Shown here piece by piece: positions 1 through 64,000 of a stretch of 64,000 bases of DNA; positions within the stretch are counted from its first letter, which is position 1, and the number at the start of each line of letters is the position of its first letter. This DNA comes from an uncultured Planctomycetales bacterium. Its GTDB lineage: Bacteria; Omnitrophota; Gorgyraeia; Zapsychrales; Fredricksoniimonadaceae. The stretch spans positions 6,398-70,397 of the forward strand of contig CAZFNI010000007.1 in the NCBI GenBank assembly GCA_964520655.1, in the 5' to 3' direction. Below the pieces are notes generated by a model. It was given only the letters and a program-made list of their open reading frames with translations, made no database searches and was not told the origin of the DNA. The translations under genes were made by a program, and so were the position numbers.

Positions 1-412
1 ATATTCCACCCGCATGATTATAGGTGAAGAAGAAATCCTGACGGTAGGTCAAAAACCATAAGCCTCCCAGAAAAGCAGCCGCAGGCGAGAACAGGCGCGC
101 AAGGCAAAGGAAGATCCCTAAGCCGGCGCCGATATTCAGGATGATCTGTCCCAAAAGAATGCTGGGGATGTGCACCCCGAAGAGTTTGAACATCAGCCCG
201 TAATAGTAGGGCATGAGCGGTCCATAGACCCACCAGAAATCTTTGTAGGGCATTTCTCCGCGTAAGACAGCCGCGGCCGCATACAGGTCCCGGCCATGGT
301 CCCCCTGGGCAATGAAACTTTGGAAATTATGGTATGGCCAGCAGATGATGACGCCGGCCATAAAAGTGAGAGCGCAAAAAAAGATAAAACGGATGTTAGG
401 GGAGCTAAACAC
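1..412 (-). CDS. Polytopic membrane protein, ArnT/PMT-like (divergent family A paralog). Only the N-terminal 137 codons are present; the gene continues past the left window edge.
   Basis: Absent from the supplied ORF track because there is no stop codon inside the window. The reverse-strand frame starts at GTG 412-410, just after an in-frame TAA. It reads MFSSPNIRFIFFCALTFMAGVIICWPYHNFQSFIAQGDHGRDLYAAAAVLRGEMPYKDFWWVYGPLMPYYYGLMFKLFGVHIPSILLGQ... and stays open to base 1. It aligns with the D(F/H)GR(E/D)(V/L)Y...G...YKD....(F/Y)G(A/P)L(P/M)PY...L.FK(I/L)FG loop of the four + strand family A genes. The track ORFs 18-233(-) and 193-519(-) lie in other frames and look spurious. Confidence 0.6.
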   Translation of the reverse strand, partial: MFSSPNIRFIFFCALTFMAGVIICWPYHNFQSFIAQGDHGRDLYAAAAVLRGEMPYKDFWWVYGPLMPYYYGLMFKLFGVHIPSILLGQIILNIGAGLGIFLCLARLFSPAAAFLGGLWFLTYRQDFFFTYNHAGGI

Positions 413-532
413 GGGGACATTTTAGTGGGAAAAGCCGGGGGCGTCAAGAAAGCGCTTGCAGAAATAATATGATCCAGCACTTGTTTTATTGTTGGACAGT
501 AGTAAACTTTAATTAGCATTTATAAAAAGATT

Positions 533-2980
533 ATGAAAACGCGCGCTGCCTACATAATGATGGTTATGCTGCTTCTGGGTGCGGGTTTCTTTTTTTGCCG
601 GCCGGCGATCGCGGATATTTATTACGCTGATCCTTCCGGCCATTTTGATGCCAATGCCATGGGGGTCGGCAATACCGTCATCGAAACGCCATCGGCAACA
701 TCAGGGGATTGTTCATCTGAAACATATAGTTCGTGCCGGGCCTCCGCTACTCCCGTAAAATTGAATGTTCCCGCTTTCAATATTGCTGTTGGAACGCAGT
801 GCAAATATATCACCGTTAATAATGGAAAAACAGTTTTTATCCCGGCGAGGACATCCAATGAATGGAAGTCGTTCATGGATTGGGCGGGAAATCCGCTCAG
901 GAATGGCGGGCAAGTGGACCTCCATGGATGCAGCGACGGGATGTGGACGGTGTGGAGCGGGTGTTCTCCGGCCTGCGGACCGCTTGCCGGGACGCAGAAC
1001 CGCCTGTGCGTGTACACCTCCAATTGGAAAGGCAATAATTGCAGCGCGCTGGATGCCTGGGGCAGCTCCAGGGCCTGCGCGGATTATTCCACCTGTGTTT
1101 GCGCGGCGAAAGACGCCAATTCGACATTTTGCGCCGGATCCGACAGCGGCTTTACGGCCATGCCGCCGCCCGTCACCTATGTTAATTTAGGTGGCTGCGA
1201 CGGGACAAAGTGCCAGGCGGCCTGTGTGGCGAATTATCACACCATCGCAGGCGGCTGCGCGATCAATACCTGCGCGCCCCTGACGGCTAATGCGACGGCA
1301 TGTAATGCCCTGACGCCTCCTGCGCATAATCAAAGCTATACGCTTGTCGCCGCTTGTTCGGCCAGCCCCTGTTTGGCCACCTGCAACAGCGGATATTTTA
1401 GAGACGGTGCGGTTTGTAATATTACCCCAGTTTGCGGCGCCAGCCCGAATACTTGCAGTGCCGGGGCACCTTCAGGTTATGACGGTCCCAAAGCCTGCGG
1501 CGGCAGTGTAGAGAATTGGACGTGCAGCAGCGGTTCGGCTTCGATCGCTTGTACCAGCACAACAGCGGCCTGTCCGTCTTGCGGCGGTTCTGCTAACACT
1601 TGCGCTGTGGGATCACCGACATCCTATAACGCGGATGTTTGCGGCGGGACATCAACATGGACATGCGTCAGTGGTGCATTTTCACTAGGGTGCAGCAAGG
1701 CCAATGCCGCGTGTCCGACCTGCGGCGGCAGCAATAATACTTGCGGCGTGGGATCACCGGCGGGGTATAGTGCCGGGGTGTGCGGCGGGTCCGCCACTTG
1801 GAATTGTAATAATGGAGGTTATACTCAAGCCTGCAGCAATGGGAATGCTGCCTGTCCGATATGCGGGGCCAGCAATAATACCTGCAACTTGGGAAGTCCG
1901 TCGGGATATAGTGCCGGCGTATGTGATGGCTCTTCCTCCTGGACGTGCAGTAACGGGGGGTATAATACTAGTTGCGGTAACCCGAATCCTGCCAATCCGA
2001 CCTGCGGGGGCAGCAATAATACCTGCGGTATAGGAACGCCGTCGGGATATGCTCTTGGTGCCTGCGGCGGGTCAGCGACATGGACATGTTCCAATGCAAC
2101 GTGTACTCCTAAAGCATGTAGCAATCCCAACCCTGCCGTCCCGACTTGCGGAGGCAGCTCGAATACATGTGGGATTGGAACCCCATCGGGGTATAGTGCA
2201 GGCGGATGCGGCGGGTCAGCTACATGGTCTTGTGATAATTCATGGTGTTCATCGCAGTCTTGCAGTAATCCGAACGCGGCTTGTCCCGTTTGCGGCGGCA
2301 GTGCCAATACCTGTTCGACAGGTTCACCATCGGGGTATGATGGTCCAAAAGCATGCGGAGGACTTACGGAGAATTGGACGTGCACAAACGGCGGTAGTTC
2401 AACGGGCTGTACGAAAGTCACAGGGGCCTGCGCGGGATGCACGTTTAGCGGAACCTGGGGAGGTGGATGCTCGGGTTCAACATCCGCGGCGCATGGTGCG
2501 ACGGGGACTGCGACGGATAGCACCGGATCGGAAACTGGTTGGATCTCGGCAACGTGCAACAATGGGACATGGACCGGAGTCTCTTCCTACTGCCAGGGGC
2601 CCTATACATTGGGGGCGTATGGCAGCTGTTCGCCATGCCGGACACGCAGTCTGGGTGGCGGATCGGAAGGGACACGCTCGCGCTCCGTAACATGCTCTTA
2701 TGACGCGTGCACGGGCGATAATACAAGCATCCAATGCTGTATTGCTTCTGATTGTCCGGTTACGTGCGGCGATGGGTCCTGCAATGGGGAAACGATCGCT
2801 GGTTGCCCAGCAGATTGCGGTTATTATTATTGCGGCGATGGCAGTTGCAATGCCCCGGAGAACCCCGGCAATTGCCTTGGCGATTGTCCGACAAGTTGTG
2901 GTGACGGATATTGCGTGGGTAGTGAAGTTTGTGATGGCTGTATCGCTGATTGCGGAGCATGTCCGCCTCCTCCAGATTAA
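533..2980 (+). CDS. Secreted cysteine-rich repeat protein (815 aa). It has an N-terminal signal peptide, a TSP1-like module, 7 tandem ~47-aa Cys/Gly/Ser repeats, and C-terminal CGDGxC repeats.
   Basis: Signal-like N-terminus MKTRAAYIMMVMLLLGAGFFFCRPAIA. TSP1-like six-Cys module WTVWSGCSPACGPLAGTQNRLCVY..NNCSALDAWGSSRACADYSTC (nt 944-1095). Repeats have the form CP.CGGS.NTC..G.P.GY..G.CGGS.TW.C.N.....C. The C-terminus has three copies of CGDG.C.....E....C..DC and ends in PPPPD. The N-terminal domain (CKYITVNNGKTVFIPA...EW..F..WA) is shared with the next gene. Confidence 0.85.
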   Translation: MKTRAAYIMMVMLLLGAGFFFCRPAIADIYYADPSGHFDANAMGVGNTVIETPSATSGDCSSETYSSCRASATPVKLNVPAFNIAVGTQCKYITVNNGKTVFIPARTSNEWKSFMDWAGNPLRNGGQVDLHGCSDGMWTVWSGCSPACGPLAGTQNRLCVYTSNWKGNNCSALDAWGSSRACADYSTCVCAAKDANSTFCAGSDSGFTAMPPPVTYVNLGGCDGTKCQAACVANYHTIAGGCAINTCAPLTANATACNALTPPAHNQSYTLVAACSASPCLATCNSGYFRDGAVCNITPVCGASPNTCSAGAPSGYDGPKACGGSVENWTCSSGSASIACTSTTAACPSCGGSANTCAVGSPTSYNADVCGGTSTWTCVSGAFSLGCSKANAACPTCGGSNNTCGVGSPAGYSAGVCGGSATWNCNNGGYTQACSNGNAACPICGASNNTCNLGSPSGYSAGVCDGSSSWTCSNGGYNTSCGNPNPANPTCGGSNNTCGIGTPSGYALGACGGSATWTCSNATCTPKACSNPNPAVPTCGGSSNTCGIGTPSGYSAGGCGGSATWSCDNSWCSSQSCSNPNAACPVCGGSANTCSTGSPSGYDGPKACGGLTENWTCTNGGSSTGCTKVTGACAGCTFSGTWGGGCSGSTSAAHGATGTATDSTGSETGWISATCNNGTWTGVSSYCQGPYTLGAYGSCSPCRTRSLGGGSEGTRSRSVTCSYDACTGDNTSIQCCIASDCPVTCGDGSCNGETIAGCPADCGYYYCGDGSCNAPENPGNCLGDCPTSCGDGYCVGSEVCDGCIADCGACPPPPD
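1430..2430 (+). repeat. Seven tandem in-frame coding repeats of about 46-48 codons inside the 533-2980 gene
   Basis: Units read from the translation: PVCGASPNTCSAGAPSGYDGPKACGGSVENWTCSSG.., CPSCGGSANTCAVGSPTSYNADVCGGTSTWTCVSG.., CPTCGGSNNTCGVGSPAGYSAGVCGGSATWNCNNG.., CPICGASNNTCNLGSPSGYSAGVCDGSSSWTCSNG.., CGGSNNTCGIGTPSGYALGACGGSATWTCSN.., CGGSSNTCGIGTPSGYSAGGCGGSATWSCDN.., CGGSANTCSTGSPSGYDGPKACGGLTENWTCTNG... The first and last units share the GYDGPKACGG..ENWTC variant. Confidence 0.8.
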
Positions 2981-3180
2981 GGATTTTCAGTTATTAGATC
3001 CCATCAATTATTTTTGATAACCATGTTGTTCTGGGTAGAACGAATGTATGTCTCTGCTGTTCTGGTTAAAAAGGCGTGATCAATTTTTAAAGTTTATAAA
3101 AGAAAGCGTTTGCCTAAAAAGTGGATTTGAGCCTTGATTTTAGACTAGGAAGGTCTAAACTTTAAGTGCTAGGAGAAAAA

Positions 3181-4887
3181 ATGACAATGCGCACAATCAC
3201 AGTTTTATTAGTCATGCTGTTTTTGAGCGCGGCTGTTTTTTTTGTCAAAGACCTTCAGGCAACAATTATCTACGGCGACGATTCTCTGAATGCCCATACA
3301 GTTGAAGGTGACAGTGAAACCACGAGTACAGCTCCCGGCGCCGATCCTGAGCAAAACCCGACAGGGGACTGCTCACAGAATCCCAATAAATCCTGCAAAG
3401 CTTCAGCGACCCCGACAAAATTAGATTCTTGGGGAACGCCGTGCAAGTACATCACGGTCAATAATGGCAAGACTTTATTTATCCCCGCCAAGAGCATGGG
3501 GGAATGGAATAATTTTCTTTCCTGGGCATCAAGCAATAATGGGGGGACGGTTTCCTTAAATGATTGTGTCGACGGAACATGGTCAGGGTGGGGCGCTTGT
3601 GTGCCTAGTACCTGCGGCTTCGGTACAGAAACGCGGACCTGTGTGTATGCAAGTCCCTATAAAGGGAAAGACTGTAGTTTGCTTGATGGGGGCAACAGCA
3701 CCCGGCCATGCACAGATTATACGCTATGCACCTGCGGTTCAAATGATGCGAATTCATCGTTCTGTGCCGGCCAGGACATTAATTTCACGGCCATGCCTCC
3801 GCCAACGACATATGTGGAAGCTGGCGGTTGCGACGCGTCAACCAAATGCCAGGCGCAGTGCGGGGCGGCATATCATGTGATACCGGGCGGCTGCGCGTTG
3901 ACAACATATACCGGGACATATCCGGCGTGTCCATCCGGATGCGGGTATATGGGAGGCCCTGTGGCACCTTTAACGTGCACTCGCGATCATGATGGGGCCT
4001 CTGTGGCGGGCGCTTTTTGTGGCAATCAAAGTTGTCCGACAACAGCGCCGTGCTGTGCTGGCGTCATTGATTGTTTCGGCGTGTGCAACGGTGGCGCGGT
4101 CACTGATTGTGCGGGGACTTGCGGCGGCAGTGCGGTCACCGATTGCAACGGTGTTTGCGGTGGCGGTGCGCAGATTGATGTTTGCGGTGTCTGCGGCGGT
4201 AGCGGGAATACCTGTCCATGCGTGGGGGCAACGCCGTGCGGCAGCCCGGGGGCGTGTTATGCGGCGGATGCATGCGGCGTGTGCGGCGGTCCAGGGCCGG
4301 GTTGTACACCAAGTGCTCCGGTATGCGGGGCGCCTAATGTCACGGTATGCAGTCAATGTACAGATGGCTGCGGGATCACCTATGTGGATTGTAATGGATG
4401 TCTTGCTGAACCAGAGCCATGTTCAGGAGCAACGCCGTGCGGCAGCCCGGGGGCATGCTATGCGGCTGATGCGTGCGGTGTGTGCGGAGGGGATGGTTCA
4501 TCATGCGCGCCACCGCCTTGTGTCTATGATTGCAATGGCGTTTGCAACGGCGGCGCGGTCGTGGATAACTGTGGAGTTTGTGGTGGACCTGGTGGCTGTG
4601 GGGGCTGCGCGGGGACAGTGGATTGCAATGGTGTGTGCAATGGCGGCGCGGTCGTGGATAACTGCGGAGTTTGCGGTGGACCTGGTGGCTGCGGGGGTTG
4701 CGCGGGTACAGTGGATTGCAATGGTGTTTGTAACGGCGGCGCGGTCGTAGATGCCTGCGGTCAGTGCGGTGGAGACGGCAGCAGCTGTTGTGCCGGAGGA
4801 TCATTTGATTGCAATGGTGTCTGCAACGGTGGGGCGGTCTTAGATAATTGCGGCGTCTGCGGCGGCTCAGGCGGATGTGGGTATTGA
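3181..4887 (+). CDS. Secreted cysteine-rich protein (about 568 aa), paralogous at its N-terminus to 533-2980. It has a TSP1-like module followed by many 'D.CGVCGG.G..C' (ADAMTS Cys-rich-like) modules.
   Basis: The track ORF opens at GTG 3166. ATG 3181 is preferred because AGGAG lies at 3171-3175. Hydrophobic N-terminus MTMRTITVLLVMLFLSAAVFFV. TSP1-like module WSGWGACVPSTCGFGTETRTCVYASPYKGKDCSLLDGGNSTRPCTDYTLC (nt 3580-3729). Repeated motifs include DVCGVCGGSGNTC, DACGVCGGPGPGC, DACGVCGGDGSSC, DNCGVCGGPGGCGGC (twice), DACGQCGGDGSSC and DNCGVCGGSGGCG. Confidence 0.85.
   Translation: MTMRTITVLLVMLFLSAAVFFVKDLQATIIYGDDSLNAHTVEGDSETTSTAPGADPEQNPTGDCSQNPNKSCKASATPTKLDSWGTPCKYITVNNGKTLFIPAKSMGEWNNFLSWASSNNGGTVSLNDCVDGTWSGWGACVPSTCGFGTETRTCVYASPYKGKDCSLLDGGNSTRPCTDYTLCTCGSNDANSSFCAGQDINFTAMPPPTTYVEAGGCDASTKCQAQCGAAYHVIPGGCALTTYTGTYPACPSGCGYMGGPVAPLTCTRDHDGASVAGAFCGNQSCPTTAPCCAGVIDCFGVCNGGAVTDCAGTCGGSAVTDCNGVCGGGAQIDVCGVCGGSGNTCPCVGATPCGSPGACYAADACGVCGGPGPGCTPSAPVCGAPNVTVCSQCTDGCGITYVDCNGCLAEPEPCSGATPCGSPGACYAADACGVCGGDGSSCAPPPCVYDCNGVCNGGAVVDNCGVCGGPGGCGGCAGTVDCNGVCNGGAVVDNCGVCGGPGGCGGCAGTVDCNGVCNGGAVVDACGQCGGDGSSCCAGGSFDCNGVCNGGAVLDNCGVCGGSGGCGY
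4528..4884 (+). repeat. 93-bp (31-codon) tandem coding repeat, about 3.8 copies, starting at 4528, 4621, 4714 and 4807
   Basis: Each unit encodes DCNGVCNGGAV(V/L)D(N/A)CG(V/Q)CGG(P/D/S)G... Copies 1 and 2 encode identical peptides (DCNGVCNGGAVVDNCGVCGGPGGCGGCAGTV). I counted 8 nucleotide differences between them, all at synonymous third positions. A second, dispersed repeat encoding GATPCGSPGACYAADACGVCGG occurs near 4227 and 4427. Confidence 0.85.
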
Positions 4888-4944
4888 TATCTATTGAATC
4901 CATTTTAGCATTGATATCGCTTTAAATATGTGCAGAATAAAAGC

Positions 4945-6756
4945 ATGTCCGTGCGCAGAAAAGATGTCCTCATTGACGGCTTTTTCCTGTCGATCTTCCT
5001 TCTAATCTTCGTATCCTTCACCTGGGGCAAATGGATCCATCCGATCGTTGATTTCGGCCGAGAGGTTTATATCCCCTGGGCGATCGATCAGGGGGCCGTT
5101 CTCTACAAAGACCTGGCATTTCTTTTCGGTGCCTTGCCTCCTTACTGGAATGCTCTGCTATTTAAGATCTTTGGCGCGTCTTTGCAGACGATCCATGTTG
5201 TGGATGTGTTGGTAGTTTTTCTTTGCGCCGCATTGATCTATCGTTTTTTCTACTGCACCATGAACCGCTTGACAGCCTTCATGGTCACCCTCTCTTTTCT
5301 TATCCTGTTTGTCATGGATTTTTATTATTATGAATCCAATATGGCGTTTTTATCGCCATTCACGCACAGTTATTTTTACGCGTTCCTTTTTGTATTAGCG
5401 GCGGTCAATATCTGGCAATGTTTTCTCATGCGTCCAAGCAGGGCCTGGATATTTTTTTTAGGGATTTGCGTCGGCGGGGTTGTTGTATCACGGCTGGAGA
5501 TCGCGGCAGCATTCTTCGTGGCATTGTTGATCGGGTTTGCCTTTTATCTCCAGCGGTTAAAACCAGGATCACGGCAAACGCTGTATTATATGGGGTGTTT
5601 TATCGGGGGATTATTGACCCCGATCGCTTTGTTCTGGGCGTATTTCTTAATGTATTTACCGCCCTTACCCGCGTTTCTTTCCATCATTGGGTATAATCCT
5701 CAATGGCGTGAGGTAGGGGATCTGTATTTTTATCAATTCTTGGGAGGGTGGAACAACTGGGAGTTAAATGTGCTCTGGATGATCCGCAATTTGCTGGTTT
5801 ATGCGGCGCTGTATGCTTCATTTCATCTGATGCTGATCGCTCGTTTAAGCTTCAGTAAGAAAGAATGGCTGAAAGGTGTTTTCTCCTTCGCGATCTTTTG
5901 TATGGTCTACGGTGGGGTCGCGTTCTATATCAGTGATATATATGCCCGGGGTGTGTTTCGAGGCGCGATCCCGGTAGTGGCGGCGTTGATCGGGATCAGC
6001 CTGTTCAATATTTGCCAGAACAAAGAATGTGCCTGCCGCGACAGGCATTTGTCAATTGTGGTTTTGGCTGTCTTCGCGTTCTTGCTGATGTTCAAGGTCC
6101 CATTACAGTTGACCTTGCAGGACTATGCGCTGATCTACGGGATGTTTGGGGTGTTGATGTTCGTTGCCGGATGTGTGTATTATCTGCCGGAAAGATATCA
6201 ACAGTATCCAGGCGGGAGGAATTGGGTTGCGTTATTAGTTTGCGCGCTGCTGGTGCTGGTCATGGTGCGCGTCGGGATCGTTTCATGGGGAGGGTTATCC
6301 AGCAAGAAAACACTGGTTGGGAGAGGGGAAAATGTGCTATGGACGTTTGATAGTCCCGCGCCTTTTGGTTCCGGCGGCAGCGTGAAAAGTTTTCTGGACT
6401 GGTCCCGGGAACACTTTGCCCCTGAAGATACGTTTGTTGTTTTGCCGGAAGGAATAATGCTCAACTTTTTGACGGGGCATCGGATCACCGGCCGGCATGT
6501 CACATATATGCCGGCGGAAGTAACGACTTTTGGTGAAGCCAGCATGCTTCAAGAACTAAAAATGTCCCCGCCGGATTATGTGGTGGTTGTCGTCAAGCAG
6601 ACAAATGCCTATGGAGGACTGGACCTGGGCGTGAATTATTTAAATGATGTGTATAGATGGGTAAAGGATAACTATACCGTAGTATGGAGGTCGGGGAGCA
6701 AGAAGAAAGATAGTTTCCTGATGTCAGTGTATCAGAAAAAAGAGCGGAAGAGGTAG
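4945..6756 (+). CDS. Family A1: polytopic membrane protein, ArnT/PMT (GT-C)-like N-terminal loop, with a C-terminal soluble domain
   Basis: The ORF is open from GTG 4930. ATG 4945 (MSVRRKDVLIDG..) matches the paralog N-termini. Motif W.HP.VDFGREVYIPWAIDQGAVLYKDLAFLFGALPPYWNALLFKIFG is followed by many hydrophobic spans. C-terminal domain: FVVLPEGIMLNFLTGHRITGRHVTYMPAEV..FGE..ML..L...PPDYVVVV...N.YG....G.NY......W....Y..VW. Confidence 0.6.
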   Translation: MSVRRKDVLIDGFFLSIFLLIFVSFTWGKWIHPIVDFGREVYIPWAIDQGAVLYKDLAFLFGALPPYWNALLFKIFGASLQTIHVVDVLVVFLCAALIYRFFYCTMNRLTAFMVTLSFLILFVMDFYYYESNMAFLSPFTHSYFYAFLFVLAAVNIWQCFLMRPSRAWIFFLGICVGGVVVSRLEIAAAFFVALLIGFAFYLQRLKPGSRQTLYYMGCFIGGLLTPIALFWAYFLMYLPPLPAFLSIIGYNPQWREVGDLYFYQFLGGWNNWELNVLWMIRNLLVYAALYASFHLMLIARLSFSKKEWLKGVFSFAIFCMVYGGVAFYISDIYARGVFRGAIPVVAALIGISLFNICQNKECACRDRHLSIVVLAVFAFLLMFKVPLQLTLQDYALIYGMFGVLMFVAGCVYYLPERYQQYPGGRNWVALLVCALLVLVMVRVGIVSWGGLSSKKTLVGRGENVLWTFDSPAPFGSGGSVKSFLDWSREHFAPEDTFVVLPEGIMLNFLTGHRITGRHVTYMPAEVTTFGEASMLQELKMSPPDYVVVVVKQTNAYGGLDLGVNYLNDVYRWVKDNYTVVWRSGSKKKDSFLMSVYQKKERKR

Positions 6757-6760
6757 GCCC

Positions 6761-8566
6761 ATGTCGCCGCGAAAAACAGGATTGTTGTGGGATGCCGCGG
6801 TCCTTTTGACCGTAGCCGTTGTGTTTATCATATTGACTGGCGGAAAGTGGACCCATCCGGTCAATGATTTTGGCCGGGAAGTCTACATCCCCTGGGCGAT
6901 CGATCAGGGGGCGGTCCTTTATAAAGACCTGGCTTATCTTTTTGGTGCTTTGCCGCCCTGCTTAAATGCGCTGCTGTTTAAATTCTTTGGAGCTTCCTTA
7001 CAGACGATCCAACAATTTGATCTTTTGGTCGTCGCCCTGATGACCGCGTTGATCTACCGATTTTTCTATCTTGTCTGGTGCCGGTTATCCGCATTAGCTG
7101 CTGCGGCATCATTTTTAGTTCTTTTTGCTTTTGATTATCTGCCGTTTGGTTCAAACATGTATTATTTAAGCCCCTATTCTCACAGTTATTTCTATGCTGG
7201 ATTGTTTACCCTCGCGATCTTTAACACACTGGAGAAGTATTTTAAGGATCAGCGTAAGCGCTGGCTTTTATTGACAGGGGTTCTTTTAGGTGCGGCATTG
7301 TTGTCCCGTCTGGAGTTATTTATCATCATATTCATCGCATCGATGTTCGGGCTGGTGATCGATGCCTGTGCCAAGAACATGGCGCTGCGGGAAAGGTTCC
7401 GGAACTGGATGCTGGTGTTGGCGGGGGTTACGATCGCGGTCCTGCCGTTTTTGATATATTTCTCGATGCATATGCCCGTGTCAAAAGCGTTAATGTCGAT
7501 CGTCGGGTTTAATCCACAGTGGCAGCAGGTGTCTGGCATCTATTTGTATAGAAATCTGGCCGGGCTTATCCATGTTCCGATGAACCTGCAGATGTTGGGC
7601 ATCGTTCTGGGAGCATACGCGGCGTTGTATTTAGGATTGAACGCGCTTGGTCAGGCGTTTTTGCTGCGGCGCGCGGGGAGGGATCATTTTCAGGTATTTG
7701 TTCTGGGGGCGTATTTCTTTACGGTTTATGGGGCTGTGCTGTATGCGGTCAATCACGGCTGGGCGCATGAGATCTTTCGTGGAGCGGCCGTTTGTGTGAT
7801 CTTAGCCGGTATTCTGGCGTATAGAAAAATGCGTCAAGCGCAGGATGCGGATAGCCGCACCAGGGCGCTGCTGATGCTGATGTTCTGTCTTTTTGCCGGG
7901 CTGATGCTGTTTAAAGTGCCGCTGTCGATGAAATTATTCAATTACGCGCTTTTTTACGGCATGCCCGCGGGGCTTGTCACAGTTATCGTCTGGGTCAAGG
8001 TGGTCCCGCAGATCATGCAGGAACGCTATAAGTCGGGCGCTGTCAGTCAGCTGTTTGTCTTATTCTTGCTTGTCAGCGTCGGAATCCAGGTGTTTGGCGC
8101 GTCCATCCATGGGCTTGGGGCGAGACAAAAGAAAGTCGGTCTGGGTCCCAATGCGCTGTGGGCGTTGGACAGGACTTCACCGTGGGGCGCGGGTGATGAT
8201 GTGGATCTATTCCTGAAATGGGCCAAAGAAAATCTTAAGGCCGGCGAGCGCTTCGTGGTCCTGCCGGAAGGCATCATGCTGAACTTTTTAACGGGGCATA
8301 AGATCTCCGGCAGGCATTTAACGTTTATGCCGGCGGAGATGGTCACCTTTGGCGAGAAAAGCATGTTGGGGGCATTGACGGAAGATCCGCCGGAATACAT
8401 GGTGCTTGTCCATAAAAGCAATGCTGAATACGGAGGGATCGTCCTGGGGCAGAATTATGCGCTTGAGATAGTCGGTTGGTTGAAAGAACATTATCAGCGG
8501 GTATGGATCTCCCGGGAAAAAAGGCCGGGGAATTTTTCAATTGAGGTCTATCAACGAAGATCATGA
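6761..8566 (+). CDS. Family A2: polytopic membrane protein, ArnT/PMT (GT-C)-like
   Basis: 601 aa, with GGAAGAGG upstream. NDFGREVYIPWAIDQGAVLYKDLAYLFGALPPCLNALLFKFFGASLQTI is nearly identical to A1 at both protein and DNA level. The C-terminal FVVLPEGIMLNFLTGHKISGRHLTFMPAEMVTFGE...PPEYMVLV is conserved. Confidence 0.6.
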   Translation: MSPRKTGLLWDAAVLLTVAVVFIILTGGKWTHPVNDFGREVYIPWAIDQGAVLYKDLAYLFGALPPCLNALLFKFFGASLQTIQQFDLLVVALMTALIYRFFYLVWCRLSALAAAASFLVLFAFDYLPFGSNMYYLSPYSHSYFYAGLFTLAIFNTLEKYFKDQRKRWLLLTGVLLGAALLSRLELFIIIFIASMFGLVIDACAKNMALRERFRNWMLVLAGVTIAVLPFLIYFSMHMPVSKALMSIVGFNPQWQQVSGIYLYRNLAGLIHVPMNLQMLGIVLGAYAALYLGLNALGQAFLLRRAGRDHFQVFVLGAYFFTVYGAVLYAVNHGWAHEIFRGAAVCVILAGILAYRKMRQAQDADSRTRALLMLMFCLFAGLMLFKVPLSMKLFNYALFYGMPAGLVTVIVWVKVVPQIMQERYKSGAVSQLFVLFLLVSVGIQVFGASIHGLGARQKKVGLGPNALWALDRTSPWGAGDDVDLFLKWAKENLKAGERFVVLPEGIMLNFLTGHKISGRHLTFMPAEMVTFGEKSMLGALTEDPPEYMVLVHKSNAEYGGIVLGQNYALEIVGWLKEHYQRVWISREKRPGNFSIEVYQRRS

Positions 8567-8575
8567 TAAAACGTA

Positions 8576-10387
8576 ATGGATAAGAATAAACGGGACATAG
8601 CCCTGGATGCGGCATTTATTCTGATGGTCTTGGGTGGATTTGTGGCCGTGACCTGGGGCCGGTGGGCTCATCCGATCATTGATTACGGCCGCGAGGTGTA
8701 TGTCCCCTGGCGTATCACCGCGGGGGAGGTCTTATATAAGGACCTGGCTTATCTGTTCGGTGCTTTTCCGCCCTATTGGAATGCGCTGCTTTTTAAAGTG
8801 TTCGGCCCATCGATCGCCACCTTGACGGGATTCAACACCCTCCTGGCCCTGGCGGATGTGTTCTTGGTGTACCGGTTCCTGCTTCTGTCCGCCGATCGCT
8901 TGACCGCGCTTTTGGGCGCGGCTGGTTTTTTATTGCTGGCGGTCTGCAATCTGCACATGGCCTACAATATGTATTATTTGGCCCCCTATTCGCATAATGC
9001 CGCGTATGCGGTCTTTTTTGTTTTGTGCGCGTTAAATGTGCTGCCGTCGTTGTTGCGGATATTGGAGCACAGGGCATTCTTTTTATTGGGGCTTTTTCTC
9101 GCTGGAGCGTTGTTATCGAGGCTGGAAATATTCCTGGCCGCGGCGCTGGCGATCTTTACGGCTTTAGGGTTGTATTTTTGGAAATATTCAGTACAAAAAA
9201 ATAAAGCGTTCGCTTATATCGGCACGGCGGTGGCAGGCATTTTCTTTCCGGTATTTGTGTTCTGGGTGTATTTTGTGGCACACTTGCCGCCCTTAGAAGC
9301 ACTTTTTTCTATTATAGGCTATAACCCTCAGTGGCGAGAGGTGGCCCAAACAACACTGTATGCCAAGCAATATGCGGCGTGGCGGGAGAATGTCACGCTG
9401 ATGGCCATGGCGTTGGGAGGCAGCATGTTATTGATCGTCGGCATTGAGATATGCTGCCGGGGCATGATGTTATGGCAAAAGAGCAAAGAGCGGTTGAAAG
9501 CACTGTTGATGTGCGGTCTTTCTGTGTTGTTATATACAGGGGTTCTATATGTTTGCACGGGTGAGAATGTGTATGATGTGTTTCGGGGGCAGATCATCCT
9601 TCAGATCGTATTGGTCGTTTTTTGTTATAAAAGATTCCAGTCTTCCACTGGATTGGAAGATAATATCAGAACATTGTGCCTTTGGGTGTTGTGTGCCTGG
9701 GGGCTTTTCATGCTGGGGAAGATCCCCTTAAAATGTGTTGTCCGGGGCAGCGGCTTGATCTACGGGATCCCGGCGATGCTGACAGCGGTCGTTCTTTTCG
9801 CGTATCTTCTGCCGCAGCGGGCGCAAAGGCTTTACGGCCAGGGGCGTATTGCGGCAATAGCGGCAGCGCTGCTGCTGACATTTTTGTTCTGTCGGGTGTT
9901 GGCGTCTTCGTTGAATAACTTGTCGCTGCGTTTGAAGGCTGTCGGTCAGGGAGCCAATGCATTGCGGACCATTGATTACCCATTGCCATTCGGGCTTGGG
10001 ACCGACATTGAGAAATTCCTTTCTTGGTCGCGGGATCATTTGGGGAACAATGACACCTATGTTGTCCTGCCCGAGGGGGTCATGCTCAATTTCCTGACCC
10101 GTCACCGGATAACGGGCCAGCACATCACCTTTATGCCGGCGGAACTGGCAACGTTCACGGAAGAACGTATGCTGGCAGGGTTGAAGGATGTTCCGCCTGA
10201 TTATGTGGTCATTGTGAATAAGGATAATACGGCTTACGGGGATATGGTTTTTGGGAAGAATTACGCGCCGCGTCTTTATCAGTGGGTCATGACGCGGTAT
10301 TCGCCGGTCTGGGATTCCAGGGTTATCCCCAACCGGTATGCAGGCATAACGGTCTTCAAACGTCAGGAAATACAGGGGCATGAATAG
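8576..10387 (+). CDS. Family A3: polytopic membrane protein, ArnT/PMT (GT-C)-like
   Basis: 603 aa. Motifs: WAHPIIDYGREVYVPWRITAGEVLYKDLAYLFGAFPPYWNALLFKVFG and the C-terminal YVVLPEGVMLNFLTRHRITGQHITFMPAELATF...PPDYVVIV. Confidence 0.6.
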   Translation: MDKNKRDIALDAAFILMVLGGFVAVTWGRWAHPIIDYGREVYVPWRITAGEVLYKDLAYLFGAFPPYWNALLFKVFGPSIATLTGFNTLLALADVFLVYRFLLLSADRLTALLGAAGFLLLAVCNLHMAYNMYYLAPYSHNAAYAVFFVLCALNVLPSLLRILEHRAFFLLGLFLAGALLSRLEIFLAAALAIFTALGLYFWKYSVQKNKAFAYIGTAVAGIFFPVFVFWVYFVAHLPPLEALFSIIGYNPQWREVAQTTLYAKQYAAWRENVTLMAMALGGSMLLIVGIEICCRGMMLWQKSKERLKALLMCGLSVLLYTGVLYVCTGENVYDVFRGQIILQIVLVVFCYKRFQSSTGLEDNIRTLCLWVLCAWGLFMLGKIPLKCVVRGSGLIYGIPAMLTAVVLFAYLLPQRAQRLYGQGRIAAIAAALLLTFLFCRVLASSLNNLSLRLKAVGQGANALRTIDYPLPFGLGTDIEKFLSWSRDHLGNNDTYVVLPEGVMLNFLTRHRITGQHITFMPAELATFTEERMLAGLKDVPPDYVVIVNKDNTAYGDMVFGKNYAPRLYQWVMTRYSPVWDSRVIPNRYAGITVFKRQEIQGHE

Positions 10388-12743
10388 GAATTTAGTCACC
10401 GTCGGTGTCATTTCGTTTTCGGCCATCTTGTTCCAGATATGCGTCACGCGCATTCTGGCGGTGACCCTGTGGTATCATTTTGCTTTTCTGGTGATCTCGC
10501 TTTCGATGCTGGGGATGACGGCAGCCGCGATCGCCTGTTTTGTTTTTTGGCCGCGTGTCATAGAAACACAAAGCCGGCGGTATTTTATTATTTTTGCAGC
10601 CCTGTTCGCCTTGCTTGCGCCATTATCCGTTGCTGTTCATTTAAATATCAATTTTCAGGAAGTGGCGTTCAACACGGCCGGATTTTATGCGATCGCGATG
10701 CTCCAGCTGGTGTTTTTGGCGGCGGCGTTCTTCGCCGCAGGGATGGCGTTAAATATCATTTTGTTCAAAGAACAGGAACGGATCGGATTTGTCTATTTCT
10801 GTGATCTGATCGGCGCCGCGGCGGCAAGCCTTCTGGTCATGGCGCTGTTATATTGGGTCAGCCCTATCGCTGTTGTGTTTCTCATTTCATTTTTGTCCTT
10901 ATGGGCAGCCTATGTGCAGGCATCGCATCAGGGCTTACGCCTGGCGCTGCTTTTATCAGCGGGAGTGATGCTGGTATTATTCATCAACAATGACGCGTGG
11001 CATATCTTTAAGATCAGGGCCGTGAAAAGTTATGGGGAGAAAGCGTTCCAGGTGGAGGACAAACCTCTTTTGTTCGAGAAATGGTCGCCGTTCGCGCGTA
11101 CGACGGTGTACAGCCCGACCCGCCATGACAGCGGGACATTATCCATTGAGAATAATTCCGGCGCACCGGCGGCAATGTTCAAATATGACCCGATGCTTCC
11201 GCCAACCCAGCTGAGGACCAGGCTTTACGGTCTTCAGGAAATGGCTTTTGTCCTCAAGAAGAGCGATGAAGCCTTGATCATCGGCTCAGGCGGAGGGAGG
11301 AATTTGCTGGCAGCGTTGCTCTCGGGTCAGGGCCATATCACGGCGGTTGAGGTCAATCCGGTGACTGCGGAGATCGTTACAAAGGATTTTTCGGATTATA
11401 TCGGCCGCATCTTTGAGGATTCCCGCGTTACTTTTCATGTGCAGGAGGGGAGGAATTTCATTGCCCGTACCCAACAGTTGTACGATGTGATCAATATCTC
11501 CATGGTTGAGAGCTGGGGGAATCAGGCCGCGGCCAGCAATTCGTATATTTTTACCGAGAACACCTTGTACACCAGAGAAGCGGTCTGGGATTATGTGCGT
11601 CATTTAAACCCGCAGGGGATACTGAGCATCACCCGGTATGATGATTTTGATGAAGGCTTGCGTTTAGTGAACACGATGATCGACACGCTGCAGGAGAGAG
11701 GGGAAAAAGACCTTAAGGACCAGTTCGTCGTTGTGTTGGGCTACAAGTATCGGGGATCGGTGGGGCTAGCCAATGTCATGTACAAACGCGGCGGATTCAC
11801 CAGGGAAGATGTGGCCAGGATCAGGGATTTTACATCCCGTAACGGTTTTAAGATCATTTACGCGCCGTTCTTGCCGGAGGCAGCAATGAGCGCGCTTCCC
11901 CGGTCGGAATTTTACCGCAAGCTTATCCTCGGGAAAGACAGGAGGGATGATCTGGTGGCGCGGTATCCCCGGATCATCAGCCCATCCACGGACGACAAAC
12001 CATTTTTTTTCTACATGGACCGATTTAAGGATTCATTTGTGTTCAATGCCAATGAACATGCGGCCCGAAGACGCGCTATCCCGATATTGTATGGATTGTG
12101 TGCGGGGGTAGCGGTGCTTAGCCTGATCATGGTCTTTCTGCCGTTGTTAGTTTACCGCCGTACACGTTTAAGCACGCTGTTGCAATGCCGGGTGAATTTG
12201 CTTTATTTTGCAGCGCTGGGAACGGGGTTTATGTTCATTGAGTTATCCCTGATACAGCGACTGACTGTTTTTCTGGGGCATCCCATTTACGCCTTGATCG
12301 TGGTGTTGACCGCCTTGCTGTTAAGCAGCGCTATGGGGAGCTTCTTCTCAGGAAGGATCAAGCCTCTAATGAAAGAGAAGGTGCTTAAGGTTGTGCTGCT
12401 GGCGATCGCCCTCTGTGGCGTTCTTGTGGGGGGAATTATGTTCGATCACCTGGCGCGCTGGATGTATTTACAGCAGCCGCTGCGTGTCATCGTTGCTGTC
12501 GCGACCATCGTTCCTTTGGGGGCTATGCTGGGGATGTGTTTCCCGCTGGGTGTTCATTTGCTGCAGGAGAAGGACAGGCAGCTGATCGTATGGGCGTGGG
12601 GTATCAACGGGATATTTTCTGTCTTAGGATCGGTGCTGGCCATGGTGCTGGCACTGCATATGGGATTTAAAGCCGTGTTCTTGATCGGAGCGGCATGTTA
12701 TTGCGGGGCATGGTTGGCGGTCAAACGCATGGGGAATCAATGA
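10380..12743 (+). CDS. Spermidine-synthase-like (class I SAM/dcSAM-binding fold) domain flanked by two multi-span membrane domains (787 aa)
   Basis: The central domain LIIGSGGGRNLLAALLSGQGHITAVEVNPVTAEIV...RVTFHVQEGRNFIARTQQLYDVINISMVESW resembles the SpeE-type aminopropyltransferase core. Hydrophobic segments lie on both sides (about 200 aa at the N-terminus and about 220 aa at the C-terminus). Overlaps the upstream gene by 8 nt. Confidence 0.65.
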   Translation: MNRNLVTVGVISFSAILFQICVTRILAVTLWYHFAFLVISLSMLGMTAAAIACFVFWPRVIETQSRRYFIIFAALFALLAPLSVAVHLNINFQEVAFNTAGFYAIAMLQLVFLAAAFFAAGMALNIILFKEQERIGFVYFCDLIGAAAASLLVMALLYWVSPIAVVFLISFLSLWAAYVQASHQGLRLALLLSAGVMLVLFINNDAWHIFKIRAVKSYGEKAFQVEDKPLLFEKWSPFARTTVYSPTRHDSGTLSIENNSGAPAAMFKYDPMLPPTQLRTRLYGLQEMAFVLKKSDEALIIGSGGGRNLLAALLSGQGHITAVEVNPVTAEIVTKDFSDYIGRIFEDSRVTFHVQEGRNFIARTQQLYDVINISMVESWGNQAAASNSYIFTENTLYTREAVWDYVRHLNPQGILSITRYDDFDEGLRLVNTMIDTLQERGEKDLKDQFVVVLGYKYRGSVGLANVMYKRGGFTREDVARIRDFTSRNGFKIIYAPFLPEAAMSALPRSEFYRKLILGKDRRDDLVARYPRIISPSTDDKPFFFYMDRFKDSFVFNANEHAARRRAIPILYGLCAGVAVLSLIMVFLPLLVYRRTRLSTLLQCRVNLLYFAALGTGFMFIELSLIQRLTVFLGHPIYALIVVLTALLLSSAMGSFFSGRIKPLMKEKVLKVVLLAIALCGVLVGGIMFDHLARWMYLQQPLRVIVAVATIVPLGAMLGMCFPLGVHLLQEKDRQLIVWAWGINGIFSVLGSVLAMVLALHMGFKAVFLIGAACYCGAWLAVKRMGNQ

Positions 12744-14566
12744 GATTAAACATGGCAAAGATCGACAGACGAGTTGTGCAAGATGTCATTGTGCTGATGA
12801 TCGTCATGATGTATTTCATCGCAAGGACATGGGGGAAATGGGCCCACCCGATCACGGATTTCGGACGGGAATTGTATATCCCTTGGCGCTTAAGCGAAGG
12901 GCAAATATTATACAGGGACATTGCCTATTTGTTTGGTGCATTTCCCCCCTATTGGAACGCGCTGATGTTCAAGCTGTTCTCCCCGTCGCTGGCCATGTTG
13001 ATAACGATCGACCTTGTGGCGGCTTGTTTATACACAGCATTGATCTACCGCTTTTTATATGTCACAACCAACCGGTCAACAGCATTCATGGGAAGTTTGG
13101 GTTTCATGATGGTGTTCGTCTGTAATTTTATGGGGTATAACATGTATTATCTAACCCCCTATTCTCACAGCAATTTTTATGCCGTTCTCTTTTCTTTGGC
13201 CGCAATGAACCTGTTCCATCTTCTTTCGCAACACTTTAAAAAAAGGATGGTATTCGCGATCGGCCTGTTATTAGGCGGGGTGCTCTTATCACGTCTAGAG
13301 ATATTCCTGACGATCATTATCCCTGTTATTGTTGGTATAGCGATGTTGGTGGATCGACGCGGCAGCAAGGCAGTGATCGCACGGAGTTATGCTGTATTTC
13401 TTTTAGGGCTTGTGATCCCCGTTATCTGTGCATGGGGTTATTTCTTGCAGTATTTCCCAGCGGCACAGGCGCTGCAGAACATCGTGGGATATAATCCCCA
13501 TTGGCAGAAAATATCGGGTGTCTATTTGTACGCAAAACAATATCTCGGCTGGGAAAGGAATGCCTCTCTAACGGCAAAGGCAATAGCCGCGGGCTTTATA
13601 TTTTATGGAGCCATTGATCTGTTGTGCCGGGGTATTCGCGGGGGTCTTGACAATAAAGGGGCATATCGGTTTGCGGGGATGATCTTGCCGGGTTTTTGTA
13701 TGTATGCCTTGATCGTTTATCTGTGTGTGACGCCTTATGTGTACGATTCTTTTCGGGGAGCGGCCATGGCGGCTGTCGTGCTGGCTGCAGCTCTTTTCCG
13801 TCGACTGAAAGGTGTTCCGTCCTTGCCGCAGAGTATTCCAGGTCTGATACCGCTGCTGGTGTGTTGTTTCTGGGCAGTCTTGATGTTGTTCAAGGTGCCG
13901 CTGATGATCACCTTCCGGGGATACGGGCTGGTCTATGGGCTGCCGGCATTTCTGATGGGGGTGGTCCTTTTTGTGTATTTTGTCCCACAGCAGATGCAGC
14001 GGAAATATGGTCAGGGACAGTTGTCGCGGCGACTGGTATCCGCGTTGCTGCTGTTGATATGCGTGATGATATATTCTTCTTCATTCAAAAATTTGTCATC
14101 GAGGAACAAGGCTGTTGGTTCTGGGAATAATATTGTTGTTTATCTGGACAAGAAGTCCTCTTACGGACTGGCGGAAGATATTGAGCGTTTTCTCCTCTGG
14201 GCCAAGGATCATTTGGGCCCCAGGGACACGTATGTTGTTCTTCCTGAGGGAGTAATGCTCAATTTTTTCACCAGGCATGCGATCACCGGTCCGCATGTCA
14301 GCTTTATGCCCGCGGAAATGGCCACGTATGGGCAAGAAGAACTGTTATTGTCGTTAGAACGTGATCCGCCGGACTATGTGCTCATTGTCCACAAAGATAA
14401 TCGCGTGTATCCCGGGATGATATTGGGTAGAAATTATGCGGTAAGCATTGTAGACTGGGTCAAAAGAAATTACCGTTCTGTCTGGGATTCGCGCGAGAAT
14501 AAAAAACGTTTTGTCGGGATCGAAGTGTTTCAACGCGAGGGGATAAATGATCAAGATCTTTATTAG
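12740..14566 (+). CDS. Family A4: polytopic membrane protein, ArnT/PMT (GT-C)-like
   Basis: The track ORF opens at 12695 inside the upstream gene. ATG 12740 gives an ATGA stop/start overlap, and its N-terminus (MRLNMAKIDRRVVQD..) is colinear with A1-A3. Motifs: WAHPITDFGRELYIPWRLSEGQILYRDIAYLFGAFPPYWNALMFKLF and the C-terminal YVVLPEGVMLNFFTRHAITGPHVSFMPAEMATYG...PPDYVLIV. Confidence 0.6.
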   Translation: MRLNMAKIDRRVVQDVIVLMIVMMYFIARTWGKWAHPITDFGRELYIPWRLSEGQILYRDIAYLFGAFPPYWNALMFKLFSPSLAMLITIDLVAACLYTALIYRFLYVTTNRSTAFMGSLGFMMVFVCNFMGYNMYYLTPYSHSNFYAVLFSLAAMNLFHLLSQHFKKRMVFAIGLLLGGVLLSRLEIFLTIIIPVIVGIAMLVDRRGSKAVIARSYAVFLLGLVIPVICAWGYFLQYFPAAQALQNIVGYNPHWQKISGVYLYAKQYLGWERNASLTAKAIAAGFIFYGAIDLLCRGIRGGLDNKGAYRFAGMILPGFCMYALIVYLCVTPYVYDSFRGAAMAAVVLAAALFRRLKGVPSLPQSIPGLIPLLVCCFWAVLMLFKVPLMITFRGYGLVYGLPAFLMGVVLFVYFVPQQMQRKYGQGQLSRRLVSALLLLICVMIYSSSFKNLSSRNKAVGSGNNIVVYLDKKSSYGLAEDIERFLLWAKDHLGPRDTYVVLPEGVMLNFFTRHAITGPHVSFMPAEMATYGQEELLLSLERDPPDYVLIVHKDNRVYPGMILGRNYAVSIVDWVKRNYRSVWDSRENKKRFVGIEVFQREGINDQDLY

Positions 14567-16529
14567 GAGCATGTTTATCGCGTTGATCGCCGCATGTTTG
14601 ATCGGCATGTCCGACCTGATATTCATTTCTGTTTCCCCTAAAGCGTTTATCAGTTTCAGGAATATCACTGTTCTGGCCGGAGTTCCGGTCCTGGCGATGA
14701 ACTGGCTGCTGGTCTTTTTCGCAACGTTCATCCTTGTGTTCGTATGTTCTTGGCTGGGAGGCTATGTTGTCGCCGGGATCTTTTCTTTATGGACGATCTT
14801 TTATTTGATCAGTTGGGGGACATATTTAGTCGTTGGTGAGTTTCTTGGTTTCGAGGGGATCCGGTTTGTTTGGTATAACCTCAATGATATCCTCTGGATG
14901 ATGGGACAGATCTCTGCCTGGTATTGGGTGGCTTTGACCGTCCTGGTACTAACGCCGGTCGCTGGTTTTCTTTTGACCAACAGGTTTAGTCATTATTTCA
15001 AGAAGATCATCACCGCTCTTGAAGTGAGGCAAAGAGTAGTTGCTGGGATCGGTGTTCTGGTTTTATGCACGTTGATGGCGATCGCGTTTATTCTTTTTGC
15101 GTCGTTGACCCCCAAACAGAAAGCTGACTTAAGATTACGTGTTTCTCCCCAGGCGACATTGTTCTGGGACCGTCCGCAAAAAGAGATCCTTTTGGGACGC
15201 GCGCATGATCAAGAGCACTTAAGAACACATTACTCCCAGGTTATTGGATGGGAGGATTATCAGAAGATGCAGGTCAAGACCGTCAAGCCTGTTCCTGTGA
15301 TCGTCATAGTCATTGAGTCCATGTGCTGGGACGTTTTGAACAATGCGCAGGTGATGCCCAACACGTACGCTTTAAAACAGGATGGAGTGTATTTACGCGC
15401 GTATACGACCAGCAATCAATCCGATTATGCGTGGCCCGCGATATTCTCGTCACAATATCCCCTGCGGACCAGATATCATTATTATTATCCCAGAGAAAGC
15501 CGCTTCCCGCGCGTTACCATCTATGACGTATTAAAGCAACAGGGATTCGACACGGCTATCTATTCTGCCCAGAATGAGACCTGGGGGGGAATGTTCAATT
15601 ATTTGAATACCGGGTCTTTAGACATGTTCTATTATTCCGATGCCTCTCATGGGGAGGATTATATGTCCCACGAAGATTCCGGGTTCGCTGCCTATACGAA
15701 AAAGTTCAGATCCCCGGGGAAGATCGATGATGGAGTGGTGGTCGATGAGGCCATATCGTGGATCAAAGGAAGGCATCAGGATAAGTTCTTTCTTGGTCTT
15801 AATTTTCAGCGTTCGCATTTCCCCTATACCTGGCCCGACTCATTCCATCCCCCTGATCCGGGAGTAAAGCCAAGCGGCTGGGGATATTCACGCACTCTGG
15901 TCAAGGGTGTAAAGGCCAGGTATTTCAGTGCGTTGCGTTATACGGATGAACAGATCGGACGTTTTATTAATTTCTTAAAAGAGCAGGGGATCTATGAAAA
16001 GAGCATTATTGTATTGATGGGCGACCACGGAGAGGCCTTTTATGAACATGCTTCTCCGATCCATGGGAATGAACTCTTCAATGAAACTGCTTTGACCGGG
16101 TTGTTGATCAAGGGATCAAACGAGCGCATAACCGTCAAAAATTATAAGAATCCGGAACTTCTGGATGTTGCTCCGACGCTATCTTCAATGTTGGGATTGA
16201 CGATACATCCGGCTTTTCAGGGGGAATCACTAGTGGCCCCGTCTTCTTTTTCAAAACCAGTCTTCATCACGGTGCAGTCGGCTATCGCTAAACAGGATGC
16301 GATCGTCGCGGGCGGGTGGAAATTGATCCGGGATCTGCGTAATAACAGGACATCTCTTTTTGATCTTCGACGTGATCCTGGGGAAAGCAAGAATGTTTAT
16401 CAATCCAATCAGGTTCAAGGGCTGAAACTGTTGCTCCAGTTGCTGTATTGGCGCAAGAAGCAGTTAGAGTATTATTCAACACCGGACATGGCAAAAAAAT
16501 ATTATGCCCCCAAGTACTCGTCCCCATAA
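14547..16529 (+). CDS. LtaS-like / sulfatase-family (alkaline-phosphatase superfamily) transferase with an N-terminal multi-span membrane domain
   Basis: 660 aa. About 200 aa of hydrophobic N-terminus are followed by PVIVIVIESMCWDVL..., ...LNFQRSHFPY..., IIVLMGDHGEAFYEH..PIHGNELFNE and LDVAPT. These are typical of membrane-anchored sulfatase-fold phosphoglycerol or phosphoethanolamine transferases. Confidence 0.7.
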   Translation: MIKIFIRSMFIALIAACLIGMSDLIFISVSPKAFISFRNITVLAGVPVLAMNWLLVFFATFILVFVCSWLGGYVVAGIFSLWTIFYLISWGTYLVVGEFLGFEGIRFVWYNLNDILWMMGQISAWYWVALTVLVLTPVAGFLLTNRFSHYFKKIITALEVRQRVVAGIGVLVLCTLMAIAFILFASLTPKQKADLRLRVSPQATLFWDRPQKEILLGRAHDQEHLRTHYSQVIGWEDYQKMQVKTVKPVPVIVIVIESMCWDVLNNAQVMPNTYALKQDGVYLRAYTTSNQSDYAWPAIFSSQYPLRTRYHYYYPRESRFPRVTIYDVLKQQGFDTAIYSAQNETWGGMFNYLNTGSLDMFYYSDASHGEDYMSHEDSGFAAYTKKFRSPGKIDDGVVVDEAISWIKGRHQDKFFLGLNFQRSHFPYTWPDSFHPPDPGVKPSGWGYSRTLVKGVKARYFSALRYTDEQIGRFINFLKEQGIYEKSIIVLMGDHGEAFYEHASPIHGNELFNETALTGLLIKGSNERITVKNYKNPELLDVAPTLSSMLGLTIHPAFQGESLVAPSSFSKPVFITVQSAIAKQDAIVAGGWKLIRDLRNNRTSLFDLRRDPGESKNVYQSNQVQGLKLLLQLLYWRKKQLEYYSTPDMAKKYYAPKYSSP

Positions 16530-17505
16530 AGGTTTTCCTGTGATGGTGCTGGCCTTTGTTGCGGCGGCCCTAGCCACGGTCATTGTATTGTTGGTCTGGA
16601 TGCTTTTGCCCAAGCAGCGGTTCGTGCATACGCGCTATGACAAGGATCTGGGATGGGTTAATATCCCGAATTTAAATATTTCCGATGCGTTCGGAAAAGG
16701 CGTTTCTATCAGGACGAACGCTCAGGCTTTCCGTAATGACAGGGAATTCTCCATCGCTGTTCCGGCGGGGAAAAAACGGGTCATTTGCCTGGGGGATTCT
16801 TATACCTTTGCCTATGGGGTTGATAATGACCATGCCTGGTGCCAGCAGCTGGCGTTGCTGGACCCGCGCATCGAAAGCGTCAACATGGGGCAGGGGGCCT
16901 ACGGCATTGATCAGGCTTACTTGTGGTACAAACGAGACGGCCTGCCGTTGGACCATCATCTGCAGGTGTTCGCCGTCATTTATGATGACTTTAACAGATT
17001 CGGTAAAAGGTTCCTTGGTTACGAGAAGCCGGTTCTGGAGTTGCACGGAGGGAATTTGACGGTAGGGAATATTCCTGTCCCCAAGCAGTCAGTCTTGCAG
17101 CGGCGGATGGGGCAGATCATGGGAACATTGTATCAGTCCTCTAAGGTTAGCAGATCACAGCAGCGTCGGCTGGCGCTGGCTGTTTTTGAAGATTTGGATA
17201 AGATCAATAAGGGTAAAGGCGGCCGTTTGGCGGTCGTGTATCTACCGACCTATTTCGCGGATATGGGGCATAACAGCAACCGGGAGCTGCGCGCCTTTCT
17301 CAATGATGAACTTTTTAAAAGAGGGATCCCTTTTATCGATCTGACGGACGATTTCGCGCGGCTGCCAAAAGCACAGATCAGGGCGATGTATAATATCAAC
17401 GATCAGAAAGGCGGACATTATACGGAAATGGGGAATGCGTTCGTTGCAAAACTGCTTTTACCGCGATTGTCTGTGCTAATGGAGCAGCAGGGGATAGAGA
17501 GGTAG
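16504..17505 (+). CDS. SGNH/GDSL-like hydrolase or acyl-esterase with an N-terminal membrane anchor
   Basis: Anchor MVLAFVAAALATVIVLLVWML. Block I is VICLGDSYTFAYG (GDS motif), with a later GGHYT near the C-terminus. The start could instead be ATG 16543, which would remove the 26-nt overlap with the upstream gene. Confidence 0.5.
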   Translation: MPPSTRPHKGFPVMVLAFVAAALATVIVLLVWMLLPKQRFVHTRYDKDLGWVNIPNLNISDAFGKGVSIRTNAQAFRNDREFSIAVPAGKKRVICLGDSYTFAYGVDNDHAWCQQLALLDPRIESVNMGQGAYGIDQAYLWYKRDGLPLDHHLQVFAVIYDDFNRFGKRFLGYEKPVLELHGGNLTVGNIPVPKQSVLQRRMGQIMGTLYQSSKVSRSQQRRLALAVFEDLDKINKGKGGRLAVVYLPTYFADMGHNSNRELRAFLNDELFKRGIPFIDLTDDFARLPKAQIRAMYNINDQKGGHYTEMGNAFVAKLLLPRLSVLMEQQGIER

Positions 17506-17506
17506 T

Positions 17507-19570
17507 TTGGCTGATATGCGCAATGTCATCAAATTCGGTTGGCCGCTTGTTCTGTGGATGATCCTTTGCCGGGATCTCATCTGTGGAGCCATTCCATTTA
17601 ACATGGACACCAATACCATTTACGGGGTGGCCAAATTTTATTTTAATAATGTTTTTAACGGCGTTGTCCCCTTGTGGGACCCGTTCGTCAGTCTGGGCCA
17701 TCCGTTCTATGCCTTGTCGATCTGCAATTTGTTCAATCCCGTAACGCTGTTGATGCCGCTCTTGAAGCTGTGCGGCTTGTCGTACAATATCGCCTTCGCT
17801 TTGTATATGACCGCGTATTTCTGGGTCGGGGGCATGGGATTCTATTTTCTATTAAAGAGGCTCCTCAACGATAAAAGCTTGGCCTATCTCGGCTACGTGG
17901 CGCTGTTATTCTCCAGCTTTGGTCTTAGCATGTTCACCCAGTTCACATTCCTGGAGATCGTCGTCCCGGCCATTTGGTTCTTTTATTTCCTGGCCGCGTA
18001 TTTCGATCGGCAAACCAGGGGGCATTTGCTTGGTCTGACATGCGCATTGATGGCCGCGCTTTCGTCCTATTTGCCGTTTTATTTTCTAACGGTGCTGTTC
18101 GTGTTCATTGCCGCCGTTATTGTATTGTACCCCAAAGAAACATGGAGCTACTGCATCCGCTCATTCGCATTCAAATTCCAGCATTGGCCGTTGACTTTTC
18201 TTTGTGCGGCAGGCATTGTCTGTGCCGCCGGACCACTGTTGGCCTATAAAATGCTCGATGCTTCAGGCGACGCTGTCTCTCCCGGACGGCACTGTCAATA
18301 TTCGTCCATCGAGGAGTGTTATAACCGCACCATCAATCATCAGGGCGGCATGCTCTATGAAGAGATCGCCCGCAGCGGCGGACTTGGGGAACGTTTGGAT
18401 ATTGGGTATTTATTCACCCATTTGGATAAGTTGACCTATGGCAGTGATTCGCTTTTCTTCGTTCCGGTATTGATCTATATTCTGATTGTTTTATCCATTG
18501 GTTTGAAATGCAGCCGTTTTAATGTGCTGTTAGTCGCCATGATGACCGGCATCGGCCTGATCGGGCTTGGCAGCGCTTGCGGTCTGCACCGTTTTTTATA
18601 CGACCACGTTTTCTTCTTTAAATATTTCCGAAATTTATTCTTCCTGGGGGCATTCTTAATTCCGCTTGCGATCATCTTCGCGCTTAGGCAGTTGAAAGAA
18701 CTGTTGTTATATAAACCGGCAGATGCCAGCCGTAAAAAGTTCGCTATTGTCGCCATTGTGGCAACCCACGCCGGCATGGCGGCGTATTTATGGCATTTAG
18801 GCGGCATTATCCCGTCGATATGGATCACGTTGGTGTTGAGCGCGGCGATGTTCTCTCTGTACTATGCGGGCGGATGGGTCTGGCCGCTTCGATACTGGAT
18901 GTGGGGGATGGTTCTGCTCATGCTCATTGAGCCCTTGGCGCTCATGCATGCCTATGCGCAAAACGCCGTGGAATTCCGCTGCGTATTGCCTAATGCCCAT
19001 GTGGTCCCGCGATTTTCCTGGGTGCGTCCGGATAAGCCGGCCACCAGCGCCTGCCGCATCTATCAATTTGTCCCCTATGAAGACTTCTGGTATGCCATGA
19101 GCATGACCGACGCCCCGGCGGTGGTGGGATACCCACAGGCCGCGGCGCGCTATGTGTTCATGCTCTCCAAACAATTAGGGGACGTGCCGTTATCACAATA
19201 TGCGAAATATAAAGTGTACCTGTTCGATGACCTGACCTCGTCGGGTCAGGTCATCGACGGCACACAGCCGTCGGTGCGTATCGTGCATTTTGACGTCAAC
19301 CGCGTTGTGTTCGATGTCGATCTGCCCAAGAGAAAGCAGCTGGTCTATAATGACGCTTATACCCAGCAATGGCGCGTTCTTGTCGACGGTCGGCATCAGG
19401 AACTTGTGCGGGCCAGTGGCGCCTTCAAAGGGGTTTGGGTAGAGCAGGGGCGTCACCGGGTGGAGTTCTCCTATCACCCGCCCGGGGGACAATGGGTCTA
19501 TCTGTTAACGACGGCGGTCCTTTTGGTATTTTTCATTATTACTGGGATAATGCTATGGAAAAAAATATGA
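17507..19570 (+). CDS. Family B1: YfhO-like polytopic membrane protein (shorter member, 687 aa)
   Basis: TTG 17507 or ATG 17516 could be the start. N-terminal FNGVVPLWDPFVSLGHPFYAL is followed by many hydrophobic spans. The C-terminal domain YNDAYTQQWRVLVDGRHQELVRASGAFKGVWVEQGRHRVEFSYHPPG is followed by a final TM helix, which is the arrangement I associate with YfhO-family proteins. Confidence 0.55.
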   Translation: MADMRNVIKFGWPLVLWMILCRDLICGAIPFNMDTNTIYGVAKFYFNNVFNGVVPLWDPFVSLGHPFYALSICNLFNPVTLLMPLLKLCGLSYNIAFALYMTAYFWVGGMGFYFLLKRLLNDKSLAYLGYVALLFSSFGLSMFTQFTFLEIVVPAIWFFYFLAAYFDRQTRGHLLGLTCALMAALSSYLPFYFLTVLFVFIAAVIVLYPKETWSYCIRSFAFKFQHWPLTFLCAAGIVCAAGPLLAYKMLDASGDAVSPGRHCQYSSIEECYNRTINHQGGMLYEEIARSGGLGERLDIGYLFTHLDKLTYGSDSLFFVPVLIYILIVLSIGLKCSRFNVLLVAMMTGIGLIGLGSACGLHRFLYDHVFFFKYFRNLFFLGAFLIPLAIIFALRQLKELLLYKPADASRKKFAIVAIVATHAGMAAYLWHLGGIIPSIWITLVLSAAMFSLYYAGGWVWPLRYWMWGMVLLMLIEPLALMHAYAQNAVEFRCVLPNAHVVPRFSWVRPDKPATSACRIYQFVPYEDFWYAMSMTDAPAVVGYPQAAARYVFMLSKQLGDVPLSQYAKYKVYLFDDLTSSGQVIDGTQPSVRIVHFDVNRVVFDVDLPKRKQLVYNDAYTQQWRVLVDGRHQELVRASGAFKGVWVEQGRHRVEFSYHPPGGQWVYLLTTAVLLVFFIITGIMLWKKI

Positions 19571-19788
19571 TCCTAAAGATATTATTGCGCAATGCGCTGC
19601 TGTTCTTGATCGCGGCAGCCCTGCTCTCAAAAAGCGTTGATCGGCAGGAATGTTTTATCAAGCGCGGAAAATATTTATTAGGGATCGTTTATAACGGTTT
19701 TTTCCAGAATGAGCGCGACAAGATCGTGTACGAGGATTATTTAAAGCGGCATGGCAGCTCCCCTGAGATATTCCAAAAGGGGTTATAA
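19567..19788 (+). CDS. Small hypothetical protein (73 aa) with a hydrophobic N-terminus
   Basis: ATG 19567 forms an ATGA overlap with the stop of the upstream gene. It reads MILKILLRNALLFLIAAALLSKSVDRQECFIKRGKYLL... I recognise no motif. The longer track ORF from 19369 lies inside the upstream CDS. Confidence 0.35.
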   Translation: MILKILLRNALLFLIAAALLSKSVDRQECFIKRGKYLLGIVYNGFFQNERDKIVYEDYLKRHGSSPEIFQKGL

Positions 19789-19805
19789 GCCATCGCGAAA
19801 GAGTG

Positions 19806-19835
19806 TTGCCATGGCCTTGTGTTGTCTGCTAGTAT
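19806..19835 (+). promoter_or_regulatory. Candidate sigma70-type internal promoter (TTGCCA, 18-nt spacer, TAGTAT)
   Basis: It lies in the largest gap of the array (19789-19867) and is read directly from the sequence. No experimental support. Confidence 0.3.
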
Positions 19836-19867
19836 GGGGGCCTGTAATTACCCACTAAAGATATATC

Positions 19868-20719
19868 ATGAATCTGAAAAGATCGTTTAGAGATTTTCGC
19901 CGGCAGGTCATCCGCTTGTGGCGCATCAATTCCGCGATACCGCGGCTGCTGCGGTACAATCCGTATACTGGCTTTATCGGACGGAGGCTGTTCCAATATA
20001 TCCCGTTCTTGTTGCCGCATGATAAAAGTTACTACGGCTTCGCGCATCTGGTGCATCAGGGGCCTGGTCTTTTTCTGGATGTGGGAGCCAATGACGGGAT
20101 CTCCGCGATCGGGTTCCGCCACATCCACAGCGACTACGATATCATTTCCATCGAACCCAATTTGTGCCATGAGCGGGCGTTGCGCAAATTAAAACGCCGT
20201 CTGACCCGGTTTGAGTTCAAACTGATCGGGGCGGGCCGCGAGCGTTCCCAGATGACCTTGTATATCCCTATTTATAACGGGGTGCCGATCTACACCGCGG
20301 CTTCCCTGCGGCGGGATTATGTCATGACCACGATGGAAGAGCAGCATTTGCCGGGGCAGAAAGATAAGAGCATTGTCATTGTGGAATACAAAGTGGACAT
20401 TGTCCCTCTGGATGAGCTGGGATTAAAGCCAGACATCATCAAGATCGATACAGAGGGTTTTGACCTGGAGGTGCTGCTGGGACTGCAGCAAACGATCGCC
20501 GTTGCCCGGCCGTCAATATTGATCGAGCATAATCCCGATCTGCTTCCCAAGCTGGAGGTGTTCTTTAAGGAACGCGACTACCTTTTGTTAACCTATGACC
20601 ATCCCTCCGACAGTTTCACTCTTTTTGATAGGAAAAAAGAGCTGGATATTTATCAAAATCAGAAAGTGACGACCAATATTTTCTGCGTCCCTAAAGAAAA
20701 ATCATCGGGCTTATGCTGA
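19868..20719 (+). CDS. FkbM-family SAM-dependent methyltransferase
   Basis: Contains LDVGANDGISAIGF and the signature IIKIDTEGFDLEVLLG. 283 aa. Confidence 0.75.
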   Translation: MNLKRSFRDFRRQVIRLWRINSAIPRLLRYNPYTGFIGRRLFQYIPFLLPHDKSYYGFAHLVHQGPGLFLDVGANDGISAIGFRHIHSDYDIISIEPNLCHERALRKLKRRLTRFEFKLIGAGRERSQMTLYIPIYNGVPIYTAASLRRDYVMTTMEEQHLPGQKDKSIVIVEYKVDIVPLDELGLKPDIIKIDTEGFDLEVLLGLQQTIAVARPSILIEHNPDLLPKLEVFFKERDYLLLTYDHPSDSFTLFDRKKELDIYQNQKVTTNIFCVPKEKSSGLC

Positions 20720-23196
20720 CGGTATTAATATCAGTTGGCCTGTCTTTGCTGGCCTCTTTGTTCTTATTCTCGGACCTGTTCTGGTTCCATAACCAGAGCT
20801 TCATGTGGCATCATGATACCGAGATCCCTTTTGAGAATACCTTTAACATCATTTCATTCTTTTCTCAGGGCGGGGTGCAGCTTTTCGACCCTTTCGACGG
20901 TTTTAATTACGCGTATTCCCATTTAAGCAGCGGGTTTTACACTGTAGCCAATGCCATCACCGCATTTATTTATCTATTGTTCTCTCCGTTCTATAGTGAA
21001 CCCGGGCAGGCCTACCATCATTGTTTCAGTGTTGTGTTCCATGCGGTCACGATGCTTTTGCGCACGATCGGCGGGTATTGTCTGCTTAACCGCATGAGAC
21101 TCAACCGTCCGGTCATGGTCATTTCCCTTGTGATCCTCAATACATTTTTGTCGTCGACGATGTATTTTGGATTATTGACGGATAATCTGTATTCCTATTT
21201 CCCGCTCCTGGCGTATTTTATCGTGAGTTATTTCGAGCATTTCCGCGCCAGGGATCTGGCGGCAGCATTCTTGGTGTTTGTCATTTGCGTCGCCAATTCC
21301 CCATTCTTTGCGCTGGGCTATTTTTATGAACCGGTGCATTTTTTGATCTTAAGCGCCGCGTTGATCGGATTGATATTCTATCGGCGCAGCATCAAGTGGC
21401 ATAAGCTTGGCGAACCGATGCTGTGGATCAAGACAGCGGGTGTTCTGCTGCTGGCGGCGCTGATCTTGCTGCCGTCGGGGATGCTGTCAAAGTCCCTGTC
21501 GAAAGATTTTTATGTGGCTAATTCAGGCATTAATGGGACAGAGGGGCGTTTAAAAAGCATATTTAATCCCAAGAAATATTTCTCGCCAAAATCAGAAACA
21601 TTGATCCCCCTTAAGGAGCTTCCGTTCAAGGTCGTCGATACGACCAATGACTGGTGGGAGAAATCGTGGATATTCTGGGGAGCGGGCATCATTGGGTTGG
21701 CGTTCTTTGGTCTGGTTGCCAGTCATCGACGGGAGAAATATATGTTCGGCGCCGCGATGGGGTTGATCGTGCTCTCCAATACCGCGCTTGATCCCTCTTC
21801 TCCGTTGTCGCTGGCGCACTGGATCAATGCCTTAACCAATCCTTTTGCGTTCTTGTTGCGCAGCTATCATATGCCGATCCTGTTGATGCCCTATCTGCTC
21901 TTTGTGCCTGTGGCGTTAGGATTGCAGGCGGTATGGGACCTCTCTGTTCGGATCAAAGGCCATGTGCATTGGTTTAAAAGCATGGTGCTGGTCGTTGGTC
22001 TAGTCCTCTTATTAAAGCTGGCGCTGACTTTCCCGGAACCGGTCAGAAGTTATGCTGCTATTGTTGCCGGTTTGTTCATTGGACTTGCTGTTGTGCTCAT
22101 CGCACCGCTTGCGCCTAAAGCGCGCATGGTCACAGCGGCGGTCTTGATGCTTGTCATCGCCGGTATCGACAGTAACGCATTGTGGAAATATTATGTCCAG
22201 AATCAATACCATGGACGCTATTTCTGTAAGGACGACGGGCGGCACATCAAGCCGCGGATATTCGATGATTTTAAGCAAGAGGTGCCGCTGATCTTGGAAT
22301 ACCAGGACCCGGCCATGATCCCCTGGCGCGAATTCGTGCGTGTTTTCCCCACACAGACCGCGCCGGCCATGCACAGCGAGCAAAATCATTATGGATTGTT
22401 CTACCGGTATCATGCCTTAGAGCGTTTCTTGCTGGAACCCAATATTTACGCGCCGCGGCCTTATGTGTATAAAGATCTCTATCAAGATACGGAGACGATC
22501 CGTCTGCTGGCCCAGGATCCCCGGTCGATATTTCTGGCGTCAGATGTCAATGGCGGTGCCGTGCAGGACCTGGGACGGCATCTCGAGCGTTTTGAACTGG
22601 ATATGCGCCGGGGGAAATTTGTCACAAAAGAGGGTTATTTGCAAGGGCAGTGGAAGCTTCCGGATGGATTTAATCCTTTTGCCGCGACCGGGGTGTTCAC
22701 GTTGGATCAGGACCTGATGAAGGCAGCCGTTGATGGGGAGATCTATACGCCGGTCCAGGGGGCACTGACCGCTTTGCGTCAATTTGATGTGAACAATATC
22801 AGAAAAGGATATCTGACAGCAGCGCTGCCGCGGGGTTTTGTGGTCAAAGATAAACCGTTGCTGTTATTCTATCACCGCAGCAATGAACTGCTGCGGGTGA
22901 GAGAAAATACGCTGGACCGCATGACGTTTGATTTTCTGGCGAGCAGGGCAGGGTATTTAAAGACCAGGATCGCCTTCAATGATCAATGGCGCGTTACTGT
23001 TGACGGCAAAGAAGTTACACCTGTGAAGGTGGACAAATATTTCCTAGGCGTGCCGATCTCCCAAGGACAGCATACGATCACATGGCAGTATGGCGCGGGG
23101 AGCATGTTACGCGTATGGATCATTGTGTCCATGCTGTTGACTTTCCTGGTGTTGGCTGCTGTTTTACGTTTTTCGATCAGAAGTTCTGCCTTTTAG
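20713..23196 (+). CDS. Family B2: YfhO-like polytopic membrane protein (827 aa)
   Basis: Motifs: SQGGVQLFDPFDGFNYAYSHLSSGFYT..LLFSPF and AHWINALTNPFAFLLRSYHMPILL. The C-terminus is AFNDQWRVTVDGKEVTPVKVDKYFLGVPISQGQHTITWQY followed by a terminal TM helix. Confidence 0.6.
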   Translation: MLTVLISVGLSLLASLFLFSDLFWFHNQSFMWHHDTEIPFENTFNIISFFSQGGVQLFDPFDGFNYAYSHLSSGFYTVANAITAFIYLLFSPFYSEPGQAYHHCFSVVFHAVTMLLRTIGGYCLLNRMRLNRPVMVISLVILNTFLSSTMYFGLLTDNLYSYFPLLAYFIVSYFEHFRARDLAAAFLVFVICVANSPFFALGYFYEPVHFLILSAALIGLIFYRRSIKWHKLGEPMLWIKTAGVLLLAALILLPSGMLSKSLSKDFYVANSGINGTEGRLKSIFNPKKYFSPKSETLIPLKELPFKVVDTTNDWWEKSWIFWGAGIIGLAFFGLVASHRREKYMFGAAMGLIVLSNTALDPSSPLSLAHWINALTNPFAFLLRSYHMPILLMPYLLFVPVALGLQAVWDLSVRIKGHVHWFKSMVLVVGLVLLLKLALTFPEPVRSYAAIVAGLFIGLAVVLIAPLAPKARMVTAAVLMLVIAGIDSNALWKYYVQNQYHGRYFCKDDGRHIKPRIFDDFKQEVPLILEYQDPAMIPWREFVRVFPTQTAPAMHSEQNHYGLFYRYHALERFLLEPNIYAPRPYVYKDLYQDTETIRLLAQDPRSIFLASDVNGGAVQDLGRHLERFELDMRRGKFVTKEGYLQGQWKLPDGFNPFAATGVFTLDQDLMKAAVDGEIYTPVQGALTALRQFDVNNIRKGYLTAALPRGFVVKDKPLLLFYHRSNELLRVRENTLDRMTFDFLASRAGYLKTRIAFNDQWRVTVDGKEVTPVKVDKYFLGVPISQGQHTITWQYGAGSMLRVWIIVSMLLTFLVLAAVLRFSIRSSAF

Positions 23197-23203
23197 AGAA
23201 AAA

Positions 23204-23234
23204 TTCAAGCAAATTTTTTGAGAATAGGTATAAT
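23204..23234 (+). promoter_or_regulatory. Candidate promoter with a perfect TATAAT box (23229-23234) only 6 nt upstream of ATG 23241, suggesting a leaderless transcript
   Basis: The sequence reads TTCAAG(19 nt)TATAATgcccctATG. There is no Shine-Dalgarno sequence before the ATG. The -35 element is weak. Confidence 0.3.
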
Positions 23235-23240
23235 GCCCCT

Positions 23241-24662
23241 ATGCAACAAACGCATTTTGATTATTGTGTGGTGGGCAGCGGCCCAAGCGGTCTGACCGCG
23301 GCCTATAAGCTTCTTAAAGGGGGCAAAAGCGTCCTGCTCATTGAACGCGATGACCGCATCGGCGGTTTGGCCAAAAGCTATGAATATGACGGCCACATCT
23401 TCGATACCGGCCCCAAACGTTTTCATACTGACGATCCCGTGGTGCTGGACTTCATCCAGGAGATCACTAAAGGCCATATCGCCACCATCGGCCGCTCGAC
23501 CAAAGTTTTTTTCTTAGGCAAATATTTTGAATGGCCCCTGCAGACCAAGGACCTGATCAAAATGCCGGCGGGTGTTTCTTTTAAATGTGCCATCGATTTG
23601 CTGAAAAAACGTCCGATCACCGATAAGGCCTCGTTTCACCAATTCATCAATTCCAAATACGGCGAAACACTCTACGGCGTTTTCTTCAAACCATATACAC
23701 AGAAATTCCTGCGCTGGGATACGGAAGACATCCATTCCGATTGGGCTTCGACAGGCATCAACCGCACGGTCATCGATAAACGCATCAATGCCAATTCACT
23801 ATTGGACCTGTTCCGTTCTTTGCTGCTTCCCGCGAAAGTAGAGACTGAATTCTTATACCCGTTAGAAGGCGGCTTCGGTGGTTTTTATGAACAGATGCTG
23901 GGGCTTTGCCGTCAAATGAAAGGTTTTCACCTGCAGCTATCCGACACGATCGTTCAGCTGAAGGATACTGGAAAGATCTTCGAAGCCCAAACCGCTGCAC
24001 GGCAGAATTTCACGTTCACGGACTTGATATGGACGGGGAATTTAAACGCGTTAAGCGCTGTCGTTGCGCCTAAGAATACGAACGTCAGTTATCTGAATAC
24101 GATCTTTTACAATGTGATCTGTAAAGAAGAGGGCGTCGGCCAGCAGAAAGCACAGTGGATCTACGTCAGCCGTGGGGATAGTTTGATCAGCCGCATCACC
24201 TGCATGAAAGAATTTCTGCCTTATACCTGCCGCGAGGGCTATTACAACATGATCTGTGAGTTGACGGATTCTCAGAAGGTTCCTCATTATTTTAACGACC
24301 CGCAGGCGCATAAAGACGGCATTTTAGATGAGTTGGCAGGGATGAGATTCATCCGCAACAAAAAATATGTAGATGCGGTGCATGTGGAGCCGGTCAAGGA
24401 CACGTATCCGATCTATCACCGCCGCTACAGCCATGATTTTGCCAAAGTCAAGGCGGGCATCGCTCAGTTCTCCAAACGCATCCATTTGCTGGGCCGCTGC
24501 GGTGCGTTCTGGTATAACAATTCCGACCATTCCATCCGTTTTGCCATCGAGACAGCGGACAAACTGCTGGGTGCTCAGAAAAAAGAATTCGATTACCGGG
24601 ATTATTTCGGCGGTCTTTACGGAGCCGGTGCTCATCAGGCGGAAGAAAGCGTCACCACATAA
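23241..24662 (+). CDS. FAD/NAD(P)-binding oxidoreductase (amine-oxidase / protoporphyrinogen-oxidase-like fold)
   Basis: The Rossmann N-terminus DYCVVGSGPSGLTAAYKLLKGGKSVLLIERDDRIGGLAKS..FDTGPKRFH begins right after M at 23241. The track extension from 23082 overlaps the upstream gene and is rejected. Confidence 0.7.
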   Translation: MQQTHFDYCVVGSGPSGLTAAYKLLKGGKSVLLIERDDRIGGLAKSYEYDGHIFDTGPKRFHTDDPVVLDFIQEITKGHIATIGRSTKVFFLGKYFEWPLQTKDLIKMPAGVSFKCAIDLLKKRPITDKASFHQFINSKYGETLYGVFFKPYTQKFLRWDTEDIHSDWASTGINRTVIDKRINANSLLDLFRSLLLPAKVETEFLYPLEGGFGGFYEQMLGLCRQMKGFHLQLSDTIVQLKDTGKIFEAQTAARQNFTFTDLIWTGNLNALSAVVAPKNTNVSYLNTIFYNVICKEEGVGQQKAQWIYVSRGDSLISRITCMKEFLPYTCREGYYNMICELTDSQKVPHYFNDPQAHKDGILDELAGMRFIRNKKYVDAVHVEPVKDTYPIYHRRYSHDFAKVKAGIAQFSKRIHLLGRCGAFWYNNSDHSIRFAIETADKLLGAQKKEFDYRDYFGGLYGAGAHQAEESVTT

Positions 24663-24675
24663 GCCGGAGGTTGTG

Positions 24676-25452
24676 ATGAAGAACATTCTTGTCGTCGGCG
24701 GATCCAGCGGGATCGGCGCGGCGACGGTCCAATTGCTTAAACAGCAGGGTTTCCATGTCCAAATAGGGGATATCCGCAAGCCGGGATCGGATACGGATTT
24801 TGTTACGCTGGACATAAGCAGCCCCTCGGGCTATGCCAATGCCCTGGCGCTTTTTAAATCCTCCCAGAAACGTTTCGACGCGCTTGTCATCACCGCGGCC
24901 ATGCACAGCGCATACCCATCTGAATATGTCAGCGACCAGATAATCGACAAAGTCCTGGCGGTCAATTTGACCGGACACATCAAATTCGTGCGGGACATGA
25001 TACCGCTGCTTAATCCCAACAGTCGCATCATTGCTGTTTCCTCGATCGCGGCCGGCATCGGCATCCCCATGGAGTCCCTTTACAGTGCGTCCAAAGCGGG
25101 TCTGGAAATGTTCTATGAGTCTCTTTCCGTCGAGATCGCATACCGCGATATCAGCTGTACGATCATCCAGCCGGGGAACGTGAATACGGGTTTTAATGAG
25201 ACCCATAATGATTTTCCCGGGACAGGCCAGGCACAAGTGGACGGCCCTTACCAGACGATCCTCAAACGCATTGACAGCAGGCTGGGCATGCCGCCTGCGG
25301 ATGTTGCGAACGTGATCGCTTTGGCCGTCAATGCGGCACGCCCCAGATTTTCCTATATCGTCGGACAGAATGCGCTCAAGGCCCACTGGGCTAAACGGAT
25401 CCTGGGCCGCGACCGGGCGCTGGTCGTCATGAAAAAATTTTTCGGTCTATAA
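24676..25452 (+). CDS. Short-chain dehydrogenase/reductase (SDR) family oxidoreductase
   Basis: GGAGG at 24666-24670 precedes ATG 24676. Motifs: MKNILVVGGSSGIGAATV (TGxxxGxG-like), SSIAA..., YSASKAGLE (YxxxK) and IQPGNVNT. Confidence 0.8.
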   Translation: MKNILVVGGSSGIGAATVQLLKQQGFHVQIGDIRKPGSDTDFVTLDISSPSGYANALALFKSSQKRFDALVITAAMHSAYPSEYVSDQIIDKVLAVNLTGHIKFVRDMIPLLNPNSRIIAVSSIAAGIGIPMESLYSASKAGLEMFYESLSVEIAYRDISCTIIQPGNVNTGFNETHNDFPGTGQAQVDGPYQTILKRIDSRLGMPPADVANVIALAVNAARPRFSYIVGQNALKAHWAKRILGRDRALVVMKKFFGL

Positions 25453-25459
25453 TCTTCCT

Positions 25460-27340
25460 ATGTGCGGGATCATCACCCATTTAAGTCTGGACAACAGCAG
25501 CCGTATTTCTCCTGATACATGCCGGCAGTTAAATGATCTGCTGATCCATCGCGGTCCCGATGATTCCGGTATCTTCTTAAGCGGCAATGTGGCCATGGGC
25601 ATGCGCCGGCTGGCCATCGTGGACTTAGAAGGCGGTCGTCAGCCGATCTCATCGAACGATGGGCGCTACACCATCGTTTTTAACGGGGAGATCTACGATC
25701 ATATGCTGCTGCGCCGTGAACTCTCGGCGCGGGGCAGGACATTTAAGCAGCACAGCGACACCGAGACGATCCTCAATGCCTACATCACCTGGGGAGCGGA
25801 TTGCCTGCGACACTTAAACGGCATGTTCGCGTTTAGCATCTGGGACGACACGGATAAGACTTTGTTCATTGCCCGCGACCGCGTCGGGATGAAGCCGCTT
25901 TACTACGCCCAGGATGCGAAACGCATCTTCTTCTCGTCCGAATTGACCCCGATCGTCCGCAGCCGTTTTTTCGACCTTCAATATAATCTCAAGGCGATCA
26001 GCGACTATTTGAGTTACTGGTATATCTGCGAGCCGGACACGATCTTTTTAAATGTGCATCAGCTTCCTCCGGGGCATTATGCCACCATCAAGGATGGGCG
26101 CATGACGGTCACCCGGTACTGGAGTATTCCCGCTAAGCCTGAGGCGGATGTGCCCTATGCCCAAAGCGTGGAACAGCTGCATGGTTTATTGACCGACGCG
26201 GTCAGGTCCCATTTGGTCGCGGATGTGCCCTTGGGCACATTCTTAAGCGGCGGTATTGATTCGGGCGTGGTGACAGCTTTGGCTAAAAGGCAAGCTGCCG
26301 GGCGATTATGTTCTTTCGGCATCGGTTTCAAAGATAGAAGTTACGATGAGACATCGCTGGCCAAAATGACGGCGGAGAAGCACGGGGTTGATCTGAACGT
26401 CCATATCATGGAGGACATATCGCCCGAACTTCTCGAGGAGATCATCGGCGCATTTGATGAACCGCTGGGGAATGCCAGTTATGTGCCGACCTATCTTTTA
26501 GCCAGGGCCGCTCGCGCCAAACTGAAAGTCGTACTGACGGGCGACGGAGGGGATGAGCTTTTCGGCGGTTATCCGACTTATCAGGCGCCTTACTACCAGA
26601 ATATGTGGCAGCGGACGCCGCGCTTCTTCAAGCAGATCATTAAGCAGTATGTCGCCGGGATGCGGGTGTCGCATCAACGCATTTCCCTTGATTATCGTCT
26701 CAAGCAGCTGATGCAGGGGATAGACCAGGATTATCAGCGCGCGCATATTTCCTGGCGTCAGGTAGCATCGATGGCCGTGCAGCAGCGTTTATGGAGATCT
26801 CATGTTTACGAGAAACTGCGGGGCCATGATCCTTTCATTGTCGCAGAGCGTTATTTCAGCCAGGCCAAAGAACTTTCGGTCATCAATCAGCTCATGTATG
26901 TGGACATCAATACGTTCTTGTTAAATGACCATTTGCGCAAAGTGGACCGCATGACCATGGCCCATGGATTGGAAGCCCGCATCCCGTTCTTGGATCACCG
27001 GATCGTGGAACTCGCCATGCGCATGCCGGCTCAGCATAAGATCAACCTCAGAAGCACAAAAAGAGTGCTCAAATCAGTCGCTGCTCAGTACTTGCCGAAA
27101 CAAGTCATCATGGGCAAGAAGAAGGGGCTGACATCGCCCATTGCCGGCTGGATCCATGGCCCGTTAAAAGAATATTTCAGCGATGTATTAACAGGGGGTA
27201 TTGCCAGCGAATTGTTTGAGTCCAAGGAGATCCGGGTACTGGTCACGGAACACATGGAAAGAAAAAAAGATCACAGCCGTATCTTATGGGCATTATTGAC
27301 GTTGCAGGTCTGGCATCGCAGGATCAGTGTTGGCCCATAA
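25460..27340 (+). CDS. asnB: Asparagine synthase (glutamine-hydrolysing) family amidotransferase
   Basis: The MCGI N-terminus provides the Cys2 nucleophile. Other motifs: RGPDD, FNGEIYDH, the PP-loop region FLSGGIDSGVV, and TGDGGDELFGGY. 626 aa. Given the context, it may amidate a sugar or polymer rather than make asparagine. Confidence 0.85.
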   Translation: MCGIITHLSLDNSSRISPDTCRQLNDLLIHRGPDDSGIFLSGNVAMGMRRLAIVDLEGGRQPISSNDGRYTIVFNGEIYDHMLLRRELSARGRTFKQHSDTETILNAYITWGADCLRHLNGMFAFSIWDDTDKTLFIARDRVGMKPLYYAQDAKRIFFSSELTPIVRSRFFDLQYNLKAISDYLSYWYICEPDTIFLNVHQLPPGHYATIKDGRMTVTRYWSIPAKPEADVPYAQSVEQLHGLLTDAVRSHLVADVPLGTFLSGGIDSGVVTALAKRQAAGRLCSFGIGFKDRSYDETSLAKMTAEKHGVDLNVHIMEDISPELLEEIIGAFDEPLGNASYVPTYLLARAARAKLKVVLTGDGGDELFGGYPTYQAPYYQNMWQRTPRFFKQIIKQYVAGMRVSHQRISLDYRLKQLMQGIDQDYQRAHISWRQVASMAVQQRLWRSHVYEKLRGHDPFIVAERYFSQAKELSVINQLMYVDINTFLLNDHLRKVDRMTMAHGLEARIPFLDHRIVELAMRMPAQHKINLRSTKRVLKSVAAQYLPKQVIMGKKKGLTSPIAGWIHGPLKEYFSDVLTGGIASELFESKEIRVLVTEHMERKKDHSRILWALLTLQVWHRRISVGP

Positions 27341-27410
27341 CCATAACGGAATAGGTGAATTTTCTGTTAAATCATGATATTCTGACGTCATTGCATTGAA
27401 AGAACGCGCG

Positions 27411-27752
27411 ATGGAAAAGATCATTCTGGGAATAGTCCAAACGATATTGTGCCCGCAATTCGCGGCTGATGCTAACCATCATCACGTGACGCATACGGCG
27501 GAAGTGCTTTACCGCAAGATCATGGCCATGCCGTTGTTGCTGCGTCTGGCCATGTCCGTGCTGTTATATGTTTTTAACGGATACGGGGTTTTGCTGGGCG
27601 GACATTTGTTTGAGAACCATGTCCCCCAAAACAAAGCTAAACAGTTAAGCCAATGGCAGAACAGCCCGATCGCCCCTTGCCGTGAAGCAATGTCTTTTTT
27701 TTATAAAATGACTTTTTTTATTTATTTCTCCTTATGCCCAAAGATCGATTAA
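27411..27752 (+). CDS. Small hypothetical membrane-associated protein (113 aa)
   Basis: The ORF is open from TTG 27396, with ATG at 27411. It has a hydrophobic core (PLLLRLAMSVLLYVFNGYGVLLGG) and overlaps the following GMC oxidoreductase gene by 19 nt. I recognise no motif. Confidence 0.4.
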   Translation: MEKIILGIVQTILCPQFAADANHHHVTHTAEVLYRKIMAMPLLLRLAMSVLLYVFNGYGVLLGGHLFENHVPQNKAKQLSQWQNSPIAPCREAMSFFYKMTFFIYFSLCPKID

Positions 27753-29065
27753 GTTGTGACGTTCTAGTCATTGGTTCCGGCCCCGGCGGCGCTATGACAG
27801 CCATGCTGTTGGCCCAGGCGGGACGGGATGTGATCCTTTTGGAAGAGGGGCAGCATATCCCCATCGACCAGGTTCCTGCGTATTCCCTGGATGAGATGGA
27901 CCTTAAATACCGCCACGGCGGGTTAACGGTCAGCGCGGGAGATCCCAAGGTCACTTACATAGAAGGCCGCTGCGTCGGAGGGGCAAGCGAGATCAATGCC
28001 GGGCTTTATCATCGCCCGCTGCCAAAAACATTGGATGCCTGGGGGGCGGAGCACCGTTTAAAGGGATTTTCTTCCCAGCTGATGGAGCCGTTCTTTTTAG
28101 CCAATGAAGACATGATCAAGGTGGTGCCGTTTCAGGGTGAATTGTCGATCGCTTCGCGTTTGATCCGCGACGGGGCTCAAAAGCTGGGCTGGCAGTCGGG
28201 GGAGGTGCCCAGGTTATGGGATTACGCGAAGGGATGTAAGTGCTCGATGAGCGAAGCGGTGATCCCGCAATTTATCAAAGCCAAAGGACGGCTGATCACG
28301 CAGGCCAGGGCGGGACGTTTGCATGTGTCCAATAGAAAAGCCTTTCAGGTCAATACCCGTTTATTGAATATCCGTTTTAACCATGTGTTTATCTGCGGCG
28401 GCGCGATACAAACGCCGCTCTTGCTGCGGCGAAGCGGCATCAAGAAGAATATCGGCAATAATTTACGTATGCATCCGGCGGTGCGGGCGGTCGTTGAATT
28501 TGACCGCGATATCAATGATCCAAGTGAGGGCGTGCCGGTCTATCAGGTCAGTGAATTCAAACCGGAGATCTCATTAGGGGGTTCTTACAGCGGGCTGCCG
28601 CATTTAGGGCTGTGGCTCTCCGGGCGAAGCGACCTAAAAGCGCATTTAAAGGCCTGGAAGCGACACGCGATCTTTTACGCCCTGATCATGGCTTCTACGC
28701 CTGGGAAGGTGCGTGCTATTCCTTTTGTCGACGAGCCGATTGTCAGCCTGCCCATGGTCAAGGCTGATTGGGAGCTGATGGAGCAGGGGCTTTCGCGTCT
28801 GGAGGAATTATTCAAGGCGGCAGGGGCGGTGCATATCCACCGCAGCATCAAGCCCGAACTATCAACGATACATTTGTTCTGTTCCTGTCCCATGGGGGAG
28901 GACTCACCGACCGCTGCGGTCGATTCTTACGGCCGGCTGCACGGGTATGACAATATTTATTTGAACGACGCCAGCATTCTACCGGCAACGCCCGGGGTCA
29001 ATCCCCAGGCAACCATCATGGCGCTGGCCCGCCGCAACGTGGAGCATTTTATAAAATACTCATGA
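27734..29065 (+). CDS. GMC-family FAD-dependent oxidoreductase (short form, 443 aa)
   Basis: N-terminal CDVLVIGSGPGGAMTAMLLAQAGRDVILLEEG. The C-terminal GMC signature region is VDSYGRLHGYDNIYLNDASILPATPGVNPQATIMALARRN. Confidence 0.8.
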   Translation: MPKDRLSCDVLVIGSGPGGAMTAMLLAQAGRDVILLEEGQHIPIDQVPAYSLDEMDLKYRHGGLTVSAGDPKVTYIEGRCVGGASEINAGLYHRPLPKTLDAWGAEHRLKGFSSQLMEPFFLANEDMIKVVPFQGELSIASRLIRDGAQKLGWQSGEVPRLWDYAKGCKCSMSEAVIPQFIKAKGRLITQARAGRLHVSNRKAFQVNTRLLNIRFNHVFICGGAIQTPLLLRRSGIKKNIGNNLRMHPAVRAVVEFDRDINDPSEGVPVYQVSEFKPEISLGGSYSGLPHLGLWLSGRSDLKAHLKAWKRHAIFYALIMASTPGKVRAIPFVDEPIVSLPMVKADWELMEQGLSRLEELFKAAGAVHIHRSIKPELSTIHLFCSCPMGEDSPTAAVDSYGRLHGYDNIYLNDASILPATPGVNPQATIMALARRNVEHFIKYS

Positions 29066-31116
29066 GCCGATTATCTTTGAGCCCCGCGTACCGCAATGTC
29101 CTGATGCTGGCCGTTCTAAGCTTCCTGCAGGCGCTGCAGCTGCTGATCTGGGCGGCTGCTGCAAGTTCCCTGATCCCCTATGCCAGGACCGATTTTGTCA
29201 CAAAGATCTTTCCGGTCTATTTGCCCGAGGTAAGGCCTGAGCGGGAGATGCTCTTGTTCCGTTTGTTTGTGGTGATGGCCGTCGCTATCATGGCGGCGTG
29301 GATCGTCCGGCACAAGGATGAGGTCGACTCCCGAGAACTTCGACGGGAATATGGCGCTTATACGGTCTTTACGGCAACGGTCATTGTCATACAGCTGATC
29401 TTTATTTTTAAACTTATTGTTTTTGGGGGCCCCCTGTGGGCCAGAGTGATGATGTGGCTTTGCATGGTCGGAGCTTTGTTGGCGCATGTGTTCTGGCCGG
29501 AACTGCGGAAAATATTATCTTCCTGGCAGGGGAAGATCATATCCAGCGATGATGTTGGATCCCCGCATTTGTGGGATGCTTCATTTATCCTTTTGCTGTT
29601 TGTTCTGCTATATCCAAATAATCTAGATAATGTACTGGGCCGCATATTTGTTCATGATCAGTTCTATCATTTAGACAGCATGCTCATGATGCCGGGCTTC
29701 GCGCATCTCAAAGGTCTGCTGTTAAACCGGGATATCACCAGCGAATACAGCGCCGGGTTGCCTGTAATGCTGTCCAATGTGCTGAATTTCTTCCATGGGT
29801 TTGATTATCCGGGGGCGGTAAGGCTGTTGATCATGTTGAACCTGGTTTATTACGCGGCGTTGTACCTGTTCATTGCCCGCTGGCTTAATTCCAGGCCTTT
29901 GGGGGTGTTGGGCACATTGCTTGCGGTCAAATGGCAAATGTTCCATTGGGGGGTGGCGCCATTGGTCTGGCAATTCCCCAGTGCCACCGCTTTAAGGCAT
30001 TTGCCGGACATTGTGTTTTATTTTACTTTCTGGCAGTATTTAAGAACACTTAAGACGCGCTGGTTGATCATTGCGGTGATCTCTGTCGGTGTCACGTTGT
30101 TCTGGATGATGGATGTCGGGGTCTATTTGCTGGCAGCGCTTTGCGCGGGCATGCTTTTATTCAATTGGCGGCAGGCTTTCGCAGCGGCGGCTCTGGCGCT
30201 TGGCACGGCTTTTGTGTTGCTGTGGGCTGGGCAGCCCCAGGCGGTTGTGTCGGCGGATTATTGGAAGAACCAGTTTGAATTCGCCTCATTGTTCCTCAAC
30301 GGGTGGGGGGCATTACCGATGACGGAAGGGTTAAAGGATAAGCAGTTCTTTGCTTTTATCATTGGATTTGTTATTCCCGTCGGTTATGCCGCCAGTTTAG
30401 TCTACAGCGCCCAACGTTTCTGGGCAGATAAAAACCGAAAAGACCATTTGTTCGTCGTTGTGTTGTGCCTGTACGGCCTTGGCCTGTACCATTATTTTAT
30501 CCATCGTTCTGGTGTCACCAGTTATTACGCGGTGTGTGTTCCGCTTGTTTTGCTTGTGTGTTTTTGGGGGCAGCAGCTGTTGTCCCGGCTGCCTGCCGAT
30601 AAGCGGCGGCTGGCGGCGGTCGTGGCCGCAAGCCTGATGCTGCCGATCTTGGCTACGAGCTATCTGTTCACGTATTATCCCAATATCCTTAATCTTGCCG
30701 GCAATGACTGGAAGATCGAGGCCAAATATTATCGCGAACACTTTGACCTGAAAAAAGATGCGCAAATGATCGCGTCATTGTCCGCTCCTGGCGAGAGGGT
30801 GGCCATCATCAGTAGTTTTGAGACCAGGATCCTGATGCAGGCCGACCGTCCGCCGCTGTTTTACTATTCACCCATGGTCGAATCTTCCTTGATGGATGAT
30901 CCGCGATCACGGTTGACCTATCTACACACTCACAAACGGCTGCGGGAGACGATCGCGCAGATCGAGGAACGCAGGCCGTCGTATGTTTTTATCGAGGCAA
31001 AGATGCTCAATGTGCAGGGCCAGGAAGCATTGTCAGGTCTGTTAAGCGCGGTGATGAACAATTACACACCGTTTAAACAAGGGGTTTACTTGATCGCCTT
31101 TAAGAGGACGAAATGA
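29062..31116 (+). CDS. Family C1: uncharacterised large polytopic membrane protein with a C-terminal soluble domain (684 aa)
   Basis: ATGA overlap with the upstream gene. Loop motif RIFVHDQFYHLDSMLMMPG....DITSEYSAGLP, then AVKWQMFHWGV. The C-terminal domain is VAIISSFETRILMQADRPPLFYYSPM....RPSYVFIEAK......NYTPFKQGVYLIAFKR. Confidence 0.6.
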   Translation: MSRLSLSPAYRNVLMLAVLSFLQALQLLIWAAAASSLIPYARTDFVTKIFPVYLPEVRPEREMLLFRLFVVMAVAIMAAWIVRHKDEVDSRELRREYGAYTVFTATVIVIQLIFIFKLIVFGGPLWARVMMWLCMVGALLAHVFWPELRKILSSWQGKIISSDDVGSPHLWDASFILLLFVLLYPNNLDNVLGRIFVHDQFYHLDSMLMMPGFAHLKGLLLNRDITSEYSAGLPVMLSNVLNFFHGFDYPGAVRLLIMLNLVYYAALYLFIARWLNSRPLGVLGTLLAVKWQMFHWGVAPLVWQFPSATALRHLPDIVFYFTFWQYLRTLKTRWLIIAVISVGVTLFWMMDVGVYLLAALCAGMLLFNWRQAFAAAALALGTAFVLLWAGQPQAVVSADYWKNQFEFASLFLNGWGALPMTEGLKDKQFFAFIIGFVIPVGYAASLVYSAQRFWADKNRKDHLFVVVLCLYGLGLYHYFIHRSGVTSYYAVCVPLVLLVCFWGQQLLSRLPADKRRLAAVVAASLMLPILATSYLFTYYPNILNLAGNDWKIEAKYYREHFDLKKDAQMIASLSAPGERVAIISSFETRILMQADRPPLFYYSPMVESSLMDDPRSRLTYLHTHKRLRETIAQIEERRPSYVFIEAKMLNVQGQEALSGLLSAVMNNYTPFKQGVYLIAFKRTK

Positions 31117-33701
31117 AGAACCAGTGCGCAAGACGTGATATTGGCATCGCCTTTATCCTGACCATGGCGGCTTATGCGCTGCTTTATCCTGATCAGTTCG
31201 TGTTCGGCAGCCGCCGTTTTTTGCAAGGGCAGGATACGGAGATACATTTAGAGAGCCTATTTACGCTGGTATCCCATGTTTTCCAGGGCGGGGTGCAGCT
31301 GTACGACCGTTTCGACGGGTTCAATAATGTATACACCCTCATGACCGCTGGCTTATATTCAGTTCTGGATATGATCTTAGCCGGCATATATGTATTGTTA
31401 AGCCCTTTAAGCGATCATTCCGGAAGTTTCCTGCACCAGGTCTATTCCGTCGGGTATTACGCCGGAGCTGCGGTGATACGCATCATGGGGGGCTATTTAT
31501 TGCTGGGCAAGTTCACGCGAAACAGGGCGGCCCGCGTCATCGCGCTGGTGCTGGCGAATCTGTTCCTCTCGTCGTTTTTGATCAACCGCGGCATGCAGGT
31601 CAATAACTTGTATAGTTATTTGCCGCTGCTTTTATATTTTGTCCTTAATTTTTTTGAGAACTTTGATCTAAAAGATGCGTGTCTCGCCGCGCTGGTCATG
31701 GCATTGGCGGTGAGCAATTCGCCATTCTTGGGCTTAAGTTATTTTTATTTGATCGTCCATTTTTTTATGATCAGCTGTGCAGCCGTCTATGCGTATTTTG
31801 CGTTAAAAGATGGCATCAAAGAAAGAACGCTAAGCTGGGAACCAGCTCAATGGGGATATGCCGCCGCTGTTGCAGCGGTCATTGTTATCCTGATCCTGCC
31901 GTACGCGCTGATGCAGTCGGATTTCAAAAATGATTTCTTCATCGCTAATTCAGGTGTTAACGGCACCGTTGGCCGTCTAAAGGCGGCGGGGGTGGACGCG
32001 TATTTTTCTTTCCCCGGTCGTTCCTATGTGAACCCTGGTGAGTTCTTGACCAAAAGTGTTGATTTCACGCTGACCCGATGGGGATCGACATGGATGTTCT
32101 TAGGTGTCGGTATGCTCTTTCTGATCTTAAGCGGACTGGTGCTGTCCCGTCAGAGGTTAAAGGGAGTGATCGTTTGCCTGACGGTCTTTGTGCTGAGCTT
32201 AAATATTCCAGCCAGCAAGGACAGTGTGCCCGGCTTTGCCCACTGGATCAATGTGTTGACAAATCCTTTCCATTTTTTGATCCGCAGCGTCCATATGTCG
32301 ACGCTGTTATGGTATCTCACCTTGACGCCGTTAGTTGCGCTGGGGATAGAGGCGTTGACCGCTTTGGCTGCTGGCCGCCGCGAGGCGGTCCATGCCGGTC
32401 GTCTTTATACATTCCTGGGATTCTTTGCCGGATCGTGTGTGCTGACAGCGTGTTTATCGCCGGGGCGGGTGCAGGGATATGTGCTGCTGCAGGGGGCGCT
32501 TATTGTCGCGACCATGCTTTTACTCTCCACACAGAAGAAGAAAATGAAATGGGCGGCCGCGCTGCTGGGGATCATTTTGATCGCCGGAGAGCTGGCAGCT
32601 CTTAAGAATTACGTGGACGAAGACCTGGATGTGCAGGTGCATTTAAAGCCGCAGGTTTACAGCGGCGTGCGTTCTGCTGAACCAATTTTATTAGATCATC
32701 AAAACCCCAAGGTCTTTCCCAACCGGGCGTATTATAAGAATAGCGCGCAACCCGTCTTTCCGCCGGCCTATACCTATCAGAACACTTACGGCGCCTATTA
32801 CAGTCATTATCCATTGATGGAGCGTTTTTTGCGTCCTCCTTCGCTGTATGAACCAAGGCCGCTGGTATTTAAAGGTTTCGCCCAAGATGTCGCGAACGCG
32901 GCGTATTTGCAGAAAGTCGGCCTGATGATGTTCTTTGTGCCGTATGCCATGGATGATTCGCGGGTGCGCATGGAAGACTTGTTGTCCGCGGGGCTTAATG
33001 GGCAGGTGGTGCTATTGCCCGCGGGTTCGCCTGGGATGGTTCCGCCCGATCAGGCGATCGTACCCCAGCCGATGCCAGTGGTCAGGACCCAGGAATTCGC
33101 ATTAGATCCCAAAAAAGCCAAACGTATACAGAAGGGGACTAATATCGAGTGGCATTTGACGCTTCCAGGCGGCTTCCCTTCTTATGTGACATCGACGGTG
33201 TTCACTCAAGATCAAGATGATCTTCAGCTATTGATGGGAGAGAGGGCATTAACACAGGTTCAAGGCGGGTTGGTTGTTCCCTACAGCTTTGATGTACAGA
33301 ATATCAAGGAGGGCAAGGCGGTGGTCCTGCTGCCGCAAGGCATTGATCCAGCATCGTCAGGGCTTAAGCTGGTGTACAAAAGATCAGACGGTATTAAGGA
33401 GATCTGGAAGAATACCCATGATGCCTGGGGTTTGACGATCGAAGCTCCCGTGGATGGATGGGTGGTGTTCCACTATCCGTATGATCCAAAATGGAAGATC
33501 ATTGTCGACGGAAGAACAGAAGCGCTTTACAAGGCGGATCATTATTATTGCGCTGTGCGTGTATCCAAAGGCGAACATCGGCTTTTACTCCAGTATTGGC
33601 CGGGGACGATCATACGGCCGTTGTTATTGTTATCAGCACTGCTTAGCATCGGTGTATTTTTTTATGTATTTAAAGAAGGGTATCGGCGTGAGTGTCCATA
33701 G
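31113..33701 (+). CDS. Family B3: YfhO-like polytopic membrane protein (862 aa)
   Basis: ATGA overlap. Motifs: FQGGVQLYDRFDGFNNVYTLMTAGLYS...LLSPL and AHWINVLTNPFHFLIRSVHMSTLLWY. The C-terminus is PYDPKWKIIVDGRTEALYKADHYYCAVRVSKGEHRLLLQYWP followed by a terminal TM helix. Confidence 0.6.
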   Translation: MKNQCARRDIGIAFILTMAAYALLYPDQFVFGSRRFLQGQDTEIHLESLFTLVSHVFQGGVQLYDRFDGFNNVYTLMTAGLYSVLDMILAGIYVLLSPLSDHSGSFLHQVYSVGYYAGAAVIRIMGGYLLLGKFTRNRAARVIALVLANLFLSSFLINRGMQVNNLYSYLPLLLYFVLNFFENFDLKDACLAALVMALAVSNSPFLGLSYFYLIVHFFMISCAAVYAYFALKDGIKERTLSWEPAQWGYAAAVAAVIVILILPYALMQSDFKNDFFIANSGVNGTVGRLKAAGVDAYFSFPGRSYVNPGEFLTKSVDFTLTRWGSTWMFLGVGMLFLILSGLVLSRQRLKGVIVCLTVFVLSLNIPASKDSVPGFAHWINVLTNPFHFLIRSVHMSTLLWYLTLTPLVALGIEALTALAAGRREAVHAGRLYTFLGFFAGSCVLTACLSPGRVQGYVLLQGALIVATMLLLSTQKKKMKWAAALLGIILIAGELAALKNYVDEDLDVQVHLKPQVYSGVRSAEPILLDHQNPKVFPNRAYYKNSAQPVFPPAYTYQNTYGAYYSHYPLMERFLRPPSLYEPRPLVFKGFAQDVANAAYLQKVGLMMFFVPYAMDDSRVRMEDLLSAGLNGQVVLLPAGSPGMVPPDQAIVPQPMPVVRTQEFALDPKKAKRIQKGTNIEWHLTLPGGFPSYVTSTVFTQDQDDLQLLMGERALTQVQGGLVVPYSFDVQNIKEGKAVVLLPQGIDPASSGLKLVYKRSDGIKEIWKNTHDAWGLTIEAPVDGWVVFHYPYDPKWKIIVDGRTEALYKADHYYCAVRVSKGEHRLLLQYWPGTIIRPLLLLSALLSIGVFFYVFKEGYRRECP

Positions 33702-35904
33702 AAAGATCTTTTATTCGTCCCTGTTAGGTATCCTGACAGCCCTTCAGGCGACAGTCCTGTTAGCCAGGCTCTTGTCCTTGAGAGTTCCGTCCTCGGCATT
33801 GACTGCCGATGTGGTCGGCGAGTGGCAATCCCTGCTGCGCCCGGAGTGGGAGACGGTCATTTACCGCGGATTTGTTTTTTTTGCTATTACTGGAGCATTT
33901 CTTTGGGTGAATATCCTTCGATTTATCCCGCGTTTACCCCGCTTTGCGGCCGCGGAGCTGGTCGTGACCGTCGCGATCCTGGGGACATGTTTCAAAGCGG
34001 CGGTCTATGCCGGCCATCCGCAGCTGGCAGGCAATTGGCAGATCATTCTTCTGGCCTCAGCGGTGCTTCTTAAAGTTTTCTGGCCGTGGGTGGATCGTCA
34101 GACAGAGGCGTTGGCGGAATTTGCTCTCAATAAGAGCAACAGGAAATACATCGATCTGCTGCTGACGGTCCTGATGCCCCTGGTGATCGTTTTGATCATC
34201 GATGTCCCCAATGTCCAGGGCGCTGTGGCGCGATTTTTTGTCGGCGAGCAATTCCATCATAACGACAGTTTTATTTATGGGCCGGTCCTCGCTTATGCCA
34301 GCGGCGCGAAGCTTGATGTGGATGTCATCAGCCAGTACGGGGTGGGTGTCGGCGCTATTTTTGGGACTTTGTCCTCGATGATCGGGGGCGTCAGTTATGA
34401 AAATGGGCTGACGCTGATGGTCTGGGGCGCGATCATCTATTATGTGCTGCTCTTCTTCCTGCTAAGGTCCTGGATCAACAATACAGTGCTGGCCTGTGCA
34501 GGGGTTTTTCTGGCGCTTAAATTCCAAATGTTCAATGCGGGCGTTTATCCGTTCGCTTTCACCTATGGCAGCGCGACAGTGCTGCGCGCCTGGTTTGATA
34601 TTGTTGTGCTTTGGTCCTTATGGGCGCACAGCCGCTGTCCCAGGATGCGCTGGCTAATATTGGCCGCCGCCGCATGCGGAGCGCAGTTATTCTATATCCC
34701 CTCCGACGGGGCTTATGTGTCGGCGATGCTGGCGTTCTATATCTTTGTCTGGGCCTGGCTTAACGGGGGGGTCAGAAAACTCTGGATCCTGGTCGTGCTG
34801 CTGGCTGCGCCGGCAATAATGCTGCTGTTGATGGGGATATTCCTGGGACCATCGGTCGGGCAAAAGATCTTTTGGGAGAACCTCAAAGAATTCGTCAGCT
34901 ATTTCCTTAACGGTTTTGGGCTGACGCCGATCGACAGCGGTTTGATCGAGCGCAAGTTCCTGGCATCCCTGATGGGCTTTGTGCTGCCGGTCCTTTATGT
35001 ACTGACGTTGTTGTTCACCGGCGCGCTTTTGCTGCTGCGCAAGATCCATCTGCGCAACCTTTTTGCCTGTACGCTCAGCGTTTACGGGTTATGTCTCTAC
35101 CATTACTACGTGGCCCGATCAGGCCCGTCGAGCTATTATGTGGTTTCTGTTCCTTTTGTGATGCTCTTGATATTTTGGATCAGCAAAGCCGGCGCGCTGT
35201 TCCCGGAAAATCTCCGCCGTATGACAAGTCCGGCGGTTCTTCTGGTCAGCGTGTTGATGCTGCTGCTTAATCAGAATTTTATTGCCTATCCTAATCGCTT
35301 TAACGTCTCGCGAAATCCTTTGACCGATCCCGCTGTTGCCCAGCCGCTGGATTCCGGCCTGCCGTATTTCTATCATTTATATAGAGGCTACAATGATCAA
35401 CTGAAAGTCCCGCTCAATGCTTTAGGTCAGCAGGATGAGGGACTCTATGCCGAATCGGATTTCCGCTCAGATGACCAGCTTTTGTCCTATTATCGCGCGG
35501 AATCGGATTTTTCTGTTGATGCGGCATTGATCGCCCGTTTGACAAAACCTGATGAGCCGGCGGCATTGATCAGCAGTTTTGAGATCAAAATACTCATCGA
35601 TGCCAAACGCCGCCCTTACTTTTATTATTTCCCTCTGGCAATTTCTCATCCGCTGCGTTCCCGGACGCTTGTGCGCAGCAGCATTTACACGAAGGACCAG
35701 CTGACAAAGGTGCTTGAGAAATTAGACCGGGACAAGCCGCCGTATATTTTCGTCGAACGCGTTTTGCTGCAGCGTCCGCTGCCGGAAGTATTTTATTTTT
35801 ATTATTCCAGCATGCTGTATTTAGTCGACCATGTGATGGCCAACTATGAGGTCGCCCAACAGGGGAAATATATTGTTGCCATGCGTTATAAAGGAGCCCG
35901 ATAG
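33688..35904 (+). CDS. Family C2: uncharacterised large polytopic membrane protein (about 738 aa)
   Basis: The track ORF opens at 33454 inside the upstream gene. GTG 33688 is preceded by AAGAAGGG at 33673-33680; ATG 33664 is an alternative start. Motifs: RFFVGEQFHHNDSFIYGP....DVDVISQYGVGVG and ALKFQMFNAGV. The C-terminus is AALISSFEIKILIDAKRRPYFYYFPL....KPPYIFVERV.....NYEVAQQGKYIVAMRYK. Confidence 0.6.
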   Translation: MSVHRKIFYSSLLGILTALQATVLLARLLSLRVPSSALTADVVGEWQSLLRPEWETVIYRGFVFFAITGAFLWVNILRFIPRLPRFAAAELVVTVAILGTCFKAAVYAGHPQLAGNWQIILLASAVLLKVFWPWVDRQTEALAEFALNKSNRKYIDLLLTVLMPLVIVLIIDVPNVQGAVARFFVGEQFHHNDSFIYGPVLAYASGAKLDVDVISQYGVGVGAIFGTLSSMIGGVSYENGLTLMVWGAIIYYVLLFFLLRSWINNTVLACAGVFLALKFQMFNAGVYPFAFTYGSATVLRAWFDIVVLWSLWAHSRCPRMRWLILAAAACGAQLFYIPSDGAYVSAMLAFYIFVWAWLNGGVRKLWILVVLLAAPAIMLLLMGIFLGPSVGQKIFWENLKEFVSYFLNGFGLTPIDSGLIERKFLASLMGFVLPVLYVLTLLFTGALLLLRKIHLRNLFACTLSVYGLCLYHYYVARSGPSSYYVVSVPFVMLLIFWISKAGALFPENLRRMTSPAVLLVSVLMLLLNQNFIAYPNRFNVSRNPLTDPAVAQPLDSGLPYFYHLYRGYNDQLKVPLNALGQQDEGLYAESDFRSDDQLLSYYRAESDFSVDAALIARLTKPDEPAALISSFEIKILIDAKRRPYFYYFPLAISHPLRSRTLVRSSIYTKDQLTKVLEKLDRDKPPYIFVERVLLQRPLPEVFYFYYSSMLYLVDHVMANYEVAQQGKYIVAMRYKGAR

Positions 35905-38502
35905 ATGCTGTTCTTAGTCATGGTCCTGAATTTTATCGTGGCAGCGTTGCTGTATCCCGAGATCTTCATCCGCATGGACTATCGCCTGGTGCAGGGGCAT
36001 GAGACTTGCGGGCCGATGCAGTATGTGTTCTTTTTGATCGGCCAGTTCTACCAGGGCGGGGTGCAGCTTTTTGACCGCTATGACCTTTTTAATGGGTCTT
36101 ATACCCAGCTCTCCGTCGGGCTCTATACGCCCATTAATTTCCTGATCGCAGCGGGCTACGCATTATTGTCGCCGTTCGTTAAAGATCCCGCCCAGTTCTT
36201 CCATCACTGGTATCTGATCGCCTATCACGGCCTGGGGCTGATGCTGCGCACCTATGGGGTTTATTTGCTGGCGTCTTATATGACCAAATCCCGGATGACA
36301 GCGCTTGTGTCCACCCTATGGGTCAACTGCTTTTGCGCGATCACCATGATCCATTTGGGCGGGTTGTGTATTTCTCCTGTGTATAATTACCTGCCGCTGC
36401 TGTTATTTTGTCTGGTCTATTACTGGGACACCCGTTCGATCAAAGCTGCGGTTGCCTCGATCTTAGTCTTTCTGCTGGCGGCTAATAATGCGATGTATGT
36501 CGGGTTTGGGTTCTTTTACCAGACAGTGCATTTGTTCTTGTTCGACATGCTGATGATCTGGCTGATCTTTCAGCGCCGCAAAAAACCATTATTTGCCGGT
36601 CGTTTCGAGTTAAAGAGGACGCTTGGCCTAGTACTTATCATCATTTTATTGTTCCTGCCGGTGTTATGGTGGGCGACCAACATCATCAGTGATTTTGATA
36701 TGGCTGGTTCTGGTCTGGGGGGGACACAGGGGCGTTTTAACCGCATCTATAATCCGCACGCCATGATGACAGATCCGTTGCGTTATTTTGTGTCCTTAAA
36801 AGATGTGTTCCACCACGCTTATGATTTCACGACCAGCGGCTGGTATCTAAGCGGCGCGTTCCTCGGGATCACAACGATGTTGCTGGCCTTGATCGGTCTG
36901 GTGCTGGGCAAGCATTCGTATAAAGTGGTCTTTATCACGGCGGCGGTGATGATGGGATTCTTGAACGTACCCTCGACACAAGGCGGATGGATGATGTGGG
37001 CCCATTGGGTCGATGCGATCACCAACCCATTCTGTTTTCTGGTGCGCAGTTTCCATTACGCGGTCTTGCTGTGGTATTTGAGCATCATGGTGCCGGTGAC
37101 GCTTGGCATACAATCCCTGTGGGCCATGGCCTGTGACCAGAAGGATAAGATCTATGCCGGCAGGATCCCGTTTATCACGGGGATTTTGGCGTCGGGATTG
37201 ATCGGGTGTTTCTTCATTCAGGCCCCTGTTATCAAAGCTTATGCCATAAAGATCGTCGCGGCGTTTTTGGTGTTCTTTGCCGTGATGAGCCTTGAGCGTC
37301 TCTCAACAGCGCTGCGCCGCTGGCTGGCCGCCGCCGCGATCGCGGTGATCGTGGTGACGGAATTTATCGTGCTCGTCAGTTATATCAACACCCCCAGCGT
37401 GGACATGAACGGCGCGTATTGGGACGGGTTAAGGGTCAAACCAAGGGTCTATTCCCCCATGCATACGCCGCCGATCCCGATGGTGTTGGATTATCAGAAT
37501 CCCCGCACGCTTCCAGTACGTTTCTTTTACCGAACCGATAAACAGGTGGTGTTCCCGCTGCTCGTTGAATTCCAGGGGATGTTTGGACAGTTCTACCAAT
37601 ATATGCCCCTGGCCTTGAGACTTGAACGGCCGGCGTGTATCTATATCCCAAGGATGAAGATCTTCAACAATATTGATCAGGATAAACAGATCCAGGAATA
37701 TATCGCCCGCGATGGGAGGATCATGTATATCGCTGACGCGGCGATCGCGCCGGACCAGAAAGAGTATGCCCGCATCCTGGATGCCGGCCTTGACCGTCGG
37801 GTGGTGCAGGTTGAAGCGGCGCATGAGGATAAGGTCCAGAAATTAGCGGACATGGCGTTGCCTTTGGCCGCAACGGAGCTTTTTAAGAACAATGAGTATG
37901 TGTTCCCCTCGATCGATGCCAGGGTCGTCGACAAGAAGGATACGATACAGTATCAGTGGCGCCTGCCCGCGGATTTTCCGCGCTATCTTTCCACAGGGGT
38001 CTTCACAGCGGACGCGCAGTTGTGGCGTCTTCTTGTCGGCAATGATCCGCTGACCATCGCACAAGGAGCCTTGGTCTATCCGGGGACGTTCGATGTGAAC
38101 AATGTCCGCGACGGATATTTGACCGTCCTGATGTCAAAGTCCAGGCCTGTGGGTAGAGGCAATGTCACGTTGACGGTAGCAACGCCGGCCGCATTAATGG
38201 ATGTTTGGCGCAACACCCAAGACCAGTTCGGTTTCACCTACAATAATCCCCGAAGCGGCTGGTGGGTCATGCACATGCCTTATGATCCAAAGTGGCAGCT
38301 TTTTATCGACGGGAAGAAGACACCGATCGCGCGCGTTAACCGCTATTTTATCGGCGCCCCGTTATCTGCGGGCGAACATCAGATCTTATTGACCTATTGG
38401 CCCGACAGTCCGCTTCGACCGCTGATCATTGTGTCGCTGATCACGGCGCTCTTGATCATGATCTGGGTCTTTCGAACGACCTATCGATGGAGCAAGACAT
38501 GA
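35905..38502 (+). CDS. Family B4: YfhO-like polytopic membrane protein (865 aa)
   Basis: Starts on the base after the upstream stop. Motifs: YQGGVQLFDRYDLFNGSYTQLSVGLYT...LLSPF and AHWVDAITNPFCFLVRSFHYAVLLWY. The C-terminus is PYDPKWQLFIDGKKTPIARVNRYFIGAPLSAGEHQILLTYWP followed by a terminal TM helix. Confidence 0.6.
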   Translation: MLFLVMVLNFIVAALLYPEIFIRMDYRLVQGHETCGPMQYVFFLIGQFYQGGVQLFDRYDLFNGSYTQLSVGLYTPINFLIAAGYALLSPFVKDPAQFFHHWYLIAYHGLGLMLRTYGVYLLASYMTKSRMTALVSTLWVNCFCAITMIHLGGLCISPVYNYLPLLLFCLVYYWDTRSIKAAVASILVFLLAANNAMYVGFGFFYQTVHLFLFDMLMIWLIFQRRKKPLFAGRFELKRTLGLVLIIILLFLPVLWWATNIISDFDMAGSGLGGTQGRFNRIYNPHAMMTDPLRYFVSLKDVFHHAYDFTTSGWYLSGAFLGITTMLLALIGLVLGKHSYKVVFITAAVMMGFLNVPSTQGGWMMWAHWVDAITNPFCFLVRSFHYAVLLWYLSIMVPVTLGIQSLWAMACDQKDKIYAGRIPFITGILASGLIGCFFIQAPVIKAYAIKIVAAFLVFFAVMSLERLSTALRRWLAAAAIAVIVVTEFIVLVSYINTPSVDMNGAYWDGLRVKPRVYSPMHTPPIPMVLDYQNPRTLPVRFFYRTDKQVVFPLLVEFQGMFGQFYQYMPLALRLERPACIYIPRMKIFNNIDQDKQIQEYIARDGRIMYIADAAIAPDQKEYARILDAGLDRRVVQVEAAHEDKVQKLADMALPLAATELFKNNEYVFPSIDARVVDKKDTIQYQWRLPADFPRYLSTGVFTADAQLWRLLVGNDPLTIAQGALVYPGTFDVNNVRDGYLTVLMSKSRPVGRGNVTLTVATPAALMDVWRNTQDQFGFTYNNPRSGWWVMHMPYDPKWQLFIDGKKTPIARVNRYFIGAPLSAGEHQILLTYWPDSPLRPLIIVSLITALLIMIWVFRTTYRWSKT

Positions 38503-39902
38503 GGAACGTATCCGTAGTTGCTGCGGCACTGTTCCAGGATCCCGACGAGATATTGGCAGTAGATCTGGTTGCTGCGGCGCGTGATGGCGTGATGGATGAG
38601 CTGGTGCTGGTGCTCTGTGCGCAGGCCCTTGAACCGTCGTGGGTCAAGTCGCTGCCCGATGCTGTGCGCGTGATCATTGTCCGCAGCCCGGCCCAGGCGG
38701 GGAAAGAGGGAGCGGTTAAACGCGGGCTTTTTGCCGCAACGGGGGACTGGGTTATTACCTGGGAAGATATGCGCGTTTCATTCAAGGAAGTCTTGTCTTA
38801 TGCGTTTAAACACAAGGATTCAGGGATCGTTTTAGGGATGTTCTATGCGCATGGGGAGAGACGGGTGCATCAGCATTTGACCCGTTGGTTGCTTGGAGAA
38901 GGCATTGTCGAGGGAGATTGCGCGTTTCGCTGTGTCCCTGGAAAATATTTAACGCCTGTGCTGGGCCGCATTTATCTGGAGCGCGACGGGTTTAATACGG
39001 AGTGGTGTTATGTGGCGCATCAGCTGGGATTTCCGCTGACAGTTGTGCCTGTGATCGTGCCGTGGCGCTTTGACCGGATGGACATCATGGCCTATGTGAA
39101 TCTCTGGCGCATCCGTCTCTGGCATCACACGCCTGTTAATACCAGCGATGAACATATGTCCGACCATGATGTGGCTCAGATGTATGCCCAGGAAAGTCGT
39201 CATTGGTGGTTTACGGCCAAGGCCGCTTTTATGGAGAAGATCTTAACACAATGGGTGCCTATCCAAGATCCATTTGTTCTCGATGCGGGCTGCGGCACGG
39301 GGCATAATATGCTGTATTTGGCTAAACAGGGCAGCTATGTTGGCGTGGATGTTTCCGGCAAAGCCTTGAGTTTCTGTCAGACGAACGGGCACACGCGTCT
39401 GGTACAAGCCGATCTTTTAGGCTTGCCGTTTAAGCCTGAAAGTGTGGATGTGATCCTTTCTTTGGATGTGGTCGAACATGTCGGCAATCCCTGGGGCTTG
39501 ATCCGTCAATACAAGCGTGTGCTGAAAAAGGATGGCTATTGCGTCATTGCTGTCCCGGCATACGGCTTCTTATTCGGCCCTCACGACGAAGCCTTGTCCC
39601 ATTATAAACGTTACAGTTCTGGGATGATACGTTCATTGATCGAAGAAGCAGGTTTTGAGGTGCTGCATGAGAACTATTTGTATTGCATCCCATTTTTCCC
39701 GGCAGCCACCGTCAGGCTTTTTCGTAAAATATGCTGCCGTGATCAAAAGCCCAGCACGGACATGTATTTAATGCCCCTGCCGTTCGTTAATGAGCTGATG
39801 CAAAAACTCATGGCATTGGAAGTCTGGCTGTTAGGCAAAGTGCCGATGCCTTTTGGTACATCGATCGTCGTAGTGGCGAAAAAAAGCGGGGCACATGGGT
39901 AA
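38499..39902 (+). CDS. Fusion protein: GT2-like (GT-A fold) N-terminal domain plus a class I SAM-dependent methyltransferase C-terminal domain
   Basis: ATGA overlap at 38499; the track ORF from 38397 lies inside the upstream gene. The N-terminal half resembles GT2: VSVVAAAL..., GKEGAVKRGLFAATGDWVITWEDM, ...FRCV... The position where DxD is expected reads WED. The C-terminal half has VLDAGCGTGHNMLYLAKQGSYVGVDVS, then DLLGLPFKPESVDVILSLDVVEHV, then LKKDGYCVIAVP. Confidence 0.65.
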   Translation: MRNVSVVAAALFQDPDEILAVDLVAAARDGVMDELVLVLCAQALEPSWVKSLPDAVRVIIVRSPAQAGKEGAVKRGLFAATGDWVITWEDMRVSFKEVLSYAFKHKDSGIVLGMFYAHGERRVHQHLTRWLLGEGIVEGDCAFRCVPGKYLTPVLGRIYLERDGFNTEWCYVAHQLGFPLTVVPVIVPWRFDRMDIMAYVNLWRIRLWHHTPVNTSDEHMSDHDVAQMYAQESRHWWFTAKAAFMEKILTQWVPIQDPFVLDAGCGTGHNMLYLAKQGSYVGVDVSGKALSFCQTNGHTRLVQADLLGLPFKPESVDVILSLDVVEHVGNPWGLIRQYKRVLKKDGYCVIAVPAYGFLFGPHDEALSHYKRYSSGMIRSLIEEAGFEVLHENYLYCIPFFPAATVRLFRKICCRDQKPSTDMYLMPLPFVNELMQKLMALEVWLLGKVPMPFGTSIVVVAKKSGAHG

Positions 39903-42372
39903 TCCCGGGCAAAAGAACTCACAGACATTATTGTTGATCGCCGCGATCGTGCTGGCCGGCATGGAGCTGGCATTGATCACGGGCGCGCTGTTGTCTTTTG
40001 TCCCGATCGACCAGCGGGCATTATTGGCGGATGTTTTTGCCAAAGATGTGCACATCATCAAAAAAGACTGGAAGATGCTTGTCTATCATGGCGTGATCGC
40101 GGCCATCGCGTTTTTGGGGTGGCTGGCCCTGACCCGGTTTAAGCAATATTGTTTTGAGCAGGACAAGCGGCGGGAATTGGCTCTGTTGTGCAAAAGCAGC
40201 GCGGCCTGGATCACGCTGATGGTCTACGCATTATTTTTTGTGATCAATGATCCTCGTCCCACATGGGCCTGGCAGACCTTCGGCCTGGCCGCGATCGGCG
40301 CCGTGTTAACGAAATTATTCTTTCCTGAATTAAATAATTTATTCCAGGGTCCAGCTGTTTTTAAAAAAGCGGCGATATTTGGCGGCTTTCTTTTTACCGG
40401 AGTTTTTGTTCTGTATAACGGAGGCGCTCGGGCGGCTGGGACATTGGCCTTGTGGTCCGTATTCCTAGGCGGGGCCATTGGCGCGGGATGGTTATTAGGC
40501 CGAACGGATCTAAGTCCAATTGCCAGGAAGTTGACGCGGCTTTCCCCGTTGGCGGATGTGTTGATATGGCTTTGCAGCAAAAGTGTTCTGGCCAACACTG
40601 CTTTTGCCGCAGGCGGTATTTTCCTTGTGTCGCTTTTGGCTATCGTCGACCCTGTCGCAGTCCTGGCACAGACGGCCTTTGGCGAGCACTATTACCATTT
40701 TGACCTGATGCTCATGGCCGGTGCCTATGCGTTTGGCAGCGGCAACACGCTGGGCGTCGATCAGATCGCGTATTACGGCATTGGTCTGCCTGCTTTAGTC
40801 GGGGGTTTGTCCAAAGCATTCTTTGGGCAGGTCACTTATGAGGGTGTCTTTGCCATCTATTGGGGATTGACGATCGTTTATTACGCGGCTTTCTATGCCG
40901 TCATGCGCTACTGGCTTGGCAGCGTTCTGTTAGCATTTGCCGCCGTGATGCTCGCGGTCAAATGGCAGGTTTTTTATTCCTTGTCTTATCCGGTCTCTGC
41001 CATTTATCCCAATAGCTCTCCACTGCGCTGTTTTTTAGACATTCCGACATTTATATTGCTGTGGATGTTCATCAAAAGCGGGAAGACAAGATACCTGTGG
41101 TCTGCCGCTGCCCTGACAGGAGTGGCAATGGTTTTCATGCCAACGACTGGCGTCGATCTGTATCTGGCCCTGGTGGCATTCGCGGGGATGTTTTTTATTC
41201 TTCGAAAGATCCAAAAGATAACGATCGATCGCCTTCGCGTTGCCACGGCGCTGCTGATCCCGTTGGCCTGTGCATTGATCGGATTCTTCTTTCTGTGCGG
41301 CAAGGCCGTGTTCGCTGGCCAATTCTGGAAAGACCTGATGTTCTATCCGCATTTGTTCACCAACGGGTTTTATGACATCTGGTTCTGGGATAATTTAATG
41401 CACGGCCATTATGTCGATTTTGCCGTCGGCGTGCTTTTTCCGGTCCTGTATCTATTCACGATGCTGTGGATAGGGTTTCGTTTGTACCGCCGGGAGGGAT
41501 CGCTTGAGGAAATGATCACCTTTGCCGTTTGCGCATATGGCTTAAGTCTGTATCATCACTACCTGGTGTTGTCGCTGCAGAATAATTATTTCATGCGCGC
41601 GGTCGTTTTTATCTGGGTGATCTTCTATTGGGTCAAAGGCGCGATGAATGCGTGTTCATCATCAAAGGCCAGGGCGCTGTGGGCGTGGGGTTTAGCTGCT
41701 GGATGCTTGTTCTTCCTGTTAACCGATAAGCTTTATCAGGCGTTCCCGAATTATTGGAATTCATTGAACGTGCGTAATCCCATCGTCGATAAACGCACTG
41801 CCCGGGGTTTACCTGAGGACGGGCGGCCTTACTTTTTCCATCAAGAGGCGTGGACCGCAGAAAAAGATAAGCTCGCGGCAAATTCTGTGGGAACAACACA
41901 GGAGCGTATCTTTTTTGAATGGCAGGTGCCTGACCATGAAACGTTAAAAGCGCTTTATGCCCAGGAGTTTGATTTTAAGGAGGATGTGGCCCTGATCAGG
42001 GCCTTGACCACGCCGTCAGAAAAGACCGCGCTGCTCTCAAGCTTCGAGATCGAGATATTGCGTCAGGCCGGGCGCCGTCCGTACTTTTTTTATTTCCCTG
42101 TCATTTCTTCGCGCGGCATGGATGTGCGCACCTTCCCGCACACCAACATTTACACCAAGGGCATGCAGGCGCGGATGATCCAGGAGATCGAGAGCTCAAT
42201 GCCGGAATATATTTTTATGGAACGGATATTTTTAAGCGATGCGCTTCCGGCTTCCTACGCGGTCGACCACGAGGAGCTCTTGGGTGTCATCGCGCATATC
42301 CGCAAACATTATCAACCCTTCGCCCAGGGCAAGTACTTGACGGCCATGAAGAGGGTCCATGTCCAGGATTAA
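39895..42372 (+). CDS. Family C3: uncharacterised large polytopic membrane protein (825 aa, longest member)
   Basis: 8-nt overlap with the upstream gene. Motifs: QTAFGEHYYHFDLMLMAG....GVDQIAYYGIGLP and AVKWQVFYSL. The C-terminus is TALLSSFEIEILRQAGRRPYFFYFPV....MPEYIFMERI....HYQPFAQGKYLTAMKR. Confidence 0.6.
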   Translation: MGNPGQKNSQTLLLIAAIVLAGMELALITGALLSFVPIDQRALLADVFAKDVHIIKKDWKMLVYHGVIAAIAFLGWLALTRFKQYCFEQDKRRELALLCKSSAAWITLMVYALFFVINDPRPTWAWQTFGLAAIGAVLTKLFFPELNNLFQGPAVFKKAAIFGGFLFTGVFVLYNGGARAAGTLALWSVFLGGAIGAGWLLGRTDLSPIARKLTRLSPLADVLIWLCSKSVLANTAFAAGGIFLVSLLAIVDPVAVLAQTAFGEHYYHFDLMLMAGAYAFGSGNTLGVDQIAYYGIGLPALVGGLSKAFFGQVTYEGVFAIYWGLTIVYYAAFYAVMRYWLGSVLLAFAAVMLAVKWQVFYSLSYPVSAIYPNSSPLRCFLDIPTFILLWMFIKSGKTRYLWSAAALTGVAMVFMPTTGVDLYLALVAFAGMFFILRKIQKITIDRLRVATALLIPLACALIGFFFLCGKAVFAGQFWKDLMFYPHLFTNGFYDIWFWDNLMHGHYVDFAVGVLFPVLYLFTMLWIGFRLYRREGSLEEMITFAVCAYGLSLYHHYLVLSLQNNYFMRAVVFIWVIFYWVKGAMNACSSSKARALWAWGLAAGCLFFLLTDKLYQAFPNYWNSLNVRNPIVDKRTARGLPEDGRPYFFHQEAWTAEKDKLAANSVGTTQERIFFEWQVPDHETLKALYAQEFDFKEDVALIRALTTPSEKTALLSSFEIEILRQAGRRPYFFYFPVISSRGMDVRTFPHTNIYTKGMQARMIQEIESSMPEYIFMERIFLSDALPASYAVDHEELLGVIAHIRKHYQPFAQGKYLTAMKRVHVQD

Positions 42373-44860
42373 AACCATCACATGGGGACCGGCGCAATGG
42401 ATGTTCGCCTGTATTATGGGGGCTTTTGTTCTTTTGGCGCTATTCTTCCCGACGCTGTTGATCACGCGGAAAGTCAGTTTCATCTACATGCAGGACTATC
42501 TCAATGATTACAAAGCTGTCCATCTGCTTATTCAATTCTTTTATCAGAAAGGCATACAGCTGTGGGATTTTTTCAGCCAGATGCCGCACACCTATTTCTT
42601 TGCGACATTCGGGACATTCAAGGTCGCCAATTTATTGACCGCTTTGGCCTATGTAGGCACATCAGGCTTCTTTTATGATCAAGCCAAATTGCTGCACGAT
42701 GTCTTCGCCTGGGTCTATGTTCCGGCGCTGCTGACCTTAAGGGCGTGCGGCATGGTGATCGTTTTGAGGCTGCTTGGATTTGGCAAAGTTTTCGCGGCGG
42801 CCTTTGGGCTGGCTGGTGCATTATTGTGGGCAAAGCCGGCGATCGTGATCGGCACGTTCTATCAAAGCTATACACCATTGATCATGCTGCTTATTTTGGC
42901 GTGGGTGACATTTCAACAGGGCCGTTATCTGCTGCTCTTGGCATTGATGCTGGCGCACGCCTTCACGCAAGGCATGGTGCATGCGTGCTATTTGTATTTA
43001 GGGATACACGGGTTGCTATTGTCGGCAGTCATCTATCAGTGTTTCCTTGGGAAGAAGGAGGCGTGGCGATTTTCATTCAAAGAAGCGGCGATCGCGATCG
43101 TTCTGATCGGTTTGATGCTCTGGCCGTACGCGGCCATGATCAAATTATCTTTTGCTGACATCATGTTCGCGCCGGGGGAGAGCCGGCTTAATGGATTTTT
43201 CGATCTGAAGTATTATTTCAATGCCATGAAGATCGACCAGGTGCGCGTGGGGACATTTGTCGCAGACAGCCTGAGGTTCGATGATATCAGCGGGATCAAA
43301 TATTTCTTTGGTCTTGGTTTCTTCTGGTGCGCGCTCACCGGATGGGTCATGGCGGCGGACAGGCGTAAATGGATCTTTGCCGGCGGTCTGATATTGTTAT
43401 GGGCTGTCAACACGCCGCGTTTCGGGTTTAACCCGGGGATGATCGGCCATTGGATCAATGTGCTGACCAATCCCATGAGCACCATGGTCCGTTCCTATGA
43501 AATGGCTGCCTGCGCGGCCGTGGGCTATATGCTCCTGCCGTTGTGCGCCTGGGGGATGATCTGGTTGTGGGAACACGACGGAGTGAAGGTCAGTGCGTAT
43601 AAAATGAAAATATGGTGGCTGTTGACGGCATGTCTGCTGGCGTTAGCGTTTGGGATCAATGTGCCGGTTCAGGTGCGTTTATATACGATCATTCTGAGCG
43701 TATTGATCGCGGGAGCGCTTTGGATCAAGACATACACGATGTTTAAAGTCGGCCGTAAAAAATATTCTGGCTGGTCATTCAGGGGATTGCTGATCATCAT
43801 GATCGCGTTAGACGCGTTCTTGAGCATCGTGCAGATCAACCGGTTCTTTGCCGCGGGAGAGGTCGCAACACCGCCGCTGGCGGGATCGGCAAGACATTAT
43901 GGTCTTAACCTTGATCATCAAAACCCGAGAGTGATGGGCTTTCCCTATAATGCGGATATGATCGATACAGGCGCGACGTCGCATGTGTGGAGTTTGCGGG
44001 ATATCTCGCCGGGCTACAGCCGTGTGATCAACCGCTTTATCGCTTTTGAAAAGCCAGGTGACCATTTCCCCCGTCATCAGGCTTATGCGGGATGGTATCA
44101 GAATGAACGCGTGATGGAATATGTTAAGCGTTATCCGGCATTGGCTTATTTTGTCCCGTCAGATGGAAAAAATGAGGCGTTGATCATCTCAGGGGAGCGG
44201 CCGGGAGATCTTGGCGGGCAATTTGTACAAGAGAGCCTGTTGCAAAGTCCGATCGTGGTAAATTCACAGGCCCATGGTTATTGGAGCATGTCATTTGCGC
44301 TTAGCGATCCATTTGCCCATATTGTAAGCAATCAAGTGTCCGCGTTCCCGGCGGCCAGAGTTTTTGTTGAGACAGATGGCCAACAGCATGAATTGGAAGC
44401 CTCCCAGGGACGATTATTGGGGTCTGGGATGTTTGATATCAATAATATCTATCAGGGCAAGATGCTGGTATCATTGCCCAGAGGAGTTTTGCCACAGGCG
44501 GTTAAGGTGCATGTATGGCGCTACCAGCAGGAGACTGGGATCGTCGGAGTTGATTCCTTCACACATGACCGTTTGAGCGCGGCATTCGCCGCGCCGCACA
44601 ATGGATGGGCGGTATGGCACATCCCGTATGATACGAAATTTGTGATCATGGAAGATGGACGCAAGGTCGATTACAGACGCACGACTGCCGGCTTTATCCG
44701 CTGGCCGATCAAAGCCGGACGGCACAAGGTGGTGATCGATTATTGGCCACAGGGCTGGTGGCTGAGATGGGGGCTTGTGTGCTCGACGGTGGTGTCCATG
44801 GGGTGTTTGGTGTACATCCTTAACCTGTTATGGGTAAGATCGTTCCGATATGAAAAATAA
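42359..44860 (+). CDS. Family B5: YfhO-like polytopic membrane protein (833 aa, most divergent member)
   Basis: Motifs: YQKGIQLWDFFSQMPHTYFFATFG and GHWINVLTNPMSTMVRSYEMAAC. The C-terminus is PYDTKFVIMEDGRKVDYRRTTAGFIRWPIKAGRHKVVIDYWP followed by a terminal TM helix. 14-nt overlap with the upstream gene. Confidence 0.55.
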   Translation: MSRIKTITWGPAQWMFACIMGAFVLLALFFPTLLITRKVSFIYMQDYLNDYKAVHLLIQFFYQKGIQLWDFFSQMPHTYFFATFGTFKVANLLTALAYVGTSGFFYDQAKLLHDVFAWVYVPALLTLRACGMVIVLRLLGFGKVFAAAFGLAGALLWAKPAIVIGTFYQSYTPLIMLLILAWVTFQQGRYLLLLALMLAHAFTQGMVHACYLYLGIHGLLLSAVIYQCFLGKKEAWRFSFKEAAIAIVLIGLMLWPYAAMIKLSFADIMFAPGESRLNGFFDLKYYFNAMKIDQVRVGTFVADSLRFDDISGIKYFFGLGFFWCALTGWVMAADRRKWIFAGGLILLWAVNTPRFGFNPGMIGHWINVLTNPMSTMVRSYEMAACAAVGYMLLPLCAWGMIWLWEHDGVKVSAYKMKIWWLLTACLLALAFGINVPVQVRLYTIILSVLIAGALWIKTYTMFKVGRKKYSGWSFRGLLIIMIALDAFLSIVQINRFFAAGEVATPPLAGSARHYGLNLDHQNPRVMGFPYNADMIDTGATSHVWSLRDISPGYSRVINRFIAFEKPGDHFPRHQAYAGWYQNERVMEYVKRYPALAYFVPSDGKNEALIISGERPGDLGGQFVQESLLQSPIVVNSQAHGYWSMSFALSDPFAHIVSNQVSAFPAARVFVETDGQQHELEASQGRLLGSGMFDINNIYQGKMLVSLPRGVLPQAVKVHVWRYQQETGIVGVDSFTHDRLSAAFAAPHNGWAVWHIPYDTKFVIMEDGRKVDYRRTTAGFIRWPIKAGRHKVVIDYWPQGWWLRWGLVCSTVVSMGCLVYILNLLWVRSFRYEK

Positions 44861-45323
44861 ATCTTTTGATGTCTTTGATCCGGTCTTTACCGGTTTATTA
44901 GCTGCCGCGGCGATCCTGTGCGCGATGGAAATGCTCATTATCGCCGGTGTTGTTTTGTTCTATATCCCCTTTACGCCTGACCCATCCCTGCAGGATATAT
45001 TCTTCCATTACCGCAAAGGATATGTTCCCGAGCAGGAATTATTATTGTACGGCGTTGGGATCGCGATGGCGGTGGTCTTCTTTGTCGGCGCTGCGATCGT
45101 TTTTGCGCGGCGCGTTTCGGATGTTTTGTTTCAAAGGTCATTGATACGTTATGCGGTGGTGCATACGGCCGTTGTGATTTCGATGACGGCATGTGTTTTT
45201 AAATTGATCGTCACACCGTCGGATGGCATCGCGTGGGCATGTCTTTATACAATGTTGGGCGTTTCTTTGGGACTTAACATATTTTGGAGCGAGATCGATC
45301 AATGGTTTGGGCGGACCTTTTAG
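44850..45323 (+). CDS. Family C4, N-terminal fragment (157 aa) of a split or frameshifted gene
   Basis: It aligns with the first ~150 aa of other family C proteins (..IPFTPDPSLQDIFFHYRKGYVPEQELLLYGVGIAMAVVFF.. and ..NIFWSEI..). It ends at TAG 45321-45323, exactly where the paralogs continue. Confidence 0.5.
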   Translation: MKNKSFDVFDPVFTGLLAAAAILCAMEMLIIAGVVLFYIPFTPDPSLQDIFFHYRKGYVPEQELLLYGVGIAMAVVFFVGAAIVFARRVSDVLFQRSLIRYAVVHTAVVISMTACVFKLIVTPSDGIAWACLYTMLGVSLGLNIFWSEIDQWFGRTF

Positions 45324-47068
45324 CGGTTCTCGGGATCTTTCTGGTGCTGTTCATCCCTGACCCGTCGTCGACGGTGGCGCAGCTGTTCTTGGGCGACTAT
45401 TTCCATGACTGGGATGTGGTCTTCATGGGGCCGGTCTACGGATTGTTCTGCGATCTTGTTCCCAACATCGATGTCAATACGACCTATGGGTTTGGATTAA
45501 GTCTGCTCATCAAGTGGGGGATGCAGCTTTTGGGCGGATTTGATTATACGCATGCGCTTGTCGTATTAGTCTGGCTGGGAATTATTTATTTTGTCGCCTG
45601 GTATTTTTTGCTGCGCCGGCTGTTTGAGCATCGGCTGCTGGCCTTTATCGCCATTTTGCTTGGCATGCGTTTTCAGATGTTTGTTTCGATCCTGATCCCC
45701 ATCGTCTGGAACGATATCCAATGCTCAGTGCTGCGTTTTTATTTTGACGCGGCCTTTTTCTGGAGTTTATACCTGCATCAGAACAAAGGTGGTCAGCGTT
45801 ATCTTTGGCTCATGGGGTTATCTGCGGCGCTGGGGATCTTCCATATGCCGACCATGGGGATATTTTTAGCGATGACCATGGTCGTTTATCTGGCCTTCTT
45901 GACCCTTGATGGATATTTTAAGGAAGGGATGAAATCCTTGGGCTCAGCGGCCTCCAATGCCCGGCCTTTGATCTTTATCCCGGTCGTCGTCTTCATCTTG
46001 TATTATGCCATTGTTAGGGACCATATTTTCACCGGAACATTCTGGGCCAACACCGCCGGATTCGCGTCCTATTTTGCTAAAGGATTTTTCTATAGCCCGA
46101 TGCTTGACCCGCTTAAACGGGGCAATTATCTGATGGTCATCGGCGGGATCTTGATCCCGCTGTGGTATCTGTTCTGCCTGTTCTTTTTCGGCTGGCGCTA
46201 TCTTACCCCTGCCAGAAGATCCAGGGATATATGGATCGTTCTGCTGTCCGTGTATGGTCTGGGGATATTCACGTATTTTGTCGGGATGTCCCATAAATAT
46301 TCGACGGTGTCTCTGCCGGCGACATTTGTTTCCTTTCTTGTCCTTGATGAGATCTTGGCCCGCGCCTCGCGGCACTGGAAATTCCGGATCACGTGGACTT
46401 TGCTTGCGGTGAGTATTTATGCTCTTGCGGTCGAGCCTATGTTCAAGGCCTACCCCAACTGGCTTAATATTTCCCGCGATCCGGTCGTTGACGAGCGCGT
46501 GACCATGAAAACTCCCAATGGAAAACCGTATTTTCAGCAGCTGGCCATCGATTTCCCAGAGTGGATCAAGGTCCCCTTCAATTCGCTGGGGGAGACGGAT
46601 GAGAAGTTCAAATATGAGAAAGATTTCGTCAACAGCGACGCGTTAAAGTCCTATTACCGTCTGGAGACCGCGTTTGTCGAGGACGCGGGCTTGATCCGTC
46701 GTTTGACCAGCCCCGGCGACAGGGTGGCCTTATTATCCAGTTTTGAGGTGATGATCCTTTCTAAAGCACAGCGTAAACCACTGTTCTATTATTTCCCATT
46801 GCTTAATTCCCATCCCATGCGCATGCGAAATTTCGTGGTCACGACCATATTTAGCTACCCGCAATTGCGCCAGAGCATTGACCAGTTAAACGCGGCCATG
46901 CCGCCCTATATTTTTATGGAGAAGGTGTTCTTGACGGAGCAGGTCCACCCCTGGTATTTTGAACAATTCGAGGATTTGATCGCGCTGATCCGCTGGATCA
47001 AATATTATTATACGCCGGTCGAACAGGGCAAATACTTGGTGGCCATGAAAAGGAAGACCGATGGTTGA
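45302..47068 (+). CDS. Family C4, remainder (about 588 aa) of a split or frameshifted gene
   Basis: A different frame is open from 45284, with ATG at 45302 (MVWADLLAVLGIFLVLFIPDP..). It carries the loop motif QLFLGDYFHDWDVVFMGP....DVNTTYGFGL, then GMRFQMF. The C-terminus is VALLSSFEVMILSKAQRKPLFYYFPL....MPPYIFMEKV....YYTPVEQGKYLVAMKR. Confidence 0.55.
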   Translation: MVWADLLAVLGIFLVLFIPDPSSTVAQLFLGDYFHDWDVVFMGPVYGLFCDLVPNIDVNTTYGFGLSLLIKWGMQLLGGFDYTHALVVLVWLGIIYFVAWYFLLRRLFEHRLLAFIAILLGMRFQMFVSILIPIVWNDIQCSVLRFYFDAAFFWSLYLHQNKGGQRYLWLMGLSAALGIFHMPTMGIFLAMTMVVYLAFLTLDGYFKEGMKSLGSAASNARPLIFIPVVVFILYYAIVRDHIFTGTFWANTAGFASYFAKGFFYSPMLDPLKRGNYLMVIGGILIPLWYLFCLFFFGWRYLTPARRSRDIWIVLLSVYGLGIFTYFVGMSHKYSTVSLPATFVSFLVLDEILARASRHWKFRITWTLLAVSIYALAVEPMFKAYPNWLNISRDPVVDERVTMKTPNGKPYFQQLAIDFPEWIKVPFNSLGETDEKFKYEKDFVNSDALKSYYRLETAFVEDAGLIRRLTSPGDRVALLSSFEVMILSKAQRKPLFYYFPLLNSHPMRMRNFVVTTIFSYPQLRQSIDQLNAAMPPYIFMEKVFLTEQVHPWYFEQFEDLIALIRWIKYYYTPVEQGKYLVAMKRKTDG

Positions 47069-48308
47069 ACGAAAGATCATCAGCATCATTACAGCCTTGG
47101 TACTCGTCGAGTCCTTGCAGGCGCTTGCGTTGATCGCGCATATTTATAGTTTTATCCCCATCTCCCTCAAAGGCCCGATCCTGCCAGGGCTTGAGCCGGA
47201 AAGGGAGAGTTTTCTCTACATCATTTTCCTGGCCATGGTTTTTGTGCTGACGATCGTGCTGACGGCGCTGTTATATAAGCCGCTTAAGTCCGCTGCTTTT
47301 CAACAGAGAGCATTGAAGTTCGTATATTTGGAAACGCTCTGGATGGGACTGATGCTGTTTGCCTTCTTTAAATGGGTAAGCTACCAGCATCCTTTCTATA
47401 ATATTCTGCCGCTGGAGAACGGACGATGGGTATATCCGTTCTTTTACGCAGTTGCCTTTTTAAGCTTTTTGACAAAGATATTCTGGGCGGAGATCGTCAG
47501 GTTTTGGGAGAGCTGGGAACAGGGGCGGGGCCGCAGACTGGTGACAAAAGAAAAACCATTGGCTGTTTATGCCGCCGGGATAATGTTTGCGGCCGCATTG
47601 TTGTACCCCAATGTGCCGCTTGCCTCGCAGGTCATTGCCTCCTGGAGCCGTTTTGCGCCATGGCAGAATTTCTGGCTGACGCGTTTTTTTCTTGAACGGG
47701 GATTCTCTCCTGAGGCGATCATTGCGTGTTTATACGGTCTTAATATGATCGTCCTGGGCGTGATCTTTGTCGGAGCGCATCGCTACTTGAAGAATTCCTG
47801 GCTGGCCTTTGGTGTCCTCATGCTGACGATCCAAATGACGTTTTTCCATTACGGCACATCACCGGTGTGCTGGAATGCTCCGCAGAATACGCTCATCAAT
47901 TTCGGCTGGGACTTTGGCTTTATGAAAGACGCCGCGCATTTGCCCATGTTCGCTGCCTTGCGTGTGCGCCAGTTTCTTTCATTCTTTATGGGATATGCCA
48001 TCGCGGTGTTGTATGTCTTCTCTATATTATATTGCTGGGGCAAAGATAGAATGGCGGTGATCTTAAGTGGCCTTGGCTTACTCTTATATACCCGCTATAT
48101 CGCCCATGCCGATGTATTTGCTTTTGGGGCGGCATCCTTCCCGGCAATGATCTTGTCTGCGCACTGGTTGAGAATTGTAATAAGGCGATTTTTTCCCAAA
48201 CAGGAAAATGCTGTTTATATCGCGCTTGCCGCAACGTCAGTTTTCATGCTGTTAACCAACCGGGTATTTGTGACCTACCCGCATTTTTGGATGAACAATG
48301 TTCCATAA
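47061..48308 (+). CDS. Family C5: truncated or degenerate member (415 aa) with the membrane domain only
   Basis: The N-terminus is colinear with family C (..FIPISLKGPILPGLEPERESFLYIIFLAMVFVL.., ..KIFWAEI.., ..TIQMTFFHYGTSPVCW..). It lacks the (E/D)Q.HH.D loop segment. It stops at ..FVTYPHFWMNNVP, which is where the C-terminal soluble domain begins in the paralogs. Confidence 0.5.
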   Translation: MVERKIISIITALVLVESLQALALIAHIYSFIPISLKGPILPGLEPERESFLYIIFLAMVFVLTIVLTALLYKPLKSAAFQQRALKFVYLETLWMGLMLFAFFKWVSYQHPFYNILPLENGRWVYPFFYAVAFLSFLTKIFWAEIVRFWESWEQGRGRRLVTKEKPLAVYAAGIMFAAALLYPNVPLASQVIASWSRFAPWQNFWLTRFFLERGFSPEAIIACLYGLNMIVLGVIFVGAHRYLKNSWLAFGVLMLTIQMTFFHYGTSPVCWNAPQNTLINFGWDFGFMKDAAHLPMFAALRVRQFLSFFMGYAIAVLYVFSILYCWGKDRMAVILSGLGLLLYTRYIAHADVFAFGAASFPAMILSAHWLRIVIRRFFPKQENAVYIALAATSVFMLLTNRVFVTYPHFWMNNVP

Positions 48309-50445
48309 AGAAGATCTTAAGATCAGCGTATTGAGTATCTGCAGCGCGATGCAAGTGGCCGTGCTCGTGGCCCAGGCACTGTCAGCGTTGAATGCGGCCT
48401 CTGGGGTTTATGACGGCATTGTCTATGTCGCTTTTTTGGTCAGTAGTGTCTTTGTGTTCGCTCTGTTAAAAAAGCAGCGGGACTTAGCTTGGAATGTGTG
48501 GATGGAAATGCTGGTGACGTTTCTGTTGCTAAGCGCTGTCTTTAAAAGCACCATCTATGACAATAGTCCGTTTCTGGCCAATGCCGCTGTGCTTTCGCTG
48601 CTTACGATCGCGGCTGCGATAAAAGTATTCTCGCTTGAGATATCGTCGGGATTGTTAAGGCTATCCGCGAAAGCGCGTGTAATGTCGTCATTTGGGCCGA
48701 TCGCTTCCTGTGCCGCCATCGCCGCATTGGTCTATGTGCCCAATCTAAATGCGGTGCTGGCGGAGGTCTTTATCGGCGAGCAGGCGCATCATTTGGACTT
48801 TTTTGTGATGTCTCCGGGATGGTCATGTTTTAACGGCGGTAAGCCCTACGTGGATGTGATCTCTCAATACGGGGTGGGCATACCGGTTATTTTTGCTAAC
48901 TTAAGCCGCATTCTTGGCGGGTTTGATTATTTGACCTTCCTTCAGGTGAACATGGCTTTCGGTATCTTGTATTTTATATTGTTCTTTTGGGTGACGCGCG
49001 CATGGCTTGGCAGCACGATGCTTGGGTTTGCCGCATTCCTGGTGTGTTTTCGTCTGCAAATGTTCCATTACGGGGTCAGCCCCCTGTGCTGGATCTATCC
49101 ATCCTCAACACCTATCCGTTTTGGGCTGGACATCCTCTGGTTGTGGCTGTTGTGGCGCCATCTGCAGACCGGCAGGGGGATCTTTCTGATCTTAGCCGCT
49201 TTGTACAGCGGGTTTGCTGTTTATTTCATGACATCGACGGGTATTTTTATCATGGTCACGTTCTACGCATATTTAGCAGGGCTGCTGGTACTGCAAGGAC
49301 TCCGCAAAGAAAAAATATTATCGCCCAGGCTTATGGCAGCGGCTGCTATCATCCCCGTGGTATCGGCCTTTGTATTCTTTTGGATCACCCTGGGTGGACA
49401 TGTTGTCAGTCAAACGTTCTGGCGGAATGTCGTCGAGTATATGTCATATTTCTCCAACGGACGCGGCGCTTTGCCTATCTTTGAAAGTTTGAAATACCGC
49501 AACTATTGGGTCGCGCTGATGGCTCTGGCTGTTCCTTTATTGTATGTGGCGACCGCCGTCAGCGTCGGGATCGCGTTATGGAAAGAAAAAGTCGATCGCA
49601 AATATTTGTTTGTTGTCACGATCGCGGTCTATGGGTTGGTCAATTATCAATATTTCGTTGTGCGTTCGGCGATGACCAGTTATTACAGCAATGCGGTGCC
49701 TTTCGTGCTACTGTGCGCGTTCTGGGCTGACATTGCCGTCAAACATTACATGCCGGCGAAAAAGGGGAAGATCTACGGACTGTGCGCCATTCTGGCCTTC
49801 TATGCACTGGCCACCAATCACAATTACATCAGCTATCCCAATCTGTTCAATTTCAGCCGTAACCCTTTGGTTGACATCACCGTGGCCCAGCGTTTCCCTG
49901 ACCGGCAGGGCTATTTCCATCATTTGGTCAAACATATCAAGGAAGAGGATAAGGTCGCCTTTAATGCGGCGGGCGACGGGGACGAGCATTTGATGACGGA
50001 GGATAGCTTTAAGACGGATAAGGAGTTGATCGATTTTGTTAAAAGCGAGAATGATTTCAGCCTCGATGCCGCGCTGATCGATTCTCTTGTGTCTTCCAAA
50101 GAACCCACGGCGGTCTTAAGCAGTTTTGAAACGAAGATCCTGATCCAGGCCAAGCGGGCGCCGTTCTTTTACCATACACCGCTTATCACCTCCCAGCCGA
50201 TGCGGGTGCGCTACTTTCCGGCGGATGCCGCGCACAGTCCAAGTTTTTTGGCAGACACACTGCGCCAGCTGGAGGATAAGAAACCGGCTTATGTATTTAT
50301 CGAGAATGTCTTTTTGCAGGAGATCATTCCGGCAAGCTACAGGGAGTCAAACGCAAATATATTGACAATCATCGCCTATATCAGGCAGAATTATACCCCT
50401 TTTAAGAGGGGACAGTATTTGACAGCAATGAAGAGACATGAATAA
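48298..50445 (+). CDS. Family C6: uncharacterised large polytopic membrane protein (715 aa); last gene of the array
   Basis: Motifs: EVFIGEQAHHLDFFVMSPG....YVDVISQYGVGIP and CFRLQMFHYGV. The C-terminus is TAVLSSFETKILIQAKRAPFFYHTPL....KPAYVFIENV....NYTPFKRGQYLTAMKR. Confidence 0.6.
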   Translation: MFHKEDLKISVLSICSAMQVAVLVAQALSALNAASGVYDGIVYVAFLVSSVFVFALLKKQRDLAWNVWMEMLVTFLLLSAVFKSTIYDNSPFLANAAVLSLLTIAAAIKVFSLEISSGLLRLSAKARVMSSFGPIASCAAIAALVYVPNLNAVLAEVFIGEQAHHLDFFVMSPGWSCFNGGKPYVDVISQYGVGIPVIFANLSRILGGFDYLTFLQVNMAFGILYFILFFWVTRAWLGSTMLGFAAFLVCFRLQMFHYGVSPLCWIYPSSTPIRFGLDILWLWLLWRHLQTGRGIFLILAALYSGFAVYFMTSTGIFIMVTFYAYLAGLLVLQGLRKEKILSPRLMAAAAIIPVVSAFVFFWITLGGHVVSQTFWRNVVEYMSYFSNGRGALPIFESLKYRNYWVALMALAVPLLYVATAVSVGIALWKEKVDRKYLFVVTIAVYGLVNYQYFVVRSAMTSYYSNAVPFVLLCAFWADIAVKHYMPAKKGKIYGLCAILAFYALATNHNYISYPNLFNFSRNPLVDITVAQRFPDRQGYFHHLVKHIKEEDKVAFNAAGDGDEHLMTEDSFKTDKELIDFVKSENDFSLDAALIDSLVSSKEPTAVLSSFETKILIQAKRAPFFYHTPLITSQPMRVRYFPADAAHSPSFLADTLRQLEDKKPAYVFIENVFLQEIIPASYRESNANILTIIAYIRQNYTPFKRGQYLTAMKRHE

Positions 50446-50449
50446 CAGC

Positions 50450-50495
50450 GACTAAAGATAAGTGATAAGATCGATCTTATCGCTTATCTTTAGTC
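50450..50495 (+). terminator. 46-nt near-perfect palindrome (23-bp stem with one G-U pair) 5 nt after the last stop codon of the array; a putative terminator or processing hairpin with no T-tract
   Basis: GACTAAAGATAAGTGATAAGATC|GATCTTATCGCTTATCTTTAGTC, centred on GATCGATC. The single non-Watson-Crick position is a U-G pair. It is followed by CACGCATTTATGC, not by a U-run. Confidence 0.45.
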
Positions 50496-50529
50496 CACGC
50501 ATTTATGCATAACGCATGAAAGGAAACGT

Positions 50530-50847
50530 ATGACCATTGATGAATTCAAGAAATTCGAATTGATCGTTGCTCAGATCAAGGAAGTCAAGGAACACCCCAA
50601 CGCGGACAGGCTCTACGTGCTGCAGGTCGACACGGGCAAAGATGTGCGCCAGATCGTCGCCGGGATACGCCGCGCCTATACGCCTGAGCAATTGATCGGC
50701 CGACGCATCGTGCTGATCGCTAACCTCGAGCCGGCGGTCATCCGCGGAGAGGCCTCCAACGGCATGCTTTTGGCTGCGTCCGATGAAACACAAATGGGAC
50801 TGCTGATGCCTGACAAAGATATCGCGCTGGGCAGTCCGGTAAAGTAA
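50530..50847 (+). CDS. Stand-alone tRNA-binding domain protein (CsaA / EMAP-II / MetRS C-terminal-domain-like)
   Basis: F.KFELIVAQIKEVKEHPNADRLYVLQVDTGKDVRQIVAGIRRAYTPEQLIGRRIVLIANLEPAVIRGEASNGMLLAA is the classic OB-fold tRNA-binding signature. Confidence 0.8.
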   Translation: MTIDEFKKFELIVAQIKEVKEHPNADRLYVLQVDTGKDVRQIVAGIRRAYTPEQLIGRRIVLIANLEPAVIRGEASNGMLLAASDETQMGLLMPDKDIALGSPVK

Positions 50848-50875
50848 CGTATAAGGGGGCGGTCACCTTTATCTA

Positions 50876-51598
50876 TTAGCTGCGGTATTGACCCTTAATG
50901 AGATTCCATTTGATGCGGACAAGGTCGCGCAGGGATGTCAGGGCGTCGCGCAGGGCTCGGACCTGGGAGCTGTTGTGATGGTTCCAGACAACCGGCAGCT
51001 CTCCAATCCTAAAATTTTTGGCTATGGCAATGCCGATAATTTCCGTGTCATAGGCCCACTGGTCGATCTCCTGACGGGAGAAGATGTCTTTTGAAGCGGC
51101 AGCGGTGAACATTTTAAATCCGCAGGTGAAATCCTGGATGTTACGCCCGACGCAGATCTTGGAAAGCAGCAGGAAGAATTTACCCAAAATTTCCCGGTGC
51201 AGCGGCTGTCGGATCTTTTGCGCATGAAAGTGTGATTTGCGTTCCCCAAGCAGAACGTCGTATTGTCCGGTGCGCATCGCCGCAAGAAAATCATCCACAG
51301 CATCCAGAGAGGTGGAGAGGTCGACGTCCATGAACAGATGGAAACGTCCTCGGGCTTGAAGCATCCCCAAACGTACGGCATGGCCTTTGCCGGCATTGCG
51401 TTCATAGCTTAAGATCTTAAACGTATCCGCCGGCAATTGGCGCATGCATTCTAAAGTATTGTCCCTCGAGCCGTCATTGACCAAAATGATCTCGTGGGTG
51501 ACCTTAAGCGATCTAAGCTTTTGTTGGATCAACAGCGCGTTGCGCTGGATGTCGGCGGCTTCATTGAATGCCGGCAGGATGACAGATAGTTCGATCAT
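50876..51598 (-). CDS. GT2 glycosyltransferase, polyprenyl/dolichyl-phosphate sugar synthase-like (DPM1/Alg5/GtrB-CsbB catalytic-domain type, no TM tail)
   Basis: Motifs: LSVILPAFNEAADI, HEIILVNDGSRDNT, NAGKGHAVRLGM, FMDVDLS (the DxD motif) and FTCGFKMF. 240 aa. Convergent with the tRNA-binding gene. Confidence 0.8.
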   Translation of the reverse strand: MIELSVILPAFNEAADIQRNALLIQQKLRSLKVTHEIILVNDGSRDNTLECMRQLPADTFKILSYERNAGKGHAVRLGMLQARGRFHLFMDVDLSTSLDAVDDFLAAMRTGQYDVLLGERKSHFHAQKIRQPLHREILGKFFLLLSKICVGRNIQDFTCGFKMFTAAASKDIFSRQEIDQWAYDTEIIGIAIAKNFRIGELPVVWNHHNSSQVRALRDALTSLRDLVRIKWNLIKGQYRS

Positions 51599-51619
51599 GG
51601 ATTATTTGGGTTTGTGCTG

Positions 51620-51625
51620 TATAAT
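51620..51625 (+). promoter_or_regulatory. Perfect TATAAT -10 box in the divergent region between the GT2 (-) and YkgJ-like (+) genes
   Basis: The context is gtgcTGTATAATc, 42 nt upstream of ATG 51668. The -35 element (TGGATT) is poor. Confidence 0.3.
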
Positions 51626-51667
51626 CAAATATTGACCGATTATACATGAACCATTTCTGGAATACTA

Positions 51668-52156
51668 ATGAAAAGCAACGCAAGTCTTGAATTAAAGCAA
51701 TTTGTCCCATCTTCCGTCTGTTTACAATGCGAGGGTTGCTGCCGCTATGAATCAGCGGATTCCTTGTGGCGGCCTAAATGGGACAAGCGTGAATTCCTTG
51801 ACGACAATGATTACATCACCACCATTCAGGAGTGCGGCAAGCATTTGTGCCGTTTCCTAAATACAAAAGACAATACCTGCCGGGTCTATGCCGAACGCCC
51901 ATTTGAGTGCGCGTTATACCCGTTCGTGCTTTCTTTAAACAAAGGCAAGGTCGAAGTGCATTTGCACTTGGCTTGTCCCTATGTGCAGGACAATCAGGAC
52001 ACAGGGGCTATTGAGGGATATATCGATCATTTGAAACAGTTCTTCCAGAGCCCGGAATGCATCGCTTTTTTAAAACGTCAGCGCCATTTGATCCACGATT
52101 ACGCGCCGGTCGCGCTCGAGCTAAAGTATGTGTTTACAATACAAGCCGCTATTTGA
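51668..52156 (+). CDS. YkgJ-family cysteine-cluster (zinc/iron-chelating, UPF0153-like) protein
   Basis: CLQCEGCCRY...LCRFLNTKDNTCRVYAERPFECALYPF matches the CxxCxxCC ... C.(F/L)L....C.(I/V)Y..RP..C..(F/Y)P pattern. Confidence 0.7.
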   Translation: MKSNASLELKQFVPSSVCLQCEGCCRYESADSLWRPKWDKREFLDDNDYITTIQECGKHLCRFLNTKDNTCRVYAERPFECALYPFVLSLNKGKVEVHLHLACPYVQDNQDTGAIEGYIDHLKQFFQSPECIAFLKRQRHLIHDYAPVALELKYVFTIQAAI

Positions 52157-53006
52157 CAGCTACGCCGCAAAGACAGCGTGCCCGCTATCGGTATATCATT
52201 TTTCCAGCCTTTATGCCTGGAGTGATCATTTCGATTTTCGTTTTGAGGAGATCCGCGGCCAGCTGTGTGTTTTTGCCTGTCAGGGCAAGGATAGCTTTTT
52301 ATATTTACCGCCGTTGGGAGAAAGCATAGACCCTGAAGTTTACCGAGAGTGTTTTAAGCGCATGGGCCGAAGACCAATCGCCCGTATTGAAAATATTGTC
52401 GATTATCAAATTGCGGCGCTTGAGGGCTCTGGTTATAATGCCTATCAGAAGTCCTATGAATATGTGTACCGCACAAAAGACATAGCGGACCTTTGCGGCA
52501 CGGCTTATAAATCCAAACGGCATGATGTGAATCTTGTTGGAAAGAGTCATCCCCAGGCGCGTTTTCGTGAATTTACGCGCGAGGATATCGCTGGCTGCAG
52601 GGGCCTGTATCAACGCTGGTCGGATAGCCGGAAGGCTAAGAACAGCGACGTCATTTACGTGCAGATGCTGGAAGAGAATGCGCTTGTGCACGCGAAATTG
52701 ATGGATAAAGCCGCCGAGCTGGGATTAGTCGGCCGGGTAGTGGATATTGACGGGAAGATCGCCGGGTACACTTTCGGCTATGTGCTGAATGACGATACGT
52801 TCTGTGTTGTCCTGGAGATCGCGGATAACGAAGTCGCAGGATTAGCCGCGTTCACATTTAACCATTTTTGCCGGGATAAAGCGGTCCGGGATCTTCCCTG
52901 GATCAATGCCATGGATGATTTCGGTATGCCCAATGTCGCCAAAGCCAAAGCATCTTATCATCCCGCGCGCACCATCGCGGTCTATAATATTAAGGAAAAC
53001 ACATGA
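52128..53006 (+). CDS. DUF2156-like protein (related to the C-terminal aminoacyl-tRNA-dependent transferase domain of MprF/LPG synthase; GNAT-like fold)
   Basis: Motifs: LSVYHFSSLYAWSDHF.FRFEEIRGQLCVFA, YEYVYRTKDIADLCGTAYKSKRHDVN, LYQRW, and LGLVGRVVDIDGKIAGYTFGYVLNDDTFCVVLEIAD. The start is uncertain; as drawn it overlaps the upstream gene by 29 nt. Confidence 0.55.
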   Translation: MCLQYKPLFDSYAAKTACPLSVYHFSSLYAWSDHFDFRFEEIRGQLCVFACQGKDSFLYLPPLGESIDPEVYRECFKRMGRRPIARIENIVDYQIAALEGSGYNAYQKSYEYVYRTKDIADLCGTAYKSKRHDVNLVGKSHPQARFREFTREDIAGCRGLYQRWSDSRKAKNSDVIYVQMLEENALVHAKLMDKAAELGLVGRVVDIDGKIAGYTFGYVLNDDTFCVVLEIADNEVAGLAAFTFNHFCRDKAVRDLPWINAMDDFGMPNVAKAKASYHPARTIAVYNIKENT

Positions 53007-53623
53007 ACATTAATGGATTAGAGATTGTGGTCTTTGACGTGGAAACAACCGGGCTGTCGCCGACAGACGGGGATCGTATCATCGAGATCGCGGCCATGAA
53101 GGTCAAGGATTTCAAGGTCACTGACCAGTTCTACTCCCTGATCAACCCAAAGCGTTTTCTGCCCGCTCAGGCCATGGCGGTCAACGGCATTACCGAGGAA
53201 ATGGTGGCGGACGCGCCGTTCTCCGAGGAGGTTATGCCCAAATTCATTGATTTTATCGGCGGCGCCTGTGTGGCCGGTCATAATGTGAAATTCGACCTGA
53301 ATTTTGTCTGTTTTGAACTCTCGCTGTTAAACCGTAAGTTGAAAGACCAGACCCCGGCGATCGATACGCTTAAAATGGCCCGGGAATTATTCCCCTATTT
53401 AAGTACATACAAACTGACCTATCTGGCGCGCGCGTTAGGGATTAGCGTCGACGGGGCTCACCGCGCCATGACGGACGTGGAAACAACGGTCAAGGTCATG
53501 CTGCGCATGATCGAGAAGGCGCAGACGCAGGACTTGGGGCAGATCCAGAAATTCCTGGCTCAGTTCGGCGTGGAAAAACCGGTGTTCAAAGCTGTCCGCA
53601 CCACGGAATCGTCGCTGTTCTAA
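53003..53623 (+). CDS. DnaQ/epsilon-like 3'-5' exonuclease (DEDDh family)
   Basis: Exo I is VVFDVETTGL, Exo II is AGHNVKFDLNFV, and Exo III is HRAMTDVETT. ATGA overlap with the upstream gene. Confidence 0.8.
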   Translation: MNINGLEIVVFDVETTGLSPTDGDRIIEIAAMKVKDFKVTDQFYSLINPKRFLPAQAMAVNGITEEMVADAPFSEEVMPKFIDFIGGACVAGHNVKFDLNFVCFELSLLNRKLKDQTPAIDTLKMARELFPYLSTYKLTYLARALGISVDGAHRAMTDVETTVKVMLRMIEKAQTQDLGQIQKFLAQFGVEKPVFKAVRTTESSLF

Positions 53624-53627
53624 CGCT

Positions 53628-54848
53628 ATGCAGAAAAAATTATCATTTAACGGGGACGCATTTGCGGTTTTTAGCGCCATGGCCGACCGTCCCGGGGCGT
53701 TTTTTCTGGACTCCAGTTTGTTGTCAAAAGACGGGGCTGTTTCGATCATGGGGTTTGCGCCCAGCCGGATCATCAAAGGCGAAGATCTTGATCGCATGCG
53801 CAGAGTATTTTCCCTCAATCACCGCTTAAAGACCTTGGCCGTTGGATTTATTACTTATGAGGGGGGATTCCATTTCGGAATTTACCGCCAATGGATCACC
53901 ATCGACCATGCCAAGCACAGCATGACCATTCACGCGTCCACGCCAAGAATGCTAGCGGCACTGTGCGCCATGGTACGAATTTCTATGCGTTGTGATAAGG
54001 CTGCCGTTCATCAAGTCTTTATTCCCAAAAGTAATTTTTCAAGAACAGCCTATATGCGCGCGGTGAAAAAAGCGCTGGAGGCGATCAAACGCGGCGACAT
54101 TTACCAGATCAATTTATCCCGCGTGATCTTTGCTAAAATGCGCGTCGATCCTTTGCGGTTGTATGGGGCTTTGCGTAAACATTCTCCGTCGCCGTTTGCG
54201 GCCTATTATGATGCCGGCCGCGAAAAGATATTGAGCTCTTCCCCAGAGAGGTTTTTGAGGTTAACCGGCAGGCAGGTCCAGGTCAGGCCCATGAAAGGGA
54301 CAAGGCCCCGGGGACGTACATTATCAGAGGATAAACGGATGCGCCGCGATCTGGAACAAAGCCCTAAAGAGATCGCTGAGCTGTTGATGGTGACGGATTT
54401 GGAGCGTAATGATTTGGGTCGCGTGTGCAAAACAGGATCGGTCAAGGTTGCCGCGATGCGCACGATCGAAGCTTATGCTTCCGTTTATCAGGCCACAGCG
54501 GCGATCGAAGGGGTTTTGGCTTCTGGTAAAGGAGCGTTTGATCTGATCAAGGCTGCCTTCCCCAGCGGTTCAGTGACCGGCTGCCCCAAGATCGAAGCCA
54601 TGAAGATCATCAAGAAGATCGAAGGGATTCCCCGGGGCTTTTATACCGGCGCATTGGGGTACATTGATCCAAAAGGCAATATGGACTTAAGTGTCTTGAT
54701 CCGTTCGGTGAGTGTCTCACCCGGCGGACTGCGCTATCATGTCGGAGGCGGCATCGTCGCGGATTCTGATCCAAAGCGTGAATATGAGGAAACTGTGTTG
54801 AAAGCCAAAGCCATTGAATCAGCCATACGCGAGGTCAGCCATGCGTAA
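53628..54848 (+). CDS. pabB: Aminodeoxychorismate synthase component I (chorismate-binding enzyme, TrpE/PabB family; short form)
   Basis: Motifs: GDIYQINLSR, PSPFAAYYD, SSSPERFLRL, RPMKGTRPRG, LMVTDLERNDLGRVC, FPSGSVTGCPKIEAMKII and RGFYTGALGY. The pabB assignment rests on the adjacent class IV aminotransferase gene. Confidence 0.75.
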   Translation: MQKKLSFNGDAFAVFSAMADRPGAFFLDSSLLSKDGAVSIMGFAPSRIIKGEDLDRMRRVFSLNHRLKTLAVGFITYEGGFHFGIYRQWITIDHAKHSMTIHASTPRMLAALCAMVRISMRCDKAAVHQVFIPKSNFSRTAYMRAVKKALEAIKRGDIYQINLSRVIFAKMRVDPLRLYGALRKHSPSPFAAYYDAGREKILSSSPERFLRLTGRQVQVRPMKGTRPRGRTLSEDKRMRRDLEQSPKEIAELLMVTDLERNDLGRVCKTGSVKVAAMRTIEAYASVYQATAAIEGVLASGKGAFDLIKAAFPSGSVTGCPKIEAMKIIKKIEGIPRGFYTGALGYIDPKGNMDLSVLIRSVSVSPGGLRYHVGGGIVADSDPKREYEETVLKAKAIESAIREVSHA

Positions 54849-55578
54849 TTTGACGTTCTATTTAGACGGGGTTTATTTAAACAGCAATGAAAAGCTCCTG
54901 TCAGTTTTTACCCCGGGTCAGCAAAGCTATCGGGGGGTGTTTGAGACCATGCGCGTTGTCAACGGCCGTGTGGAATATCTGGATGAGCATCTCTTTAGAC
55001 TGTTAAAGGGATTGAAAACCTTGAAGATCAGCTGCCCGTCATCTTTAGCAGCCATTAAACGCATTGTCAGTACTGTGGTTAGCAAAAATCCATCTATTGC
55101 TTTGGGGCGTTTGCGGCTGATGGTTTTTGGTGAACAAGGACAAACACATACGGCCTGCATGGTCTTGCCGTATAAGCCTTTTAATGGCCGTCAGTATCGA
55201 GAGGGCTTAAATGCGTGTGTGATCAAAACAGCGCGGCCGGCGACCAGCCGTTATGCGTCGGTCAAATCTCTGGATTACGCGGTCTTTTCCAACGCCCTAA
55301 AGCGGGCCGTCTCGCAAGGGTATGACGAGGCAGTGCTGCTTAACGCGAAAGGATATGTTTGTGAAGCCAGCCGGGGGAATATTTTTATTCTCTATCAAGA
55401 TCAATGGCTGACCCCGCCGCTGTCGAGCGGTTGTTTGAACGGGATCATGCGGACGCTGGTGATGGGCCAGATGGATGTCCGGGAAAAGAACATCACACCG
55501 AAGATGCTGCGTTTGGCGGATGTTGTCGTGATGACTAATTCTTTAGCCGGTTTGATCAAGCTGGTTGTGGCCCCTTAA
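54841..55578 (+). CDS. pabC: Class IV aminotransferase-fold protein, probable aminodeoxychorismate lyase
   Basis: ATG 54841 overlaps the pabB stop by 8 nt. Motifs: GVFETMRV, HL.RL..G, and CEASRGNIFILY...TPPLSSGCLNGIMR. Confidence 0.65.
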   Translation: MRNLTFYLDGVYLNSNEKLLSVFTPGQQSYRGVFETMRVVNGRVEYLDEHLFRLLKGLKTLKISCPSSLAAIKRIVSTVVSKNPSIALGRLRLMVFGEQGQTHTACMVLPYKPFNGRQYREGLNACVIKTARPATSRYASVKSLDYAVFSNALKRAVSQGYDEAVLLNAKGYVCEASRGNIFILYQDQWLTPPLSSGCLNGIMRTLVMGQMDVREKNITPKMLRLADVVVMTNSLAGLIKLVVAP

Positions 55579-55596
55579 AGGCTCTTGAAGGGATGG

Positions 55597-55625
55597 TTGC
55601 TTTATTAACTCGTGAGTGATATAAT
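55597..55625 (+). promoter_or_regulatory. Strong sigma70-type promoter: TTGCTT, 17-nt spacer, extended -10 TGaTATAAT
   Basis: The -35 element is at 55597-55602, TG at 55617-55618, and TATAAT at 55620-55625. AAGGAGA (55644-55650) follows, 5 nt before ATG 55656. Confidence 0.5.
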
Positions 55626-55655
55626 GCTTATAATTCGACATATAAGGAGAGTGTT

Positions 55656-55919
55656 ATGAAAACAATTTTGATCAGAACGGCCGTGGGTGCGTTGATCTTA
55701 GTGCAAGTCGTATCCATCATGCTGCTCATCGACCAGAAAAAAACAGCAAAGGCACAGTGTATTCCTATCAGTTCAACCATTGCCTGTAATGCGTCTTTTA
55801 ATTTCAATGCGAGCGACGGTTCCTCATGCGGGCCAGTTGCTGTGGCCTGTTCCGGCGGTTTGATGACCGGGATAACCTATACCGGCGGTTCATGCGGCAG
55901 CCCAAGCGGCGGTACATAG
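55656..55919 (+). CDS. Small secreted or membrane-anchored Cys-rich peptide (87 aa)
   Basis: MKTILIRTAVGALILVQVVSIMLLIDQKKTAKAQ is followed by CIPISSTIACNASFNFNASDGSSCGPVAVACSGGLMTGITYTGGSCGSPSGGT, which has 6 Cys, is rich in Gly/Ser/Thr, and contains no Glu, Lys or Arg. The gene has its own promoter, a strong RBS and its own terminator. Confidence 0.6.
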   Translation: MKTILIRTAVGALILVQVVSIMLLIDQKKTAKAQCIPISSTIACNASFNFNASDGSSCGPVAVACSGGLMTGITYTGGSCGSPSGGT

Positions 55920-55948
55920 ACATTTGTTCTAAGGAAGTGTTGTTTAAA

Positions 55949-55991
55949 GCCGGTCGTTTTAGTAAGATCAAAATGACCGGCTTTTTCTTTT
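55949..55991 (+). terminator. Rho-independent terminator
   Basis: The stem GCCGGTCGTTTT / AAAATGACCGGC (12 bp including one G-U pair) has a 9-nt loop and is followed by TTTTTCTTTTT. Confidence 0.8.
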
Positions 55992-56004
55992 TGATCCTAT
56001 CGAG

Positions 56005-57462
56005 ATGAAAGTTATGGGTTTTCGCAAGAAATTAGATGATCTATTCGGGATAGACATACGGGCTTTGGCCATTATGCGCATCGCCTTCGCTTTATTATTG
56101 ATCGTGGATCGATTCCGTGATCTACCGTTCGTTAAAGAGTATTATTCGGATGCCGGTCTTTTGCCTCTAGCCTATGGAAAGATGCTGGTGCCACGCGAGT
56201 CGTTTAGTTTATTCTTCTTTAACGGTTCTTTGGAATTCCAGTATTTCTTACTATTCGTGTTGCTTGTGCTAACGGTGGGACTGTTGGTGGGTTATTATAC
56301 GCGCTTTTGCACGGTGATGATGTGGGTCTTGCTGGTCTCGATGCATAACCGCAATTGGCTTATCCTGGGCGCGGAGGATAAACTGTTGGATGTGCTGTTT
56401 CTCTGGTTCATATTCCTGCCGTGGGGGGCATGTTATTCGATCGACAGGCTGCGCCATCCGGAAAGAAGGCCTCCGGCAAGGGTCTTGTCAATGGGGTCCG
56501 CGGCGTTCTTGCTCCAGGTCAGTTTTTTTTACATTTTTGCCGGTTTTCTTAAATCATTCCCGGAATGGACCAGGGATCATAATGCCGGGTATTTGCTCTT
56601 AAGCCTTCATGAATTTGTGAAGCCTTTAGGCACAAGCCTGCTTTCTTATCCCAAATTCTTGGAATGGATGACGGTATTGAGCTTGAACATGGAGCGTTTC
56701 GGCCCGTTCTTCTTTTTTATCCCTTTTCAAACGGTCCCTTTTCGATTTGTCATGGTCATTATCTTTGTGATCTTTCATTTGGTCCTGATGGCCACGTTAG
56801 AGACAGGGATCTTTCAATGGGTGTGTTTGATCATGTTCATCGGGTTCTTACCCACAGCATTTTTTGACAGGATCCTGGGTAAATATGAACCGCACCTCCC
56901 GCATGAGAAGGGAAATGCCCGAGAGAAAAGATCAGATGGAGGGGCGGGATTGCCGTGGTATCTGAACCTGATCGTTGGATTTCTGATCCTTTATGGGTTT
57001 TGTTGGAATTTGCATGATCTCTTAAAGCCTGGCAGCCAGATGCCCAAAAGCGTGAAGTGGATCGGATGCGCGCTTAATCTGCGGCAGCACTGGGGGATGT
57101 TCGCTCCCGGCCCTATGCGTGATGATGGCTGGTTCGTGATCCCAGGGAGATTACGTAATGGGACAGAGGTTGATCTGATGAAGTCAGACGGGGCTCCCGT
57201 CGTTTGGGAAGAGCCTCCTTCTATCATGGATCTAAATCGATCGGATCATTTAACGCTTTATTATATGAATATCCACCGTCCACATTATTCGCATTTTGTC
57301 CACCCCTGGGGGAAATATTTGTGCCGGGAATGGAATGCGACACATTCAGAAGAAGAACAAGTTCTTACATTCAAGATCATATTCATGGAGCGGATGATAC
57401 AAAAAGATCTTCAGCCGCCTAAAATGAGAAAAATCGTTCTGTTCAATCAAAGATGTTTTTGA
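56005..57462 (+). CDS. HTTM-domain polytopic membrane protein (vitamin-K-dependent gamma-carboxylase / SdpB-like family)
   Basis: The N-terminus LFGIDIRALAIMRIAFALLLIVDRF.....YYSDAGLLP....LLVGYYTRF..VMMWVLLVSMHNRN.....ED.LL.VLFLWFIFLP.GA.YSIDR is typical of HTTM domains. The C-terminal half contains WGMFAPGPMRDDGWFVIPG.L.NGTEVDL. Confidence 0.65.
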   Translation: MKVMGFRKKLDDLFGIDIRALAIMRIAFALLLIVDRFRDLPFVKEYYSDAGLLPLAYGKMLVPRESFSLFFFNGSLEFQYFLLFVLLVLTVGLLVGYYTRFCTVMMWVLLVSMHNRNWLILGAEDKLLDVLFLWFIFLPWGACYSIDRLRHPERRPPARVLSMGSAAFLLQVSFFYIFAGFLKSFPEWTRDHNAGYLLLSLHEFVKPLGTSLLSYPKFLEWMTVLSLNMERFGPFFFFIPFQTVPFRFVMVIIFVIFHLVLMATLETGIFQWVCLIMFIGFLPTAFFDRILGKYEPHLPHEKGNAREKRSDGGAGLPWYLNLIVGFLILYGFCWNLHDLLKPGSQMPKSVKWIGCALNLRQHWGMFAPGPMRDDGWFVIPGRLRNGTEVDLMKSDGAPVVWEEPPSIMDLNRSDHLTLYYMNIHRPHYSHFVHPWGKYLCREWNATHSEEEQVLTFKIIFMERMIQKDLQPPKMRKIVLFNQRCF

Positions 57463-57473
57463 CCAATCCGTCA

Positions 57474-57501
57474 TTGCTCTTCGAGAATAAACAGGTATAA
57501 T
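57474..57501 (+). promoter_or_regulatory. Candidate promoter TTGCTC, 16-nt spacer, TATAAT, with the -10 box ending 7 nt before ATG 57509 (a leaderless transcript is possible)
   Basis: Read directly from the sequence. No Shine-Dalgarno sequence lies between the -10 box and the ATG. Confidence 0.35.
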
Positions 57502-57508
57502 ATTATCC

Positions 57509-58477
57509 ATGATTCGGTTATTGGCCGCATTCTTCATATTTTTTCCCGTCGTGGGAGTTCATGCCCAGGAATTGACATCGGCCATGCGTGCTAATGGCCC
57601 GTCGGCAGCAGCTTTGGAGCAATGGAAGAGCGGGGTCGATGCTATCCGGGGGCAAATGGATGTGTTGATACGCCAGAATGACCAGTTGACGCAAGTGTAC
57701 GATCAGGAAAGATCGCAGGAACAGCAATTGCTGCGGGAGATCGAAGAACAGCGTCAGAAAGTGGAGGCGTTAAAGGAATATTTACGGAAACGCGAGGGAA
57801 AAACAGACCAGGACCTGCGCGTGGACGCGTTAAACGGAGAATTACGGATCAAGCGCATGCAGATGGATAAGATTTTGCTCGAGTATAAGACCAGCCATGC
57901 CAAAGCACAGGATGTTCTAGACAGGGTTGAATCCAAACGGATGAAGATCTCCGCGTATGATCTTAAGCCAACAGAGCCAGCCGTTGAAAAAAAGGCCGTA
58001 GAGCCGCGCAAAGACCCGGCCCTGGAGGCTTTGCGCGCGGAATACCAGCGCCAGAAAGCGTCGGAGGCAAGATTAGAAGCCGGTATGGATCCGGCGCGGG
58101 AGAGCAGCGACGCGCTGGAGATCAAGCAGTTAGAGGTCAGGGTTGCGGCGCTGACGGAACAAAAGGCGCAGCTGATGAAAAAACCTTTGGCGGAAGATCA
58201 CAGCGCAGACAAATTGAATTTGATGCAGACTAAGAAGGATGAGTTGGAAAAGAAGATCCGCGCATTTGAGAGCAGGATCGAATCATTGAAGTCAACATCG
58301 GTGGTTTCTGGTTCCTGGGCGGCTGCGCGTAAAGAAATGGTGCGGGCCGTTGTGCAGGGGGATGCGCGTAATAAGAAATTAGCGAATGAGATCAAAGAAC
58401 TAAAAGAGAATATCGCGCTGCTGCGCAGCCAGATAGGCGTTTTGGAAAAACGCGTGCTTTTCAGTAAGAAACGATAA
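57509..58477 (+). CDS. Secreted coiled-coil protein (322 aa)
   Basis: Signal peptide MIRLLAAFFIFFPVVGVHA|QE. The rest is rich in Q/E/K/R/L with a heptad-like pattern (e.g. QEQQLLREIEEQRQKVEALKEYLRKRE and LKENIALLRSQIGVLEKR). Confidence 0.6.
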   Translation: MIRLLAAFFIFFPVVGVHAQELTSAMRANGPSAAALEQWKSGVDAIRGQMDVLIRQNDQLTQVYDQERSQEQQLLREIEEQRQKVEALKEYLRKREGKTDQDLRVDALNGELRIKRMQMDKILLEYKTSHAKAQDVLDRVESKRMKISAYDLKPTEPAVEKKAVEPRKDPALEALRAEYQRQKASEARLEAGMDPARESSDALEIKQLEVRVAALTEQKAQLMKKPLAEDHSADKLNLMQTKKDELEKKIRAFESRIESLKSTSVVSGSWAAARKEMVRAVVQGDARNKKLANEIKELKENIALLRSQIGVLEKRVLFSKKR

Positions 58478-58488
58478 GGAGCGATGAA

Positions 58489-58818
58489 ATGGCAAAAGCT
58501 GTCAGCCCGTCCACTGTCAGGGCATTGATCGAGGTGAGCATTACTCCTCAAAAAGACGTGGGTTTTGATCAGATCGCGGAACGCATTTACAGTTATCCGG
58601 AAGTTAAGACGTGTTATCTGTTGTCCGGTGGTTATGATCTATTGGTCGTCGTTGAAGGGGATAATATCCAGACCGTCGCGGATTTTGTGGCGGCAAAACT
58701 ATCGTCCATGGCCAATGTCCGCCAGACCGCAACACATTTCTTGCTGCGGAAATATAAAGAAGAAGGTCAAGTCCTGCATCACAGTAAGAAGGAACGCCGG
58801 CCTAATATTTCGTACTAG
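58489..58818 (+). CDS. Lrp/AsnC ligand-binding (RAM) domain-only protein
   Basis: ALIEVSITPQ.....IAERIYSYPEVKTCYLLSGGYDLLVVVEGDNIQTVADFV..KLSSMANVRQTATHFLL. At 109 aa there is no HTH domain. It lies immediately upstream of an aminotransferase gene. Confidence 0.65.
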   Translation: MAKAVSPSTVRALIEVSITPQKDVGFDQIAERIYSYPEVKTCYLLSGGYDLLVVVEGDNIQTVADFVAAKLSSMANVRQTATHFLLRKYKEEGQVLHHSKKERRPNISY

Positions 58819-58827
58819 GGAACATCT

Positions 58828-59979
58828 ATGCGCATTGCTAAAAAAGTTGAACAATTAGCGCCCTCGGGGATCAGGGCTTTCTTTGATCTTGTGCTGGGCA
58901 TGAAAGACGTTATATCGCTTGGGGTCGGCGAGCCGGATTTTGTCACGCCTTGGCATGTGCGTCAGGCGGCGATCCATTCCCTCGAACAGGGTTTCACGTC
59001 CTATACTTCCAATAAAGGCATGGGTGAGCTGCGCAAGGCCATCACGGTCTTTTTAAAGAGCCGTCATGGGCTTGATTATGATTTTGAAGAAGAGGTTTTG
59101 ATCACCGTCGGTGTTTCTCAAGGCTTTGACCTGGCCATGCGTGCGATCCTTAATCCCGGCGAGAAAGTGCTGATCCCGGATCCCAGTTATGTCGCTTACG
59201 GCCCGGTCGTGGAATTAGCCTACGGCGTACCGGTATTTTTGCCCACGTCGCTTAAAGGCGGGTTTAAGATAACCCCTGAACAGGTCGACCGCGCCTGTAC
59301 CAAGGGGGTCAAGGCCATTTTATTTAATTATCCATGTAACCCGACGGGGGCTTCTTATACGCATAAAGAGCTTTCCGCGTTGGCCAAGGTCTTTAAGAAG
59401 CATGACCTGATCGTTATCAGCGACGAGCTCTACGATGAGCTGACCTATGATTTCGACCATACGGCTTTCCCGACGTTGGCCGGCATGAGGGAACGCACAT
59501 TGTATCTCAATGGTTTTTCTAAGAGCCACGCCATGACGGGGTTTCGCGTTGGCTATGCCTGTGGCCCTAAGGATATCATCGGCGGTATGACCAAGATCCA
59601 TCAATACACCATGCTATGCGCGCCGATCACCTCGCAGATGGCCGCGATCGAAGCATTGAAAGATGGGCTTAAGGATGTGGCCTCCATGAAAAAGGAATAT
59701 CAACGCCGCCGCGATTTTATCGTCGGGGCTTTAAATGAGCTTGGGTTGACGTGCCATACGCCGCAGGGAGCTTTTTACGTATTCCCGTCAGTTAAGTCCA
59801 CCAAACAGACCTCCATGGATTTTGCCAAGCAGCTGCTGCAAGAGCAGAAAGTGGCCTTGGTCCCGGGGGTTGCGTTCGGGACATCGTGTCCGGACTGCGT
59901 GCGTATTTCTTATGCATCGAGTTATGACAATCTCAAAGAGGTTGCCGTGCGTCTGAAGGCATATTTGAAACAGCATTGA
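58828..59979 (+). CDS. PLP-dependent class I/II aminotransferase (aspartate/aromatic aminotransferase-like)
   Basis: Motifs: ISLGVGEPDFVTPWHV, YTSNKG, NYPCNPTGA, ISDELYDELTYD, and LNGFSKSHAMTGFRVGY (the Lys that binds PLP). Confidence 0.85.
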   Translation: MRIAKKVEQLAPSGIRAFFDLVLGMKDVISLGVGEPDFVTPWHVRQAAIHSLEQGFTSYTSNKGMGELRKAITVFLKSRHGLDYDFEEEVLITVGVSQGFDLAMRAILNPGEKVLIPDPSYVAYGPVVELAYGVPVFLPTSLKGGFKITPEQVDRACTKGVKAILFNYPCNPTGASYTHKELSALAKVFKKHDLIVISDELYDELTYDFDHTAFPTLAGMRERTLYLNGFSKSHAMTGFRVGYACGPKDIIGGMTKIHQYTMLCAPITSQMAAIEALKDGLKDVASMKKEYQRRRDFIVGALNELGLTCHTPQGAFYVFPSVKSTKQTSMDFAKQLLQEQKVALVPGVAFGTSCPDCVRISYASSYDNLKEVAVRLKAYLKQH

Positions 59980-59997
59980 TCCGGAAAGGTTTTAGAC

Positions 59998-60408
59998 GTG
60001 CGCAAGGAACACGCGAAGAAGCTGCCGAAATCCAAAGATGATATCGAATTTGAGATCGCTTTTTATGAGAATGTCCTCAAGGAAGCCCCGAATTTTATTG
60101 AAGCCTTGGTGGTGATGGGGGATCTGTACACCCGCGCCGGTTACTGGCAAAAGGGGCTGGATGTGGATGTGAAGCTCTCCAAGCTTCGCCCCCACGACCC
60201 CAATGTTCTCTATAATCTAGCGTGTTCTTACGCATTATTGAATCAGACCCGCGCGGCGCTTGCGGCGCTCGCCCAGGCCATTGAATACGGCTATGATGAT
60301 TTTGCCTATCTGCGCCAGGACGCGGACTTAAGCAATTTGCTCAAAGATTCCCATGTGCAGGCTTTCCTTAAAGACATGGAAAAGAAAAAGAAGAAGGCGG
60401 CCTCGTGA
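59998..60408 (+). CDS. TPR-like repeat protein (136 aa)
   Basis: GTG start. [63 protein letters not shown] is a helical-repeat pattern. Confidence 0.5.
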
Positions 60409-60824
60409 AGCATTTCCGCCGTGAATTGTTCTTTCATACGCAGACCCGCCGGGCATATATCAATATCACGCATCAGGTCCAGGAGGCGATCGACCAGAGC
60501 GGAATTCAAGAGGGGCTCTGTCTGGTCAATGCCATGCATATTTCCGCCAGCGTCTATATCAATGATGATGAGTCGGGTTTACTGCATGATTATGACAAAT
60601 GGCTGGAAAAATTGGCCCCGCATGAACCGGTTGGTCAGTATCAGCATAATAATACCGGTGAGGATAATGCCGACGCGCATTTAAAACGCCAGGTCATGGG
60701 GCGAGAGGTTGTGGTGGCTGTGACGAATGGTAAATTGGATTTCGGGCCGTGGGAACAGATCTTTTATGGCGAGTTCGACGGCCGGCGTAAAAAACGTGTG
60801 TTAATTAAAATCATAGGAGAATAA
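60405..60824 (+). CDS. YjbQ/UPF0047-family protein (secondary thiamine-phosphate synthase-like)
   Basis: GTGA overlap with the upstream gene. [53 protein letters not shown]......[58 protein letters not shown]. Confidence 0.8.
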
Positions 60825-60828
60825 CAAG

Positions 60829-61731
60829 ATGAGCCTGGTTGTGTTAGGGACAGTGGCATTAGATCATGTGAAGACCCCTTCCGGCAGCAAAAAGGATATG
60901 TTAGGCGGGTCCGCCGCGCATTTTTCCATGAGCGCGCGCCTGTTCACGCCCGTGCATTTGGTGGCGGTCGTCGGGAAAGATTTCCCGGTCAGGCATCTGG
61001 ACTTCTTAAAGCGCAAAGGGGTTGACCTGACGTCCTTGATGATCGGCAGCGGGAAGACCTTCCGCTGGTCGGGGGAATATAAGAAGGGTGATCTCAACAC
61101 CGCACTTACGCTTGGGACGGAGCTTGGCGTTCTGGAGAATTATGTCCCAACCATCGCCGACCACCAGAAACACATGCCGAACTTATTTTTGGCGAATTTC
61201 GACCCGGATCTGCAGATGAAGCTCATTGGCCAGCTGAGATCTCCGAAGTTGATCGGTTTAGACAGCATGAATCTGTGGATCAATATCAAATTAAAATCGC
61301 TTAAAAAGCTGATCAGGCAGGTGCATTTGTTCGTTGCCAATGACAGCGAGGCCAGAGCCTTGACGGGTGAGCATAATCTGATCATGGCCGCCAAAGCCAT
61401 TGCCGCCATGGGGCCTAAGATGGTCGTGATCAAAAAAGGCGAGCACGGGGTATTGTTTTACAGCAAAAGCTTTATGTTCGCTTTTCCCGCTTATCCGGTC
61501 ACTAAGGTCGTTGATCCGACGGGCGCGGGGGATACCTTTGCCGGCGGGCTGATGGGGTATTTAAGCCGGGTCAATAAGGTCGACGAGAGGTCGTTGCGCA
61601 AAGCGCTCTTATATGCCACCACCGTTGCTTCATTTAACGTGGAAGGTTTTGGTATGGCCAAAACGGCGCCGCTGACGATGAAAGATGTCGAGGAACGCAT
61701 GAAACATTTAGTGAAATTCTTCAGTGTGTGA
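60829..61731 (+). CDS. PfkB-family (ribokinase-like) carbohydrate kinase
   Basis: N-terminal GTVALDHV...GGSAAHF, and the signature VVDPTGAGDTFAGGLMGYL. Confidence 0.8.
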   Translation: MSLVVLGTVALDHVKTPSGSKKDMLGGSAAHFSMSARLFTPVHLVAVVGKDFPVRHLDFLKRKGVDLTSLMIGSGKTFRWSGEYKKGDLNTALTLGTELGVLENYVPTIADHQKHMPNLFLANFDPDLQMKLIGQLRSPKLIGLDSMNLWINIKLKSLKKLIRQVHLFVANDSEARALTGEHNLIMAAKAIAAMGPKMVVIKKGEHGVLFYSKSFMFAFPAYPVTKVVDPTGAGDTFAGGLMGYLSRVNKVDERSLRKALLYATTVASFNVEGFGMAKTAPLTMKDVEERMKHLVKFFSV

Positions 61732-62005
61732 TATGGAACATATGACTTTAATCGAAAAGATCGGTATCGCGGGCTCCATCGGCCTGCCGTTATGGAATAT
61801 CCCGCTGATCATCAATATTTGCCGCCGGCGCTCCTCAGCGGACCTCTCCGCCAGCTGGCTGATCGGGGTGTGGGTCTGCTCGCTGTTGATGCTGCCCAAC
61901 GGGCTTTTGTCCAAGGATGTGGTCTTAAAAGTGTTTAGCATCGTTAACATAACTTTATTTTCAGGGGTGGTGATCGTTGCCTTCAAATACCGTCAAAAAA
62001 AGTAA
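61724..62005 (+). CDS. Small 3-TM membrane protein (possibly PQ-loop/SemiSWEET-like)
   Basis: About 90 aa with three hydrophobic segments (IGIAGSIGLPLWNIPLIINI, WLIGVWVCSLLMLPNGLL, VLKVFSIVNITLFSGVVIVAF). The family assignment is tentative, and the start may be ATG 61733. Confidence 0.4.
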   Translation: MCDMEHMTLIEKIGIAGSIGLPLWNIPLIINICRRRSSADLSASWLIGVWVCSLLMLPNGLLSKDVVLKVFSIVNITLFSGVVIVAFKYRQKK

Positions 62006-62927
62006 ACTCTTAAAAAGCGGCATTGTCAGTATCGTCGGCCGTCCCAATGTGGGCAAGTCGACGTTGGTCAACGCCATCATTGGCGAGAAGATCTCGATCG
62101 TCTCTGATATACCCCAGACCACCCGCCAGCAGATCAGGGGTATCTATACGGATGAGCGCGGGCAGATCGTGTTCATTGACACGCCGGGTCTCCATTTGGG
62201 GGGCGATAGCCTGGATAAGTTCATGAGCCGTTCCTCCATGGGGGCGCTGCAGGGCGTCGATGTTGTCATCCATTTGGTCGACAGCAGCGAAGGGGTCGGC
62301 AAGGAAGAGAATTTTGTCGTCAATCAATTAAAGAAATTGAAGGTTCCCATTATCGTGGGGATGAATAAAGTTGATTACAAGCAGGGTAAATGCATCCAGG
62401 AATATATCGAATTGTGGGAACAAGCGACGGGCAAATCGATCCATGAATTAAAGAATTTGACGCTCTTGCCGCTTTCCGCGCTTAAAGGCACCAACGTTGA
62501 GAAATTGATCGAGCTTGTGTTCGAGTTATTGCCCGAAGGGCCGATGTTATATCCGGAGGATGTGATCACTGACCTGCCCCAGCGCCTGGCCATGGCGGAC
62601 TTGGTCAGGGAAAAGTTATTTCAGACCATGCGTGAAGAAGTGCCGCATTCGATCGCGGTCAAGATCGAGCATGTCAGCCCCCGCAAAGGCAAGGTTCTGC
62701 TGATCAAAGCGCTGATCATCGTTGAGCGTGAGACGCAGAAAGAGATCGTGATCGGCAAGAAGGGGGAAGTTCTCAAGAACATCGGTACGGCCGCCCGCGC
62801 GGACTTGGAAGAACTGGTTGGACAGAAAGTGTTCCTGGAGCTCTACGTGAAGACCACGAAGAATTGGCGCGATAATCCATCCGTGCTTGAGGACATGGGC
62901 TATATCTTTGAAGGGGCGGCATGCTAG
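61977..62927 (+). CDS. era: GTPase Era
   Basis: G1 is GRPNVGKST, G2 is PQTTR, G3 is DTPG and G4 is NKVD. The C-terminal KH domain reads VREKLFQTMREEVPHSIAVKIE. Confidence 0.9.
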   Translation: MPSNTVKKSKLLKSGIVSIVGRPNVGKSTLVNAIIGEKISIVSDIPQTTRQQIRGIYTDERGQIVFIDTPGLHLGGDSLDKFMSRSSMGALQGVDVVIHLVDSSEGVGKEENFVVNQLKKLKVPIIVGMNKVDYKQGKCIQEYIELWEQATGKSIHELKNLTLLPLSALKGTNVEKLIELVFELLPEGPMLYPEDVITDLPQRLAMADLVREKLFQTMREEVPHSIAVKIEHVSPRKGKVLLIKALIIVERETQKEIVIGKKGEVLKNIGTAARADLEELVGQKVFLELYVKTTKNWRDNPSVLEDMGYIFEGAAC

Positions 62928-63580
62928 ACAATGCCCGCATGGGCACCGCGATCGGACGTTTAAAGCGGGCCATGCGCGATCTGCCTGATCCTTCTGTCAC
63001 ACTCGTTGGTAAAAAGTTCAAAAGTCCATTCCTTGTCCTGATATCCTGTCTGCTTTCCTTAAGAACAAAAGATACAACGACCCTTCCGGTATGCGAACGT
63101 TTATTCCCACAGGCGGATACGATCGACGCGTTCTTGAAATTGACGCCGGGGCAATTGGAGAAGCTGATCTATCCGGTCGGTTTTTATAAGACAAAAGCCC
63201 GCACCATTTTGGATATTTGCCGTGACCTTAAGGCGCGTTTTGGATCCCAAGTCCCTTCAACCCTCGAGGAGTTATTGACGCTCAAAGGGGTGGGGCGCAA
63301 GACCGCGAATCTGGTGCTGACCGAAGGTTTCGGCAAGCCGGGCATGTGCGTGGACACGCATGTGCACCGCATTTCTAATCGTTTGGGATATGTAGATACG
63401 AGAAGTCCTGAAGAAACAGAATTTGCTTTAAGAAAAAAATTGCCCCGTCAATATTGGATTGAGTATAATGCTTTGTTGGTCACCTGGGGACAGAATGTCT
63501 GCGCCCCGGTCTCGCCAAAGTGCAGTGTGTGTCCGGTATCGGATATCTGTTTACGCAGAGGAGTGACAAAGAGCCGATGA
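62921..63580 (+). CDS. nth: Endonuclease III (HhH-GPD DNA glycosylase with a 4Fe-4S cluster)
   Basis: Motifs: LISCLLSLRTKD, LKGVGRKTANLVL, VDTHVHRISNRLG, and CAPVSPKCSVCPVSDIC (C-x6-C-x2-C-x5-C). The start may be ATG 62938. Confidence 0.85.
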   Translation: MLDNARMGTAIGRLKRAMRDLPDPSVTLVGKKFKSPFLVLISCLLSLRTKDTTTLPVCERLFPQADTIDAFLKLTPGQLEKLIYPVGFYKTKARTILDICRDLKARFGSQVPSTLEELLTLKGVGRKTANLVLTEGFGKPGMCVDTHVHRISNRLGYVDTRSPEETEFALRKKLPRQYWIEYNALLVTWGQNVCAPVSPKCSVCPVSDICLRRGVTKSR

Positions 63581-64000
63581 AGCTTTTTCTATATTTCTCA
63601 CATTTGATCGGGATGGATGTGTTGGACTCCAAAGGCGAGTACTTAGGGGCCCTGCATGACCTGATCATGAACCCTCATGGGGACATTTATCCTCGCGCCA
63701 CCGACCTGATCGTCACCACCCGCCAAATGCGCAAGCAGTACGCGTTGATCAGATGGGAGGATGTTGTTTATATTGAAGATGAGATCCGATTAAAGATCGA
63801 GGGGGATAAGGTTGAATTCCATCCCGAGCCGGTCAAGACGGACTTTACCTTGCGCCGGGACATACTGGACCAGCAGGTCGTGGACACTGATGACCAGCGT
63901 GTTGTGCGTGTCAATGACATTCATTTGCTCAGAGTTGAGAATCAGCTCTATGCCGCCCATGTGGATGTCGGTTTGCGCGCGCTGGTGCGACGTCTGGGAT
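63577..64000 (+). CDS. PRC-barrel-domain protein, partial; resembles the N-terminal region of MgtE-type magnesium transporter relatives. Runs off the right window edge.
   Basis: Not in the ORF track because there is no stop in the window. ATGA overlap with the nth stop. It reads MKLFLYFSHLIGMDVLDSKGEYLGALHDLIMNPHGDIYPRATDLIV.......FTLRRDILDQQVVDTDDQRVVRVNDIHLLRVENQLYAAHVDVGLRALVRRLG and is open to base 64000. Confidence 0.55.
   Translation, partial: MKLFLYFSHLIGMDVLDSKGEYLGALHDLIMNPHGDIYPRATDLIVTTRQMRKQYALIRWEDVVYIEDEIRLKIEGDKVEFHPEPVKTDFTLRRDILDQQVVDTDDQRVVRVNDIHLLRVENQLYAAHVDVGLRALVRRLG

Follow-up and report, generated by a model that had tools for sequence, protein, structure and literature searches.

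An unclassified family of polytopic membrane proteins with a predicted GT-C fold, encoded in an array with YfhO-like genes

The window analysed here (the whole stretch of DNA, 64,000 nucleotides) encodes a family of polytopic membrane proteins, family C, whose genes alternate in part with YfhO-like genes (family B). An earlier note, made from the sequence alone, had read this alternation as a strict pairing and had proposed a two-component enzyme or translocon. The question raised by the locus is what the C proteins are and whether they act with a B partner or singly. The ORFs from 29062 to 50445 are all on the + strand, in the order C1, B1, C2, B2, methyltransferase, C3, B3, C4N, C4, C' and C6. 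These and the associated features are as follows.

29062..31116, + strand: C1, full-length family-C protein, 684 aa (ORF), predicted GT-C-fold glycosyltransferase
31113..33701, + strand: B1, YfhO-like protein, 862 aa (Pfam PF09586)
33688..35904, + strand: C2, full-length family-C protein, 738 aa counted from GTG (ORF, BLASTP, motifs)
35905..38502, + strand: B2, YfhO-like protein, 865 aa (Pfam YfhO, E 3.5e-12)
38499..39902, + strand: SAM-dependent methyltransferase, 467 aa (Methyltransf_11, E 1e-21)
39895..42372, + strand: C3, full-length family-C protein, 825 aa, TM4 being followed by an insertion (alignment, BLASTP, motifs)
42359..44860, + strand: B3, divergent YfhO-like protein, 833 aa (Pfam YfhO, E 4.8e-8)
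44850..45323, + strand: C4N, 4-TM N-terminal module of a C protein as its own gene, 157 aa (C HMM positions 10-140)
45302..47068, + strand: C4, GT-C core and C-terminal domain, 588 aa (C HMM positions 159-743)
47061..48308, + strand: C', shortened family-C paralogue, 415 aa (alignment)
48298..50445, + strand: C6, full-length family-C protein, 715 aa, chosen for modelling
48733..48927, + strand: C6 residues 146-210, putative first periplasmic loop of the GT-C core (secondary structure, positive-inside analysis)
50017..50442, + strand: C6 residues 574-715, C-terminal α/β domain, putatively periplasmic (SSFE, RxPxFY, PxYxFxE, GxYL)
50876..51598, - strand: GT2 glycosyltransferase, 240 aa, candidate polyprenyl-phosphate sugar synthase (PDB sequence matches)
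within 17507..23196, + strand: two further YfhO-like genes, 17507-19570 and 20713-23196 (Pfam YfhO, E 2e-10 each)

The three C-B units had been correctly located, with C-to-B overlaps of 4, 0 and 14 nt. However, the ORF coordinates indicate that all junctions across 29062-50445 overlap or abut, with overlaps of 4 nt (GMC/C1), 14 nt (B1/C2), 4 nt (B2/methyltransferase), 8 nt (methyltransferase/C3), 11 nt (B3/C4N), 22 nt (C4N/C4), 8 nt (C4/C') and 11 nt (C'/C6). Since the overlaps run along the whole operon, those between C and B are not specific to these pairs. The start codon of C2 is GTG, with an in-frame ATG 24 nt upstream. Elsewhere in the window, an FkbM methyltransferase is flanked by the two further YfhO-like genes, and a pair composed of a FAD oxidoreductase, with amine-oxidase / UDP-galactopyranose-mutase-like matches, and an SDR is found at 23082-25452. 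Besides the five YfhO-like genes of family B and the six genes of family C, four paralogues constitute an unclassified family A of putative GT-C proteins.

Family C is represented in the window by six paralogous genes, one split in two and one truncated, and the gene positions and shared motifs described in the earlier note were all recovered. Pairs of full-length C proteins display 26-35% identity (BLASTP E 1e-56 to 1e-129; 1e-56 to 1e-87 for C1 against the other C proteins), and weaker similarity was obtained with C' (E 1e-8) and C4N (E 4e-6); by these values the paralogy is far beyond chance. The loop motif occurs at the five nucleotide positions already reported, within 1-2 nt of frame, in the forms FVHDQFYHLD, FVGEQFHHND, FGEHYYHFD, FLGDYFHDWD and FIGEQAHHLD. 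It reads DQFYHLD in C1, which also carries the C-terminal motif, and GDYFHDWD in C4. The motifs D(V/I)xSxYG and (K/R)(W/F/L)Q(M/V)F and the C-terminal motifs were found in the C proteins as well. No C protein matched Pfam at E up to 0.01, STT3, PMT, DPY19, Wzy_C and O-antigen ligase included, nor NCBIfam, and the C profile retrieved nothing at E up to 10 from all PDB sequences. In particular, C matches neither the family HMMs nor the sequences of solved members of the PMT/PMT_2/ArnT-like (GT39/GT83), STT3 (GT66) and DPY19 families. The family comprises 1530 clusters at 50% identity, and its named relatives, from Omnitrophota and one Acidimicrobiales, are all annotated as "hypothetical protein". 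On these searches, family C is a genuine family that is recognised by none of the sequence libraries interrogated (Pfam, NCBIfam, PDB sequences).

The earlier statement that C matches no known family holds for these libraries, but the predicted fold places C in the GT-C superfamily. The structure prediction and fold comparison, proposed earlier as a check, were carried out on C6 and separately on its C-terminal domain, and gave for C6 an AlphaFold2 model with a pLDDT of 89.5 and a pTM of 0.88. Searched with Foldseek against the PDB, this model has exclusively GT-C proteins as its top 34 matches (best E 5e-6), AftA, AftB, AftD, Emb and PimE being among the matches, and its polytopic domain matches solved GT-C enzymes in fold, with a sequence identity of 7-11% in the structural alignments. 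GT-C enzymes are polytopic proteins with a small extracytoplasmic domain, usually after TM1, and catalyse transfer from lipid-linked donors (PMC11127046). The positions of the helices and of the K/R-rich loops in C6 suggest 15 TM helices with the N-terminus inside and the C-terminus outside, and point to an architecture of a separable 4-TM N-terminal module followed by an 11-TM GT-C core, TM1-4 being a presumed add-on. In the model, the loop of residues 146-210 would be the counterpart of the catalytic EL1 of GT-C enzymes; it contains two short helices with E161, H164/H165, D167 and D186-VISQYG, so that the conserved motifs (D/E)x3Hx1D and DVxSQYG would lie in the first periplasmic loop of the core. 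Among 157 representatives of the family, an acidic residue is conserved at position 161 in 96% of sequences, H165 in 91%, D167 in 92% and D186 in 86%. A nearly invariant Arg/Asp pair, R274 (99%) and D278 (98%), is proposed after TM7. These residues are the candidate catalytic residues of C, and the C-terminal α/β domain would be periplasmic. From the model, we consider it probable that family C represents a sequence family of the GT-C fold superfamily that had not been classified before, and that its members are enzymes acting singly with lipid-linked sugars. The locus would then be very rich in GT-C enzymes, a glycan locus with a dense array of stand-alone sugar-adding enzymes.

The acceptor could be a protein: the C proteins would then be oligosaccharyltransferase-like or PMT/DPY19-like enzymes acting on secreted proteins, for example Cys/Ser/Thr/Asn-rich repeat proteins, and not on a polysaccharide or glycolipid. 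The top match of the C-terminal domain of C6, although weak, is the C-terminal domain of AglB. In addition, two secreted Cys-rich repeat proteins, rich in Cys/Ser/Thr/Asn, are encoded at the head of the locus (533-4887), and by eye each displays a WxxW...CGxG stretch, resembling thrombospondin type-1 repeats, and many N-x-S/T sites. However, Pfam TSP_1 has no match in these two proteins, even at E up to 10, and among relatives the only such protein observed near a C array is one homologue 6 kb downstream in the related locus L007. The motif WWDxG, searched as a regular expression, is present in none of the six C proteins of the window and in none of 204 family members, and the Pfam families STT3, PMT and DPY19 are without match, as stated above. 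The polysaccharide-acting enzymes AftA, AftB and ArnT score nearly equally in the fold search with C6, so the fold does not discriminate between types of acceptor. Taken together, the restriction of family C to protein acceptors appears improbable.

The proposal that C and the neighbouring YfhO-like B form an obligate two-component enzyme or translocon (a glycosyltransferase with a polymerase, flippase or acceptor-binding subunit) relies on the three units of the window, and heterodimeric GT-C enzymes do exist, the Pmt1-Pmt2 and EmbA-EmbB complexes being among the fold matches. The pairing was examined in 28 related loci, which were selected by their C6 orthologues and include flanks no longer than 10 kb, so that more distant B genes would be missed. 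Within these limits, 11 of the 102 C genes are directly followed by a B gene and 74 by another C gene, and 14 of the 28 loci show no B. When B is present, it is directly downstream of C in 11 of 15 observable cases. The C2-B2 adjacency is found again in L003, where a C2 orthologue precedes a B2 orthologue, and apparently in L007, where a C fragment lies directly upstream of the B2 orthologue (69% identical), in the position of C2. In contrast, B3 is missing at the syntenic position in L001/L007, a close relative, where C3 (54% identical in L007) and C4N are adjacent. Distant members of family C are single genes in unrelated contexts with no B nearby; one is in a planctomycete-like context and another in a GT4/deacetylase/GT2/Wzx locus, the protein cluster of the latter including the Acidimicrobiales member. 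In the window itself, the two B-like genes at 17507 and 20713 stand without a C partner, and three C units lack a B gene. Neither the strict pairing nor a conserved co-occurrence across genomes, which the earlier note had put forward as a check, is observed: C is common without B.

The B genes are YfhO-like in so far as they score above the Pfam gathering threshold for PF09586 (31.6-46 bits, cut-off 28.5), but the match covers only the last 60-80 residues; for B1, it has an E value of 7.9e-8 (31.6 bits) and is limited to the C-terminal part. B1 is 31-33% identical to B2 and to the gene at 20713 (BLASTP E 1e-112 to 1e-123 for the latter against B1/B2), whereas B3 shares only 22-24% identity with B1 and B2. 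B3 is the outlier of its family and C1, if any, is that of family C, so the paralogue distances do not mirror each other by cassette. No significant sequence similarity joins the two families, since the C proteins have no PF09586 match and hhalign gives a probability of 2.8% for the C profile against the profile of the B proteins of the window. To our knowledge, each of the characterised GT-C enzymes, YfhO included, is the catalytic glycosyltransferase of its own system. YfhO has been assigned to the GT-C fold class, and YfhO enzymes are the GT-C component beside a GT-A enzyme and a flippase, without a second polytopic partner (PMC8035078). With a catalytic GT-C fold predicted for C and published for YfhO, neither protein looks accessory to the other. 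As C has this fold and is widely found without B, the observations named by the earlier note as contrary to its proposal are largely those that were made; an obligate C-B unit is very unlikely, and the alternation is a local gene order in one tightly packed operon.

The array also contains incomplete C genes. The entry 44850/45302 of the earlier note does belong to family C; however, it consists of two ORFs, C4N and C4, that represent one C protein split between TM4 and TM5. C4 is devoid of the N-terminal module and starts one TM helix before the EL1 motif. The split recurs in a MAG of the same species and in a relative with a 67%-identical C6; C4N comprises 154 aa in L001 and 157 aa in L036, whereas in P0082 and others the 4-TM module forms one protein with C. 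In the alignment, C' has neither the EL1 acidic/His loop motif nor the C-terminal domain, and its membrane core is incomplete, so that it is probably non-catalytic; its orthologue in L007 is full-length (53% identical), and P0041 carries a C'-like region joined to a C protein. Compared with a 97.8%-identical strain, pN/pS is 0.30 for C4N, 0.05 for C4, 0.23 for C' and 0.24 for B3, and ranges from 0.05 to 0.30 for all C genes compared (C3, C4N, C4, C' and C6), which are under purifying selection. That C' is conserved despite the loss of the loop motif indicates that non-catalytic derivatives exist in family C, but it is most improbable that the family as a whole consists of non-catalytic GT-C-fold lipid-binding or scaffold subunits (like PIG-U/GAB1 of the GPI transamidase) or of Wzy/WaaL/SEDS-type polymerases or ligases, because in the full-length C proteins acidic, His and Arg residues of the putative periplasmic loops are almost unchanged, as expected of an active site, catalytic GT-C enzymes with lipid-phosphate donors far outscore SEDS proteins in the fold search, no Wzy or WaaL structure is among the top 60 matches, and C belongs to the Wzy, O-antigen ligase, EpsG and SEDS groups neither by family HMM nor by best fold match.

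The best PDB sequence matches of the GT2 at 50876..51598 are GtrB sll0501 (E 1e-13), the Dol-P-Man synthase (9e-11) and ArnC (2e-6); at 240 aa it falls short of the 341 aa of the matched GtrB chain, and its NCBIfam matches (PgfS, PpgS, AglJ and ArnC) are all under the curated cut-offs. It is homologous (E 1e-16) to a GT2 found inside the C arrays of relatives (L006). These similarities make it likely that the GT2 adjoining the array produces the lipid-linked sugar donor of the GT-C enzymes. A second GT2 had been described as part of a GT2/methyltransferase fusion at 38499. The methyltransferase is solid, but the GT2 part is below threshold (E 0.003, 17.8 bits for a cut-off of 23.3); the protein has a C-terminal TM helix and an uncharacterised N-terminal region of ~220 aa that does not resemble the GT2 of relatives.

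The preferred reading, single GT-C enzymes, can be developed into a scheme. The cytoplasmic GtrB/DPMS-like GT2 would put a sugar on polyprenyl phosphate, the lipid-linked sugar would be flipped across the membrane, and every C enzyme, in the same way as the YfhO-like B enzymes, would alone pass the sugar to a periplasmic acceptor; that the donor is lipid-linked and that the enzymes work independently is what we infer from the fold and the gene contexts. The many ancient C paralogues may differ in linkage or acceptor specificity and would jointly assemble or decorate a surface glycan or glycoprotein of complex structure, on which other enzymes of the locus (the methyltransferases, the amidotransferase, the oxidoreductases and the LtaS-like enzyme) could act in turn. 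A broader and more speculative reading, which we hold to be unlikely, places in the window a ~50 kb envelope-glycan assembly line of an Omnitrophota bacterium, composed almost wholly of extracytoplasmic GT-C-type enzymes from three families (A, B and C) without significant mutual sequence similarity; it would be a functional analogue of the mycobacterial arabinan/mannan assembly that evolved independently. Family C would then be modular, with a 4-TM module able to be its own gene or to be duplicated, C' may serve a catalytic C protein as its non-catalytic partner, and the Cys-rich secreted proteins at the head of the locus could be the acceptor. If this last point were true, it would represent a bacterial protein glycosylation of a type described until now mostly in eukaryotes.

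Four known systems can be compared with the locus. The STT3/PglB/AglB enzymes (GT66) differ from C by the WWDxG motif and the Pfam STT3 domain, both missing in C, and resemble it only marginally in the C-terminal domain; nothing in the window pointed to a polyprenyl-diphosphate oligosaccharide pathway, be it an initiating phosphoglycosyltransferase or Wzx. PMT (Pmt1/2/4, GT39) and the GT-CA enzymes (ArnT, AftA/AftB, ALG9, DPY19) have, like C, a polytopic core, their helical first periplasmic loop with conserved acidic residues has a putative counterpart in C, and the GtrB/DPMS-type GT2 near the C array suggests polyprenyl-phosphate monosaccharides as donors. Loop 1 of PMT carries a DE motif, whereas C has (D/E)x3Hx1D. 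Apart from the low identity and the lack of HMM matches noted above, C also differs by four additional N-terminal TM helices, possibly as a separate polypeptide, by another C-terminal domain with no MIR domain, and by tandem arrays of 3-7 paralogues. The YfhO/CsbB/GtcA systems (PMC8035078, PMC5836110) follow the same logic, with a GT-A/GT2 enzyme making the C55-P-sugar and a GT-C enzyme transferring it outside the cytoplasm, and YfhO-like genes are interleaved with the C genes in the same operon. However, C is not homologous to YfhO in sequence, the window yielded no GtrA-type flippase, and these systems have one GT-A per GT-C, whereas C and B genes, up to about 11 in all, stand here beside one or two GT2. 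Finally, the mycobacterial arabinan/mannan assembly (EmbA/B/C, AftA-D, PimE, Mpt) is proposed as a likeness, since there too many GT-C enzymes use polyprenyl-phosphate monosaccharides for one envelope glycan. The FAD oxidoreductase and SDR of the window recall the flavoenzyme and SDR pair DprE1/DprE2, a functional link being speculative and the FAD enzyme differing from the DprE1 type by the matches given above. The phylum (Omnitrophota, PVC group) and the sequence families are other than the mycobacterial ones, and the genes here form one operon-like array, about 50 kb long.

The open reading frames (ORFs) of the array containing the membrane family C and the YfhO-like family B are the following.

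ORFs of the family C array (window coordinates)
29062-31116, + strand, C1
31113-33701, + strand, B1
33688-35904, + strand, C2 (GTG start)
35905-38502, + strand, B2
38499-39902, + strand, methyltransferase (MT)
39895-42372, + strand, C3
42359-44860, + strand, B3
44850-45323, + strand, C4N
45302-47068, + strand, C4
47061-48308, + strand, C'
48298-50445, + strand, C6

The run from C1 to C6 on the + strand is uninterrupted and each junction is overlapping or abutting. The ORF coordinates confirm that each C overlaps the following B by the stated 4, 0 and 14 nt, but all the other junctions overlap too (4-22 nt), so the tight coupling is a trait of the whole operon and is not specific to C-B. The C genes lie at the coordinates listed in the earlier note, except that 44850-45323 and 45302-47068 represent a single C split between the transmembrane (TM) helices TM4 and TM5. 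These genes are true paralogues, the full-length pairs displaying 26-35% identity (BLASTP E 1e-56 to 1e-129), and the loop motif, the sequences D(V/I)xSxYG and (K/R)xQMF and the C-terminal motifs are all present at the expected positions. The GT2 part of the supposed GT2/MT fusion (38499-39902) was compared with the separate GT2 of relatives and displayed no similarity.

The statement that no known family matches C was right at the level of sequence, with single sequences or with the family profile. None of the C proteins of the window matched an entry of Pfam or NCBIfam, single C sequences returned nothing from Pfam, NCBIfam and the PDB sequences, the family profile recovered nothing from the PDB sequences at E <= 10, and family members contain no Pfam domains. 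An exhaustive profile search detected 1530 clusters at 50% identity with E <= 1e-3 and 428 with E <= 1e-30. Most of the 1530 clusters come from uncultured Omnitrophota and bacteria related to them, and a single locus can contain as many as seven C genes in an array. All source-given names of the members are "hypothetical protein" (Omnitrophota and one Acidimicrobiales MAG). The relatives are labelled as Candidatus Omnitrophota or as "uncultured Planctomycetales" MAGs, and the window is 97.8% identical to contig JAYRRC010000016.1 (GCA_041910255.1) across 22 kb. In the library searched, no paper treats Omnitrophota or Omnitrophica together with the GT-C glycosyltransferases, and the glycosyltransferases named in an Omnitrophota genome preprint are only generic LPS/capsule ones. 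Informative fusions were sought by Pfam in ten long C-family proteins with N-terminal extensions and none was found; local HMMs identify these extensions as further N-terminal modules of the C type or as C'-like regions. The same HMMs ruled out B or GT2 as their content.

The AlphaFold2 model of C6, obtained from 34 homologues, is confident (pLDDT 89.5, pTM 0.88). With this model as query, the best 34 Foldseek matches are GT-C without exception, and the predicted fold of C6 is thus unambiguously GT-C by fold comparison. From the helix positions and the positive-inside rule, C6 is predicted to span the membrane with 15 TM helices that run from an inner N-terminus to an outer C-terminus. The predicted loop 146-210 comprises two short helices, the motif (D/E)161-x3-H165-x-D167 and then D186-VISQYG. 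Conservation was counted over 157 representatives (C6 numbering): position 161 is acidic in 96% of sequences, whereas H165, D167 and D186 are conserved in 91%, 92% and 86%, and R274 and D278 in 99% and 98%, respectively. In the textbook layout of GT-C enzymes, the first core TM helix is followed by a small catalytic region outside the cytoplasm, and the donors are lipid-linked (PMC11127046). The placement of the conserved loop in C agrees with this layout, and we infer that the conserved residues would be catalytic.

In the modelled topology, TM1-4 of C is an add-on module. This part is encoded by a separate gene in C4N, and C4 starts one helix ahead of the conserved loop. The split C, with a module gene of 154-157 aa and a core gene of 588 aa, is found in the window (44850-47068), in L036, a 97.8%-identical strain (6502-8720), and in L001, a relative whose C6 is 67% identical (6556-8774); it is kept across strains and species. 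Purifying selection acts on each half (pN/pS 0.30 for C4N and 0.05 for C4). Some complete C proteins, for example P0053, P0075 and P0082, carry a further copy of the 4-TM module fused at their N-terminus. Between the window and L036, the pS of C4N and C4 (0.16-0.18) is 2-5 times higher than that of the flanking genes (0.03-0.08), which may reflect a recombination tract. Judged from the predicted fold, family C is a new unannotated GT-C-fold family with an unusual modular architecture, and the Omnitrophota operon that encodes it is very rich in GT-C enzymes.

The genes surrounding the array are the following.

Features around the family C array (window coordinates)
533-2980 and 3166-4887, + strand, two paralogous proteins of 815 and 573 aa, secreted or anchored
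4930-6756, 6761-8566, 8576-10387 and 12695-14566, + strand, four paralogues of family A
14547-17505, + strand, sulfatase-family protein with a membrane anchor and an LtaS/EptA-like architecture (Pfam Sulfatase E 1e-32); the next protein in this interval is weakly SGNH/GDSL-like
17507 and 20713, + strand, two further YfhO-like genes
23082-29065, + strand, directly upstream of C1: FAD oxidoreductase, SDR, AsnB-type amidotransferase, 118-aa ORF and GMC oxidoreductase
50876-51598, - strand, GT2, most similar to GtrB (sll0501; E 1e-13), Dol-P-Man synthase (9e-11) and ArnC

The NCBIfam matches of this GT2 (PgfS, PpgS, AglJ and ArnC) are all sub-threshold; these enzymes, as well as GtrB and Dol-P-Man synthase, all synthesise polyprenyl-phosphate sugars. 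The C arrays of relatives contain a homologous GT2. We consider it likely that the GT2 would produce a polyprenyl-phosphate sugar, that each C enzyme would pass the sugar on independently at the periplasmic face, and that the multiplicity of C paralogues would correspond to differing linkage or acceptor specificities. No GtrA-type flippase was seen in the window. FkbM and class-I methyltransferases are also encoded on the + strand, and the sulfatase-family and SGNH/GDSL-like pair suggests a phospho-substituent or acyl modification of the glycan. Upstream of C1, the FAD oxidoreductase is amine-oxidase/UDP-galactopyranose-mutase-like, the nearest model of the amidotransferase is the XrtA/PEP-CTERM EPS amidotransferase, and the block may tailor sugars or lipid-linked sugars; the likeness of its FAD and SDR enzymes to DprE1/DprE2 is limited to the flavoenzyme-SDR pairing. 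The locus content fits a surface-glycan locus relying on extracytoplasmic glycosylation. In another related locus (L004), positions 1-5580 ahead of the C array contain genes like those of a nucleotide-activated heptose pathway (SIS_2, HAD, GHMP kinase, NTP_transferase) and a transaldolase-family gene. Downstream of the window locus, a vitamin-K-dependent-carboxylase-like HTTM-domain protein of 485 aa (56005-57462, + strand; Pfam E 5e-9) is kept in L036.

The family A proteins (~600 aa each, 37-44% mutual identity, 11-13 TM helices) display an invariant HPxxDxGRExYxPW after TM1 and a soluble C-terminal domain. Pfam and PDB searches gave no match for family A, and neither its profile nor that of family B found PDB sequences at E <= 10. 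Family A may be another unclassified GT-C family. Homology between A and C was too weak to be claimed (hhalign E 2e-4, probability 45%). Among the A genes, 10380-12743 (+ strand) encodes 787 aa with ~6 TM, a central spermidine-synthase-like domain (Pfam E 4e-5) and ~7 TM.

The acceptors of C could be proteins, possibly the Cys-rich secreted ones at 533-4887, although we regard this as unlikely. These two proteins share 50% identity over their first 250 aa, with extreme Cys, Gly, Ser, Thr and Asn content and CGGSxNTC-type repeats, and a homologue is found downstream in the relative L007 (18255-19508). They are possible glycosylation acceptors. By eye, each contains one thrombospondin type-1-like stretch (WTVWSGCSPACGPLAGTQNRLC; WSGWGACVPSTCGFGTETRTC), which was unconfirmed by Pfam (TSP_1, E <= 10) and by phmmer against the PDB.

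The two-component enzyme or translocon of C and B proposed previously is very improbable. The B genes exceed the Pfam YfhO threshold, and YfhO proteins are GT-C enzymes working with a GT-A enzyme and a flippase (PMC8035078), so that C and B are two families assigned to one enzyme class; hhalign found no relationship between them. HMMs made from the families of the window served to classify the ORFs of 28 non-redundant related loci. Only C6 orthologues, with flanks <= 10 kb, were used to seed these loci, which biases the sample towards the array end. Within this sample, the gene next to a C with a visible downstream neighbour is a B in 11/102 cases, another C in 74/102 and another gene in 17/102, and 14/28 loci show no B. 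These neighbourhoods speak against a functional pair, at least an obligate one. The gene order in L001/L007 is C-B2-MT-C3-C4N-C4-C'-C6, B3 being missing, and in the window itself two B-like genes lack a C partner and three C units lack a B. Distant C members stand alone: the first has planctomycete-like surroundings and the second belongs to a GT4/deacetylase/GT2/Wzx locus, the protein cluster of the second including an Acidimicrobiales member. In neighbour-joining trees, ancient orthologous C sub-families hold their position across genomes while the B genes vary in presence, and the paralogue distances of C and B do not mirror each other: the outlier is B3 among B and, if anything, C1 among C. 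The C array of L004 shows no B within 10 kb.

A likelier two-component relation would involve C', a truncated paralogue that has lost the loop motif, the C-terminal domain and a portion of the core. Its L007 orthologue is full-length and 53% identical, it is under purifying selection (pN/pS 0.23), and P0041 (1175 aa) combines a C'-like region with a complete C, a fusion that hints at a C'-C complex. Since C' is conserved, selected and found fused, a catalytically dead GT-C-derived C' partnering a neighbouring C seems more plausible than a C-B pair.

Family C does not uncover a two-component machine of a new kind. Many major envelope glycans (N- and O-glycoproteins, modified lipid A, mycobacterial arabinan and glycosylated teichoic acids) are assembled or decorated by GT-C enzymes. 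The assignment of C to GT-C gives a concrete, testable annotation to hundreds of "hypothetical proteins" and suggests that these ultra-small bacteria, presumed to depend on hosts, carry a surface glycan that relies on GT-C enzymes to an unusual degree. New GT-C families continue to be established, GT136 in 2024 being one example (PMC11127046), and family C would represent a large unannotated addition to them, with a separable N-terminal module and conserved truncated paralogues.

Follow-up and report, generated by a model that had tools for sequence, protein, structure and literature searches.

A probable ancient gene fission between the N-terminal module and the GT-C-like core of a bacterial membrane protein family

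Two overlapping genes in place of one family C gene

The window, i.e., the whole 64,000-nucleotide stretch of DNA that was analyzed, carries several paralogs of a family of large membrane proteins resembling sugar transferases, designated here family C. At one position in this array, a family C gene is represented by two overlapping open reading frames, ORF1 and ORF2, located in an operon. Family C forms large arrays of paralogs in Omnitrophota-like bacteria. The features of the locus are as follows:

42359..44860, plus strand: upstream neighbor, a family B gene with a YfhO-like C-terminus, overlapping ORF1 by 11 nt
44850..45323, plus strand: ORF1, the detached N-terminal module of family C, 157 aa
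45275..45277, plus strand: TAA stop in the ORF2 frame, the 5' bound of the ORF2-frame opening
45286..45293, plus strand: purine-rich GGAGCGAG, 9-16 nt 5' of the ORF2 ATG, made by the ORF1 Trp-Ser-Glu codons
45302..47068, plus strand: ORF2, the family C core, 588 aa counted from the ATG, in the -1 frame relative to ORF1
45302..45323, plus strand: dual-coding overlap of ORF1 and ORF2, 22 nt, with the ATG lying within the ORF1 codons caA-TGg
47061..48308, plus strand: downstream neighbor, a short (415-aa) gene of family C, overlapping ORF2 by 8 nt

ORF1 ends in ...WSEIDQWFGRTF followed by TAG at 45321-45323, and the C-terminal residues of its product are EIDQWFGRTF. The ATG of ORF2 at 45302 lies in the context caATGgtttgggcgg, and the encoded protein begins with MVWADLLAVLGIF. 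This start codon and the 22-nt overlap had been described in an earlier, sequence-only reading of the same DNA, and the sequence bears them out. That reading also placed the opening of the ORF2 frame at 45284. The frame is in fact open from 45278, and position 45284 is that of its first listed start codon, TTG. Since a TAA occupies 45275-45277, a frameshift joining ORF1 to ORF2 could take place only within 45278-45323. At the gene junctions of this operon, stop/start overlaps of 4-26 nt are usual, and GGAGCGAG at 45286-45293 may serve as a Shine-Dalgarno element for ORF2.

The two ORFs are collinear with single family C proteins. In an all-against-all BLASTP comparison within the window, the alignment of ORF1 with the paralog at 29062-31116 covered residues 15-158 (E 2e-8) and that with the paralog at 39895-42372 covered residues 11-126 (E 4e-4). 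ORF2, beginning at its residue 4-17, matched the region from residues ~135-243 to the C-terminus in all four full-length family C paralogs, with E-values from 1e-53 to 1e-99. ORF1 is thus the counterpart of residues ~1-150 in unsplit family members, and ORF2 extends from the first core helix through the end; ORF1 is also homologous to the N-termini of unsplit relatives outside the window. The sequence-only reading had stated that 44850-45323 matches only the first ~150 aa of family C and stops at TAG 45321, which agrees with the ORF list and BLASTP, and that the two pieces add up to a normal family C length, which they do (157 + 588 = 745 aa, within the 684-825 aa range of the family). The collinear match to single proteins, together with recurrence of the arrangement elsewhere, is far beyond chance.

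Occurrence and conservation of the split

A comparison of orthologous loci had been proposed in the sequence-only reading, with conservation in several genomes as the argument against a pseudogene. We found the two-ORF layout in six further independently assembled lineages (seven with the window), derived from Omnitrophota/PVC-type MAGs and from assemblies of raw runs:

L001 (GCA_041910255.1) and L002 (Logan SRR26835473): ORF2 identity 98%
L003 (Logan ERR14369873): ORF2 identity 75%
L004/L005 (GCA_964572155.1): ORF2 identity 74%, with identical ORF2 on 8 more contigs
L006 (GCA_031386565.1, Ca. Omnitrophota): ORF2 identity 65%
L007 (SRR24524464): ORF2 identity 53%
L017 (ENA ERZ27251983): split junction on a 957-bp contig

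One additional locus, L014, was identical to L004, and genome and metagenome scans yielded no contigs beyond these. An exact look-up of the window's own ORF1 and ORF2 proteins gave no match in the contig index; both are present in the NCBI-derived protein collection, where they are stored as separate 157-aa and 588-aa proteins.

Among lineages with a complete ORF2, identity ranges from 52 to 98%. ORF1 is 142-159 aa and ORF2 588-592 aa in these split forms; the ORF2 orthologs at 98, 75, 74, and 65% identity are exactly 588 aa, and that at 53% is 592 aa. ORF2 lies in the -1 frame in 7/7 lineages, with overlaps of 13, 22, 25, or 28 nt in lineages other than the window. Its ATG is invariant at the seven loci and occupies the equivalent place in ORF1, beginning in one ORF1 codon and ending on the second base of the next, a Trp/Cys codon. 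The window, L001, L003, and L017 carry GGAG 5' of this ATG, whereas L004 and L006 have just GAG. In addition, the short downstream family C gene is kept at 413-416 aa in L001, L003, and L004.

These data bear on two explanations raised in the sequence-only reading. One is a sequencing or assembly indel that artificially breaks a single gene, for which short T and G runs in the overlap could be cited and which is otherwise a general possibility. However, independent assemblies, namely separate NCBI MAGs, Logan assemblies of different runs, and ENA assemblies, carry the split in identical or equivalent form, and the closest relative, L001/L002, has the window junction save two substitutions. We consider the probability of such an artifact negligible.

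The other is a recent frameshift mutation generating a pseudogene, with the split marking turnover within the paralog array. A frame break in the paralog array of a single genome does resemble decay, but this break is common to lineages down to 52-65% protein identity. Synonymous sites are saturated between lineages (pS 0.72-0.88), and nonsynonymous divergence is well below that level (pN 0.30-0.41 for ORF1 and 0.15-0.34 for ORF2). Both ORFs are intact, the dN/dS values of the closest pair are 0.26 for ORF1 and 0.04 for ORF2, and the chance of a 157-codon frame staying open is p about 0.001. Both ORF1 and ORF2 are under purifying selection. Moreover, ORF1 has not come under weaker constraint: measured against the core, it diverges no faster than N-modules that are still attached, with N-module/core identity ratios of 0.58-0.91 in split forms and 0.52-0.64 in the closest unsplit relatives. 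Recent decay is therefore highly improbable, and the split is old and stable rather than a sign of array turnover.

A phylogenetic tree was built without L017, which is known from the 957-bp contig. Five split lineages were monophyletic with 100% bootstrap support, and the outgroups and all window paralogs were unsplit; the unsplit relatives are 733-886 aa in length. When L007 is counted in, monophyly of the six split forms received 19.5% bootstrap support, and L007 may represent the same fission or a separate one. The split clade sits among unsplit proteins, and the tree is compatible with one fission event or several.

Translation across the junction and the proposed fission

Conservation of the split could also reflect programmed -1 ribosomal frameshifting in the overlap, another option of the sequence-only reading, which would yield a fused protein of ~745 aa, alone or beside the short ORF1 product. 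The constant -1 frame of ORF2 would suit such a mechanism, as would T-TTT in the L003 overlap, which permits single-tRNA slippage. Yet direct reading of the junctions of all lineages revealed no slippery heptamer of the X-XXY-YYZ type where a shift would be permitted, and their comparison revealed no slippage motif common to the lineages. In L004/L005, a TAA lies in the ORF2 frame one codon 5' of the ORF2 ATG, leaving 16 nt for a shift. The invariance of the ATG itself further argues against this mechanism. As for a stable RNA structure, the window junction folded worse than shuffled sequence (z = +2.0), and the consensus fold of the junctions was weak (-13 kcal/mol), with almost no covariation (covariation term -0.6, compensatory pairs 1/34). 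Programmed frameshifting thus appears very unlikely. The option that the evidence favors is a genuine two-polypeptide version of the gene, which the same reading had suggested to be coupled through the overlap; the coupling itself we infer.

The position of the split was examined with respect to protein architecture. Four transmembrane helices are predicted in ORF1, with both termini predicted to be cytoplasmic from hydropathy and the positive-inside pattern, and an AlphaFold model of ORF1 alone (pLDDT 87.9) has four long helices. ORF2 includes a GT-C-like core that spans the membrane and, at its C-terminus, a soluble domain of roughly 200 aa. The unsplit relative P0008 was modeled with a GT-C fold (pLDDT 84.9, pTM 0.82), and the only segment of this model with pLDDT below 50, residues 142-157, is the linker at the split point. 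By the P0008 model, the membrane core of family C is polytopic and adopts the GT-C fold. None of ORF1, ORF2, the paralogs, and P0008 had a Pfam, NCBIfam, or PDB-sequence match at E <= 1. In relatives, the split-site linker also carries insertions and duplications.

The loop after the first ORF2 helix, predicted to be outside, contains invariant Asp residues (D32 and D38 in alignment A1; in alignment A2, conservation of D195 and D214 is at least 90%), which are candidate catalytic residues. A GT2 gene at 50876-51598 on the minus strand of the window provides context for a sugar donor. Family C proteins may be glycosyltransferases using a polyprenyl-phosphate-sugar donor. The loop motifs of the N-module and the core are alike (IPxxPDP...FFHY and IPDP...YFH). 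An origin of the N-module as a repeat of the core start was considered but found no support, hmmsearch giving domain E >= 0.4 against ORF2.

We suggest, with a probability of about 0.8, that the two overlapping genes are a fixed, ancient gene fission in the cytoplasmic linker, whose products are translated separately. The ancestor would have been a single family C gene encoding the N-terminal four-helix module, a short cytoplasmic linker, the GT-C core, and the C-terminal soluble domain. A frame change within the linker would have cut this gene, such that ORF1 now stops a few codons past a conserved F-W/Y-S-E-I motif and ORF2 starts at a -1-frame ATG immediately before its own first transmembrane helix. 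The two products would be made as separate polypeptides, with ORF2 initiating at ATG 45302 in the last ORF1 codons, and translation of ORF2 is probably coupled to that of ORF1 via the stop/start overlap, like most junctions of the operon. Since four helices, an even number, precede the cut, which lies on the cytoplasmic side, each piece can insert with its original topology, and the two polypeptides most likely reassemble into the architecture of the unsplit enzyme.

The fission could also be real and its products functionally independent, with ORF2 a self-sufficient GT-C enzyme and ORF1 a small four-helix protein having its own or a shared role, such as acting in trans for several paralogs of family C. 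We consider this unlikely: in every lineage, ORF1 and ORF2 sit side by side and overlap, including L006 and L007, whose upstream neighbor is different, ORF1 was not found apart from an ORF2 among the loci seen, and every full-length family member retains the N-module attached. A related idea, to which we give slightly less credence still, is that the detached module is a true separate subunit, with expression or stoichiometry deliberately set apart from that of the GT-C core, e.g., one shared in trans among family C paralogs or a partner that handles the carrier lipid. If so, family C would provide the first known case of a GT-C-type enzyme that works as a membrane complex of two polypeptides.

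In annotation, ORF1 and ORF2 should be kept as two real genes, with no merging, pseudogene flag, or frameshift "correction". The split also marks experimentally useful domain boundaries in an uncharacterized GT-C-fold family that has no Pfam match, where the N-terminal four-helix module can be separated from the core at a linker that is disordered and cytoplasmic.

Comparison with known systems

The GT-C superfamily includes Pmt1/2/4, PglB/STT3/AglB, ArnT, ALG3/9/12, AftA/AftB, PimE, and DPY19. Family C differs from these in lacking sequence-level Pfam, NCBIfam, and PDB matches, and its sequences could not be placed in any curated GT-C family (PMT_2, YfhO, STT3, etc.) at E <= 1. It also has an extra N-terminal four-helix module, which at this locus is a separate polypeptide. 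To our knowledge, a separate-polypeptide N-module has not been described for any GT-C enzyme, and a literature search identified no description of family C or of split GT-C enzymes.

Programmed -1 frameshift genes, such as dnaX and those for IS element transposases, likewise have a downstream ORF in the -1 frame that overlaps the upstream one. Unlike these genes, the locus described here is devoid of the defining slippery heptamer and stimulatory structure, and ORF2 has its own conserved ATG.

A parallel among envelope-glycan enzymes is provided by the mycobacterial polyprenyl-phosphate-mannose synthase Ppm1. M. tuberculosis has a fusion of membrane domain D1 with catalytic domain D2, whereas M. 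smegmatis, M. leprae, and C. glutamicum have two ORFs, Ppm2 and Ppm1, whose products interact (PMC3485146). As in family C, a transmembrane module is either fused or encoded by an adjacent separate gene, depending on the lineage. The two systems have no sequence relationship. They also differ in that Ppm1 combines a six-helix D1 with a soluble, GT2-type catalytic D2, whereas each of the two family C pieces is an integral membrane protein, with a GT-C-like catalytic part.

The locus resembles split genes of bacterial operons with overlapping stop and start codons. In both cases, two neighboring ORFs on the same strand are collinear with a protein that relatives encode as a single unit, the start codon of the second ORF falls within the 3' end of the first, and both ORFs are conserved. 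The present case is distinguished by its product, a polytopic membrane protein with helix 4 left on one piece and helix 5 on the other, and by the -1 frame of the overlap; translational coupling is a probable feature. Apart from the boundaries it reveals in family C, the split is an ordinary gene fission in a little-known family.

Genomic setting of the split gene

Family C genes, which encode large membrane proteins resembling sugar transferases, lie in an array of about 45 kb (4930-50445, +) whose large polytopic membrane proteins belong to three families, with families B and C interleaved. Methyltransferases, a sulfatase-like protein, an asparagine-synthase-like protein and oxidoreductases are also encoded within this array, which we read as a cell-envelope glycan cluster.

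Features of the window
44850-45323 (+): ORF1, 157 aa, ending at TAG 45321-45323 (ORF list, raw sequence)
45302-47068 (+): ORF2, 588 aa from ATG 45302 (ORF list, raw sequence)
29062-31116, 33454-35904, 39895-42372, 48298-50445, the short 47061-48308 and the split pair: family C (BLASTP, window ORFs)
4930, 6761, 8576, 12695 (+): family A, ~600 aa each, no Pfam match
20713, 31113, 35905, 42359 (+): family B, ~830 aa each, YfhO-like C-terminus
10380-12743 (+): 787-aa protein inside the array; weak spermidine-synthase-like (methyltransferase-fold) domain, residues 293-415
14547-16529 (+): membrane-anchored sulfatase/phosphodiesterase-like protein
50876-51598 (-): GT2 glycosyltransferase, ~240 aa, just past the array; kept beside it in L001 and L004

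The GT2 gene and the sulfatase/phosphodiesterase-like protein fit a lipid-linked glycan pathway. At 33454-35904 (+), the longest ORF extends 248 nt into the gene before it and opens with ~80 residues that no paralog shares; translation probably begins further downstream, near 33697. The short family C member at 47061-48308 (+, 415 aa) retains the N-terminal four-helix module (N-module) and a portion of the transmembrane core, and lacks the C-terminal soluble domain. Its counterparts in L001, L003 and L004 have kept a length of 413-416 aa, which marks it as a stable truncated paralog and not a decaying remnant.

That one family C gene is divided into two ORFs, as the sequence-only reading claimed, is borne out by the ORF list, raw sequence and BLASTP to paralogs. 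In an all-against-all BLASTP of window ORFs, ORF1 aligned to residues 15-158 of 29062-31116 (E 2e-8), and all four full-length paralogs matched ORF2 over the remainder (E 1e-53 to 1e-99). The ORF2 frame, -1 relative to ORF1, opens at 45278, just past TAA 45275-45277, and has a TTG at 45284 ahead of its ATG; the overlap is 22 nt. NCBI entries already record the two products as separate proteins, encoded on a contig of 117,464 bp.

Fold and the linker at the split

Family C had no match in Pfam, NCBIfam or PDB sequences and is small, with 21 representatives among 1.8 billion in an exhaustive ORF1 search. Modeling of the unsplit relative P0008 with AlphaFold, from a 23-sequence alignment, gave a confident structure (pLDDT 84.9, pTM 0.82). 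Its Foldseek matches (ArnT, DPY19, AglB, STT3, PglB, PMT and EmbB; lowest E 2e-5) show that the family has a GT-C fold. ORF1 alone was modeled as a confident four-helix unit (pLDDT 87.9), for which structure search gave no informative neighbors.

In a MAFFT alignment of family C, the break sits in a variable-length linker, which is preceded by a conserved 'K-I/V-F-W-x-E-I' motif and followed by the helix that leads into a conserved 'IPDP...GDYFHxWD' loop. The corresponding residues 142-157 are the sole P0008 segment with pLDDT <50. Hydropathy and charge distribution predict that the ORF1 N-terminus, loop 2 and C-terminus are cytoplasmic; ORF2 starts with a helix, followed by an acidic, predicted outside loop with invariant Asp residues. 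The topology of both pieces would be preserved, because the cytoplasmic cut follows an even number of helices.

The linker is a rearrangement hot spot. Insertions of ~100-140 aa occur exactly there in two unsplit relatives, P0005 (886 aa) and P0009 (875 aa; residues ~150-330 in both), and in 39895-42372 (residues ~150-250). The inserts of P0005 and P0009 partly repeat, in tandem, N-module helices 3-4 together with the 'FW' motif (hmmsearch against a 10-sequence set, domain E 7e-6 and 2e-3). The N-termini of several database representatives of only 208-311 aa (P0028-P0033) also match the N-module; these may be proteins cut short at contig ends or additional truncated or split forms of the family.

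Conservation and origin of the split

Comparison of orthologous loci revealed that the split is conserved in other lineages. Organism names in record titles were Candidatus Omnitrophota or, for MAGs, 'uncultured Planctomycetales'. Among homologs retrieved with ORF2, those at 98, 75, 74 and 65% identity were each exactly 588 aa long, and one at 53% had 592 aa; the relatives that came next, at 51-54% identity or lower, were longer (733-886 aa).

Other loci with the split (ORF1; ORF2; overlap; ORF2 identity)
L001, GCA_041910255.1: 157 aa; 588 aa; 22 nt; 98%
L002, Logan SRR26835473: runs past contig start; 588 aa; 22 nt; 98%
L003, Logan ERR14369873: 157 aa; 588 aa; 13 nt; 75%
L004/L005, GCA_964572155.1 and 8 other contigs: 154 aa; 588 aa; 13 nt; 74%
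L006, GCA_031386565.1: 157 aa; 588 aa; 22 nt; 65%
L007, Logan SRR24524464: 142 aa; 592 aa; 28 nt; 53%
L017, ENA ERZ27251983 (exhaustive search, ORF1 query): 159 aa; at least 122 aa (contig end); 25 nt

In every split locus (L001-L007, L017 and the window), ORF2 is in the -1 frame and its ATG straddles two ORF1 codons: the A is the final base of the first, and the TG opens a Trp/Cys codon located just past the F-W/Y-S-E-I motif of ORF1. Since independent assemblies carry this same junction, a sequencing or assembly error, including the indel proposed earlier, is excluded. The pair is kept together in L006 and L007 despite a different upstream neighbor.

In a neighbor-joining tree of the core region, covering six split forms (L017 left out), five split lineages formed one clade (100% bootstrap); monophyly of all six, L007 included, received 19.5%. 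None of the window paralogs or deeper relatives is split. Because the split clade nests among unsplit proteins, fission is the derived state, and the common ATG position argues for a single event. The suggested 'turnover' in the paralog array found no support.

Synonymous sites are saturated between lineages (pS 0.72-0.88), with pN of 0.30-0.41 for ORF1 and 0.15-0.34 for ORF2; for the closest pair (window versus L001), dN/dS was 0.26 and 0.04, respectively. A 157-codon frame of this composition would stay open by chance with p ~0.001. Throughout family C the N-module is less conserved than the rest, and its identity ratio to the core was 0.58-0.91 in split forms versus 0.52-0.64 in the nearest unsplit proteins; on these ratios, detachment has not relaxed constraint on ORF1, which excludes a recent pseudogene.

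Programmed frameshifting, which would join ORF1 and ORF2, is disfavored. Direct reading of the junctions found, in no lineage, an X-XXY-YYZ heptamer within the stretch that would permit a frame-fusing shift, and the only element common to all is the dual-coding ATG-N-TTTGG. In L004/L005, the ORF2 frame has a TAA one codon 5' of the ATG, so that any shift would be confined to 16 nt. The window junction RNA folds worse than shuffled controls (z = +2.0), and the fold predicted from the junction alignment is weak (-13.2 kcal/mol, with a covariation term of -0.64 and 1/34 compensatory pairs). Separate translation is the reading we retain: because most gene junctions in the operon have stop/start overlaps of 4-26 nt (11 nt 5' of ORF1, 8 nt 3' of ORF2) and the Shine-Dalgarno-like GGAGCGAG (45286-45293, +; 9-16 nt 5' of the ORF2 ATG) is only partly conserved among lineages, we infer that ORF2 is probably translated by coupling or reinitiation at the overlap.

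Comparison with known systems

Among the four explanations offered by the sequence-only reading, these data support a genuine two-polypeptide version of a family C gene, with the products probably translated separately; the other three are excluded or disfavored. We know of no GT-C enzyme described as split like ORF1/ORF2, and a text search of the literature found none split this way. The split itself is of a standard type, conserved gene fission in which stop and start codons overlap, and its occurrence in a GT-C enzyme is a small novelty within this known kind of event. Mycobacterial Ppm1, fused in some lineages and encoded by two ORFs in others, is a close functional analogy: in M. tuberculosis a single protein contains both the membrane and the catalytic domain, and in M. 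smegmatis they come from two adjacent ORFs whose products interact (PMC3485146).

What the first reader, a model, noticed from the sequence alone, without database searches (positions are those of the whole stretch)
55597..57462. A strongly signalled small Cys-rich secreted peptide followed by an HTTM/SdpB-like membrane protein: a possible peptide maturation or toxin module
The 87-aa ORF has the best expression signals in the window. These are TTGCTT-17-TGaTATAAT, an AAGGAGA RBS, and a clean Rho-independent terminator at 55949-55991. Its product is an N-terminal signal or anchor followed by a 53-aa region rich in Cys, Gly, Ser and Thr, with 6 Cys and no Glu, Lys or Arg.

Fourteen nt after the terminator starts a 485-aa HTTM-domain protein. 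In B. subtilis the HTTM protein SdpB, together with SdpA, is required to mature the secreted disulfide-containing toxin SdpC. A precursor gene with a leaky terminator before its processing gene is also a common bacteriocin/RiPP layout. This pair could therefore be an undescribed secreted-peptide system.
Basis: partly seen in the sequence, partly recalled or inferred. Interest (0 to 1): 0.6.

Follow-up and report, generated by a model that had tools for sequence, protein, structure and literature searches.

The report
Cys-rich mini-protein beside inserted HTTM gene
A real, conserved gene for a small exported 5-cysteine protein sits next to a vitamin-K-carboxylase/LMF1-like membrane protein gene that was inserted there only in this lineage, so it is not a fixed peptide-plus-maturase pair, although relatives of this membrane protein are unusually often encoded beside cysteine-rich exported proteins.

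Summary
The sequence features are real. There is an 87-aa ORF (55656-55919) with promoter-like and RBS signals, a strong hairpin terminator, and then a 485-aa Pfam HTTM protein. The peptide has 5 Cys, not 6.

The small ORF is a genuine gene. Four to five lineages keep it. Synonymous sites are saturated, yet the N-terminal 33 residues (ending in the invariant DQKKTAKA) hardly change.

In three other lineages the peptide gene is followed directly by the conserved promoter of a secreted coiled-coil protein gene. They have no HTTM gene. In the window, that promoter lies after the HTTM stop codon. The terminator plus HTTM gene (about 55920-57470) is therefore a lineage-specific insert.

The HTTM protein gives no NCBIfam hit, SdpB or otherwise. 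Its predicted fold matches only GGCX, with the catalytic Lys218 position conserved as K183, and some relatives hit Pfam LMF1. No SdpA, immunity, protease or exporter gene is nearby.

However, in 6 of 7 loci of the closest HTTM subfamily a Cys-rich exported protein (87-886 aa) lies within two genes. The post hoc Fisher test gives p about 0.0007-0.05.

Verdict: this is not a conserved peptide/maturase module and not Sdp-like. A looser role as a maturation factor for Cys-rich exoproteins is plausible but unproven.

The parts
55597..55634 (+). Promoter-like region of the small gene. It holds TTGCTT (55597-55602), a 17-nt spacer, an extended -10 TGaTATAAT (-10 at 55620-55625), and a second TATAAT at 55629-55634.
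   Evidence: Read directly. The scan reports TTAACT-18-TATAAT at 55605-55634, matching 10 of 12 positions. It is nearly identical in L001. Function is not tested.
55644..55650 (+). Shine-Dalgarno-like AAGGAGA, 5 nt before the ATG.
   Evidence: Read directly. Relatives have AAAGGA or GGGAGG at the same place.
55656..55754 (+). Codons 1-33 of the small protein. The n-region is MKTILIR, followed by an 18-residue hydrophobic stretch and then DQKKTAKA. This is a predicted Sec signal peptide with an AxA site (A31-K32-A33), or alternatively an uncleaved anchor.
   Evidence: It is the best conserved part of the family, and DQKKTAKA is invariant in all five sequences. pN is 0.12-0.28 against a saturated pS of 0.77-0.87. 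The AF2 model shows a helix at residues 3-33, at low confidence. Cleavage is inferred from the -3/-1 rule and was not predicted by a tool.
55755..55919 (+). The 54-aa Cys/Gly/Ser/Thr-rich part of the small protein plus the stop codon. It has 5 Cys, of which C35, C44 and C65 are invariant in the family. It has no Glu, Lys or Arg.
   Evidence: It is variable between lineages. The AF2 model suggests three short strands, but mean pLDDT for the whole 87-aa model is only 59.
55946..55992 (+). Intrinsic-terminator-like hairpin (55946-55984) with a T-run (55982-55992).
   Evidence: It folds at -21.7 kcal/mol, z = -5.3, and no shuffle folds as well. It is identical in L001. It is absent from the relatives that lack the HTTM gene.
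55920..57470 (+). Lineage-specific insert comprising the 3' spacer, the terminator and the HTTM gene.
   Evidence: In L006 and L008 the peptide stop codon is followed directly by the conserved block TCATTGCCTCTTCGA.AAT.AA.AGGTATAAT. In the window and L001 that block follows the HTTM stop codon. In L091 the peptide gene is also followed about 45 bp later by a coiled-coil-like secreted ORF.
56005..57462 (+). GGCX/LMF1-like HTTM membrane protein of 485 aa (482 aa if the start is 56014). The HTTM transmembrane domain covers about residues 16-282. A flexible linker covers 298-313. A C-terminal helix/beta domain follows.
   Evidence: Pfam HTTM gives E 5e-9. The AF2 model has mean pLDDT 87. Foldseek against the PDB finds only GGCX, at E 1.4e-8 and TMq 0.5. 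hhalign against human GGCX gives probability 92% and E 6.5e-7. It aligns window Q171, Y176, A179, G180, K183 and W188 with GGCX Q206, Y211, A214, G215, K218 and W223.
57471..57508 (+). Conserved promoter block of the next gene. It holds TTGCTC (57474-57479), a 16-nt spacer and TATAAT (57496-57501), with the ATG only 7 nt further on. A leaderless transcript is possible.
   Evidence: It is nearly invariant in the window, L001, L006, L008 and L092, although the flanking coding DNA is saturated at synonymous sites.
57509..58477 (+). Secreted coiled-coil protein of 322 aa. It is the ancestral downstream neighbour of the small gene.
   Evidence: It is 53-56% identical in L006 and L008. Only four clusters turn up in 5.8e9 proteins. 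It has no meaningful Pfam or NCBIfam hit.

Best explanation
The region holds two genes of separate origin.

**(1) The small gene, 55656-55919.** It is a genuine gene with its own promoter. It encodes an 87-aa pre-protein of a very small orphan family.
- Shown: the gene is conserved, and the constraint falls mainly on residues 1-33.
- Inferred: the protein is exported by Sec and cut by signal peptidase I after A31-K32-A33. That would release a roughly 54-aa uncharged Cys/Gly/Ser/Thr-rich mini-protein held by disulfides, with C35-C44 a likely pair.

**(2) The HTTM gene, 56005/56014-57462.** It encodes a membrane protein of the HTTM superfamily with the overall fold of vitamin-K-dependent gamma-carboxylase. 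It keeps the GGCX catalytic-lysine motif.
- Shown: together with the terminator, it was inserted in this lineage between the small gene's stop codon and the conserved promoter of the coiled-coil gene. The pair is therefore not an ancestral or conserved peptide/maturase operon, and it is not an Sdp-type system.
- Shown, with a small sample: genes of this HTTM subfamily sit next to Cys-rich exported proteins far more often than expected.
- Inferred: the HTTM protein is most likely a membrane maturation factor for Cys-rich exported proteins, in the manner of eukaryotic LMF1. The mini-protein is a possible client. Expression would depend on read-through of the terminator.

The chemical step (redox/disulfide help or a quinol-driven modification) is unknown.
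For: **The small gene is real**
- Searches show saturated synonymous sites (pS 0.77-0.87) against pN 0.12-0.28 in codons 1-33.
- Against L001 the ORF shows 7 synonymous and 3 non-synonymous changes.

**The family is tiny**
- A word-indexed search of 5.8e9 protein clusters found three.
- An exhaustive profile search of 1.84e9 representatives added one.

**The HTTM gene is an insert**
- Relatives carry the peptide gene without an HTTM gene.
- The junctions align as expected for an insert.
- The same promoter block is present in L092.

**Identity of the HTTM protein**
- Searches support a GGCX-like fold with the Lys218 equivalent K183 invariant in the family.
- Relatives pass either Pfam HTTM or Pfam LMF1.

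**Not Sdp-like**
- There is no NCBIfam hit at E 10.
- The neighbours are a PabC-like aminotransferase and a coiled-coil protein.

**Link to Cys-rich exported proteins**
- Searches show 6 of 7 loci with such a protein within two genes.
- The counts are 7 of 25 near against 3 of 94 far, Fisher p 6.5e-4.
- Leaving out the window's own pair gives p 0.001.
- The arrangement is operon-like in L002, L093, L095 and L096.

**LMF1 precedent**
- LMF1 depletion gives a more oxidising ER and faulty disulfides in lipoprotein lipase.
- Its clients include disulfide-rich proteins (PMC7197872, PMC11526315).

**DCC1-like partners**
- DCC1-like thiol-disulfide oxidoreductase domains occur fused to or beside family members.
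Against: - The enrichment test was devised after seeing the data. It rests on 7 short loci, of which L093 and L096 share homologous neighbours. Its background comes mostly from one genome.
- The enrichment disappears in the wider family: 6 of 292 nearby genes against 4 of 591 further away in Bacteroidota and other genomes.
- The peptide family does without an adjacent HTTM gene in three lineages.
- A strong terminator separates the two genes.
- The HTTM protein has no CxxC motif. Its only widely conserved Cys residues are C440 and C484 in the C-terminal domain.
- No DCC-like motif was found in the 64-kb window.
- Signal-peptide cleavage, disulfides, expression and read-through are all untested.
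Confidence: 0.5

Rival explanations
1. This is chance adjacency. The HTTM gene is an accessory gene that landed in a permissive intergenic spot and has nothing to do with the mini-protein. The apparent link to Cys-rich exported proteins arises because both kinds of gene are variable envelope or accessory genes that collect in the same islands.
For: - The insert is lineage-specific.
- HTTM neighbours differ in every locus and share no conserved partner.
- A terminator lies between the two genes.
- The peptide is conserved without an HTTM gene.
- The wider family shows no association with Cys-rich exported proteins.
Against: - 6 of 7 loci of the close subfamily have a Cys-rich exported neighbour, against a background of about 3%.
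- In four of these loci the genes lie on the same strand, with short gaps or overlaps.
- The window's small gene lies in a conserved syntenic block, not in an island.
Confidence: 0.3
2. The pair is a dedicated secreted-peptide system (a bacteriocin, RiPP or Sdp-like toxin). The HTTM protein processes this particular peptide, and the leaky terminator sets the ratio of precursor to enzyme.
For: - The genes are adjacent on the same strand, with a strong promoter and terminator layout.
- The leader is much better conserved than the Cys-rich core, as in RiPP and bacteriocin precursors.
- HTTM proteins take part in SDP toxin production (PMC6818787) and occur in linaridin clusters (PMC9927463).
Against: - The pair exists only in the window species and its 97%-identical relative.
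- Three peptide-bearing lineages have no HTTM gene at the locus.
- There is no SdpB-family hit.
- There is no SdpA, immunity, protease or ABC-exporter gene within several genes on either side.
- The 'leader' looks like an ordinary Sec signal with an AxA site, not a cytoplasmic recognition leader.
- The peptide core is not hydrophobic, unlike SDP.
Confidence: 0.1
3. The HTTM protein is a true quinol- and O2-dependent carboxylase of the GGCX or MloH type, and it carboxylates acidic residues of the neighbouring peptide.
For: - The fold is GGCX-like and the motif Q-x4-Y-x2-AG-x2-K-x4-W is conserved, including the Lys218 equivalent.
- Bacterial HTTM carboxylases exist. MloH is cited in bioRxiv 10.64898/2026.08.19.745780.
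Against: - The part after A33 has no Glu and only one Asp. That Asp is not conserved in P0066.
- The other Cys-rich neighbours are also poor in Glu.
- The sequence match to GGCX covers only the HTTM domain.
- I did not check whether this organism makes menaquinone or lives with oxygen.
Confidence: 0.05
4. The small ORF product is not secreted. It stays in the membrane as a single-pass (signal-anchor) mini-protein. Its conserved helix and DQKKTAKA segment are the functional part, for example as a subunit of a membrane complex.
For: - Residues 1-33 are far more conserved than the rest.
- The hydrophobic stretch is 18 residues, which is long for a signal peptide.
- AF2 draws one continuous helix over residues 3-33.
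Against: - Conservation stops exactly at the AxA site.
- The extracytoplasmic part keeps three invariant Cys.
- The AF2 model has low confidence.
Confidence: 0.2

Closest known systems
Bacillus subtilis sdpABC (SdpB is an HTTM protein needed, with SdpA, to turn secreted SdpC into the 42-aa SDP toxin; PMC6818787)
   Same: An HTTM-superfamily membrane protein is encoded beside a Sec-exported, Cys-containing product.
   Different: - No NCBIfam hit, SdpB or otherwise, was found.
- No SdpA and no sdpRI genes are present.
- The gene order is reversed, and a terminator lies between the genes.
- The precursor is 87 aa with a polar core, not 203 aa with a hydrophobic toxin domain.
- The protein carries a GGCX-like C-terminal domain, which SdpB (about 320 aa, from memory) lacks.
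- The pair is not conserved.
Lipase maturation factor 1 (LMF1, Pfam PF06762)
   Same: - It is a multi-pass HTTM-clan membrane protein.
- Relatives of the window protein (P0018, P0020, P0029) pass the LMF1 model over the same region that HTTM covers.
- LMF1 is needed for correct disulfides and maturation of disulfide-rich secretory clients (PMC7197872, PMC11526315). This parallels the Cys-rich neighbours seen here.
   Different: - The window protein itself does not hit PF06762.
- The setting is a bacterial inner membrane, not the ER.
- No client relationship is shown.
- LMF1's own mechanism is unknown.
[quoted passage not shown]
   Same: - It is the only solved fold that matches (Foldseek E 1.4e-8, TMq about 0.5 over about 480 columns).
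- The HTTM domain is homologous (hhalign probability 92%).
- The Lys218 motif is conserved.
   Different: - Identity is 16%.
- The window protein is 485 aa against 758 aa for GGCX.
- The adjacent peptide has no Glu and no recognisable propeptide.
- Activity is untested.
Bacterial HTTM-DCC1-like proteins and their partners (DUF5819 complex, MloH; bioRxiv 10.64898/2026.08.19.745780)
   Same: - They carry the same HTTM domain.
- Family members are fused to DCC1-like domains or lie near DCC1-like genes in 21 genome loci.
   Different: - The window protein has the GGCX-type C-terminal domain instead of a DCC1-like domain.
- No DCC-like motif was found in the window.
Secreted peptide families with a conserved signal sequence and a variable Cys-rich mature part, such as cone-snail toxin precursors (my own knowledge, an analogy only)
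   Same: The pre-region is far better conserved than the Cys-framework mature region.
   Different: - There is no homology.
- Only five sequences are known.
- Between the two closest genomes the core is under purifying selection, not diversifying selection.

Membership tests
Pfam HTTM (PF05090) | The whole-protein score is above the gathering cut-off. | tested here: met
   The score is 36.5 bits against a cut-off of 27.7, E 5.2e-9. Residues 16-282 match model positions 4-255 of 259.
GGCX (vitamin-K-dependent carboxylase) | The overall fold: an HTTM transmembrane domain plus an extracytoplasmic C-terminal domain. | tested here: met
   The AF2 model has pLDDT 87. Foldseek against the PDB returns 16 GGCX chains as the top hits, the best at E 1.4e-8 with TMq 0.49-0.53. 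Nothing else scores below E 2.
GGCX (vitamin-K-dependent carboxylase) | The catalytic lysine (K218) lies in the conserved AG-x2-K-x4-W segment. | tested here: met
   hhalign aligns the window segment QVSFFYIFAGFLKSFPEW with the GGCX segment QIFIVYFIAGVKKLDADW. K183 is invariant in 19 family members.
GGCX (vitamin-K-dependent carboxylase) | The substrate has a propeptide and Glu residues to carboxylate. | tested here: not met
   The neighbouring peptide has no Glu after A33. The Cys-rich neighbours of homologues are also poor in Glu.
GGCX (vitamin-K-dependent carboxylase) | Quinol- and O2-dependent epoxidase/carboxylase activity. | not testable with these tools
   This needs biochemistry.
Sdp system (sdpABC-sdpRI) | An HTTM protein of the SdpB family. 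| tested here: not met
   No NCBIfam model matches, even at E 10. That the library holds an SdpB model rests on my memory of TIGR04033.
Sdp system (sdpABC-sdpRI) | SdpA partner and SdpI/SdpR immunity and regulator genes in the locus. | tested here: not met
   The neighbours are a chorismate-binding enzyme, a class IV aminotransferase, a coiled-coil protein, an AsnC-type ligand-binding domain protein and an aminotransferase.
Sdp system (sdpABC-sdpRI) | A precursor of about 200 aa with a signal peptide and a C-terminal hydrophobic toxin segment (PMC6818787). | tested here: not met
   The precursor is 87 aa. Its C-terminal part is rich in Gly, Ser and Thr and is not hydrophobic.
LMF1 (PF06762) | A match to the LMF1 model. 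| tested here: inconclusive
   The window protein has no hit at E 0.1. Relatives that are 33-34% identical pass the cut-off at 27-35 bits, over the region equivalent to the second half of the HTTM domain.
RiPP or bacteriocin precursor with a dedicated maturase | Precursor and modifying-enzyme genes co-occur across genomes. | tested here: not met
   The peptide occurs without an HTTM gene in L006/L007, L008-L010 and L091. HTTM genes occur without this peptide in 84 loci.
RiPP or bacteriocin precursor with a dedicated maturase | The leader is better conserved than the core. | tested here: met
   Residues 1-33 are nearly invariant while the core is 30-40% identical. The same pattern also fits a conserved signal peptide.
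RiPP or bacteriocin precursor with a dedicated maturase | A leader protease, exporter or immunity gene is nearby. | tested here: not met
   None lies among the genes within about 6 kb.
Linaridin-type HTTM protein (PMC9927463) | The HTTM protein sits in a cluster with an alpha/beta-hydrolase and other linaridin genes. | tested here: not met
   The protein contains only the HTTM domain, and the neighbours have no hydrolase.
Sec signal peptide (signal peptidase I type) | A positive n-region, a hydrophobic h-region and small residues at -3 and -1. | tested here: inconclusive
   By inspection: K2 and R7, hydrophobic residues 8-25, then A31-K32-A33 before Q34. No predictor was available, and the 18-residue h-region is long.
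Bacterial lipoprotein | A lipobox [LVI][ASTVI][GAS]C. | tested here: not met
   The sequence before C35 is K-A-Q. In P0067 it is E-S-Y.
Intrinsic (Rho-independent) terminator | A stable GC-containing hairpin immediately followed by a U-run. | tested here: met
   The stem is continuous for 15 bp (plus one further pair beyond a bulge). It folds at -21.7 kcal/mol with z = -5.3, followed by TTTTTCTTTTT. Its efficiency is untested.

The most novel reading that the evidence does not exclude
A bacterial branch of the GGCX/LMF1 (HTTM) superfamily serves as a membrane maturation factor for Cys/Gly/Ser/Thr-rich exported proteins. It may couple a quinone site (the conserved Lys218-type motif) to their oxidative folding or to a new modification. 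The window shows it newly recruited behind a highly expressed 54-aa client whose signal peptide is conserved like a toxin-family pre-region. If true, this would give a tractable bacterial model for the still unknown mechanism of LMF1.
Probability: 0.15. Interest if true: 0.65.

Novelty: new variant of a known kind. Interest (0 to 1): 0.4.

Why it matters
**If the subfamily-level link holds.** It would point to an ancestral job for the HTTM superfamily, namely helping Cys-rich secretory proteins to mature. That would connect SdpB, LMF1 and GGCX. It would also offer a two-gene bacterial system (mini-protein plus HTTM protein) in which the chemistry could be worked out by mass spectrometry.

**If the link does not hold.** The region is an ordinary case of a gene inserted next to a lineage-restricted small secreted protein. 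The lesson is then that adjacency in one genome is not a module.

Tried and rejected
**Searches that found nothing**
- Two scans of the JGI metagenome contigs, one with the coiled-coil alignment and one with the peptide alignment.
- Two viral-contig scans.
- Rfam on the whole window and, more permissively, on 55500-57600.
- NCBIfam for the HTTM protein and the peptide.
- PDB sequence searches with the HTTM protein or its profile. GGCX turned up only by fold search and by hhalign.
- Attempts to name the organism. The cluster look-up carried no names and a paper search for the assembly accessions found nothing.
- The exact look-up of P0070.
- A search of the window for a second HTTM gene or a DCC motif.

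- The afdb50 fold library was not available.
- The AF2 model of the peptide had pLDDT 59, too poor for a fold search.

**Ideas tested and dropped**
- Homology between the peptide core and the window's two large Cys-rich proteins. The tblastn hits at 900-4900 are compositional, with z about 1 against shuffles.
- Homology between the L092 406-aa MauE-like protein and the HTTM family. BLAST found nothing and hhalign gave probability 2.7%. Only a shared Y-F-x-A-x3-K-x4-W motif remains, so I keep it as a lead.
- A small (160 aa or less) Cys-rich secreted ORF next to HTTM homologues in L001-L090. Only L001 has one.
- A shared partner gene among the neighbours of the closest HTTM homologues. None was found apart from HTTM paralogues.
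- Base composition or codon usage as a sign of recent transfer. The HTTM gene is unremarkable, with GC3 0.55.


Full report
**What is in the sequence**

- The 87-aa ORF at 55656-55919 is present as described.
- The upstream signals are TTGCTT, a 17-nt spacer, TG-a-TATAAT, then AAGGAGA 5 nt before the ATG.
- A hairpin at 55946-55984 followed by TTTTTCTTTTT folds at -21.7 kcal/mol. None of 200 shuffles folds as well, z = -5.3.
- A 485-aa ORF at 56005-57462 begins 12-14 nt after the T-run. Its start may instead be 56014.
- Two corrections apply.
  - The product has five cysteines, not six.
  - The -35 hexamer is weak, matching 3 of 6 positions. Promoter-like sites are not enriched over shuffles in this stretch.

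**The small ORF is a gene**

- A 97%-identical genome (L001, GCA_041910255.1) keeps it, with 7 synonymous and 3 non-synonymous changes.
- A search of 5.8e9 protein clusters found three relatives.
- An exhaustive profile search of 1.84e9 representatives added one more, P0067.
- Between these lineages, synonymous sites in codons 1-33 are saturated (pS 0.77-0.87). Non-synonymous change there is only 0.12-0.28.
- The segment (L/I)DQKKTAKA is invariant although its codons differ.
- After A33 the sequences diverge strongly. They keep three invariant Cys and carry 3-5 Cys in total.
- Residues 1-33 have the shape of a Sec signal peptide: K2 and R7, 18 hydrophobic residues, then A-K-A. Conservation ends exactly at that AxA site.
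- Cleavage is my inference. An uncleaved anchor is the alternative.
- The AF2 model is too poor to use, with pLDDT 59.

**The pair is not conserved**

- The peptide gene occupies the same syntenic slot in L006/L007 and in L008-L010.
  - The order there is chorismate-binding enzyme, class IV aminotransferase, peptide, 324-329-aa secreted coiled-coil protein, AsnC-type domain protein, aminotransferase.
  - No HTTM gene is present.
- In the most distant relative (L091), the peptide gene is again followed about 45 bp later by a coiled-coil-like secreted ORF.
- Junction alignments settle the matter.
  - The block TCATTGCCTCTTCGA.AAT.AA.AGGTATAAT-N7-ATG directly follows the peptide stop codon in L006 and L008.
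  - In the window and L001 the same block follows the HTTM stop codon.
  - That block reads as a TTGCCT-17-TATAAT promoter with the start codon 7 nt after the -10 box. It is also present in L092.
- So about 55920-57470, the terminator plus the HTTM gene, is an insert in the window's lineage. One gain is more parsimonious than three losses with identical scars.
- The three genes have separate signals.
- The HTTM gene has no convincing promoter of its own. TTGTTT-17-TAAGAT inside the hairpin matches only 7 of 12 positions. Its expression probably depends on read-through, which is untested.

**What the HTTM protein is**

- It passes Pfam HTTM.
- No NCBIfam model, SdpB or otherwise, matches at E 10.
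- A confident AF2 model (pLDDT 87) matches only vitamin-K-dependent gamma-carboxylase among solved structures. The best hit has E 1.4e-8 and TMq about 0.5 over about 480 columns.
- I recalled the human GGCX sequence and checked it residue by residue against the PDB chains.
- hhalign of the family profile against that sequence gives probability 92% and E 6.5e-7.
  - It places window Q171, Y176, A179, G180, K183 and W188 on GGCX Q206, Y211, A214, G215, K218 and W223.
  - Q171, Y176, K183 and W188 are invariant in 19 family members.
- Some relatives pass Pfam LMF1 instead of HTTM over the same region.
- Others are fused to a DCC1-like thiol-disulfide oxidoreductase domain.
- In 21 genome loci, mostly Hymenobacter, a DCC1-like gene lies within three genes.
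- The protein has no CxxC motif. C440 and C484 in the C-terminal domain are its most widely conserved Cys residues.

**The comparison that kept the idea alive**

- My first screen found no small Cys-rich secreted ORF beside HTTM homologues in 84 other loci.
- I then looked at neighbours of any size in the closest subfamily.
  - This subfamily is 39-50% identical to the window protein.
  - Its only named member comes from a Candidatus Omnitrophota MAG.
- The neighbours in each locus are as follows:

| Locus | Cys-rich exported neighbour(s) of the HTTM gene |
|---|---|
| L002 | Two pilin-like proteins (447 aa with 55 Cys; 886 aa with 78 Cys), then a methyltransferase, then the HTTM gene |
| L093 | 628 aa with 58 Cys directly upstream; 155 aa with 8 Cys directly downstream |
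| L095 | 404 aa with 56 Cys directly upstream |
| L096 | 704 aa with 44 Cys, two genes upstream |
| L094 | 574-aa TSP_1 protein with 76 Cys, beside an HTTM-DCC1 paralogue |
| L004 | None on the contig |

- Counting genes within two positions gives 7 of 25 Cys-rich exported proteins, against 3 of 94 elsewhere. Fisher p is 6.5e-4.
  - Without the window's own pair, p is 0.001.
  - Over most other thresholds p is 0.0007-0.05. Only the strictest setting is non-significant, at 0.15-0.19.
- These neighbours, like the mini-protein, are rich in Gly, Ser and Thr and poor in charged residues.
- In L092 a 406-aa MauE-like membrane protein sits beside a 419-aa protein with 32 Cys. It occupies the very slot upstream of the coiled-coil promoter and carries the motif Y-F-x-A-x3-K-x4-W.
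- Caveats apply.
  - The test was post hoc and the sample is small.
  - L093 and L096 are not independent.
  - The background comes mostly from one genome.
  - The wider family shows no such association.

**Interpretation**

- The specific claim of a conserved peptide-plus-maturase or Sdp-like toxin module is not supported.
- The most likely account is a conserved, independently transcribed gene for a small exported disulfide-containing protein. In one lineage a GGCX/LMF1-type membrane protein gene has been inserted behind it.
- This HTTM subfamily tends to sit with Cys-rich exported proteins. LMF1 is needed for correct disulfides in its secretory clients (PMC7197872, PMC11526315). A maturation role towards such proteins, with the mini-protein as a possible client, is therefore my preferred inference.
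- Pure coincidence remains a serious rival.
- Classical Glu carboxylation of the peptide is unlikely because it has no Glu.
- Known HTTM roles in peptide systems (SdpB in PMC6818787; linaridin clusters in PMC9927463) are analogies. The defining partner genes of those systems are absent.

**Dead ends**

- JGI metagenome scans and viral scans found nothing.
- Rfam gave no hit.
- I could not name the organism.
- The afdb50 library was unavailable.
- The similarity between the peptide core and the window's large Cys-rich proteins is only compositional.

Noticed in passing
window 533-12743 (+): Two large exported proteins with 11-13% Cys lie at 533-2980 (815 aa, 90 Cys) and 3166-4887 (573 aa, 74 Cys). 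Their first ~170 residues resemble the L092 419-aa TSP_1-like protein. They are followed by three paralogous multi-pass membrane proteins of about 600 aa (4930-10387, 37-43% identical, no Pfam hit). Next comes a 787-aa membrane protein with a spermine-synthase domain.
   Followed up: partly
window 57471-57508; also L006 ~6510-6559, L008 ~6010-6048, L092 2649-2687: A nearly invariant promoter-like block (TTGCCT, 16-17 nt, TATAAT) lies before the coiled-coil gene, with the start codon only 7 nt after the -10 box. It suggests a leaderless mRNA. It is conserved although the neighbouring coding DNA is saturated at synonymous sites.
   Followed up: partly
L092 57-2544: At the slot upstream of the coiled-coil promoter this relative has no mini-protein. 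Instead it has a 406-aa MauE-like membrane protein (Pfam E 6e-5, below the cut-off) carrying the HTTM-type motif YFxAxxxKxxxxW. That gene is convergent with a 419-aa exported protein with 32 Cys.
   Followed up: partly
L012-L090 (mostly Hymenobacter and Pontibacter), L094 6458-8170: The recurrent partner of the wider HTTM family is a DCC1-like (DUF393) thiol-disulfide oxidoreductase. It is a separate gene within three genes in 21 loci. In others it is fused C-terminally to an HTTM domain.
   Followed up: partly
L093 3080-4966 and 6562-7029; L096 561-2675; L095 963-2924; window 533-2980: Several exported proteins near HTTM genes share a motif just after the signal peptide. It reads (S/T)(S/T)YYPSP(S/T)GxY, and IYYADPSGHF in the window's 815-aa protein. 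One of them (L095, 653 aa) also hits the phage tail-fibre domains Phage_T4_gp36 and Peptidase_S74.
   Followed up: no
L096 1181-2122 (-) versus 561-2675 (+): The deposited gene call on the minus strand (a VPVG repeat) looks like the antisense of a 704-aa exported ORF on the plus strand, which has 44 Cys and a TN repeat.
   Followed up: no
L017, L018, L022 (Pontibacter), about 5450-5980 (-): ORFs of 160-171 aa with 13-17% Cys lie directly upstream of the HTTM gene in three Pontibacter species. I did not check whether they are real genes.
   Followed up: no
L059 2277-2591, L076 5042-5323, L081 7570-7857: In some Hymenobacter genomes a lipoprotein-like ORF with long (T/S)SG repeats lies just downstream of the HTTM gene.
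   Followed up: no
L095 4198-6690: One close HTTM homologue (P0009) is 830 aa. Its extra 330 C-terminal residues or so have no Pfam match. It is followed by two 68%-identical membrane proteins of about 555 aa and a GT2 glycosyltransferase.
   Followed up: no
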